IMG/VR virus record: IMGVR_UViG_3300035703_000557 | Direction: 5' to 3' (one strand) | DNA length: 16,901 nucleotides | Source: a virus | Shown: positions 1-16,901 of the stretch, in pieces | How the letters are laid out: every line of letters begins with the position of its first letter | Position numbering within the stretch: the stretch's first letter is position 1 | Notes under the pieces: generated by a model | Databases searched by the model: none | Told to the model about the DNA's origin: nothing | The model's input: the letters and a program-made list of their open reading frames with translations, nothing else | Translations under genes and position numbers: made by a program

Positions 1-1491
1 CAGCGGTGCCGGATGCTCAAGTTCGAGCTCCTGCCTTGGCAGGTGCACGCGGCGACGGTGCTGATGGCCCGCCGGCGGGCGGACGACGGCACCCCGGCTA
101 CGCGCTACGCCCTGTGGGTGGTCGCCCGCGGGGCAGGGAAGACGGGCCTCGTCACGGCCCTCCTCGAGTGGATGCTGTGGGAGGGGACCGACCTCGAGGT
201 GTGCTGCGTCGCCACCCAGCAAGACAAGGCGAACATCATCCACGGGCGCATCCAGAAGATGCACCGCGGGGAGGATCGGTGGCGGTTTGTCGGCGGGGGC
301 GGTGCCACCAGCATCGGCCTGATCGAGCACAAGAAGGCGACGCTCAAGGCCATGCCGTGCACGGACAACGCCATGGACGGCATCACCCCGCGGCTGGTGA
401 TCGCGGACGAGGCCGCCCGCATGGACGCCGCAATCCTGCGGGCCATGTCTAGCGTCACCAAGACCCGCACGGGGCAGATGCTGTTCATCACGACCCCCGA
501 CCGGGACCAAAAGACCCGCGAGCTGTGGCCCTACTGGGAGGCCTGCGAGATCGCCCTTGACCAGGACGAGGCCCTGCCCGAAGGGTGGTGGGCGCTGCTG
601 TGGGGCATGGACCCGACCGACGAACCCGACTCCGACCTTGCGGTGCACCACGCCAACCCGTCTGCCGGCGTGCTGATCTCCGTCCGGGACATCCGGACCA
701 AGATTCAGAACGCGCTGAAAACGGCGGACCCAAAGGCCCGGGAGGAGACCTGGCTGCAGGAGCTGGCCACGTTCACCGACGACCTCGCCGGTGCGCTTCC
801 CCTCGAGCTGCTGGACCGCATCTCGGTGGATACCGATTGGGAGATGCTGGAGGGGGCACCCGGCGTGGTGGCGGTGGACTTCAGCCAGGGCGGGTTCTTC
901 TCGGGGTCGCAGTGCGACCTCACCAGCATGTGCGTCGCAGTGTGGGATGGCAGCAAGGTGCACACCCGCGGCTACCACTGGTGGGCCGGCGCGGACATGG
1001 CGCACGACGAGCGGCGCACCCGGCAGCCGCTGGCGCGGTGGGTGCAGGACGGGCACCTGAGCGTGTCCGGGCCGACCATCGACTTTGACGCCGTCGAGGC
1101 CCGCTTGGTCGACGTCTGCCGCCGGTACGACGTCAAAGCGTTCGTCGCCGACCCAGTGGGCAAGGCGTCCGCCTGGGCCGCGCAGATGGAACGCAAGCAC
1201 GGGTGGCGCTGGCACAAGGCCCCGCAGACCATCGTGTGGATGGGCGGCGGGTGGGCCATATGGCAGAACTGGGTGCGTTCCGAGCAACTACGCTGCAAGC
1301 CTGACCCGGTGCTGCGGAGCTGCCTGGCGTCTGCCCGTCTCTACGTGGGCCTCACGGGGCTTGCCATGCCGGTCAAGCAGCGCAGCACCAGCAACATCGA
1401 CGCAGTCACCGCGCAGGTCATGGCCGCCCGTGTCCTGCACGACCTCGAGATCATGGGCGGCAGCATGTACGAATCCCAGCCGGGATTCTGA
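1..1491 (+). CDS. terL: Terminase large subunit, C-terminal 496 codons; the gene starts at about 16541 and crosses the circular junction
   Basis: The frame is open from base 1, so Met at 13 is internal. It carries LLPWQ, a Walker A-like VARGAGKTG and a Walker B-like RLVIADEAARM, which matches Terminase_1-type large subunits. The upstream 78 codons sit in the same frame at 16541-16774. Stop codon is 1489-1491. Confidence 0.9.
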   Translation, partial: QRCRMLKFELLPWQVHAATVLMARRRADDGTPATRYALWVVARGAGKTGLVTALLEWMLWEGTDLEVCCVATQQDKANIIHGRIQKMHRGEDRWRFVGGGGATSIGLIEHKKATLKAMPCTDNAMDGITPRLVIADEAARMDAAILRAMSSVTKTRTGQMLFITTPDRDQKTRELWPYWEACEIALDQDEALPEGWWALLWGMDPTDEPDSDLAVHHANPSAGVLISVRDIRTKIQNALKTADPKAREETWLQELATFTDDLAGALPLELLDRISVDTDWEMLEGAPGVVAVDFSQGGFFSGSQCDLTSMCVAVWDGSKVHTRGYHWWAGADMAHDERRTRQPLARWVQDGHLSVSGPTIDFDAVEARLVDVCRRYDVKAFVADPVGKASAWAAQMERKHGWRWHKAPQTIVWMGGGWAIWQNWVRSEQLRCKPDPVLRSCLASARLYVGLTGLAMPVKQRSTSNIDAVTAQVMAARVLHDLEIMGGSMYESQPGF

Positions 1492-1502
1492 AAGGTAGCA
1501 GC

Positions 1503-1844
1503 ATGAAAAAGAAGGACATTGTCGTACGACTCAGACAGACTGGCGGACTCGATGACAAGCTGCTCAAGGAAGCAGCCGACGCTATCGAGGCATTGCGGAA
1601 ACAGTCAGGAACGCTTGCGGAACATACGTATCGCCTTCGAAACGAGAAGCAGCAGCTCATAGCCGAACGTGATTGGGCTCGCCGAGCTGTGTGCCGAATG
1701 GACGCTCTGATAAGGGTCACAAAGTGCGACGAATACGTGCAGATGAACATGCACGGCCTAGGAGAACTCGTTCACACGACGCCAGAAGAAATCGCATCCG
1801 AGAGGAAGTGGGACTGCTTTGGGGGTGCACATGAGCGAACGTGA
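1503..1844 (+). CDS. Hypothetical protein (113 aa), helical or coiled-coil, in a low-GC island
   Basis: ATG start with AAAGG 8 nt upstream. Local GC is about 50% (30/60 by hand for 1501-1560) against about 70-78% in flanking genes. I recognise no catalytic motif. Confidence 0.55.
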   Translation: MKKKDIVVRLRQTGGLDDKLLKEAADAIEALRKQSGTLAEHTYRLRNEKQQLIAERDWARRAVCRMDALIRVTKCDEYVQMNMHGLGELVHTTPEEIASERKWDCFGGAHERT

Positions 1845-2046
1845 CCAAATGGCGGCAGCGATGCTGCAAGTCATTTTCAACACCTGTTCCAACTGGACAG
1901 GGTGTCAGGAAGATCAAGACGATTGGTACTGGGACGACATGGAATCTGCAGCCGAAGTCGCATACCGGTTGGCCGATGCGATGATGATGGCAAGCTACTC
2001 AACCAAGCAGGAGACGAAATGTACGGCTGCTGTAGACCGAAAGTGA
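1831..2046 (+). CDS. Hypothetical small acidic protein (71 aa)
   Basis: ATG at 1831 follows GGGGGT. The ORF track gives a TTG start at 1819. It overlaps the previous ORF by 14 nt and lies in the same low-GC island. The C-terminal AYRLADAMMMA resembles a motif common in small phage proteins; this is from memory and unverified. Confidence 0.45.
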   Translation: MSERDQMAAAMLQVIFNTCSNWTGCQEDQDDWYWDDMESAAEVAYRLADAMMMASYSTKQETKCTAAVDRK

Positions 2047-2072
2047 TTTAGTGTCTACGCGCTGACTACGGG

Positions 2073-3275
2073 GTGTACTCACATGACCTTGATCAGCGCG
2101 GACACCATGCGCAGCATGGTGCCGTGTCGATCTGGTCCCAGTTCATGCGCTGGTTTTGGCCCACACAGATGGTGTGGTTCAGTGCTTCCGGCGCACGGCA
2201 CCTGAATGCGGACCTGCTCGGCGTGCCCGCGATCATGCGGGCGATCTCGCTCATCTCGACGGACTCGGCGAGGCTGGACATGGTCGTCCACCGTCGCGAC
2301 GGATCGGTGGTGGCCGATTCGCCCGCGCTGACCCTCCTCGAAGGCGAGACCGCCTCACTGCTCTCGGGATTCGAGCTGCGGCGCTGGCTCGCCTCGTCCG
2401 CGCTGACCTACGGAAACGGGTTCCTGTGGATCCGCCGCGATACCGGCACGGGTGAGCCGGTCGCGCTGGACCCCGTCGACCCGACCGTCGTCAGCGTCCG
2501 ACTCGAGGCCGGCGAGGCCGTCTACGTCGTGCACGACAAGGTCGTGGACGACAGCAACCTGGTGCACGTCCGGGCCTTCCCGGATCCCACCTCGCCCTGG
2601 CTCGGCGTTTCGCCGATCACCCAGTGCCGCCGCGTGCTCTCCACGCAGGCCATCATCGACCAGGTCGCCGAGGAGCTGGCCAAGACCGGCTACGTCGGGA
2701 AGCTCGGCATCGAGCACCCCGGCCCGCTGACCGCCAACGCCCGCAATCAGATGCGGGAGAAGTGGCTTGAGCAGCACCACGGCGGCGAGAAGATCGCGTC
2801 GCCCGCGTTCTTCGGCGAAGGCATGAAGGCTGCGCAGCTGGCCGCCGACGCGGCAGGCCGGCTGCTCGACGCCAAGCGGCACGGGGTTGAGGACGTGGCG
2901 CGTGCCTTCGGCATGCCGCCGCAGCTTCTGTACCAGGGCGAAGGGCGCAGCCAGCCCGAGACGGCGCAGGCGTACGTCACGCACTGCCTTGCACCGTTCG
3001 TGGCCGGCATTGACAGGGAGCTCACGCGAAAGCTGCTTCCGCCCGGCCAGATGCTGCACACGGACCTCACCCCGATCACCATCGGCGACTTCCGCACGGC
3101 CGGCCGCGCCTACGCGCAGCTCGTCCAGGTGGGGGTGCTCGCCCCCAACGACGCACGCCGCCGCATGGGCCTCGAGCCGTGGCCCGGACTCGACGAGCCG
3201 AAGCCCGTGATCTCGGGCGTCGACCCCAATCAGAACAACCAGCAGGACGAGGAGCCCGCCGATGCAGCAGCTTGA
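2073..3275 (+). CDS. Portal protein, HK97 family
   Basis: 400-aa ORF directly after the terminase region. SGxxxNADLLGVPAIMRAISLISTDSARLDMVVHRR and NGFLWIRRD look like Phage_portal (HK97-type). Position before the protease/capsid gene fits. The start is uncertain: GTG 2073 or in-frame starts about 50-70 nt downstream. Confidence 0.85.
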   Translation: MYSHDLDQRGHHAQHGAVSIWSQFMRWFWPTQMVWFSASGARHLNADLLGVPAIMRAISLISTDSARLDMVVHRRDGSVVADSPALTLLEGETASLLSGFELRRWLASSALTYGNGFLWIRRDTGTGEPVALDPVDPTVVSVRLEAGEAVYVVHDKVVDDSNLVHVRAFPDPTSPWLGVSPITQCRRVLSTQAIIDQVAEELAKTGYVGKLGIEHPGPLTANARNQMREKWLEQHHGGEKIASPAFFGEGMKAAQLAADAAGRLLDAKRHGVEDVARAFGMPPQLLYQGEGRSQPETAQAYVTHCLAPFVAGIDRELTRKLLPPGQMLHTDLTPITIGDFRTAGRAYAQLVQVGVLAPNDARRRMGLEPWPGLDEPKPVISGVDPNQNNQQDEEPADAAA

Positions 3276-5001
3276 GGTCCGCACCGCGGCCATCGGCGGC
3301 GTCGAAGGCCGCACCCTGACCGGCTACGCCGCGCTCTACAACACGTGGAGCAAGCCGCTGATAAGCATGAAGGGGGAGTTCCGGGAGCAGATCGCCCCTG
3401 GTGCGTTCTCCGGCCAGACGGACAACGTCTCGCTGTTCTACATGCACGACTCGAAGCAGGTGCTCGCGAACACCAAGAGCGGCACGCTGGTGCTCGAGAG
3501 CGACGACAAGGGACTGCGATACACGGCCACGCTCGGGGAGAACACCCGAGACGAGGCGGTGCTTGACCAGGTCCGTCGCGGCCTGCTCACGGAGATGAGC
3601 TTCGGCTTCCGCGTCCCGGAAGGCGGAGACAGCTGGAAGGGACGCGACCGCACGCTGAAGCGTGTGGAGCTCAGGGAAGTGAGCGTCGTCGAGGTCGGTG
3701 CCTACAGCGGCACCTCCGCCGAGGCGCGACAGGAAACGCAACCAACACCACGGAAGGCACCAACAGTCATGGTCAGCAATCTCACGCTCCGCGAAGTCCG
3801 CACCAAGCTCACCGAGCTTGAGCAGCGCAAGTCCGACACCAACCTCTCCGAGGACGCCCGCGCCGACATCGGCTGCGAGATCGAGGAGCTGCGCGAGATC
3901 CGCAAGACGCTGCTCGAGCGTGACGCGGGCGTGCAGGTGGCGGCGACCCCGGCGCGGCGCACCGAGGAGCGGCGCGAGGCGGCCGCCGAGTGGCGCTCGT
4001 CGCGTGAGTACGAGTCGTCCTGGCGCGGCTGGCTGCGCGGCGGCCCGGCCCCCGAGCAGCGCGAGATCATCTCGACGGCCTCGTCGTCGATCCTGATCCC
4101 GAAGCAGACCGAGGAGCAGATCCTCAAGTACATCTCGGCCGAGTCCATCGCCCAGCGTGTGTGCGACTTCCGCACCGTCCGCCAGGGCGACGCCACGCTG
4201 CGCTGGAACACGCTGGAGTCGACCCAGTACACCAACGCCTGGAGCCCGCCGGACACCGGCACGACGGCGGCCACGGACATCGACCCCGGCTTCGCCGAGG
4301 TGTCGCTGAAGCCGCTGCCCATCCTGCCCAAGACGCAGGTGTCGGAGCAGCTGATCAAGTCCGCCAACTTCGACGTCGAGGCGGAGGTCATGGACAACCT
4401 GATGCGGCAGTTCGCCAAGATGAGCGAGGCCGGCTTCATGGCGGGGGTCACGAACGGCCCGAGCAACGCGCTGTTCACCGTCCAGACGGGCACCAACATC
4501 ACCACCGCGACCTCGACGGGCACCAGCCGTGCGCTCGCCGTCACCGCGGCGGCCACCGTCGCCAACCTGATGGACATGCGCTACACGCAGCTCCCCGCGG
4601 CGTACTGGGGCTCTGCGTCGTGGATCCTGCCGAAGGACGTCTACGCCAAGATCGCCGACATCCGCGCCGCGCCGACGGGCAGCAACGTGCCCATCTTCGT
4701 GCCGAGCTCGGACGCCGGCCTGACGCAGGGCGCCAGCGGGTTCCTGCTCGGCCTGCCGGTGTACGTCACGGACTTCCTGCCGACGCACGTTTCGACGGCG
4801 TCCACGGGCAAGAACTGCCTGGCGCTCCTGGGCAACTTCCGAGACAGCTACGCCATCCGGTCGTGGGAAGGCATGACGATGCGGCGTGACGACCTCACCG
4901 CCGCCAACTCGGCCCGCATCGTGTTCCGCGGCTTCGGCTGGGCCAACGCGGCGTTCACCCGCGCCAAGGCCATGGTGCAGCTGCAGGTCACGAACGCCTG
5001 A
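3262..5001 (+). CDS. Prohead protease - delta (scaffold-like) - HK97-fold major capsid protein, fused in a single ORF
   Basis: Residues 1-150 look like an HK97 gp4-type prohead protease. Candidate catalytic residues are His62 (LFYMHD) and Ser113 (LTEMSFGF), spaced as in HK97 gp4. Residues about 170-250 are charged coiled coil (LTELEQRKSD...EIEELREIRKTLLERD). Residues about 260-579 resemble an HK97-type capsid protein. There is no stop anywhere between these parts. Confidence 0.85.
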   Translation: MQQLEVRTAAIGGVEGRTLTGYAALYNTWSKPLISMKGEFREQIAPGAFSGQTDNVSLFYMHDSKQVLANTKSGTLVLESDDKGLRYTATLGENTRDEAVLDQVRRGLLTEMSFGFRVPEGGDSWKGRDRTLKRVELREVSVVEVGAYSGTSAEARQETQPTPRKAPTVMVSNLTLREVRTKLTELEQRKSDTNLSEDARADIGCEIEELREIRKTLLERDAGVQVAATPARRTEERREAAAEWRSSREYESSWRGWLRGGPAPEQREIISTASSSILIPKQTEEQILKYISAESIAQRVCDFRTVRQGDATLRWNTLESTQYTNAWSPPDTGTTAATDIDPGFAEVSLKPLPILPKTQVSEQLIKSANFDVEAEVMDNLMRQFAKMSEAGFMAGVTNGPSNALFTVQTGTNITTATSTGTSRALAVTAAATVANLMDMRYTQLPAAYWGSASWILPKDVYAKIADIRAAPTGSNVPIFVPSSDAGLTQGASGFLLGLPVYVTDFLPTHVSTASTGKNCLALLGNFRDSYAIRSWEGMTMRRDDLTAANSARIVFRGFGWANAAFTRAKAMVQLQVTNA

Positions 5002-5022
5002 TTCATCCTCCATGCACGGCCA

Positions 5023-5051
5023 GGGGGTGAGGCTCCACGCGCCTCACCCCC
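5023..5051 (+). terminator. GC-rich hairpin directly after the capsid gene; possible intrinsic terminator or attenuator without a U-tract
   Basis: GGGGGTGAGGC (5023-5033), 7-nt loop, GCCTCACCCCC (5041-5051). This is a perfect 11-bp stem starting 22 nt after the stop at 4999-5001. Confidence 0.5.
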
Positions 5052-5069
5052 TCGGCCGGGAGCCACCCG

Positions 5070-5348
5070 ATGCCGGTACCACCGACCGTCAGCGACCTTC
5101 GCGGCTGGCTCAAGCGGCCACACACGGAGGACGACGCGCAGATCCACCAGGCACTGGTGGCCGTGCTGTCGAAGTGGAAGGCCGCGACGGGCCGCACGGA
5201 GCTGCAGCTCACCGAGGAGGAGTACCTCGCCATGCGCATGGAGGTCGCGCACGTGGAGTCATTCCGCGGCGACGACGTCGTCACGCCGCAGTCGCCGCTG
5301 TTCGTGGAGACGGTCAGGCGCATGCACAACGGGAACGCGGTGGGGTGA
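5070..5348 (+). CDS. Head-tail connector (gp6-like)
   Basis: 92 aa with GGGAG 8 nt upstream. The N-terminal VSDLRGWLK...DDAQI..AL.AV pattern and the position right after the capsid gene fit gp6-like connector proteins. Confidence 0.6.
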   Translation: MPVPPTVSDLRGWLKRPHTEDDAQIHQALVAVLSKWKAATGRTELQLTEEEYLAMRMEVAHVESFRGDDVVTPQSPLFVETVRRMHNGNAVG

Positions 5349-5351
5349 GCG

Positions 5352-5687
5352 ATGGCCGGCGCAGGCTATTTCCGCCAAGTGCTGACGGTGCAGAACCCCG
5401 TCACGACGGTCGACGCGTACGGGCAGGGCTCCGAGGCGTGGGTCACGACCGGGATCATCCGCGGCCACCTCGAGCAGGTCACCAGTGCCGAGGTGGTTGA
5501 TGACGGCGGGCCAGCCGTCCGGCAGGAGTTCTCAATCGAGGCAACCTGGGCACCGAACGTCACCTCGCGCAGCCGGCTGGTGTGGAACGACAACGGCACC
5601 AGCCGCACGCTGAACCTCCGAAGCTGCCATGACGTCGACTCTCGCCGCAAGCGCCTGCGCATGCAGGCCGTCGAGGTGCGGGCATGA
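5352..5687 (+). CDS. Head closure / head-tail adaptor protein
   Basis: 111 aa. The pattern FRQVLTVQNP...VDAYGQGSEAWVT...IRGHLEQVTSAEV...EFSIEATW...SRSRLVW matches the SPP1 gp16 / Phage_H_T_join type family. Confidence 0.75.
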   Translation: MAGAGYFRQVLTVQNPVTTVDAYGQGSEAWVTTGIIRGHLEQVTSAEVVDDGGPAVRQEFSIEATWAPNVTSRSRLVWNDNGTSRTLNLRSCHDVDSRRKRLRMQAVEVRA

Positions 5688-6406
5688 GCGAGATCCGCTA
5701 CAAGATCGACGACGCGGAGGTGCGCAAGGTGCTGTCCAGCCTGCCGCGCAACGTGGCGCAACGCGTACAGAAGAAGGGCATGCGGACGGCCCTGCAGCCG
5801 GTCAGGGACCACCTGCGGCAGCTGTGGCGCAACGCCCAGTTCCGCGGCAAGACGCCCCACCGCAAGGCCATCGCCAGCGCGACCAAGATCGACGTACGCC
5901 GCCATGGATCCGGTCCCCGGGCGGTGATCGCCGGCGAGCTCGGCGTGGTCTACGGACGAAAGGGCGGGGCAGGGGCCAAGGGACGGCAGAAGGTGTGGCA
6001 CCTGCTCGAGCACGGGTTCCGGCATTTCGGCGGCTCGGGCGGCATCTACCTGGGCCGATCGGCCGCCGCGCAGGCCGAGGCAGGAAGCCGGCGGGCGTTC
6101 ATCAAGACCGAGCGTGACCGCGTCATGCAGCAGTTCAAGGGCAATTCCTTTGAGGTGCGGCAGCAGCGTGGGCAGGCCATGAAGGCCGTGTTCGCCGCCG
6201 CCCGTGAACGGTTCCAGGCGTACGCCGCCGACGCCCAGGAGCGCAGGCTAAGGATCAAGAACGTCCGCAGCTCGGGCGCAGGCCGCAACCTGCCGGGCCG
6301 CAAGCTCTCGACCACGTACATCCGCCGCAACATGCGCCGGATCCTCAACGCAATCTCGCAGCAGACGCTGCTCGAGGCCCGTGCGGCGCTGCGAGGCCAG
6401 CCGTGA
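5684..6406 (+). CDS. HK97 gp10-like neck/tail component with a long basic C-terminal extension
   Basis: ATGA overlap with the upstream gene. The N-terminal half (VRKVLSSLPRNVAQRV...WHLLEHGFRH) resembles the gp10 family. The C-terminal 120 aa or so are Arg/Lys/Gln-rich and look helical. Confidence 0.5.
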   Translation: MSEIRYKIDDAEVRKVLSSLPRNVAQRVQKKGMRTALQPVRDHLRQLWRNAQFRGKTPHRKAIASATKIDVRRHGSGPRAVIAGELGVVYGRKGGAGAKGRQKVWHLLEHGFRHFGGSGGIYLGRSAAAQAEAGSRRAFIKTERDRVMQQFKGNSFEVRQQRGQAMKAVFAAARERFQAYAADAQERRLRIKNVRSSGAGRNLPGRKLSTTYIRRNMRRILNAISQQTLLEARAALRGQP

Positions 6407-6801
6407 GCTTGCCCGAGGTCGTGGCTGCCGTCCGCGCCCGCGCTGCGGTCGCGACGTCAAAGGTCTACCCAGGCATGCGCGTCGCCGGCAAGACGACGCC
6501 GTGCATCGTCTACAACGTCGACCTGTCTGCGACCATGTTCCTGCCGGGGTCCATCGGAAGCAAGCACCATTGGAACGGCACGCTGACGGCGACCTGCATC
6601 GCTGACACGCTCGATGCGGCGACCGACCTTGCGTACGAGCTGGCCAAAGCGTTTGGCAGCGGGCCGTACACCCACACCGGCTGCAAGCTGGTCGCGCACG
6701 AAATGTCGTTCTCAACCGGGACCGAGCTGCCGGATGACGGCCAGCAGGACGCCGAGCGCACGGTCACCGTCACGATCAACCTCCAAGCACAGGAAACCTG
6801 A
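6403..6801 (+). CDS. Tail terminator / tail completion-like protein
   Basis: GTGA overlap with the upstream gene. 132 aa. VYPGMRVAGKTTPCIVYNV resembles DUF3168-type proteins. It sits between the gp10-like gene and the major tail protein. Confidence 0.4.
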   Translation: MSLPEVVAAVRARAAVATSKVYPGMRVAGKTTPCIVYNVDLSATMFLPGSIGSKHHWNGTLTATCIADTLDAATDLAYELAKAFGSGPYTHTGCKLVAHEMSFSTGTELPDDGQQDAERTVTVTINLQAQET

Positions 6802-6803
6802 CT

Positions 6804-7196
6804 ATGGGCTACATCATGGGATACGGCGGCACCGTTCAGCTGAATTTCAACAGCGGCGGTGCAACGACGTGGCCGGTACGGAACATTCAGATTCAGGTCG
6901 AGCGAGCGTCGCTGGACGTGACGCTGGTCTCGGATTGGACAGAAAAGCGGCGACCTGGCCGCGTCCGCCGGACGGTGAGCTTCGACCTGCTGGCGCAGGA
7001 TGCATCGATCGATGACCCAGTGCGCGAGCACATCTACCCGACGTCGCTTGCAAACGCGGTCAATCGTTCGGTCGTGGTCGCGTTCAGCGATCAAGCAGGA
7101 AAGGCGTACACGATCACTGGGCACATTACCTCTGCCAGCCGCACCGACGACGGTACTGGGGCAGCGGTGTGGTCCCTCAGCGTGGACGAGGCCTGA
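6804..7196 (+). CDS. Major tail protein candidate (130 aa)
   Basis: The call is positional: after the tail-terminator-like gene and before the chaperone-position ORFs and the tape-measure candidate. AGGAAA lies upstream. The sequence looks beta-rich. No diagnostic motif. Confidence 0.5.
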   Translation: MGYIMGYGGTVQLNFNSGGATTWPVRNIQIQVERASLDVTLVSDWTEKRRPGRVRRTVSFDLLAQDASIDDPVREHIYPTSLANAVNRSVVVAFSDQAGKAYTITGHITSASRTDDGTGAAVWSLSVDEA

Positions 7197-7498
7197 TGCC
7201 GCTGGACGTCTCCCAGTTCATGGCCAAGTCCCGCCGCGTGGTCGACCCCGACCTCGGCCCGCTGGTCGTGCGCGAGCCCACCATGGCGGACTACCGCCGG
7301 GCGGCGAACGACCCGTGGTGGTGGGCGGCCTGCCTGTCTTGCGAGGACGGCACGCCGCTGCTGGCCGATCCGGCCGACCTCGGCAGGCTGTCGGCCGACG
7401 TGTCGACCAGGCTGTGGGAGCAGGTGAACGCACCGCACCCTACTCAGCCGCCACCCGGCGGCTGTGGCGAATCGCAAGCCCGGAGCAGCGAGACATGA
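7196..7498 (+). CDS. Tail assembly chaperone candidate (G-like, 100 aa)
   Basis: TGATG 1-nt overlap with the preceding gene. Position immediately upstream of the tape-measure candidate. A second ORF follows in the -1 frame. Confidence 0.45.
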   Translation: MPLDVSQFMAKSRRVVDPDLGPLVVREPTMADYRRAANDPWWWAACLSCEDGTPLLADPADLGRLSADVSTRLWEQVNAPHPTQPPPGGCGESQARSSET

Positions 7499-7662
7499 TG
7501 CCCATCGCCCTGGCATCCTCTGAGATGACCACGCTGGAACGCTGCGAGTTCCTGCTCGGGGTAATCGCGTGCTCGCAGACCAACAAGCGCCCGCAGGAGC
7601 TGTTCCCGTGGGTGAAGGCCGGCCTCGCCGAGTTTGACCGGGAGGTGCTCCGTGGCGCGTGA
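7495..7662 (+). CDS. Second chaperone-position ORF (T-like, 55 aa), in the -1 frame relative to 7196-7498
   Basis: The ATG at 7495 overlaps the TGA at 7496-7498 (ATGA). The -1 frame is open through the whole upstream ORF, so a G-T fusion is also possible. Confidence 0.35.
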   Translation: MMPIALASSEMTTLERCEFLLGVIACSQTNKRPQELFPWVKAGLAEFDREVLRGA

Positions 7663-8215
7663 AATGAAGGCAGTCATCCGCGCCGAGATGGACCCGAGCG
7701 GCGTGGTCAAGGGCGTCGCCCGCGCCCAGGCGGAGCTGCGCAAGCTCAACGCCGCAGCGGCTGCGACCGCCGTCAACACGGGCGTCACGGCAGCCATCAC
7801 CGCCGCGCAGATCGCCGCCCGCATCGGAAGCCAGGTCATCAACGCCGCAGGCAACCGCGTGCAGAGCCTGACGCAGATCGCGACCTCCTACAACCTGCAG
7901 GCCGCCAACGCCGCCACGCAGGCGCAGATCGCCGACTTTGCCCGCAACAAGCAACTGGCGGCTGCCCTCGGACCGGACGTCGCCCGCGGCATCGCCGAGC
8001 AGACCCGGATCAAGGATGCCGACGCCATGCGGGTGATCCGTGATCCATTGATGGGGCCGGGATTGGCCAGCTCCATGGCAATCGGAGCCAACAGGGACGC
8101 GCTGGTGAACGAGGGACTTGACCAGGCCATCGGCACGGCGGGCCTGTCCGACAACGTCGCCGCCATCCGCAAGATGCTTGATGAGCTCCGGCAGAGCTTC
8201 AGGATGCCGTTCTGA
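7652..8215 (+). CDS. Tape measure protein candidate, unusually short (187 aa)
   Basis: GGGAGG at 7640-7645 sits 6 nt before GTG 7652. An alternative ATG is at 7664. The sequence is Ala/Gln-rich and looks helical. It follows the chaperone pair and precedes the minor tail genes. Confidence 0.5.
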   Translation: MAREMKAVIRAEMDPSGVVKGVARAQAELRKLNAAAAATAVNTGVTAAITAAQIAARIGSQVINAAGNRVQSLTQIATSYNLQAANAATQAQIADFARNKQLAAALGPDVARGIAEQTRIKDADAMRVIRDPLMGPGLASSMAIGANRDALVNEGLDQAIGTAGLSDNVAAIRKMLDELRQSFRMPF

Positions 8216-9135
8216 TGGGCTGGATACTCACTGGTCCCAAGGCCGAGACCTTCTCGCAGACCCGGGTCATGCCCGGGTCCGAGCACCAGTTCGAGCTGGT
8301 GTACGACGTCCAGTGGGTGCCGGACGGAACAAATCTGACGTTCCCGGCGGATGGGAACGACCAGCTGTTTGCCGTCGCGGGGCTGCCCAAGGTGCGCGAC
8401 CGCGTGCCGTCGGCGTTCCGGAACACTTCGCTGTACATGCGGGCGTACGTCTGCCGGCAGGTGCAGGCGTTCCCACGACCGGAAGGCCTGTACCAGTGGG
8501 AGGTCCGGTGCACCTTCGGCACCCTGCAGGTCACCGTTGCCGACGAGCAGGCCAAGTACGTCGCCGTCACCCGGCAGAGCGGGGTCCGCCAGGCGCAGGT
8601 GTGGCGGCTCGCGCCGACCTTCCCGGCCAACGGCAGCGTCACTTGGCCGACCGGAGTCGTCGACGTTGCGGGCACAAAGGTCGACCTCAATGGCAATCCG
8701 CCGGCCTACGAGGTGCCGCAGATGACCATCACGGTCGAAGTCCTGTGGGACCGGACGGCGGGCACTCCGGTCAATGCCGAGCCGCCCACGTCGACCTGGT
8801 CGACCTACGTCGGCAAGCGCAACGACGCGGCCTTCCTCGGCTGCGCCATCGGATCGCTGGTGTACCGGGGCTTCTCGGTGTCCCCACACCATGAGTGGTA
8901 CCGCATCCAGCACACGTTCCTGTGGGACGAGTGGTTCCACCTGGAGCAGGTGCCCGGGCCGATCCCGACCGGTGCACCCGCATGCACGACGGGCGTCACC
9001 GTGGCCGGCCTGGTCGTCCTGCAGGCCGACAAGGTCGTGTGGTTTCAGAAGTACCAGACGCTTGCCAACTTCAACAACATCGTCACCGCCCTCGAGCTGG
9101 CGGAGCTGACCGCACCAAAGCCCGCAGCAGTATGA
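8215..9135 (+). CDS. Minor tail protein (distal tail/baseplate position, 306 aa)
   Basis: TGATG overlap with the tape-measure candidate. Strong third-position GC. No motif recognised, so the call is positional only. Confidence 0.4.
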   Translation: MGWILTGPKAETFSQTRVMPGSEHQFELVYDVQWVPDGTNLTFPADGNDQLFAVAGLPKVRDRVPSAFRNTSLYMRAYVCRQVQAFPRPEGLYQWEVRCTFGTLQVTVADEQAKYVAVTRQSGVRQAQVWRLAPTFPANGSVTWPTGVVDVAGTKVDLNGNPPAYEVPQMTITVEVLWDRTAGTPVNAEPPTSTWSTYVGKRNDAAFLGCAIGSLVYRGFSVSPHHEWYRIQHTFLWDEWFHLEQVPGPIPTGAPACTTGVTVAGLVVLQADKVVWFQKYQTLANFNNIVTALELAELTAPKPAAV

Positions 9136-9659
9136 GCTGGCAGCGCCCCATTTTCGGACGCGGGATCCCTGGTGCCAACCGCGCCGTCGTGAACACGTGG
9201 ATGCGCGGCGCGTCGTCTGCCCTGGACAACGCCGACGTGATGCGGTGGGGCAGGGCGCAGATGGCCGCAGGGAACGTGGTGTCGCTTGGGCTGTGCAAGG
9301 TGAAATCCGCATTCCTCATCAGCCCCAACCGGTGGTCATACACCGTCGAGCACTGGTTCCCGCCGCCGCTGACCGGCTCGGGCATTACGCCGCCGTCCGA
9401 CCTCACGTTCAGCTACTCGAACGTGCAGAACCTGCGCGAATACCACAACACCGCGACGCGGGTGGACGGCATGGACATCACCAACCCGGCGGTCATCGTG
9501 GCCCCGGTCGGAAGCGTCTGGAACGGCACCGGCTTCGGACCCGTCGAGGGCGAGCTCAAGGCCAAGGTCAACGTCTACGTGGTCTACGCGACGGATGGTT
9601 CCGCGTGGCCGTACTTCGATCGCCCCAACCCGGTCGCTTGCGACACGGTGGAGTCATAG
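9132..9659 (+). CDS. Minor tail protein (175 aa)
   Basis: ATGA overlap at 9132-9135. The ORF track's longer version starting at 8895 lies inside the previous gene. Positional call only. Confidence 0.4.
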   Translation: MSWQRPIFGRGIPGANRAVVNTWMRGASSALDNADVMRWGRAQMAAGNVVSLGLCKVKSAFLISPNRWSYTVEHWFPPPLTGSGITPPSDLTFSYSNVQNLREYHNTATRVDGMDITNPAVIVAPVGSVWNGTGFGPVEGELKAKVNVYVVYATDGSAWPYFDRPNPVACDTVES

Positions 9660-9663
9660 CCCC

Positions 9664-10011
9664 ATGCCAAACGCAAGAATCGCCAGCGACATCGTCGGAC
9701 TCGTCATCGTGCCTGGCTGCAGCCGAGACCTGACGGTCGACGTGCAGAATCCAAACGGCACCCCGTTCGACCTGACCGGATACAGCGTCAAGGCCAAGGT
9801 CGAGCTCGGAACGGTCGAGACGACAATCACGGGGACGATCTCCAGCGCAGCTGGAGGCAATTCGAACGTCGTGATCCCGGCGTCGACCACCACGGATTGG
9901 CCCGCTGCCACCAACGGGGTGGTCACGCTGTACGCCGACCCGTCCGCGGGCAGCGAGAACGTGCACATTGCCACTGTCCTGTTCCGTACCTCCGCGGAGG
10001 TGGTCCCGTGA
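9664..10011 (+). CDS. Small tail protein with an Ig-like (BppU-N-like) sequence pattern (115 aa)
   Basis: The ATG at 9664 is 5 nt after the previous stop. DLTGYSVKAKVELG...ITGTIS...VVIPASTTTDW...GVVTLYAD resembles phage Ig-like baseplate domains. Confidence 0.35.
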   Translation: MPNARIASDIVGLVIVPGCSRDLTVDVQNPNGTPFDLTGYSVKAKVELGTVETTITGTISSAAGGNSNVVIPASTTTDWPAATNGVVTLYADPSAGSENVHIATVLFRTSAEVVP

Positions 10012-11618
10012 TTCGGTCGTTTCTTAGGAAAGGTGCAGTTTCCAAGGAAGCCGACTGCCTCGCCACCGCCGAGCCCAACCAGCCGGGCGGCCTGACCGCC
10101 ACGGCCGTAAGCACGACCACGATCTCGTTGTCTTGGACGGCCGACAGCACGGCCGCGCCTAACGAGGCGACCTCCTACGCGGTTGAGAGGTCCATCGACG
10201 GCCTCGGGTCGTGGAGCACCATCGCGACGAACCTCACATCGCCCTCGTACTCGGATGCGTCGCTGTCTGCATCGCAGACGCGGTACTACCGCGTGTCGGC
10301 GTACAACTGCTTCGGCGGTAGCCTCGCCAGCGCGACGGCGAACGCGACCACTCAGGCAGGCGGCCTATCCCCGTCTTGGTCGTTGGACTTCAGCAGCGGC
10401 ACCCCAAGCGGCTACACGCTTACCCGCGCCAGCAGCGGCACCTACCTGGACTCCTCGGGCTACGTCGCTTCGGCGGCCTCGGACATCGCCCGACTGACCC
10501 ACGACAGCAGCGGCACGAGGCTCGGGCTTCTTGTGGAGGAAAGCAGGACGAACGAGGTGACGCAAAGCGCGGACCTCTCCACCACGTGGATCCGCGACGG
10601 AATCCAGGCGTTCGGATCCGGAAGTACCGCAAACGCTGCAACGGCGCCCGACAACACGACGACCGCAGACCTCGTTACGGAAACAACTGTTTCGGGCCGC
10701 CACGGCGTGTATTCAAACGCCAATGGTTTCAATCTTCCATTTAACACGCAGTACACGATTTCCATCTATGCAAAGAAGCCAGCGACAAATGGCCGCGATC
10801 ACGTGTCGGTCGGTGTCAGCTTCGGTTCTGGAAATGGAATCGTCGTATTCGATGTCGTAAACGGCACCTACACGGGCAACAATGGATGGGGCGGCGGCAC
10901 CTTGCACGGCTACGGCATTTCTGCGGCCGGGAACGGGTGGTACCGGTGCACCGTTACCTTCAGTTTCTCTGGCACCGGCAACGCAACTACGGGATCGGTG
11001 CGGGTGGGCCCGGCGATCTCTACCGCAACCAACTCGTTTGGCCTCCCTGCTTACCAAGGGAACGGCACATCTGGCATCCTGTTGTGGGGTGCTCAGATGG
11101 AAACGGGGTCCAGCGCGACGGCGTACATCCCGACGACGACGGCAACAGTTACCCGTAGCGCAGACCTCGCCCACGTCCTGGACTCGTCCATCACCTCCTG
11201 GGGCGACCCCGGTGCCGTGGTCGTCCAGTTCTACCCGCCTGGCAAGGCCGGGACGCTCTTGTCCACCGACGATGCGGCTACCGCGCAGGTGGGCATCGAA
11301 GCCAGCAGCACGACTGCGGCGCGGGCGTTCTGGTCATCGGGCAACACCGCTACGGGAACCATCGGCACCGGAGTGCAGAAGGCCGTCCACTACTGGAACG
11401 GCAGCACGTCGAAGTTCTGCATCAACGGCGGCACGGTGCAGAGCGGCACGAACAACCTGACCATCGCGAACACCGACTTTGTCACGCTCGGCGCCGAGGC
11501 CACAGAAAGCAGCGGGGTGCCGGGGACGTTCTCGCAGTACGCAAACTGCGTGATCCGTAAGGTCGAGTTCTACAGCGGCACCCTGACCGACGCGAACCTC
11601 CAGACGATCACCACATGA
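10008..11618 (+). CDS. Tail fiber / receptor-binding protein: FN3 domain plus ConA-like (LamG/CBM-type) jelly-roll domains
   Basis: GTGA overlap start. Residues about 24-115 are FN3-like (GGLTATAVSTTTISLSWTA...SYAVERS...YYRVSAYN). They are followed by LLVEESRTNEV..S.DL...W, NGWYRCTVTF and LLWGAQMETGSSATAYIPTTTATVTRSADL, which is typical of phage carbohydrate-binding fiber modules. GC is lower around 10700-10900. Confidence 0.6.
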   Translation: MIRSFLRKGAVSKEADCLATAEPNQPGGLTATAVSTTTISLSWTADSTAAPNEATSYAVERSIDGLGSWSTIATNLTSPSYSDASLSASQTRYYRVSAYNCFGGSLASATANATTQAGGLSPSWSLDFSSGTPSGYTLTRASSGTYLDSSGYVASAASDIARLTHDSSGTRLGLLVEESRTNEVTQSADLSTTWIRDGIQAFGSGSTANAATAPDNTTTADLVTETTVSGRHGVYSNANGFNLPFNTQYTISIYAKKPATNGRDHVSVGVSFGSGNGIVVFDVVNGTYTGNNGWGGGTLHGYGISAAGNGWYRCTVTFSFSGTGNATTGSVRVGPAISTATNSFGLPAYQGNGTSGILLWGAQMETGSSATAYIPTTTATVTRSADLAHVLDSSITSWGDPGAVVVQFYPPGKAGTLLSTDDAATAQVGIEASSTTAARAFWSSGNTATGTIGTGVQKAVHYWNGSTSKFCINGGTVQSGTNNLTIANTDFVTLGAEATESSGVPGTFSQYANCVIRKVEFYSGTLTDANLQTITT

Positions 11619-11902
11619 TGCACGACTACCGCCTCCGCTTCCCGACCCGCGCCATGGCCGAGGCGACCCTTGCCGTGGCCGGCATCCCCAACGGTTTTAG
11701 CACCGACTACTCGGTCGATCACATCGGGCCGATCACCATCGAGCCGGCCGTGATGGACGGCGACGAGGAGCTGGTCCCGGCCGTGATCGACGCCGGGCAC
11801 CACGTGAACCTCCGCAGCCGGCAGGAGCTGACCGAGGACCAGCTGGAGCCGCTGGTCGAGGCCATGGTCTTCCCCGTCAACCCGAAGCGCGTCTGGTCAT
11901 GA
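11615..11902 (+). CDS. Hypothetical protein (95 aa)
   Basis: ATGA overlaps at both ends and high GC3. It sits downstream of the fiber gene, so a fiber-assembly role is possible but unsupported. Confidence 0.5.
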   Translation: MMHDYRLRFPTRAMAEATLAVAGIPNGFSTDYSVDHIGPITIEPAVMDGDEELVPAVIDAGHHVNLRSRQELTEDQLEPLVEAMVFPVNPKRVWS

Positions 11903-12192
11903 AGGCCGCCGTCGCCATCCTCGCGCTGTCCAGCTGCTCGGCCACCGCGACCATCGCGGAGGAGACGAACGCCGTGCGGCTCCGTGCCACCAGCGCACAG
12001 AAGCACATGGCCGTCGTGCAGGCCGACCTTGAGGCCATCCAAGTGGCGGCCGCCGAGGTCCACGCCGCTCTCCCAGGCGCCGAGGACCGCGACTCCCAGC
12101 TGCTCACGACAATCCAGTACGTCTTCATCGGCGGTGGCGTCATGGCCGTTTGCGCGACCGTGTATTGGCTCATCAACAAGGCAAAGAAATGA
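11899..12192 (+). CDS. Putative lipoprotein with a C-terminal transmembrane anchor (97 aa; u-spanin-like topology)
   Basis: N-terminal MKAAVAILALSSC gives a signal-like hydrophobic stretch plus an L-S-S-C lipobox. The C-terminal LLTTIQYVFIGGGVMAVCATVYWLI is followed by NKAKK. The middle is a helical, soluble 60 aa or so. Confidence 0.5.
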   Translation: MKAAVAILALSSCSATATIAEETNAVRLRATSAQKHMAVVQADLEAIQVAAAEVHAALPGAEDRDSQLLTTIQYVFIGGGVMAVCATVYWLINKAKK

Positions 12193-12329
12193 CCACCGAC
12201 CAGGCATCCATCCTGCTGTTCATCACGCTTGCCGTCGCGTTCCTCTCAGGCTGCACCGTGGGTGCGACCTGGAAGGGCGCCCGCACCTCCAACAAGAAGA
12301 AGGTTCGCCATGCCGCTGCTCGCTGACGC
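12189..12329 (+). CDS. Small membrane/lipobox protein (46 aa)
   Basis: Below the ORF-track cutoff. ATGA overlap at 12189-12192. Translation: MTTDQASILLFITLAVAFLSGCTVGATWKGARTSNKKKVRHAAAR. It has one hydrophobic helix ending in an L-S-G-C lipobox and a basic tail. GC3 is about 82%. Confidence 0.45.
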
Positions 12330-12420
12330 CTCGTCATTCCTCGGCTCCCTCTGGTTCGCGCTGCTGCTCGGCTGCATCGGCGTCGGCTTTGGGTTCTGGT
12401 ACTGCCGGAAGTCGAAGTGA
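12310..12420 (+). CDS. Small single-TM peptide (36 aa), holin- or toxin-like
   Basis: The ATG at 12310 has GAAGG about 7 nt upstream. Translation: MPLLADASSFLGSLWFALLLGCIGVGFGFWYCRKSK. GC3 is about 92%. It overlaps the previous ORF by 20 nt. Confidence 0.45.
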   Translation: MPLLADASSFLGSLWFALLLGCIGVGFGFWYCRKSK

Positions 12421-13307
12421 TCAGGCGGTGCTGCTGCGGCGGTGGATCGCAACAGGAGGGGAACTCCGAGTGCGTTCCGCTGTGCACTGGCACCAACGTC
12501 TACAACTTCACCATCGCGCTGTCGCACGAAGGGTGGTCTCGCGGGACTCCGGGAACGGAGAGTGACTTTGAGCAGCCGGCGAGCTGTGCGCCTGGTTGCT
12601 GCGGCGGCCGGTACAAAGAGGTCCGCAAGCGAGAGAACGTCGTCGGAAAGTACACGGGACGTGCGCATGCTGATGGATTGTTTCCGAGCAGCGATCTGTG
12701 TGAATGCTGCAAGATCGATTCAGTGGACATCGTTACGCCAGCCGGCAGCTGGTCCGCAGACTTTGTCTACACGTACGCCACCAACACCATGGTGCGCAAC
12801 AACTACGTGGAGGACTTCAACTACACGAACAGTCTTACGGCGAAAATGTGGACGTGCGTGCTGCACCCGTCAAACGATTATTTCGACTGCCAGTGCGCTG
12901 GTCCGGCAGGGTTGTTTGACGTTCTCGAGATCAATGCTGGCGGCATCAATCTCGTCGACTTTGACTACAACGCGGGCGCTGGAAACTGCGGGTTAGACGG
13001 AACCAGCACGTATTTCTCCAATCACAACGTGAGGCTGTTCTACGTGAAGCCAGTGCCGTTCGCGACCTGTCGGACGCTTGCCGGGACGTACCGCCTCGCT
13101 TGCGCCCGGTACATCGTGCCATATACGCCGTGGGTGTATTGGGGTGCTTTCGGTGCCACTGAGTTGCTGTGCAGCTACCGAAAGTTCGTGAACACGGGCG
13201 GTAGCTGCTGGATCGAGGAGCTGGGCGACTGCTTCGCCAACGACCCGATCTACTCTTGCGGCCCTGACGCCGGTTTTAACGTCCCAAAGACGGTGGTGGT
13301 CACGTGA
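12417..13307 (+). CDS. Cysteine-rich protein of unknown function (296 aa, 21 Cys)
   Basis: GTGA overlap with the 36-aa peptide gene. The N-terminus is MIRRCCCGGGS, with further clusters CAPGCCGG, LCECC and DCQC. Codon third positions favour G/C, so it looks coding, but overall GC is only about 52% (31/60 by hand for 12781-12840). No family recognised. Confidence 0.6.
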   Translation: MIRRCCCGGGSQQEGNSECVPLCTGTNVYNFTIALSHEGWSRGTPGTESDFEQPASCAPGCCGGRYKEVRKRENVVGKYTGRAHADGLFPSSDLCECCKIDSVDIVTPAGSWSADFVYTYATNTMVRNNYVEDFNYTNSLTAKMWTCVLHPSNDYFDCQCAGPAGLFDVLEINAGGINLVDFDYNAGAGNCGLDGTSTYFSNHNVRLFYVKPVPFATCRTLAGTYRLACARYIVPYTPWVYWGAFGATELLCSYRKFVNTGGSCWIEELGDCFANDPIYSCGPDAGFNVPKTVVVT

Positions 13308-13618
13308 GGTACGTGGGCATCCAGGACAACCCGCACCTTCCGGAGGACGTCCGCCGTGACTTGGCCAGGCTCAGGGAGGCCCAAGGCCAGCCAGGCCTGG
13401 GCGACCTCGTCCAGGCGGCTACGACGGCTGCCGGCGTACAGCCGTGCGGGCGGTGCAAGCGCACCCGGGACGCCATGAACCGTCTGACGCCGTCCTGGGT
13501 GCGGCGTGCGCTATCGGCGCTTGGTCTTCGGCCGGCGGGTCGCAAGCCGGATCACCACGTACAGCACGATGGCGAACGGCAGGATCGGCAGGCACCAACT
13601 GACGGCCACCAGCCCTAG
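13304..13618 (+). CDS. Small CxxC protein (104 aa as an open frame; conserved-looking core ends near 13495)
   Basis: GTGA overlap start. GLGDLVQAATTAAGVQPCGRCKRTRDAMNRL has a CxxC motif and high GC3. After about 13500 the frame becomes low-complexity and is antisense to a better-looking minus-strand ORF. Confidence 0.45.
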   Translation: MRYVGIQDNPHLPEDVRRDLARLREAQGQPGLGDLVQAATTAAGVQPCGRCKRTRDAMNRLTPSWVRRALSALGLRPAGRKPDHHVQHDGERQDRQAPTDGHQP

Positions 13619-13657
13619 ACCAATTGCAGCACTGATTACTTCCTCCGGATTCTGCAT
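13511..13657 (-). CDS. Small transmembrane peptide (48 aa); the only plausible minus-strand gene
   Basis: Reverse-strand translation: MQNPEEVISAAIGLGLVAVSWCLPILPFAIVLYVVIRLATRRPKTKRR. This is one TM helix plus a basic tail. GC3 is about 90% over the last 34 codons. No clear SD. It is below the ORF-track size cutoff. Confidence 0.4.
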   Translation of the reverse strand: MQNPEEVISAAIGLGLVAVSWCLPILPFAIVLYVVIRLATRRPKTKRR

Positions 13658-13677
13658 ACGGGGAGTAGACTACCAGT

Positions 13678-13929
13678 GTGGCAAGGATCCCGAAATGGGC
13701 CTCCGACCACCGCAAGGACGTGTGTGAGTTCGGGTGCGTGCTGAAAGCTTCCAGCGACCGCTGGCACGTTGTCACGTACCTTGGCAAGGGGTGGTTCCGC
13801 GGCGGCGTCATGCGCTGGCGGCACGGCCCCAGCTTCGAGCGTGCCCAGGAGTGGTGCGACCGGGTGAACGCCGACAGGGCGAAGTGGCGGCAGCAGCAGG
13901 TGCAGCGGAAGGGTCGCGGCTTTACATAA
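13678..13929 (+). CDS. Hypothetical basic Trp-rich protein (83 aa), first gene of the early/regulatory block
   Basis: GTG start, GC3 about 85%, TAA stop followed by a palindrome. TAGACT lies 6 nt upstream of the start, so the transcript may be leaderless. Confidence 0.5.
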   Translation: MARIPKWASDHRKDVCEFGCVLKASSDRWHVVTYLGKGWFRGGVMRWRHGPSFERAQEWCDRVNADRAKWRQQQVQRKGRGFT

Positions 13930-13938
13930 TCCGGCCGG

Positions 13939-13956
13939 GGTGCCCGACCGGGCACC
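13939..13956 (+). terminator. Palindrome/hairpin after the 83-aa gene (terminator or protein-binding site)
   Basis: GGTGCCCG-AC-CGGGCACC, two 8-nt arms, starting 10 nt after the TAA stop. A 2-nt centre means the real hairpin would be a 6-bp stem with a 6-nt loop. Confidence 0.35.
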
Positions 13957-13964
13957 GAATGTGA

Positions 13965-14004
13965 TTGACCGGACACCATAATGTCGATACCTTGTTGGTC
14001 GACA
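13965..14004 (+). promoter_or_regulatory. Sigma-70/SigA-like promoter with an inverted repeat flanking the -10 element (candidate operator)
   Basis: TTGACC (13965-13970), a 17-nt spacer, then TACCTT (13988-13993). The inverted repeat is TGTCGA (13982-13987) and TCGACA (13999-14004), 11 nt apart, bracketing the -10. It lies 73 nt upstream of the RHH gene. Confidence 0.45.
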
Positions 14005-14076
14005 GGCCCAAGGTCCGGAACGCAGAAGGTCTGCTAATCGGCGATATGGGCCTGCGATTCATGGAGGAATTGCAGC

Positions 14077-14286
14077 ATGTCCCGCAGGAAAGATGAGCGC
14101 CCACAGGTGGTGCAGGACACCCGCGTGCAGGTCGGCCTCGACCGCACGACGAACGACCTGCTGACCGCCCTGGCCAAGTTCGACGGGTCCAGCAAGGTCC
14201 ACGTCATCCGCCAGCTCGTCCGGGCGGCGGCCCGCACCCATTACGGCAGCCTCGAGAACGCGCTGCTGGAGGTGCGCAGTGCTTGA
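14077..14286 (+). CDS. Ribbon-helix-helix (CopG/Arc-like) DNA-binding protein
   Basis: GGAGGA sits 8 nt upstream of the ATG. TRVQVGLD (beta strand) followed by RTTNDLLTALAKFDGSSKVHVIRQLVRAAA (two helices) fits the RHH layout. 69 aa. Confidence 0.6.
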   Translation: MSRRKDERPQVVQDTRVQVGLDRTTNDLLTALAKFDGSSKVHVIRQLVRAAARTHYGSLENALLEVRSA

Positions 14287-14401
14287 CCTCGTCATCATCT
14301 TCGCGACAGTGCTCGGCACCCTGGCGTGGGCCGTGCTCTGCCGCCCCGAACATGAAGCCTGCCGCCCCGTCGACAAGGTCGAGGAGGTGAGCCGTGGCTA
14401 A
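14279..14401 (+). CDS. Small membrane peptide (40 aa)
   Basis: GTG at 14279 overlaps the RHH gene end by 8 nt. Translation: VLDLVIIFATVLGTLAWAVLCRPEHEACRPVDKVEEVSRG. GC3 is about 85%. Below the ORF-track cutoff. Confidence 0.35.
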   Translation: MLDLVIIFATVLGTLAWAVLCRPEHEACRPVDKVEEVSRG

Positions 14402-14708
14402 CCGAAACGTGGTTTCCGACCTCCATCGGGCGGGATGCGATTCAGCGACGAGTGTCGCGGCATCCCAGCCCGATGAGAGGGATCTTTGCTACTACAAGAC
14501 GCTCGGCGCGGCGCTACAGCTCGAGATCGACCGGCTGGAAGTCAAGCAGGCGCTGGCTGCGGAGGTGCTGCGGACCCTCATCGAGCGGTACCGCACGGTC
14601 GTGTCGGACGCCGACGCAGGCAGGCTGGGGGAGCAGGACGCCATCAAGCGCCTCGACAACCTCGCCAACGCAGCATTCCACTCCATCACCAAACTGCTGA
14701 CCCGCTGA
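14394..14708 (+). CDS. Hypothetical helical protein (104 aa)
   Basis: GTG start with GAGGAGG 6 nt upstream. It sits directly upstream of the helicase gene. No motif recognised. Confidence 0.5.
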   Translation: MANRNVVSDLHRAGCDSATSVAASQPDERDLCYYKTLGAALQLEIDRLEVKQALAAEVLRTLIERYRTVVSDADAGRLGEQDAIKRLDNLANAAFHSITKLLTR

Positions 14709-14718
14709 GGGAGGATCG

Positions 14719-16044
14719 ATGCGCATGGCACAGGAACGACGCGAGCGAACGCTCGCGTACGACGCGGCGCGTGCATGGTGTGAGCAGGCGAGGAAGGCGG
14801 AGTACGTGTGGGACGTGGACCAGCACTGCTGGTTCATCAGGTCCGCCACCGGCGTGTGGGAACGCGACCGGCTAGGCCTCGTCCGCAGCGAGATGATCAA
14901 GGCCGCTCAATCTGCCCGCCCCGACGACACCGGGAATTGGGCCCGGTACTTCGACATGGTGGCGACGTGCCAGGACGGCGTCACCATCACACGCGACCAG
15001 TGGGACACCCACATGTACGCGTTCGGTGCGCCGAGCGGCGTCTTCGAGCTGATCGAAGGGTGCTCGCTCGAGCGGGTGTACGACCTGAAGATCACCAAGC
15101 AGGTGGGGGCGTCGCCTGGGGGCTCAAGCGAACTGTGGGAGCGGTTCCTGCTCGAGTGCTGCGAGGGCGACGATGAGGTGGTGTCGTTCCTGCAGCGGTG
15201 GGCGGGCTACGCCCTGTCAGGCCTCACGGTCGAGCACGTGATCCTGTTCGTGCACGGGCCCGGCGGCAACGGCAAGAGCGTGTTCGTGGACACGCTGCGC
15301 CACGCGTGGGGCGAGTACGCCCGCACGATGCCCATGGATGCCCTGATGGAGGCCAAGAACGACCGCCACCCGGCCGAGATCGCCATGCTGGCCGGGGCAC
15401 GGCTTGCCATCGCCACCGAGACGCAGGAGGGCAGGCGCTGGGACGACGCGAAGGTCAAGCAGCTGACCGGCGGCGACCGGATCGTGGCCCGGCACATGCG
15501 TCAGGACTGGTTTGAGTTCGACCCGACGTTCAAGCTGCTGGTGGTGGGCAACCATGCTCCGCAGATCGCCACCGTGGACGATGCCATGCGCAGGCGGCTG
15601 TGCATGGTGCCGTTCAACAACAAGCCGGCCATGCCTGACCCGACGCTTGGGCAGCGGCTCAAGCAGGAGGCCGGAGGCGTCCTACGTTGGGCCATGGAGG
15701 GCTTCGAGGCGTTCAGGCAGGCTGGAGGCCTGAACCCGCCCGAACGCGTCCTGAAGGCAACGCAGGCCTACCTCGACGAGCAGGACACGGTGGGGGCGTG
15801 GCTGCAGGACTGCTGCATCGTCGGGGATGGCGGCTGGACCGCCAGCGCCGACCTGTTCAGGAGCTGGGAAGCCTGGTGCCGAGACGCGGGCATCCATGCC
15901 AAGAGCATCAAGCGCCTGTCGGGCGACCTGGCGCGGCGCGGCATACCGGCCGAGCGGCGCAAGCACGGGCGCGGGTTTGGCAACGTGCGGGTGACGCTTG
16001 GTGACGCATTGGTGACGGATCAACGGGATGGGTACTGGCCGTGA
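14719..16044 (+). CDS. D5_N / P4-family primase C-terminal type SF3 helicase (replication NTPase)
   Basis: GGGAGGA 4 nt upstream of the ATG. D5_N-like LWERFLLECCEGDDEVVSFLQRWAGYALSG. Walker A is HGPGGNGKS and Walker B is ARLAIATE. RRRLCMVPFNNKP follows. This pattern is typical of the phage/plasmid primase P4-family C-terminal domain. Confidence 0.85.
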   Translation: MRMAQERRERTLAYDAARAWCEQARKAEYVWDVDQHCWFIRSATGVWERDRLGLVRSEMIKAAQSARPDDTGNWARYFDMVATCQDGVTITRDQWDTHMYAFGAPSGVFELIEGCSLERVYDLKITKQVGASPGGSSELWERFLLECCEGDDEVVSFLQRWAGYALSGLTVEHVILFVHGPGGNGKSVFVDTLRHAWGEYARTMPMDALMEAKNDRHPAEIAMLAGARLAIATETQEGRRWDDAKVKQLTGGDRIVARHMRQDWFEFDPTFKLLVVGNHAPQIATVDDAMRRRLCMVPFNNKPAMPDPTLGQRLKQEAGGVLRWAMEGFEAFRQAGGLNPPERVLKATQAYLDEQDTVGAWLQDCCIVGDGGWTASADLFRSWEAWCRDAGIHAKSIKRLSGDLARRGIPAERRKHGRGFGNVRVTLGDALVTDQRDGYWP

Positions 16045-16175
16045 TTTCACCTAGGAAACGGCGTTTGGTGACGGATGTGACGCATGTGACGCTTTTTCTG
16101 AGTTACGCGCACACACGCGCACGCGCACACACGAGGTCATATGCGGTGACGCGTCACATGCGTCACCAGCGTCAC
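15991..16175. repeat. Iteron field: 7 direct GTGACG and 3 inverted CGTCAC copies (consensus about kGTGACGCwT)
   Basis: Direct copies start at 15991, 16001, 16012, 16068, 16077, 16086 and 16146. Inverted copies start at 16152, 16161 and 16170. Spacing within clusters is 9-11 bp. 16146-16157 is the perfect palindrome GTGACGCGTCAC. Confidence 0.8.
16104..16133. repeat. 30-nt perfectly alternating pyrimidine-purine tract containing a 13-nt direct repeat
   Basis: TACGCGCACACACGCGCACGCGCACACACG. ACGCGCACACACG occurs at 16105-16117 and again at 16121-16133. The tract is flanked by the iteron clusters and preceded by CTTTTTCTGAGT. Confidence 0.8.
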
Positions 16176-16205
16176 CCAGCCTCAGAGGAGGCAGGAAGGT
16201 GAACG

Positions 16206-16463
16206 ATGAAGCACTGGAAGTCTCCGTGGCCTCAAAGGGCCTCAGAAGCACGTGGGAAGCGGGCGTCCTATGGCGGCAGCTGGAGCCGCCTAAGCCTGAA
16301 GCTGCGGCAGAACAGCCCTCTGTGCCAGCGGTGCGGGATCAACCCAAGCGAGCAAGTGCACCACGTCGTGCCCGTCAGGGCCGATCCAAGGCTCAAGCTC
16401 GACCCACGGAATTGCCTGGTCCTGTGCCGCAGCTGCCACGAGGAGCTGGATCACCCGCGGTAG
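16206..16463 (+). CDS. HNH endonuclease
   Basis: GAAGG 6 nt upstream of the ATG. CQRCG...VHHVVPV...DPRNCLVLCRSCHEEL is a classic HNH/zinc-finger layout. Its position just upstream of the terminase matches HK97-like cos phages. Confidence 0.85.
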   Translation: MKHWKSPWPQRASEARGKRASYGGSWSRLSLKLRQNSPLCQRCGINPSEQVHHVVPVRADPRLKLDPRNCLVLCRSCHEELDHPR

Positions 16464-16465
16464 CA

Positions 16466-16487
16466 CCCCCCGGCAAGGGCCGGGGGG
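16466..16487 (+). terminator. GC hairpin after the HNH stop, overlapping a G9 homopolymer (terminator-like; possibly part of the packaging site)
   Basis: CCCCCCGGC (16466-16474), loop AAGG, GCCGGGGGG (16479-16487). The G run extends from 16482 to 16490. There is no U-tract. Confidence 0.45.
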
Positions 16488-16540
16488 GGGTCAAGAAGGC
16501 CAGGGCACCGCGGTGTGGGTCCGTCGAAACGGGACCATCG

Positions 16541-16901
16541 GTGGGGCCGCCAAGTACAGAGAACGTCGACAGCGGGGAAGCACCTACTTCACCCGGTGAA
16601 CCACCTGCTGCAGCGGCCGTCGACGTCTCGGATGCGTACGCCCGTGGGGTCATCGATGGCACCGTCGCCGCGCCGCGCCGGATCCGGGCCGCGTGCCGGC
16701 GGTACCTCGCCGAGCGGGCGGACCCCGCCGGCCACGGCGTTGCCTGGGACGCCTCCGAGCTCGAGCGGTTCCTGCAGCGGTGCCGGATGCTCAAGTTCGA
16801 GCTCCTGCCTTGGCAGGTGCACGCGGCGACGGTGCTGATGGCCCGCCGGCGGGCGGACGACGGCACCCCGGCTACGCGCTACGCCCTGTGGGTGGTCGCC
16901 C
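16541..16901 (+). CDS. terL: Terminase large subunit, N-terminal part; runs off the window end and continues at base 128
   Basis: The frame is continuous with 1-1491 through the 127-bp overlap. DAYARGVIDGTVAAPRRIRAACRRYLAER...WDASELERFLQRC is typical of TerL N-termini. GTG 16541 is the first plausible start and its SD is weak, so the start is uncertain. Total length would be about 574 aa. Confidence 0.75.
   Translation, partial: MGPPSTENVDSGEAPTSPGEPPAAAAVDVSDAYARGVIDGTVAAPRRIRAACRRYLAERADPAGHGVAWDASELERFLQRCRMLKFELLPWQVHAATVLMARRRADDGTPATRYALWVVA
16775..16901. repeat. Exact 127-bp duplicate of bases 1-127 (circular-contig end overlap)
   Basis: A base-by-base comparison of the two ends matches over all 127 nt. 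The reading frame is preserved across the join. Confidence 0.9.

Follow-up and report, generated by a model that had tools for sequence, protein, structure and literature searches.

Gene content and organization

The window, by which we mean the whole 16,901-nt stretch of DNA analysed (IMG/VR record IMGVR_UViG_3300035703_000557), encodes packaging and head proteins, a neck, a tail and a fiber, small membrane and regulatory proteins, an SF3 helicase and an HNH endonuclease, with a putative replication origin and a cos site towards its right end (Table 1). Every gene of the 16,774-bp genome, whose GC content is 66%, lies on the same strand.

Table 1 Coordinates of the features discussed, numbered along the whole window
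Feature	Position	Strand	Remarks
TerL, 5′ part	16541..16901	+	GTG start at 16541; continues at 128 (16775-16901 = 1-127); 574 aa
TerL, 3′ part (ATPase and nuclease domains)	1..1491	+	Pfam TerL_ATPase 2.9e-06, TerL_nuclease 5e-11
Accessory block, g02 (1503-1844) and g02b (1819-2046)	1503..2046	+	Lower GC, 59-61%
Portal protein	2169..3275	+	Pfam Phage_portal 2.6e-54; gene call; alternative start 2073
S78 prohead serine protease fused to HK97-fold major capsid protein	3262..5001	+	579 aa
Head-tail connectors g05 (5070-5348) and g06 (5352-5687)	5070..5687	+	
Neck/tail-completion g07 (240 aa) and g08 (132 aa)	5684..6801	+	By position only
Tail tube protein g09	6804..7196	+	130 aa; via orthologs
Small ORFs g10 (7196-7498) and g10' (7495-7662)	7196..7662	+	Tail assembly chaperone position
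Tape-measure-like g11	7664..8215	+	183 aa, Ala-rich, helical; by position and composition
Tail-tip/baseplate g12 (8215-9135), g13 (9132-9659), g14 (9664-10011)	8215..10011	+	
Tail fiber/receptor-binding protein g15	10008..11618	+	536 aa; FN3 domain, variable central part
g16	11615..11902	+	95 aa; phrog_18574 at 1e-4
Small membrane proteins g17 (11899-12192), g18 (12189-12326), 36-aa ORF (12310-12420)	11899..12420	+	
Hypervariable Cys-rich protein g19	12417..13307	+	21 Cys (7.1%), all-beta
Small early/regulatory genes g20 (13304-13618), g21 (13678-13929), g22 (14077-14286), g23 (14279-14401), g24 (14409-14708)	13304..14708	+	
SF3 helicase g25	14719..16044	+	Helicase half of P4-type primase-helicases
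Putative replication origin	15991..16175	.	Iterons either side of a spacer
HNH endonuclease g27	16206..16463	+	85 aa; Pfam HNH 2.6e-08
C-tract/G-tract hairpin	16466..16492	+	Conserved, between HNH stop and cos
cos, putative 3′ cohesive end	16509..16520	+	12 nt, CGCGGTGTGGGT; from contig-end pile-ups

Pfam searches upheld the core of the gene set proposed by the initial annotation, namely TerL (whose TerL_ATPase and TerL_nuclease matches both exceed the Pfam cutoffs), the portal, the S78 protease and HK97 capsid protein, head closure, the helicase and the HNH endonuclease; the fiber was recovered through PHROGs and the tail tube through orthologs. Its RHH regulator was not confirmed: no model matched g22, in which only a beta-alpha-alpha pattern and a G-S-S turn were seen. 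The stated absence of an integrase, a repressor, a DNA polymerase, TerS and an endolysin was reproduced with Pfam, PHROGs, NCBIfam and PADLOC, and searches that included PADLOC found no defence or interference genes.

In the protease-capsid fusion, Peptidase_S78 (Pfam, 4.6e-35) spans residues 4–158 and Phage_capsid (9.6e-28) residues 277–575; a sister clade (L080) carries protease and capsid as separate genes. The connector g06 is a head closure protein (Pfam Phage_HCP, 2.8e-08; phrog_25, Hc1), and the family-wide conserved g05 is assigned as the adaptor by position only. The accessory block, in which g02b weakly matches phrog_2201, is replaced in relatives and has no orthologs in divergent ones.

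Both g07 and g08 are core genes throughout the family and have no match among protein families or in the PDB. The tube assignment of g09 comes from orthologs (42–47% identity) that match Pfam Phage_tube_2: P0181 passes the 27-bit cutoff with 29.9 bits, P0169 and P0179 fall slightly under it, and there are weak matches to DUF2001, another tail tube family. The ORFs g10 and g10' are both conserved; g10' has a separate ATG that overlaps the stop codon of g10, and the window contains no conserved slippery heptamer for the pair. Conserved family-wide but without a protein family match, g11 is so short that the tail may be very short as well. The tip genes g12, g13 and g14 are all core genes; g14 matches phrog_1084, and the PDB neighbours of the g12 model (pLDDT 70) are all weak and nearly all of tail-tube-fold, tail-tip or Dit type, while in BFVD the model resembles uncultured-phage proteins at TM ~0.7 and tail- or Dit-like proteins more weakly. 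Roles for g07, g08, g10, g11, g12 and g13 are given by position only, or follow weak structural hints.

The fiber g15 matches phrog_5939 'tail protein' (1.9e-54) and the RcapMu tail fiber (34% identity); its alignment with relatives breaks at ~10350–11100, and some relatives encode a pectate-lyase tailspike at this position instead. Small ORFs at the g16 position in other clades suggest that g16 may be fiber-associated. Gene order is conserved for nearly all genes across clades at ~50% identity, and a sister clade with a swapped replication module retains the virion genes.

Among the three membrane proteins, g17 has a lipoprotein signal (LSSC) and a C-terminal transmembrane segment, and g18 and the 36-aa ORF each have one transmembrane segment and a basic tail. 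Every sub-lineage keeps this architecture, the lipobox Cys included, with the sequence replaced, and we regard the three as a candidate lysis cassette. The neighbouring g19 carries an N-terminal RRCCCGGG motif and a KPVPF motif, has only 6 representative clusters among 1.84 billion proteins, and gave an AF2 model (pTM 0.71) with no PDB neighbour. Of the regulatory genes, g20, g22 and g24 are core genes and g23 has one transmembrane segment.

Genome closure and virion DNA ends

Bases 1–127 are identical to 16775–16901, leaving a unique unit of 16,774 bp. The largest k-mer in metaSPAdes has exactly this length, 127, so the repeat marks a path closed by the assembler rather than a terminal repeat of the phage. 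The TerL frame runs unbroken over the junction (16541..16901 into 128..1491), an independent gene caller returned the same 574-aa TerL on contig L026, and the 16774-to-1 junction is read through by at least six independent IMG/VR contigs (L004, L010, L013, L021, L022 and L023), of which L022 is a full, permuted circle. The earlier observations of end identity, unit length and a junction-spanning terL were thus borne out by the sequence and by independent assemblies.

As the overlap is an assembler product, one might suspect a piece of a prophage or of some larger phage, falsely closed through the repeat. The same closure and length, however, were recovered from many samples by different assemblers, linear cos-to-cos contigs of 16.8–16.9 kb are also present, TerL is intact over the junction, and host genes are absent from every relative examined. 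Host flank beyond the repeat, which the initial annotation named as the mark of a prophage fragment, was found neither in the window nor in ~80 related loci. Close homologs do not sit inside larger phage genomes either: the longer contigs, of 31–37 kb, are one concatemer (16,525-bp period, 98.9% identity) and one chimera. An assembly artefact or incomplete piece is therefore highly improbable and already effectively refuted, and the window represents a single complete genome rather than a piece of a prophage.

The description of this genome as circular stands for the assembly and the replicative form, but not for virion DNA, for which pile-ups of contig ends across many samples point to a linear, cos-ended molecule. 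The right genome end lies at 16508 (...AGGGCAC) and the left at 16521 (CCGTCGAAAC...). Left contig ends fall at 16521 (L005, L006 and L015) or 16520 (L027), and a 76%-identity relative (L018) begins with the homologous CCGTCGAA; right contig ends fall at 16508 (L040 and L046), and L044 stops at ...GGGCAC, followed by adapter-like sequence. Contig ends other than these pile-ups are scattered. The 12-mer at 16509..16520 is present in junction-spanning contigs and missing from those that end at cos, and a clade at ~50% protein identity has the same end pattern, with the homologous CGCCTTGTGGGA skipped. This loss indicates that virion DNA is linear, 16,774 bp long, with 12-nt 3′ cohesive ends between HNH and TerL; the 3′ polarity is deduced from assembled contigs and not from reads. 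Reads that cross cos, from annealed ends, replicating molecules or concatemers, led the assembly to close as a circle.

The left end lies 20 nt upstream of TerL, a gap that leaves no room for a TerS gene, and the right end 45 nt downstream of HNH, which also adjoins cos in the ~50% clade and is presumed to be the cos-cleavage cofactor of TerL. The hairpin that separates HNH from cos recurs in that clade, and in L013, L004 and L021 its stem is retained while loop and stem sequence are altered. The segment 16455–16545 folds at -29.4 kcal/mol (z = -4.2), and the hairpin may serve in terminase recognition, in ending transcripts, or in both. HK97-type packaging offers a parallel in its right-end HNH next to cos, Terminase_1-type TerL, HK97-fold capsid with S78 protease and 3′-overhang cohesive ends; the HNH protein is reportedly required for packaging in HK97. 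By analogy, TerL and the HNH protein would cut concatemers at cos. In contrast to HK97, no TerS separates cos from TerL here, the genome is 2.4 times smaller, and protease and capsid protein are encoded as one fusion.

Helicase and putative replication origin

The helicase g25 matches TIGR01613 primase_Cterm (1.5e-76; 257 bits, cutoff 109 bits) as well as Pfam DUF5906 and D5_N, and covers only positions 400–742 of the 759-position PRK07078 model; no primase domain was found in g25, nor a separate primase gene. Directly 3′ of this gene, direct GTGACG(C/G) iterons at 15991, 16001, 16013, 16068, 16077 and 16086 are followed by a T-rich and (CA/CG)n spacer and then by inverted iterons at 16151, 16160 and 16169. 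This 185-bp block holds 8 of the 16 GTGACGC sites in the window, and it is nearly invariant in six relatives in which the flanking genes vary. Divergent clades share the architecture, and in L028 both arms have changed, to CTGACGC/GCGTCAG. We infer that 15991–16175 is the replication origin and presume that g25 is its origin-binding initiator. The 'g26' ORF (16041–16202), which overlaps this near-invariant block, is probably not a gene. Base-exact positions are now available for both the DNA ends and the putative replication origin of this genome.

The module resembles the rep-ori modules of SaPI/PICI elements and P4 in its SF3 initiator of the P4 primase C-terminal family and its iterons flanking a spacer directly 3′, which is said to be the layout of SaPI origins. 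It differs from them in having no primase domain or gene and in lying among a complete set of virion genes. Annealing of the cos ends would follow entry; g25 would then bind the GTGACG iterons and open the spacer, leaving replication to host primase and polymerase, as with the SaPI and P4 modules.

Iteron origins and initiators of this type are common to plasmids and P4, which raises the possibility of a temperate phage-plasmid kept as a low-copy circular episome by the helicase/iteron origin and small regulators, without integration. The missing integrase, small putative DNA-binding proteins such as g22, the frequency of closed, permuted assemblies and two relatives binned into MAGs, each as a separate contig, would fit such a life style. 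We nevertheless consider it unlikely: partition, toxin-antitoxin and repressor families were not detected, no related capsid occurs among 72,556 plasmid records, and the one-strand gene arrangement has no divergent immunity region. Lytic replication also yields junction-spanning reads, and MAG binning of an 11–16-kb contig is weak evidence.

Relatives and nature of the element

Searches yielded 438 homologs of the capsid protein and 82 of the tube protein, nearly all on contigs of ≤18.5 kb, and the identical capsid protein was found only on 16.76–16.79-kb contigs. The search for an integrated element in host genomes, which the initial annotation had suggested, found no copy among 185,579 species genomes, the sole match being the phage itself, on an 11-kb MAG contig. 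The family of this phage is widespread and uncultured, and weak evidence points to a host that is probably a Gram-negative bacterium of Pseudomonadota.

A genome size near the lower limit of tailed phages, as noted initially, was confirmed, and the size class is already known from phage RRH1 (14.3 kb), cluster AN (15.5 kb on average), cluster EE and freshwater miniphages. One of the closest known analogues in layout is Microbacterium cluster EE (Orlajensenviridae, e.g. Anseraureola, ON108642; 17.4 kb, 25 genes, ~68% GC, no tRNA), which has a 3′ single-stranded cos overhang, a left arm running from terminase, portal and capsid/protease fusion through neck, tube, chaperones and tape measure to minor tail genes, and a right arm with lysis genes, small regulators and a terminal HNH. 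Homology is remote (24% identity for the portal, 27% for the protease domain and 20% for TerL). Cluster EE phages differ in a tape measure of 702 aa (against 183 aa here), in a Gram-positive actinobacterial host, in some regulators on the reverse strand, and in having a recognisable endolysin but neither helicase nor origin, the opposite of the present genome. Arthrobacter cluster AN and Rhodococcus phage RRH1, the smallest cultured siphoviruses, likewise consist mostly of virion genes and share the fused protease-capsid; their hosts are actinobacteria, they show no close similarity to the window detectable in INPHARED, and cluster AN phages carry identifiable lysis enzymes in two genes.

Profile searches recognised no endolysin, holin family or TerS in any family member. 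A truly missing function of this kind would mean helper dependence, and a satellite virus with its own capsid and tail, like the Streptomyces satellites MiniFlayer and MulchRoom, could obtain lysis, small terminase or replication enzymes from a helper phage. Those satellites span 14–17.4 kb and carry structural genes and HNH; MiniFlayer (17,449 bp, 26 genes, no integrase) is close in size and gene number, and primase and polymerase are also lacking here. They lack key replication genes, however, whereas the window has a helicase and its own putative origin, and no sequence relationship to them was detected in the phage collection. In cluster EE phages, which form plaques, TerS is not annotated and replication genes are absent altogether, so such absences are not evidence of helper dependence; the endolysin is the exception. 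The recognisable tail tube and fiber, the tape-measure-like gene conserved family-wide, the absence of interference or defence genes and three membrane proteins resembling part of a lysis cassette further argue against a satellite, and no helper candidate has been identified so far. Taken together, we judge a satellite quite unlikely.

The initial annotation had also drawn a comparison with capsid-forming satellites. The cf-PICI packaging set (capsid protein, protease, portal, connectors, TerL and HNH) and size are indeed similar, yet the resemblance fails on the defining features: cf-PICIs use helper tails, integrase-driven integration and TerS, whereas the window has tube, tape-measure-like and fiber genes and lacks an integrase, TerS and chromosomal copies. 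Identity with a cf-PICI was rejected on these grounds.

Mini-phage, phage-plasmid and satellite, all held open at first, stay in play on unequal terms, the latter two being less likely. From sequence alone, this complete genome is probably that of an autonomous, non-integrating, uncultured mini-siphovirus, analogous to cluster EE and AN phages and only remotely related to them. In such a phage, DNA would fill a small HK97-fold capsid formed from the self-processing protease-capsid fusion; the neck, tube, very short tape-measure-like protein, tip proteins and variable fiber would build a short non-contractile tail; and release would presumably proceed through g17, g18 and the 36-aa ORF.

Complete phage genomes peak at ~15 kb in freshwater metagenomes, where they were described as 'miniphages' (Kavagutti et al. 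2019); the likeness is one of size, as that study addresses the size class (<15 kb) and not ends, origin or gene content. A capsid relative (P0069) lies on a 17.3-kb contig labelled 'Uncultured Caudovirales phage', records that also hold structural relatives of g12 and that appear to stem from the same freshwater study.

Genome closure and packaging ends

The first 127 bases of the window are identical to its last 127, which leaves a unit of 16,774 bp with 66% GC. Since 127 is the top metaSPAdes k-mer, this terminal repeat marks a closed assembly path rather than a biological repeat. The large terminase gene (terL) is read in one frame across the junction, and the same 574-aa call was returned by an independent gene caller on an identical contig. 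Among 24 close relatives in IMG/VR (capsid identity 85-98%), the junction from 16774 to 1 is crossed by L004, L010, L013, L021, L022 and L023, of which L022 is a permuted full circle. The end identity, the unit length and the passage of terL through the junction, as described in the initial annotation, were thus borne out by end comparison, reading frame and junction-spanning relatives. Closure and defined termini were reproduced independently by the 127-bp closure, junction-spanning contigs and cos-to-cos contigs, and an artefactual origin of the element is essentially ruled out. By codon-position GC (GC3 about 0.9, GC1 > GC2), all convincing genes lie on the + strand. Scans of the window identified no tRNA and no Rfam family, and sigma-70 promoter and intrinsic terminator scans gave background levels only.

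We mapped all true contig ends of the relatives onto the window. Left ends fell exactly at 16521 in L005, L006 and L015 and at 16520 in L027, and L018, which is 76% identical, begins with the homologous CCGTCGAA. Right ends fell exactly at 16508 in L040 and L046, the opposite ends of the L006 and L018 contigs (16,885 and 16,812 bp). The right end of another relative, L044 (IMGVR_UViG_3300042453_002211), reads TAGGGCAC (terminating in GGGCAC) followed by TAATGATACGGCGACCACG as its last 19 nt, which we take to be the start of the Illumina P5 adapter; this tail is untrimmed adapter sitting exactly at the inferred right cos end. The remaining contig ends of the window clade were scattered. The 12 nt between 16508 and 16521 (CGCGGTGTGGGT) are present in junction-spanning contigs and missing from the linear, end-defined ones. 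In a clade at ~50% protein identity, five contigs likewise end in GGGCAC: three map exactly to position 7024 of the relative L028, and the right ends of L047 and L058 were assigned from their terminal sequence. Three further contigs of this clade start 12-13 nt after the GGGCAC end, and the skipped 12-mer is the homologous CGCCTTGTGGGA.

Exact-base pile-ups of assembled contig ends that skip the 12-mer in two clades indicate fixed genome ends. Because the 12-mer is lost rather than duplicated at both ends, which is the effect of end-polishing on 3' overhangs, we infer a cos site whose 12-nt overhang would be 3', a polarity predicted from assembled contigs. The exact physical ends of a genome can be recovered from public assemblies alone, by contig-end pile-up across samples. 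The cos site lies 45 nt past the HNH stop and 20 nt ahead of the TerL start, such that the HNH gene adjoins both cos and the terminase gene, and a conserved C-tract/G-tract hairpin stands beside it. HK97-type cos cleavage is HNH-assisted, and by analogy the layout fits cleavage of this type. No small terminase (TerS) family was matched in the window or its relatives (Pfam, PHROG, NCBIfam), and the gap between cos and terL leaves no room for a TerS gene.

In some relatives, 118 nt of AT-rich sequence containing inverted repeats are inserted after the HNH stop and before the C/G hairpin (L004:4226-4342, L021:4836-4952 and the beginning of L016, corresponding to a site between window positions 16457 and 16466). 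The C-terminus of HNH also differs in these relatives. Possible readings are a miniature mobile insertion and an alternative element with a regulatory or cos-accessory role.

A probable siphovirus-type virion module

The hallmarks of tailed phages (Caudoviricetes), an HK97-fold capsid, a portal and a large terminase, were all recognised by Pfam. The tail tube protein g09 has no direct family match itself; it was called the tube through orthologs (42-47% identity) that match Pfam Phage_tube_2, one exceeding the gathering score. No sheath family appeared in any Pfam or PHROG scan of the window and its relatives, and a tail tube in the absence of a sheath fits a virion of the siphovirus type. The fiber g15 shares 34% identity with the RcapMu tail fiber. 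The remaining tail genes were placed by position (see the feature table). The predicted particle would have a small capsid, perhaps T=4 and about 45 nm, and, if the 183-aa g11 sets tail length, a very short non-contractile tail of roughly 30 nm. The gene inventory of the initial annotation stood for the HK97 head genes, the head closure protein, the fiber, the SF3 helicase and the HNH endonuclease, through family matches, and for the tube, through its orthologs; its ribbon-helix-helix (RHH) regulator, g22, matched no model. In g22 we found a conserved beta-alpha-alpha pattern with a G-S-S turn and nothing more, and Pfam, PHROG-function, NCBIfam and PDB-profile comparisons gave no match to the RHH family or fold.

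Features of the window and the basis of their assignment
Feature	Position	Size	Assignment and basis
TerL	GTG 16541, across junction, to 1491	574 aa	ATPase and nuclease domains (Pfam)
g02/g02b block	1500-2050		candidate accessory insertion
Portal			Pfam Phage_portal, 2.6e-54
Protease-capsid fusion		579 aa	S78 prohead protease and HK97-type capsid protein in a single ORF (Pfam); Phage_capsid, 9.6e-28
Head closure protein			Pfam
g09			tail tube; Phage_tube_2 through orthologs
g10, g10'		two small ORFs	chaperone position; position only
g11		183 aa	tape-measure-like, helical, Ala-rich; no family match, position only
g12-g14			tail tip; position only
g15		536 aa	tail fiber / tail protein; phrog_5939, 2e-54
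Replaced block	11960-13390		four small or Cys-rich proteins
Third small membrane protein, after g17 and g18	12310-12420	36 aa
g19	12417-13307		Cys-rich protein
g20	13304-13618		small core protein; phrog_32048
g25			helicase; D5_N/DUF5906 (Pfam)
Iteron block	15991-16175	185 bp	putative replication origin
g26	16041-16202	53 codons	ORF, probably not a gene
Origin spacer	16094-16145		alternating purine-pyrimidine run
HNH	16206-16463		endonuclease; family match
cos	16509-16520	12 nt	predicted 3' overhang

Further searches among the neck and tail proteins yielded little. NCBIfam returned nothing for the orphans of the neck and tail, and family profiles of g07, g08, g09 and g22 compared with PDB sequences gave either nothing or spurious kelch, occludin and giardin matches. 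When 55 orthologs of divergent relatives were pooled and scanned with Pfam and PHROG, fibers and tailspikes alone were recognised. A model of the tail-tip candidate g12 (pLDDT 70) had no significant PDB neighbour by Foldseek; its weak neighbours were nearly all tail-tube-fold, tail-tip or Dit proteins, and against BFVD it aligned with proteins of uncultured phages (TM about 0.7). For the chaperone pair, a programmed -1 frameshift was considered and rejected, as the window holds no conserved slippery site for it.

A 658-aa tailspike of pectate-lyase fold takes the place of the fiber in some relatives (L032:10070-12046; Pfam Pect-lyase_RHGA_epim). This replacement indicates that the family switches between protein-receptor and polysaccharide-receptor adsorption.

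Replication module and lifestyle

The helicase g25 matches the C-terminal module of P4-family primases in NCBIfam (257 bits against a cutoff of 109 bits), with the N-terminal primase half missing. Half of the 16 GTGACGC sites in the window lie within a 185-bp block straddling the end of the helicase gene, where shuffling predicts 7 sites per whole window. In this block, direct iterons on the left lead through a T-rich and (CA/CG)n spacer to inverted iterons on the right. Six relatives keep the block almost unchanged, with wobble-type variation in the flanking genes; its layout is retained in divergent clades, and in L028 both iteron arms have changed together to CTGACGC/GCGTCAG. By analogy with the rep-ori modules of SaPI and P4, we take the block for a putative replication origin, which the adjacent helicase would bind, and replication enzymes would be supplied by the host. 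The reading of g26 as a gene was rejected in favour of a non-coding origin on the grounds of iteron clustering and block invariance.

Within the spacer, an alternating purine-pyrimidine run (CGCGCACACACGCGCACGCGCACACACG) follows a T5 tract, giving a Z-DNA-prone segment in place of the usual AT-rich unwinding element. Such a spacer is also kept in divergent clades (L063:10686-10712).

The initial annotation had left autonomous phage, phage-plasmid and satellite all possible. The three now differ in weight. Of the gene set of a capsid-forming satellite of the cf-PICI type, capsid, portal, protease, connectors, TerL and HNH are all present, TerS being absent. Integration and reliance on tails from a helper are the defining traits of cf-PICIs, and neither was found: there is no integrase, a few peptide patterns scanned against 185,579 species genomes gave no chromosomal copy, and the element has its own tube, fiber and tape-measure-like genes, all three conserved, the first and second recognisable and g11 placed by position only. 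We therefore rejected cf-PICI. Satellites of the MiniFlayer type lack key replication genes, in contrast to the P4-type helicase and putative iteron origin found here, and a satellite virus appears unlikely. A phage-plasmid is likewise a doubtful reading: plasmid or megaplasmid homologs exist for the helicase only, no Par or toxin-antitoxin families were detected, and no related capsid occurs among the plasmids of PLSDB. A gene-transfer agent was rejected, given the element's own replication and cos and its absence from the species genomes scanned.

The relatives themselves are small and stand alone. An identical capsid protein was found only on contigs of 16.76-16.79 kb, and homologs of the capsid (n = 438) and the tube (n = 82) lie almost entirely on contigs of ≤18.5 kb. 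The 31-37 kb exceptions were rejected as signs of a larger genome or of integration, since they are concatemer and chimera. L028 (jgi 3300034167 Ga0335017_0000137, 37,374 bp) consists of two strain variants joined head to tail, a concatemer with a period of 16,525 bp, its positions 1-2397 matching 16526-18916 at 98.9%. L032 (33 kb) starts at the same position near cos and, at about twice unit length, is probably another concatemer. In L033 (ena ERZ27313502 k141_454961, 31,081 bp), an unrelated phage with a P22-type portal (1-3905) is joined inside TerL; this chimera is either a misassembly via a conserved terminase segment or a real recombinant. Two scans with few peptide patterns, covering one genome for each of 185,579 species, revealed no integrated copy; their sole match, an 11-kb contig in a MAG, is the phage.

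Two side features of these contigs are worth recording. In one of the L028 copies there are an ERF-family recombinase (L028:20051-20830) and further accessory genes, all missing from the first copy, and the L033 junction yields a 647-aa hybrid TerL ORF.

Taken together, the element is probably a cos mini-siphovirus that is autonomous, does not integrate and belongs to an uncultured family. Cultured mini-siphoviruses share its design. Arthrobacter phages of cluster AN average 15.5 kb and Rhodococcus phage RRH1 measures 14.3 kb, with a protease-capsid fusion as here. Microbacterium phages of cluster EE (Orlajensenviridae; 17.4 kb, 25 genes) have the fusion, a terminal HNH, no annotated TerS and 3' overhangs that match the overhang predicted for the window; unlike the window, they have no replication genes. 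Similarity to cluster EE is remote, as only the portal (24%), the protease domain (27%) and TerL (20%) align. The element falls outside the Orlajensenviridae, and the whole unit had no megablast match in INPHARED. When capsid fusion, portal, fiber and helicase were compared with INPHARED by tblastn, all matches were distant, the closest cultured portal being about 25% identical. Records named 'Uncultured Caudovirales phage' include relatives, and 'miniphages' of about 15 kb are reported from freshwater as a size class, with no account of mechanism. The lineage is common in metagenomes and lacks cultured members. Hints of a host among Pseudomonadota are weak: a fiber like that of RcapMu, helicase homologs in Ralstonia, Methylobacterium and an Acidithiobacillus phage, the protein with lipoprotein signal and TM segment, and the Pseudomonadota MAG label of one relative.

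The window offers a fully resolved map of a minimal tailed phage, comprising packaging ends, origin, virion module and variable host-range genes. Minimal autonomous tailed phages help to address how small the gene set of a siphovirus can be and could become small engineering chassis; known views of phage size limits and satellites are unaltered.

Conserved core, variable regions and lysis

Across clades at ~50% identity, gene order is conserved from TerL to the fiber, together with g17, g20, g22, g24, the helicase and HNH. In the sister clade represented by L080 (jgi 3300042516, 16,357 bp; capsid about 72% identical), protease and capsid are separate genes with a 4-nt overlap (L080:3056-4812), and a different replication module with a weak HTH_36 match (L080:13726-14812) replaces the SF3 helicase beside the same virion genes. 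These differences indicate that both the fusion and the replication module are evolutionarily labile in the family.

Close relatives diverge at 1500-2040 (g02, g02b), in the middle of the fiber and in the replaced block. GC is clearly lower in the g02/g02b block (59-61%, compared with 66-69%), and divergent relatives have no orthologs of it; an accessory ('moron') block gained recently and inserted directly behind TerL would be expected to look like this. The match of g02b to the C-terminal end of phrog_2201 is weak.

The absence of an integrase, repressor, DNA polymerase, TerS and endolysin noted at first reading was reproduced with Pfam, PHROG and NCBIfam; with PADLOC added, no primase or defence gene was detected either, PADLOC returning generic HNH matches only. 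No wall-degrading enzyme was identified anywhere in the family (Pfam, PHROG, NCBIfam). In the replaced block, sequences are exchanged among relatives and the architecture is kept. Its first protein, of roughly 97 aa, combines a lipoprotein signal and an invariant lipobox Cys with a C-terminal TM segment in all sub-lineages; two peptides of 36-46 aa follow, each with one TM segment and a basic tail, and then a Cys-rich protein of 289-467 aa starting (K/R)(K/R)CCC. The first protein, g17, has the topology that defines unimolecular spanins (T1 gp11 type), with a periplasmic part of only about 58 aa, which we take, from the sequence by eye, to be helical rather than beta-rich, and no endolysin nearby.

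The Cys-rich g19 has counterparts at the same position in relatives (L022:831-2189, L006:12803-13672, L033:15482-16765). They are hypervariable, contain 4-9% Cys, start (K/R)(K/R)CCC(G/Q/S)G and share the core KPVPF..CRTL.GTY; only 6 representative clusters occur among 1.84 billion proteins. Models of g19 are all-beta (pTM 0.71) and had no significant PDB neighbour, the best being secretin and aerolysin sheets (E = 0.1, TM <= 0.15). An endolysin role for g19 was rejected: the residues that never vary (Gly, Pro, aromatic, Arg, Lys and one Cys) include no acidic or His set of the catalytic type.

It is improbable, though worth stating, that the family lacks a peptidoglycan hydrolase altogether and lyses by a non-enzymatic or unprecedented route, or is a tail-bearing satellite borrowing helper lysis. 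Under a hydrolase-free route, one option is that the three tiny membrane/lipoproteins might act in the manner of the single-gene lysis proteins known from ssDNA and ssRNA phages; a second is that the hypervariable, all-beta g19 might be a new kind of effector.

Next to g19, the small protein g20 carries the conserved motif GLGD...KPCG.CK.R and adjoins the Cys-rich protein in all clades.

Follow-up and report, generated by a model that had tools for sequence, protein, structure and literature searches.

A conserved trio of small membrane-protein genes, the first with predicted unimolecular-spanin-type topology, in very small uncultivated tailed phages

Unimolecular spanins (u-spanins) link the inner and outer membranes and fuse them in the last step of lysis. 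The features by which these proteins are recognised have been listed by Kongari et al. 2018 (PMC6139136), where 13 families are described; the periplasmic domains comprise 60–149 aa (60 in SIO1 and 61 in P12053L), and a periplasmic cysteine is absent in all 58 known members. More generally, a lytic protein is detectable in 97.4% of the cultured dsDNA phages, and sets with only a holin or only a spanin account for 1.5–2% (PMC12596118). The known single-gene lysis peptides have MraY and MurJ as targets (bioRxiv 10.1101/2023.10.16.562596).

The window, that is, the whole stretch of 16,901 nucleotides analysed here, contains three small overlapping genes, called ORF1, ORF2 and ORF3, whose positions are given in Table 1 together with those of their neighbours. 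We consider the chances about even that they constitute a late envelope-disruption module, made up of a minimal helical u-spanin-like protein (ORF1) and two holin-like peptides (ORF2 and ORF3), the wall-degrading partner of which is not recognised.

Table 1. Features of the three-gene cassette and its neighbours (positions in the window).
Feature	Position	Strand	Description
95-aa acidic protein	11615-11902	+	last gene upstream of the cassette; TGA overlaps ORF1 ATG
ORF1	11899-12192	+	97 aa; predicted lipoprotein signal, helix, C-terminal membrane helix, basic tail NKAKK
ORF1 signal peptide and lipobox L-S-S-C (predicted)	11899-11937	+	Cys13 codon at 11935-11937
ORF1 C-terminal transmembrane segment, residues ~72-93 (predicted)	12112-12177	+	hydropathy, predicted helix, conservation
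ORF2	12189-12326	+	45 aa; acidic N-terminus, single predicted membrane helix, strongly basic tail
ORF3	12310-12420	+	36 aa; single predicted membrane helix, C-terminus GFWYCRKSK
Cys-rich protein	12417-13307	+	296 aa, 21 Cys; GTGA overlap with ORF3
104-aa protein	13304-13618	+	GTGA overlap with the Cys-rich gene; closes the co-oriented block

The initial annotation had placed three translationally coupled ORFs at 11899-12420, and these are genuine genes under purifying selection. That they are more than chance reading frames follows from their codon usage, their substitution pattern and their recurrence. Namely, GC3 in the called frames is 0.87 for ORF1, 0.80 for ORF2 and 0.89 for ORF3, and the ORF borders are the exact points at which the best GC3 frame switches. 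In comparisons with relatives, the dN/dS of ORF1 is 0.1–0.33, ORF2 has accumulated six synonymous and no non-synonymous changes, and in most pairs ORF3 differs by 3–6 synonymous and 0–1 non-synonymous changes. The trio was furthermore found in identical order at 36 related IMG/VR loci, with a first overlap that is always 4 nt and a second one of 17 or 11 nt. The sequences of the three change jointly, such that three co-varying types (A, B and C) can be distinguished. The length of the second peptide, given earlier as 46 aa, is actually 45 aa, while the 36-aa single-helix peptide ending in CRKSK is as described.

The proposed coupling is also borne out. The 95-aa gene and ORF1 share the four nucleotides ATGA, as do ORF1 and ORF2, whereas ORF2 and ORF3 overlap by 17 nt and ORF3 shares GTGA with the gene that follows. 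The cassette is located downstream of the tail genes and upstream of regulatory and replication genes. It is joined to the late genes by these start/stop overlaps, and no promoter-like site was found before it.

We now turn to the topology of ORF1. Its N-terminus is MKAAVAILALSSC, the first residues being M-K-A-A-V-A-I-L-A-L-S-S-C, in which a short putative lipoprotein signal, MKAAVAILALSS, precedes Cys13 of the lipobox LSSC. Such short signals (12–15 residues) are typical of the family, and the lipobox cysteine is invariant in 21/21 diverse aligned homologues, the variants LSSC, LAGC, LGGC, LSGC, LTGC and LTSC all following the pattern L[SAGT][SG]C. The residue at +2 is S, V, T, A or N in the homologues seen and never Asp, where it should be kept in mind that the no-Asp rule for outer-membrane sorting was established in E. 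coli and need not be the same for the actual host. At the other end of the protein, the Kyte-Doolittle 19-residue maximum is 1.84 (residues 74–92). This hydrophobic segment is present in all full-length family members. The predicted membrane helix is Gly/Ala-rich and is preceded by a conserved juxtamembrane motif, and both the hydrophobic helix and a basic tail (for example NKAKK, QRLKK or HQRTK) persist in homologues down to 30% identity. The AlphaFold2 model (pLDDT 72.6) consists of a helix at residues 2–57, a break at 58–64 and a second helix at 65–96. Residues 14–71 are free of cysteine, and the sole other cysteine, Cys85, lies inside the membrane helix. The periplasmic part would thus comprise about 58 aa, predicted to be all-helical, with a length of at most ~10 nm.

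The predicted topology of ORF1 is therewith of the unimolecular-spanin type and is kept throughout its family, which agrees with the initial annotation, where the lipoprotein signal, the C-terminal transmembrane segment and the NKAKK tail had been recognised. When compared against the features listed for u-spanins, ORF1 is seen from its sequence to share the lipobox cysteine, the absence of Asp at +2, the C-terminal helix with its tail and the Cys-free periplasmic part, but it adjoins no recognisable holin-endolysin cassette and showed no sequence kinship to a described u-spanin family in the searches given below. With its ~58 aa, the periplasmic domain is at or just under the lower limit known for u-spanins, and its length would be small for a bridge across the periplasm.

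A second lipobox had been proposed in ORF2. While the one in ORF1 stands, that of ORF2 is doubtful. The membrane helix of ORF2 indeed holds the sequence FLSGC, and its cysteine is invariant, in an xGC[ST] context, among the five sequence types compared. The protein is nevertheless more likely an uncleaved N-out/C-in anchor than a lipoprotein, because in all variants the N-terminus is acidic and devoid of K/R, the hydrophobic run extends beyond the cysteine, and the tail has a charge of +6 to +8 (8 K/R in the window). Against Pfam LPAM_1, ORF2 gives an E-value of 0.46 only. Its best family match, NCBIfam TIGR01592 (holin_SPP1), is sub-threshold, with E = 0.014 and 15.6 bits compared to a cut-off of 47.3. 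ORF3 has the consensus MLA..(helix)..GFW[YW]CRK..K among 11 variants; its LLGC sequence is not conserved and is missing in types B and C. Both are conserved small late proteins with one predicted membrane helix and a charged C-terminus, and neither of them matches any PHROGs lysis family.

Searches with ORF1–3 at permissive thresholds against Pfam, PHROGs, NCBIfam and PDB sequences gave only noise-level matches, and no significant match to spanin or holin families, to which the initial annotation had pointed, was obtained from PHROGs, NCBIfam or BLASTP against T1 gp11. With tblastn, ORF1 has no match among 50,697 phage records, and the ESM Atlas returned its own virus clusters and a "putative lipoprotein" of Spirochaetota at 0.82, below the usable level. 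By these comparisons ORF1 appears as the founder of a new family with ~56 clusters, confined to phage-sized contigs. Remote homologues were found in T7-like podovirus contigs (hhalign probability 99%, E = 7e-18), where the gene is placed between the scaffold and capsid genes; the corresponding slot in LUZ100 is occupied by small hypothetical genes. These contigs stop short of the terminase and the lysis region. Their portal protein is 42–47% identical to those of phages of Pseudomonas, Rhizobium, Roseobacter, Bordetella, Ralstonia and Limnohabitans, and the ORF1 family would therefore be late-expressed in presumably virulent phages of diderms, a setting that fits lysis better than lysogenic conversion.

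The host of the window itself may be a diderm as well, to judge indirectly from the family members in T7-like contigs and from one binned related contig. Megablast with the whole window as query retrieved none of the 50,697 phage records. At the protein level, the capsid, terminase, portal, fibre and primase do have matches, all of them under 50% identity and of mixed taxonomy. Ralstonia phage YO164_3 was considered as a relative and dropped, the primase being the sole shared protein. A search of a genome collection gave a single match, a phage-only contig binned in a Hyphomicrobiaceae MAG; ORF1 is absent from that MAG, and 0/400 genomes of the same order hold a relative. A haloarchaeal host, which would have accounted for the missing endolysin, was rejected since the proteome is not acidic (D+E 10.4% vs K+R 10.8%). 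Among the relatives, many are temperate and carry an integrase as well as an attP-like tRNA-Ala 3' end. In the attP analysis, a match to the tmRNA family model (E = 1.6e-7) proved to be the 3' end of a tRNA-Ala-like gene. A 34-nt attP pattern gave nothing in metagenomes, and a 25-nt pattern found more than 120 soil contigs with tRNA-Ala(CGC), which is too general for the host to be named from it.

It is important to point out that the window contains no recognisable endolysin, as had been noted before. No muramidase, amidase or peptidase was found among the window proteins in the Pfam, PHROGs, NCBIfam and PDB-sequence searches, the extra genes carried by relatives are likewise without a recognisable peptidoglycan hydrolase, and the same holds for more than 100 related contigs of 16–18 kb. 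The gap is therefore clade-wide, and the context that customarily defines a holin or a spanin is absent. It may simply be that a hydrolase of a divergent or novel type has escaped recognition.

The neighbouring genes were examined in the same way. The slot of the 95-aa gene is occupied in relatives either by the same gene or by an unrelated gene of 112–123 aa; the protein matches phrog_18574 (function unknown) weakly and gives nothing over noise in Pfam and the PDB. The slot of the Cys-rich gene is filled by at least seven versions that cannot be aligned to one another and share only an N-terminal R-x-x-C-C-C. For the version in the window, only seven close homologues exist among 5.8 billion proteins, no match was found in Pfam, PHROG, NCBIfam or the PDB, the ESM Atlas returned nothing, and the AlphaFold2 model (pLDDT 39.6) is unusable. 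This 296-aa protein is a candidate for the missing lysis partner, or for a receptor-binding protein. The 104-aa protein follows the Cys-rich gene in all relatives, with the motif PGLGDxV..A.G..PCGxC, and it weakly matches phrog_32048 only.

In the envelope-disruption reading, the three genes would be the tail end of the late operon, with products that disrupt the envelope. ORF1 would be exported by means of the short signal peptide and would receive a lipid at Cys13, with the C-terminal helix lodged in the cytoplasmic membrane and the basic tail inside. Both ends would then be anchored, with the ~58-residue helical part in the periplasm between them. ORF2 and ORF3, each crossing the membrane once (N-out/C-in) and with a basic tail in the cytoplasm, would most likely open the cytoplasmic membrane at a set time, as a holin and its partner or antiholin.

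Several features count against a lysis module. These are the lack of an endolysin, the unusual order of the cassette, the short and helical periplasmic part, and the lack of homology to spanins and holins. The placement of the podovirus homologue, in an accessory slot and not in a recognised lysis cassette, also belongs here.

Another option considered was that the cassette serves superinfection exclusion or envelope remodelling, in that its envelope proteins keep related phages out or modify some component of the surface or the periplasm. Envelope-acting parallels are the lipoproteins Llp of T5 and Cor of phi80 and N15, and the inner-membrane Sie proteins. The idea could explain why small lipoprotein and membrane genes adjoin tail-fibre-type genes and a hypervariable gene, it is in line with the temperate nature of many relatives and with the small-accessory-gene slot of the podovirus homologue, and the endolysin gap would no longer be a puzzle for the cassette. 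We nevertheless find it unlikely. Types A, B and C vary independently of the tail-fibre and Cys-rich types, which is unlike a receptor-specific blocker. The start/stop coupling to late structural genes, with no promoter-like site, points to late rather than prophage expression, and the cassette is retained in integrase-free members, among them the window, and in the T7-like contigs. Exclusion would moreover leave the late operon without a candidate holin, as the only other + strand product of the window with a membrane helix is a 40-aa peptide of the early region.

A different solution to the endolysin gap would be that no phage muralytic enzyme is needed. Here, ORF2 and/or ORF3 would block an enzyme of the lipid II pathway or trigger autolysins, and ORF1 would handle the outer membrane. 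The genome is very small, the hydrolase is unrecognisable throughout the related contigs, and both ORF2, with its helix and basic tail, and ORF3, with 36 aa, a helix and a strictly conserved C-terminus, resemble single-gene lysis peptides. We consider this distinctly unlikely, however. To our knowledge, such peptides come from ssRNA and ssDNA phages only and from no tailed phage, and none of the known ones is similar in sequence to those found here. A spanin is ordinarily required only once the wall has been degraded, and the divergent hydrolase mentioned above may have been missed by the searches, the Cys-rich protein in particular not being amenable to modelling. In its most far-reaching form, which we regard as improbable, the very small tailed phages (16–18 kb) of a widespread clade would lyse their host without a peptidoglycan hydrolase, with the 45- and/or 36-aa peptide as "protein antibiotics" or autolysin triggers, and with an all-helical lipoprotein of a new family that fuses or breaches the outer membrane.

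The assignment of a diderm host was also questioned. In a monoderm, for example a high-GC actinobacterium, both ends of ORF1 would reside in the single membrane, and the cassette would lack any spanin function and be a membrane module of the holin type or of another kind. The GC content of the genome is 66%, GTG/TTG starts are frequent, the primase-helicase has numerous actinophage relatives, Pontimonas phage phiPsal1 matches the prohead protease (48% identity) and the portal (25%), and some members of the ORF1 family carry the precomputed Pfam tag PF10814. This scenario is quite improbable in our view. We know of no role in a monoderm envelope for a protein with a lipid anchor on one end and a membrane anchor on the opposite one. 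The top primase matches are from phages of Acidithiobacillus and Ralstonia, Rhodobacter phages match the tail fibre, the family members in T7-like contigs are akin to Proteobacteria phages, and the one binned related contig is in a Hyphomicrobiaceae MAG.

Finally, it is highly improbable that the 16–18 kb genomes are satellite-like and exit through the lysis of a co-resident helper, with the cassette serving another purpose, for although the very small genome, the P4/PICI-type D5_N-DUF5906 primase-helicase and the integrase of relatives are reminiscent of satellites, a complete set of head, neck, tail, tape-measure, baseplate and fibre proteins is encoded, whereas in all satellites known to us at least the tail is missing, and the window shows no sign of a helper.

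If ORF1 acts as a spanin, as the envelope-disruption reading has it, it would be the shortest u-spanin and the first essentially all-helical one. It would represent a new family, found so far in uncultivated phages only, both siphoviruses and T7-like podoviruses, and would provide a compact natural model of membrane fusion by one small protein. The clade-wide endolysin gap leaves two options: either these genomes conceal a wall-degrading protein of a new type, or tailed phages are able to lyse without one. In the latter case, the "protein antibiotic" principle would reach beyond ssDNA and ssRNA phages and could yield new peptide inhibitors of envelope synthesis. Both possibilities are directly testable, as only three very small genes are involved.

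Among the described u-spanins, T1 gp11 (133 aa) is the prototype. Like ORF1, it is encoded at the end of a late gene block and has a lipobox (LSGC in T1), a residue other than Asp at +2, a Cys-free middle part, a C-terminal helix and a short basic tail. BLASTP gives no alignment between the two proteins. T1 gp11 has 85 periplasmic residues compared to ~58 in ORF1 and is predicted to be mainly beta, whereas a long helix is predicted for ORF1. The spanin gene is the last one of the T1 cassette, while that of ORF1 comes first here, with no adjoining holin-endolysin pair. In terms of size, the u-spanins of roseophage SIO1 and phage P12053L are closer. No periplasmic domain in the spanin survey is shorter than theirs (60–61 aa), and the ~58 aa of ORF1 is thus not out of range; these domains are predicted to be largely unstructured or extended (3% helix), in contrast to the helical one of ORF1.

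Two further systems share parts of the proposed architecture. In lambda Rz/Rz1, an outer-membrane lipoprotein end is combined with an inner-membrane-anchored helical domain of coiled-coil type, and ORF1 resembles both in one chain. It differs in being a single polypeptide, in having no periplasmic cysteine for disulfides and in being much shorter, and its match to the Rz-like spanins in PHROGs is at noise level (E = 0.037) and covers the signal peptide region only. The second is Braun's lipoprotein Lpp, the name given by JGI to some members of the ORF1 family. Lpp is likewise a small lipoprotein with an Ala-rich helical mature part of ~56–58 residues and a C-terminal Lys, but ORF1 has a C-terminal membrane helix, the family occurs on phage-sized contigs only, and, even with E-values up to 5 allowed, the Pfam LPP family matches none of ORF1, P0001, P0054 and P0055.

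For ORF2 and ORF3, T1 gp13 (71 aa), a small single-helix holin, is a possible counterpart. Although the two peptides have just 45 and 36 aa, no homology to holin families and no adjoining endolysin, they are, like gp13, small, late and overlapping, with a single helix and a charged C-terminus. The other counterparts are phiX174 E and Lys of phage M. These come from non-tailed phages only and show no sequence similarity to ORF2 and ORF3, but they too are short peptides with one membrane helix and a basic part, encoded in small genomes that are free of an endolysin.

The window begins and ends with the same 127 bp, and the large terminase frame continues across the junction; the assembly is thus circular, with a length of about 16,774 bp. 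It has a GC content of 66%, and the + strand carries every gene. The order is large terminase, portal (Pfam Phage_portal), a fused prohead protease-major capsid protein (Peptidase_S78 + Phage_capsid), head completion and neck proteins, a tail-tube candidate (130 aa), a tape-measure candidate (193 aa), three tail-tip proteins, a 573-aa fibre (fn3; phrog_5939 tail protein), a block with ORF1-3 followed by small regulatory genes, and a primase-helicase (D5_N/DUF5906). No close relative was found among 50,697 isolated phage records, and the protein matches are distant throughout and of mixed taxonomy.

Coordinates of the features discussed (L numbers denote related contigs, each in its own coordinates)
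Feature	Coordinates	Strand	Remark
Identical ends	window 1-127 and 16775-16901		127 bp
Large terminase frame	window 16199 through junction to 1491	+
Gene preceding cassette	window 11615-11902; L003 5666-6004		95 aa in window
ORF1	window 11899-12192	+	97 aa
ORF2	window 12189-12326	+	45 aa
ORF3	window 12310-12420	+	36 aa
Cys-rich gene	window 12417-13307; L003 6519-7388; L004 6507-7448; L005 2696-4054; L008 6507-7694; L012 6510-7373; L014 1560-3017
104-aa protein	window 13304-13618		alignment A5
Small regulator gene	window 14077-14286
Fourth mini membrane peptide	window 14279-14401	+	40 aa
Similar peptide	L002 7832-7984		50 aa
ORF1 homologues, podovirus	L239 6001-6483; L244 6004-6480; L236 3280-3762		158-161 aa, extra cytoplasmic domain
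Integrase/attP-like region	L017 6585-7427 and 7499-7539	-	also in L005, L008, L009, L010, L012, L093, L096, L106, L109

The three ORFs are as described in the initial annotation, except that ORF2 has 45 residues and not 46, and the translational coupling proposed there is borne out by start/stop overlaps along the whole trio. Namely, the upstream 95-aa gene ends in a stop that overlaps the ATG of ORF1, ORF1 and ORF2 share an ATGA, a 17-nt overlap joins ORF2 to ORF3, and the GTG start of the following gene overlaps the ORF3 stop. The GC3 values are 0.87, 0.80 and 0.89 for ORF1, ORF2 and ORF3, respectively, and the best coding frame switches exactly where the ORF borders fall. Compared with relatives, ORF1 has a pairwise dN/dS of 0.1-0.33, all six changes in ORF2 are synonymous, and ORF3 in most pairs has 3-6 synonymous versus 0-1 non-synonymous changes. 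All three are real genes under constraint.

Using ORF1, 16 IMG/VR loci were retrieved, and a profile search of 5.8 billion proteins gave 56 clusters, in which every member has 94-99 aa and the contigs reach at most about 20 kb (single exception, 33.7 kb). A search with a conserved tail protein brought in 80 more loci from the same group of 16-18 kb phages. The trio is present in 36 loci in constant order; the first overlap is always 4 nt, the second 17 or 11 nt. Within each of three sequence types (A, B and C) the three ORFs vary jointly, and the upstream tail fibre and downstream Cys-rich gene assort independently of these types. The trio behaves as one module. The gene preceding it has two unrelated forms, an acidic one of 95-102 aa and one of 112-123 aa with a GIGYTY..LDAF motif; both are found with ORF1 types A and B and are therefore interchangeable.

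The Cys-rich proteins encoded after ORF3 are hypervariable (287-485 aa, 15-31 Cys). At least seven mutually unalignable versions, with an N-terminal R-x-x-C-C-C as sole common element, recombine freely relative to types A, B and C. That of the window has only seven close homologues and no family match, and its AlphaFold2 model was unusable. Such extreme variability would speak for host recognition over catalysis. In all relatives, a 104-aa protein follows, with the invariant core PGLGDxV..A.G..PCGxC...LN..TP.

We now consider the trio members individually. The predicted lipidation Cys of ORF1 is invariant in 21 of 21 diverse members, the lipoboxes being LSSC, LAGC, LGGC, LSGC, LTGC and LTSC, and none of these members has Asp after the Cys. 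The N-terminus is best read as a cleaved signal, as only 8-10 hydrophobic residues precede the Cys, which would not suffice for a membrane helix. With the family alignment as input, AlphaFold2 (pLDDT 72.6) predicts two helices separated by a break at LPGAEDR, one ending at residue 57 and the other at 65-96, the latter taking in the Gly/Ala-rich hydrophobic segment. The name "Lpp", given by JGI to some family members, is without Pfam support.

ORF2 was also proposed to carry a lipobox. Its Cys, within xGC[ST], is indeed kept in five of five types, but in all of them the N-terminus is acidic and devoid of Lys and Arg, hydrophobic residues run on past the Cys, and the tail has a charge of +6 to +8. 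Judging from the positive-inside rule, ORF2 is probably an uncleaved N-out/C-in anchor with its Cys within the membrane, and not a lipoprotein precursor. ORF3 has conserved ends (MLA and GFW[YW]CRK..K), and the LLGC of the window's version is substituted in other types. Neither peptide has a holin or other family match above noise in Pfam, PHROGs or NCBIfam. Besides ORF1-3, the only + strand product with a membrane helix is a 40-aa peptide of the early region (GC3 0.83), whose gene overlaps the end of a small regulator gene and runs into the start of the following one.

The most economical reading is that the cassette is a late envelope-disruption module, in which a minimal helical protein with the topology of a u-spanin would act together with two holin-shaped peptides and a separate wall-degrading partner; we give it about an even chance. 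A superinfection-exclusion or envelope-remodelling module is unlikely, although the best placed of the alternatives. The wider family bears on this choice. A profile search of 1.84 billion representatives extended the family by members of 97-104 aa and, at greater distance, of 121-169 aa; each has the lipobox, a post-Cys motif, a membrane helix and the VSDD/P.W juxtamembrane motif (distant homologues, profile-profile: probability 99%, E = 7e-18). In T7-like podovirus contigs, the gene for one distant type is flanked by the scaffold and major capsid genes, which suggests that the family is expressed alongside late genes, in presumably virulent phages. Pseudomonas phage LUZ100 has small hypothetical genes in this slot, which makes the podovirus position one for accessory genes and not a lysis cassette.

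Neither Pfam, PHROGs, NCBIfam nor PDB-sequence searches revealed a muramidase, amidase, transglycosylase or peptidase among the window proteins, in line with the initial annotation, and the outcome in relatives is the same. Their extra genes encode an integrase, a winged-helix/DnaD-like protein, HNH and PDDEXK nucleases and more Cys-rich proteins, and no recognisable peptidoglycan hydrolase; the gap thus is clade-wide and no assembly accident. A detectable lytic protein is encoded by 97.4% of cultured dsDNA phages, and holin-only and spanin-only sets account for 1.5-2% (PMC12596118). Lysis without a phage hydrolase, by peptide "protein antibiotics" (bioRxiv 10.1101/2023.10.16.562596) or autolysin triggering, would fit this gap and is somewhat less probable again.

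A monoderm host is improbable. The portal of the T7-like contigs has 42-47% identity to those of phages of Pseudomonas, Rhizobium, Roseobacter, Bordetella, Ralstonia and Limnohabitans, which points to phages of diderm bacteria as users of the ORF1 family. A haloarchaeal host is excluded because the proteome is not acidic. The sole taxonomic name tied to the group is Hyphomicrobiaceae, through a related phage-only contig (L019, JBMOGA010000090.1, 11,214 bp) deposited within a MAG of that family; its protease and capsid genes are separate, whereas they are fused in the window. ORF1 was not found in this MAG, nor any relative in 400 genomes of the order. Many relatives have a tyrosine integrase and other genes in place of the primase-helicase module. 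In these temperate relatives the integrase adjoins an attP-like site with a stretch of 25 nt that matches tRNA-Ala genes exactly in their T arm and acceptor end and, with an upstream GGGGGCG, forms a minihelix-like element picked up by the tmRNA family model. The matching tRNA-Ala genes are common in soil metagenomes and thus too general for naming a host. Helper-dependent release has very little probability.

Returning to the envelope-disruption module, the u-spanin-type topology initially suggested for ORF1, a lipobox plus a C-terminal membrane helix, holds family-wide. U-spanins have a lipoprotein signal, a C-terminal membrane helix and no periplasmic Cys, with periplasmic domains of 60-149 aa (SIO1 60, P12053L 61; Kongari et al. 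2018, PMC6139136). ORF1 shares these three features, while its periplasmic part has only ~58 residues and, taken as one helix, would reach only about 10 nm. T1 gp11, to which it had been likened, has the same build but a longer chain and no sequence similarity, and T1-type u-spanin domains are predicted to be beta-rich, whereas ORF1 is predicted to be helical.

Follow-up and report, generated by a model that had tools for sequence, protein, structure and literature searches.

Tail-fibre host-range cassettes of tailed phages, such as P2 H/G, Mu S/U, lambda Stf/Tfa and T4 gp37/gp38, encode a fibre protein together with a cognate chaperone. The canonical lysis cassette comprises a holin, an endolysin and a spanin, as represented by lambda S-R-Rz/Rz1 and by the u-spanin gp11 of T1, and lysis cassettes are known mosaics. 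Tagged-cargo systems include the T4 internal proteins, whose hypervariable bodies have a short capsid-targeting sequence in common, the encapsulin cargo-loading peptides and polymorphic toxin/immunity pairs. The superinfection-exclusion factors T5 Llp and phi80 Cor adjoin receptor-binding genes, and exclusion and anti-defence genes are usually accessory. Our study revealed that a cysteine-rich gene in the window (the whole stretch of 16,901 nucleotides analysed, a complete phage genome of ~16.8 kb) is one member of a previously undescribed class, in which a constant tag is followed by a variable body and accompanied by a cognate partner. The published literature searched held no description of this class of cassette.

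Genes for TerL, portal, a protease-MCP fusion, a tail protein and a primase were identified in the window. The phage belongs to a clade of small aquatic tailed phages of about 16-17 kb (some 20-43 kb), of which IMG/VR holds dozens of genomes of roughly 16-17 kb. Host-related searches with the MCP, portal, primase and fibre returned remote matches only, scattered over several phyla. A translationally coupled late operon runs from the tail-fibre gene to the cysteine-rich gene (Table 1), with g95 and three membrane/lipobox genes in between, and in the loci compared three predicted membrane/lipobox proteins were always seen in this interval. Homologues of the 97-aa protein, with both a lipobox and a transmembrane (TM) segment, were found in two further loci (L008 and L011), and an 87-aa neighbour in L008 gave a weak match to an Rz-like spanin PHROG (E = 0.0015). 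Homologues of the 45-aa peptide, which its sequence suggests is a lipoprotein, were present at other loci, and homologous peptides of 36-39 aa lay directly upstream of the tagged genes in most divergent loci. The GTG at 12417 and the TGA (12418-12420) that ends the 36-aa peptide gene share a GTGA (12417-12420), as the first-pass annotation had read it, and this overlap, together with the conserved upstream peptides, bears out the coupling to a membrane-peptide cassette that was proposed there. A fusion or frameshift joining the 36-aa peptide to the cysteine-rich protein was rejected, as a gap of ~40 nt separates the two genes in distant relatives and the junction has no slippery heptamer. Rfam searches and promoter/terminator scans over the module yielded nothing.

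Table 1. Features of the cysteine-rich cassette and its surroundings in the window
Feature	Coordinates	Strand	Remarks
Tail fibre/tail protein, FN3 + phrog_5939	10050..11618 (start approximate)	+	
97-aa protein, N-terminal lipobox (ILALSSC) and C-terminal TM	11899..12192	+	Unimolecular-spanin-like architecture
45-aa lipobox peptide MTTDQASILLFITLAVAFLSGC..., mature part short, very basic	12189..12326	+	LSGC after hydrophobic segment
36-aa single-TM peptide MPLLADASSFLGSLWFALLLGCIGVGFGFWYCRKSK, basic C-terminus	12310..12420	+	Hydropathy; candidate holin-like or membrane-anchor peptide
5' exchange junction (36-aa gene end, GTGA overlap, CCC codons)	12394..12437	+	Nucleotide-level conservation
Constant N-terminal tag M-I-R-R-C-C-C (GTG ATC AGG CGG TGC TGC TGC)	12417..12437	+	
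CCC-tagged cysteine-rich variable protein, body family 'fam1'	12417..13307	+	GTG start, 296 aa, 21 Cys
Downstream partner, 104 aa	13304..13618	+	GTGA-coupled to the cysteine-rich gene

The 296-aa ORF is a real protein under purifying selection. Against four relatives the in-frame dN/dS was 0.05-0.24, whereas the shifted frames gave pN/pS values of 1.4-6.6, and the frame is therefore translated; this ruled out a spurious ORF. The good codon periodicity described earlier was recovered (GC1/2/3 = 0.51/0.51/0.75), but a local GC content of about 52 % was not, as the whole ORF stands at 59.0 %, 500-nt windows at 57.6 % and the lowest 150-nt block at 54.7 %. The ORF call and residue count returned the expected length and the 21 cysteines (positions 5, 6, 7, 19, 23, 57, 61, 62, 95, 97, 98, 147, 158, 160, 191, 218, 229, 252, 264, 272 and 281), and each of the clusters MIRRCCCGGGS, CAPGCCGG, LCECC and DCQC was found in the translation. 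Cysteine makes up 7.09 % of the protein, in line with the earlier figure of about 7 %, compared to a mean of 1.19 % over the window's other 22 called proteins, a content far above chance (binomial P = 1.3e-10) and rightly called unusual. The Asn/Tyr/Phe-rich, beta-looking region was likewise recognizable, with Asn at 6.4 %, Tyr at 5.7 % and Phe at 5.1 % of the protein and an AlphaFold2 model that is all-beta (pLDDT 78.6, pTM 0.77); residues 1-11, the tag region, are disordered in this model (pLDDT <50). Neither a signal peptide nor a TM segment was found in the protein. A reading of the tag as a lipobox was also rejected, as MIRR followed by CCC has no hydrophobic segment or signal peptide and fails the lipobox pattern [LVI][ASTVI][GAS]C.

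The same slot in ~80 related loci is filled by cysteine-rich beta-proteins, all of which start with a few residues and then three consecutive cysteines (CCC). The 64 unique CCC proteins fell into 11 families without BLAST links between them, and among these hhalign joined only fam1 with fam9 (probability 60 %) and fam6 with fam8 (96 %), giving a count of at least 9-11 body types. The bodies range from 263 to 610 aa and are rich in G/T/P/A/C/S/Y, with Lys at 1.6 %. In every full-length relative and each of the 11 body families the CCC lies 4-9 residues from the start of the protein, and the residues ahead of it are often basic, most of the other families having RFF, RRG or RRR. Beyond the tag, cysteine spacing differs between body families and is not conserved; the non-tag cysteine count is even in 35 of the 64 proteins, which gives no signal that all of them are paired in disulfides. 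At the nucleotide level, the junction block is near-identical between loci that share only about 70 % identity in their flanks, and identity just past the CCC codons drops to 33-47 %. Within it, the exact 24-mer TGGTACTGCCGGAAGTCGAAGTGA was found in 32 IMG/VR contigs, followed by six unlinked body families. Body GC was lower than that of the locus in 53 of 64 cases and GC3 was below that of the flanks, the latter suggesting frequent horizontal replacement of the bodies.

The earlier description of the protein as an orphan holds only in part. About 12 relatives were found among billions of proteins, 7 of them close (61-99 % identity) and 5 distant (31-38 %), all metagenomic; it is thus not a strict orphan, but it is without a known family. 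As at first pass, no family was recognized: neither the protein, nor its 10 relatives, nor representatives from the 10 other CCC families had a match in Pfam or PHROGs, and a profile search of the PDB with the protein returned 0 matches even with E allowed up to 10. Among 50,697 phage records, megablast and tblastn found no match to it, and a profile search of 5.8 billion proteins found no further relatives past the first matches. Scanning genome contigs with the cysteine-rich profile found none, which indicates that there are no prophage copies of the gene among them. The AlphaFold and Foldseek check that had been suggested was run and matched no known fold, with nothing in the PDB or BFVD at E of 0.1 or better (top PDB match E = 0.33, non-significant). 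The best Foldseek match of the fam6 body, whose AlphaFold2 model is of low confidence, was at E = 3e-3, and TM values were ≤0.19 for both bodies. The best-ranked, non-significant PDB matches of these two unrelated bodies were secretin barrels and beta-pore-forming toxins. In an 11-sequence alignment of the target family the invariant columns were R42, G43, G77, C97, C147, C160, G165, Y209, K211, P212, V213, P214, F215, G223, Y225, C264, G286 and P290; none was a His, Glu or Ser, and D168 was only near-invariant.

The partner protein consists of a variable segment (~residues 1-30) followed by the core GLGDxVxAATxAxGxxPCGxCKxRxxAxNR. A CCC protein ending ≤260 nt upstream of a GLGD protein was seen in 82 locus records, making the slot a core gene of the clade, which argues against an accessory moron. 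The GLGD core tracks the phage backbone, and clusters of the N-terminal segment correspond one-to-one with the CCC body families, across backbones too. The body-matched part spans 20-50 residues across the clade and the 3' exchange boundary falls within the partner gene. This co-variation could reflect mere linkage between two recombination sites. GLGD proteins were also found in the cultured Nonlabens phage P12024S and in an uncultured podovirus, in unrelated contexts. Exchange was seen in the sister phage L015, in which the primase is 98 % identical to that of the window and other backbone genes are 89-96 % identical, whereas the CCC body has no detectable similarity. The L015 counterpart of the 97-aa protein shares 37 % identity, compared to 90-98 % for the backbone, and the whole block from g97 to GLGD was replaced as a unit. 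Across the clade, the window-type fibre pairs with three different CCC families; this comparison used an automatic 'large upstream ORF' pick and is noisy for other fibre clusters, leaving only the window type interpretable.

The reading that we tentatively prefer, at somewhat less than an even chance, is that the gene supplies the variable part of an exchangeable specificity cassette, the body of which is host-envelope-binding and not a peptidoglycan hydrolase. Such a cassette would be composed of a constant tag (4-9 residues, then Cys-Cys-Cys), a cysteine- and beta-rich body, in the window of the fam1 type with a fold that appears to have no known relative, and the small downstream partner. 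Recombination at two conserved sequences, the junction of the peptide gene with the CCC codons and the GLGD core, would swap the body and its cognate partner segment from phage to phage. The partner may serve as cognate adaptor or chaperone, recognizing the body by the variable N-terminus and linking it through the constant core to a conserved virion or membrane site, and the CCC tag would perhaps help this linkage through shared metal/thiol chemistry with the CxxC of the core. The body would then bind a strain-variable structure of the host envelope, and the whole would work like a tail-fibre host-range cassette, with a constant N-terminus, a variable distal part and a cognate downstream chaperone. 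We infer the binding function, the virion or envelope location and a metal or disulfide role for the cysteines. The two broader roles named at first pass, a disulfide- or metal-stabilized secreted or virion protein and a host-surface effector, are compatible with these results; the third, a novel lysin of enzyme type, found no support, with no invariant His, Glu or Ser, no lysin fold and no Pfam/PHROG domain in 11 families.

Several observations speak in favour of a binder. The all-beta, low-Lys composition is typical of surface-exposed binding proteins, bodies differ on near-identical backbones and change without regard to the fibre, and the target has no enzyme signature, domain or fold match. 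The gene lies within the late operon, coupled through to the tail-fibre gene, and in a Planctomycetaceae prophage the GLGD gene comes immediately after that of a beta-rich protein of the distal-tail region, itself behind a tape measure and a distal-tail-like gene. Other observations point away from a binder. With ~7 residues, the constant part does not come near the length of known fibre anchor domains, the AlphaFold2 model is a compact monomeric beta protein and not a fibre, a tail fibre is already encoded in the genome, and the gene occupies the usual endolysin site. In addition, the neighbourhood has the look of a lysis/envelope cassette, given that a lipoprotein cannot form part of a virion, and since the complete genome is without a recognizable endolysin, something unrecognized must carry out lysis.

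A non-canonical lysis effector, a soluble lysis-cassette component standing in for the endolysin, is a serious if rather unlikely alternative. Released or activated once the 36-aa holin-like peptide permeabilizes the membrane, the protein would attack the envelope by degrading the wall or exchanging disulfides in a new way, or by forming an oligomeric beta-pore, with the GLGD partner serving as a cognate inhibitor or tether until lysis. Its GTGA-coupled position right after a holin-like TM peptide, with spanin-like lipobox/TM proteins ahead, agrees with this, as do a gene order kept down to about 30 % identity, the joint replacement of the g97-to-GLGD block in L015 and the weak fold leads to secretin barrels and beta-pore-forming toxins from two unrelated bodies. 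The earlier suspicion that the genome lacks a lysin was also borne out, as no recognizable lysin was found in the complete 16.8-kb genome or among 20 products scanned over 20.7 kb of a 34-kb relative. However, no catalytic set (Glu/Asp pair, Cys-His or Zn-binding His/Asp) is invariant in the 11-sequence alignment, Pfam/PHROG searches across the 11 body families found no lysozyme GH19/24/25, SLT, amidase_2/3/5, CHAP/NlpC-P60 or peptidase M15/M23 domain, and Foldseek of the target model against the PDB and BFVD gave no muralytic-enzyme fold. It is not obvious why a cell-wall hydrolase would need body exchange, which counts against a lysin enzyme, and bodies differ among phages that share a fibre type, have near-identical backbones and presumably infect similar hosts. 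The fold leads themselves stand at TM <0.2 and E of 3e-3 or worse, with one of the two models of low confidence; the long modelled strands appear to lack clear membrane-type amphipathic alternation, and the protein has no signal peptide or TM segment. A bolder version, which we regard as distinctly improbable, is that the CCC cassette is a new phage weapon against the envelope, taking the place of the endolysin in this minimal-phage clade, with a non-enzymatic, host-strain-specific body. The body would be held at the inner membrane face by a cysteine-metal/thiol clasp formed by the CCC tag and the GLGD CxxC, possibly joined by the cysteine that the 36-aa peptide carries in its YCRKSK tail, and its release at lysis would breach a proteinaceous, disulfide-stabilized or otherwise unusual wall, in hosts such as Planctomycetota, by an oligomeric beta-pore or thiol-disulfide exchange. 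In that case, the hypervariability would stem from an arms race against wall or surface proteins that themselves vary.

It is improbable, though slightly less so than the envelope weapon, that the gene encodes an infected-cell surface or defence-interaction protein, acting in receptor masking or superinfection exclusion with the adjacent lipoproteins or as tagged anti-defence cargo. A constant short tag on unrelated bodies, body exchange independent of fibre and backbone, the adjoining predicted lipoproteins and the low GC and GC3 of the bodies all fit such a protein. However, the slot is filled in essentially every clade member, the bodies, with their large sizes and beta-/cysteine-rich make-up, do not resemble the injected or anti-defence proteins known so far, an export signal is lacking, and Pfam and PHROG searches found no homology to such systems. 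We consider it very unlikely that the product binds metal or iron-sulfur clusters in the cytoplasm and has a part in regulation or redox chemistry with no connection to the envelope. Its 21 cysteines include CCC, CC, CxC and CxxxC arrangements, it has no signal peptide, and cysteine parity gave no disulfide signal, all of which would suit a metalloprotein, but cysteine spacing is unconserved between body families, an all-beta, low-Lys, Thr/Gly/Pro/Asn/Tyr-rich make-up is atypical of cytoplasmic metalloproteins, and no metal-binding family was matched in Pfam searches.

Should the specificity-cassette reading be true, a widespread clade of very small tailed phages, none of them cultured, would carry a compact, sharply bounded 'plug-in' slot. 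The cysteine-rich proteins in it, of at least 9-11 unrelated types with novel structures and matched partners, would be a new source of host-interaction proteins and folds, and the rule by which modules are tagged and swapped would be new and a possible engineering handle. How a 16.8-kb dsDNA tailed phage lyses its host without a recognizable endolysin is directly testable with five small genes. For annotation, a soluble gene of no recognized family beside a holin-like gene should not be called 'endolysin' on position alone.

Compared with known systems, the CCC models resemble secretins and beta-pore-forming toxins (InvG, GspD, leukocidins, epsilon-toxin) in their long twisted beta-hairpins, but the matches were non-significant (E 3e-3 or worse, TM 0.19 or lower), and the secretin Pfam domain (PF00263) and a signal peptide are absent. 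An N-terminal CCC acylation motif has been described in the membrane-associated, UL11-type protein of herpesviruses (PMC9205190). The CCC proteins share with it three consecutive cysteines near the N-terminus of a viral protein, an analogy only, with no sequence relationship. The UL11 motif belongs to the eukaryotic palmitoylation machinery, which is not known from bacteria. As in tagged-cargo systems, a short constant terminal tag is carried by unrelated proteins, and a cognate small downstream gene is co-exchanged, with an immunity-like logic. The tag is, however, a cysteine triplet without similarity to such tags, and no similarity to toxin or immunity families was found; Pfam returned no polymorphic-toxin trafficking or toxin domain across the 11 families. 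The bodies are beta- and cysteine-rich, and the slot is a clade core gene rather than an accessory one.

The locus resembles the lysis cassette in that a soluble protein comes straight after a small TM peptide with a basic tail and beside lipobox/TM proteins, the genes are tightly coupled at the end of the late operon and another lysin candidate was not recognized. It differs in that the occupant of the slot is hypervariable and CCC-tagged, and neither a domain or fold of the lysozyme, amidase, peptidase or transglycosylase kind nor the catalytic residues were found in it. Unlike the tail-fibre cassettes, the CCC protein is extremely cysteine-rich, has a constant part of the form x3-8-CCC in place of a folded anchor domain and matches no fibre, beta-helix, spike or receptor-binding fold or domain; its gene is separated from the fibre gene by three membrane/lipobox genes, and the GLGD partner has no similarity to Tfa-type chaperones. 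In common with the fibre cassettes, however, it combines a constant N-terminal part, here of only ~7 residues, with an exchangeable variable part, and a small downstream gene has a specificity-matched, co-exchanged portion, although linkage alone could yield this pattern. Furthermore, as in fibre cassettes, recombination falls in conserved flanking sequence within a late operon near the tail genes, and related phages carry unrelated variable parts.

Our study confirms a translated gene at the position proposed by the first-pass annotation. The ORF encodes 296 aa, its 21 cysteines (7.09 %) lie in the clusters that had been quoted, and its GTG start overlaps the TGA of the 36-aa transmembrane (TM) peptide gene as GTGA. 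In the window's 22 other called proteins the cysteine content is 1.19 %, and the binomial probability of at least 21 cysteines in 296 residues is P = 1.3e-10. With a GC content of 59.0 % (GC1/2/3 of 0.51/0.51/0.75), the ORF lies below the window as a whole (66.2 %); the local value of about 52 % suggested earlier was too low, as the lowest 150-nt block of the ORF stands at 54.7 %. Codon alignment with four relatives gave in-frame dN/dS values of 0.05, 0.11, 0.22 and 0.24, and shifted frames of the same alignments gave pN/pS of 1.4–6.6. The frame is thus translated and subject to purifying selection.

In an indexed search of 5.8 billion proteins we recovered 7 relatives (61–99 % identity), and an exhaustive phmmer search of 1.84 billion representatives found 5 more at 31–38 %; a profile search yielded no others. 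The family alignment retains an N-terminal CCC (M-I-R-R-C-C-C here; hereafter the CCC tag, the rest of the protein being the body), the motifs GNxxCVP and KPVPF (the latter invariant) and a cysteine core with four fixed positions (C97, C147, C160, C264) and three almost fixed ones (C61, C191, C272); it contains no invariant His, Glu or Ser. Neither a TM segment nor a signal peptide was detected in the protein. The AlphaFold2 model built from this alignment was all-beta (mean pLDDT 78.6, pTM 0.77), with very long hairpin strands (residues 137–149, 166–184 and 195–212) and a disordered tag. Foldseek returned no match at E <= 0.1 in PDB and BFVD, and a PDB profile search with the protein and Pfam searches with all family members were empty.

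Using the GLGD protein, encoded immediately downstream, as bait recovered 78 IMG/VR loci. The HMM of the 296-aa protein's family (fam1) matched only 24 of 90 loci; at nearly all the others the gene just upstream of the GLGD gene also encodes a cysteine-rich protein (263–610 aa, 11–53 Cys), which begins with 4–9 residues followed by CCC (MRFFCCC, MRRGCCC, MSRRRCCC, ...AVSCCC) and has no similarity to the 296-aa protein beyond the tag. The 64 unique complete CCC proteins formed 11 BLAST-unlinked families, of which hhalign linked only fam1 with fam9 (probability 60 %) and fam6 with fam8 (96 %), and representatives of the ten other families had no Pfam or PHROG match. Apart from the tag, the families have only two features in common: a loosely defined C-terminal strand motif ([GW][FW]-x-phi-P-x-[ST]-phi-x-phi) and an abundance of G, T, P, A, C, S and Y, Lys standing at only 1.6 %. 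Of the 64 bodies, 53 were lower in GC than the remainder of the locus. The largest family, fam0 (L055–L082), comprises proteins of 593–610 aa with 44–53 Cys on contigs of 20–36 kb, and its GLGD partners carry an additional CxxC in the N-terminal segment.

Both edges of the exchanged segment were located. At the 5' junction, loci with flanks of only about 70 % identity share a near-identical block of about 45–50 nt, which runs from the end of the 36-aa peptide gene through the GTGA overlap to the TGC TGC TGC codons; immediately past these, identity falls to 33–47 %. On the 32 IMG/VR contigs that have the exact 24-mer TGGTACTGCCGGAAGTCGAAGTGA, it leads into 25 unique proteins from 6 unlinked families. 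Synonymous-site conservation in the junction block is far above that of the rest of the peptide gene; the block could be a recombination 'boundary sequence' or might also contribute to translational coupling, and it contains no slippery heptamer or Rfam match. The 3' boundary lies inside the GLGD gene, whose first 20–50 residues differ completely between body families and whose core is generic; in the sister phage L015 and in locus L096, sequence nearly identical to the window returns in the GLGD C-terminal tail.

GLGD N-terminal segments cluster one-to-one with body families, also across phage backbones (fam3 in 16-kb phages and a 43-kb contig; fam6 in L015, L049 and L062), and the GLGD core tracks the backbone. 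This co-variation would fit cognate pairing, although linkage alone could give the same pattern. Backbone identity between L015 and the window is 98 % for the primase, 96 % for gene g69 and 90 % for g83 and g95; in the module it is 37 % for the lipobox/TM protein, 60 % for the TM peptide and 51 % for the GLGD protein, and the 485-aa CCC protein of L015 has no detectable similarity to that of the window. The window-type fibre was found with three different body families. Since evolution within a CCC family is conservative, diversity arises by replacement and not by fast point mutation.

The neighbourhood is retained as far out as relatives could be detected: in two divergent ones (L008 and L011), only about 30 % identical, the order is still large tail protein, small TM or coiled-coil protein, lipobox+TM protein, 37–39-aa TM peptide, Cys-rich protein and an about 100-aa protein with the motif GLGDxVxAATxAxGxxPCxxCxxRxxALN, after which the late genes end. 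In the window, the first of two predicted tandem lipoproteins (97 aa, lipobox ILALSSC, C-terminal TM segment) is u-spanin-like; the second, 45 aa long, has a very basic mature part of only about 24 residues, CTVGATWKGARTSNKKKVRHAAAR, and such a cationic lipopeptide is unusual for a spanin. The sole genomic match to the partner gene was a prophage remnant in a Planctomycetaceae MAG, in which the upstream protein lacks CCC and the GLGD protein has an extra C...CxxC...C. As a small domain, the GLGDxVxxxTxxxGIxxCxxCxxRxxxLN core also turns up outside the CCC clade: in this remnant, in an uncultured podovirus of 60 kb and, close to the terminase, in a Flavobacteriia phage (Nonlabens phage P12024S gp35); no Pfam family or known function was found for it.

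An exact terminal direct repeat identifies the window as a complete genome of 16,774 bp, with every gene on the + strand. None of 50,697 phage records was similar to it, and its conserved genes have remote matches only, scattered over several host phyla. Many IMG/VR contigs of 15.4–18.3 kb belong to the same clade, which looks like an unusually small tailed-phage family. The HNH–terminase arrangement is typical of cos-type packaging modules. The 113-aa ORF, a second low-GC island and possibly a mobile small gene, has a C-terminal motif, KWDCFG, similar to that of a 129-aa ORF in the early region of L002 (11926–12315, ...RRGWDCFETE).

Features of the window in genome order
Feature	Coordinates	Strand	Remarks
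Terminal direct repeat	1–127 and 16775–16901		127 bp, exact
HNH motif (CxxCG...HHVVP...CRSCH)	16150–16400 / circular junction		just upstream of terminase genes
HNH, small terminase, TerL	across genome junction	+	first in gene order
113-aa ORF	1503–1844		between TerL and portal; GC 54 %, GC3 0.59
Portal		+	after TerL
Protease–major-capsid fusion	3262–5001	+	after portal; single 579-aa ORF; head-maturation-protease region 1–202, major-capsid region 175–575
Connector proteins		+	after fusion
Tube-like protein		+	after connectors; 130 aa
Tape-measure-like protein		+	after tube-like protein; 193 aa, Ala-rich
Distal-tail candidate		+	after tape-measure-like protein; 306 aa
Coding frame by GC3	9135–10050		that of 8895–9659 to about 9700, then 9595–10011
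Mechanical ORF	9197–9733		Arg-rich, GC3 0.51; probably spurious
Tail fibre, FN3 domain (phrog_5939)	listed from 9897	+	before module; most likely starts after 10011
Coupled genes	11615–13618	+	all by ATGA/GTGA overlaps
Tandem predicted lipoproteins	11899–12326	+
TM peptide	12310–12420	+	36 aa
Junction block	12394–12437
CCC protein	12417–13307	+	296 aa
GLGD protein	13304–13618	+	104 aa
Small regulators, then D5-type primase/helicase		+	after module

The body is apparently a binder and not an enzyme, because the eleven occupants of the slot are unrelated and lack any enzyme signature, and because the slot is independent of fibre and backbone and is filled in essentially every clade member. Tentatively, for both function and location, we infer an exchangeable module that confers host-envelope specificity and has the GLGD protein for its cognate adaptor or chaperone. 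The cassette consists of a constant end, an exchangeable body and a cognate downstream partner, with recombination at conserved flanks; the CCC tag and the partner CxxC could plausibly form a shared thiol or metal site, in line with the Planctomycetaceae prophage.

The main alternative, somewhat unlikely and ranked below the binder, shares this cassette logic and differs in the protein's site of action: a lysis effector that would act non-enzymatically, by forming pores or disrupting the wall, and would be paired with a cognate inhibitor. The CCC gene is placed exactly where an endolysin would be, after a holin-like peptide and downstream of spanin-like proteins (lipobox and C-terminal TM segment; a weak Rz-like match in L008). 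No ORF of the complete genome matched a lysin family in Pfam or PHROGs, and no lysin was recognized among 20 products scanned from 20.7 kb of a 34-kb relative, although this absence is weak evidence in a lineage so remote from characterized phages. The best Foldseek matches of the 296-aa protein, all non-significant and serving as a lead only, were to the InvG secretin barrel, leukocidins, CsgG and epsilon-toxin. The low-confidence fam6 model (pLDDT 53.5) gave secretins for its entire top 20 and beta-pore-forming toxins from rank 21 (best E 3e-3, probability up to 0.9, TM about 0.18), likewise a lead only, which keeps a pore-forming or wall-disrupting effector alive.

For the 296-aa protein, neither sequence families in Pfam, PHROG and PDB nor folds in PDB and BFVD gave a match, and the CCC class was absent from cultured phages, with no description found in the literature. 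The CCC protein families and the tag are new. The logic of the system resembles known modular specificity cassettes: the tail-fibre host-range cassettes of P2 (H/G), Mu (S/U) and lambda (Stf/Tfa) likewise combine a constant end, a variable body, a cognate partner and recombination at conserved flanks, and tagged cargo and toxin/immunity systems follow the same logic more loosely.
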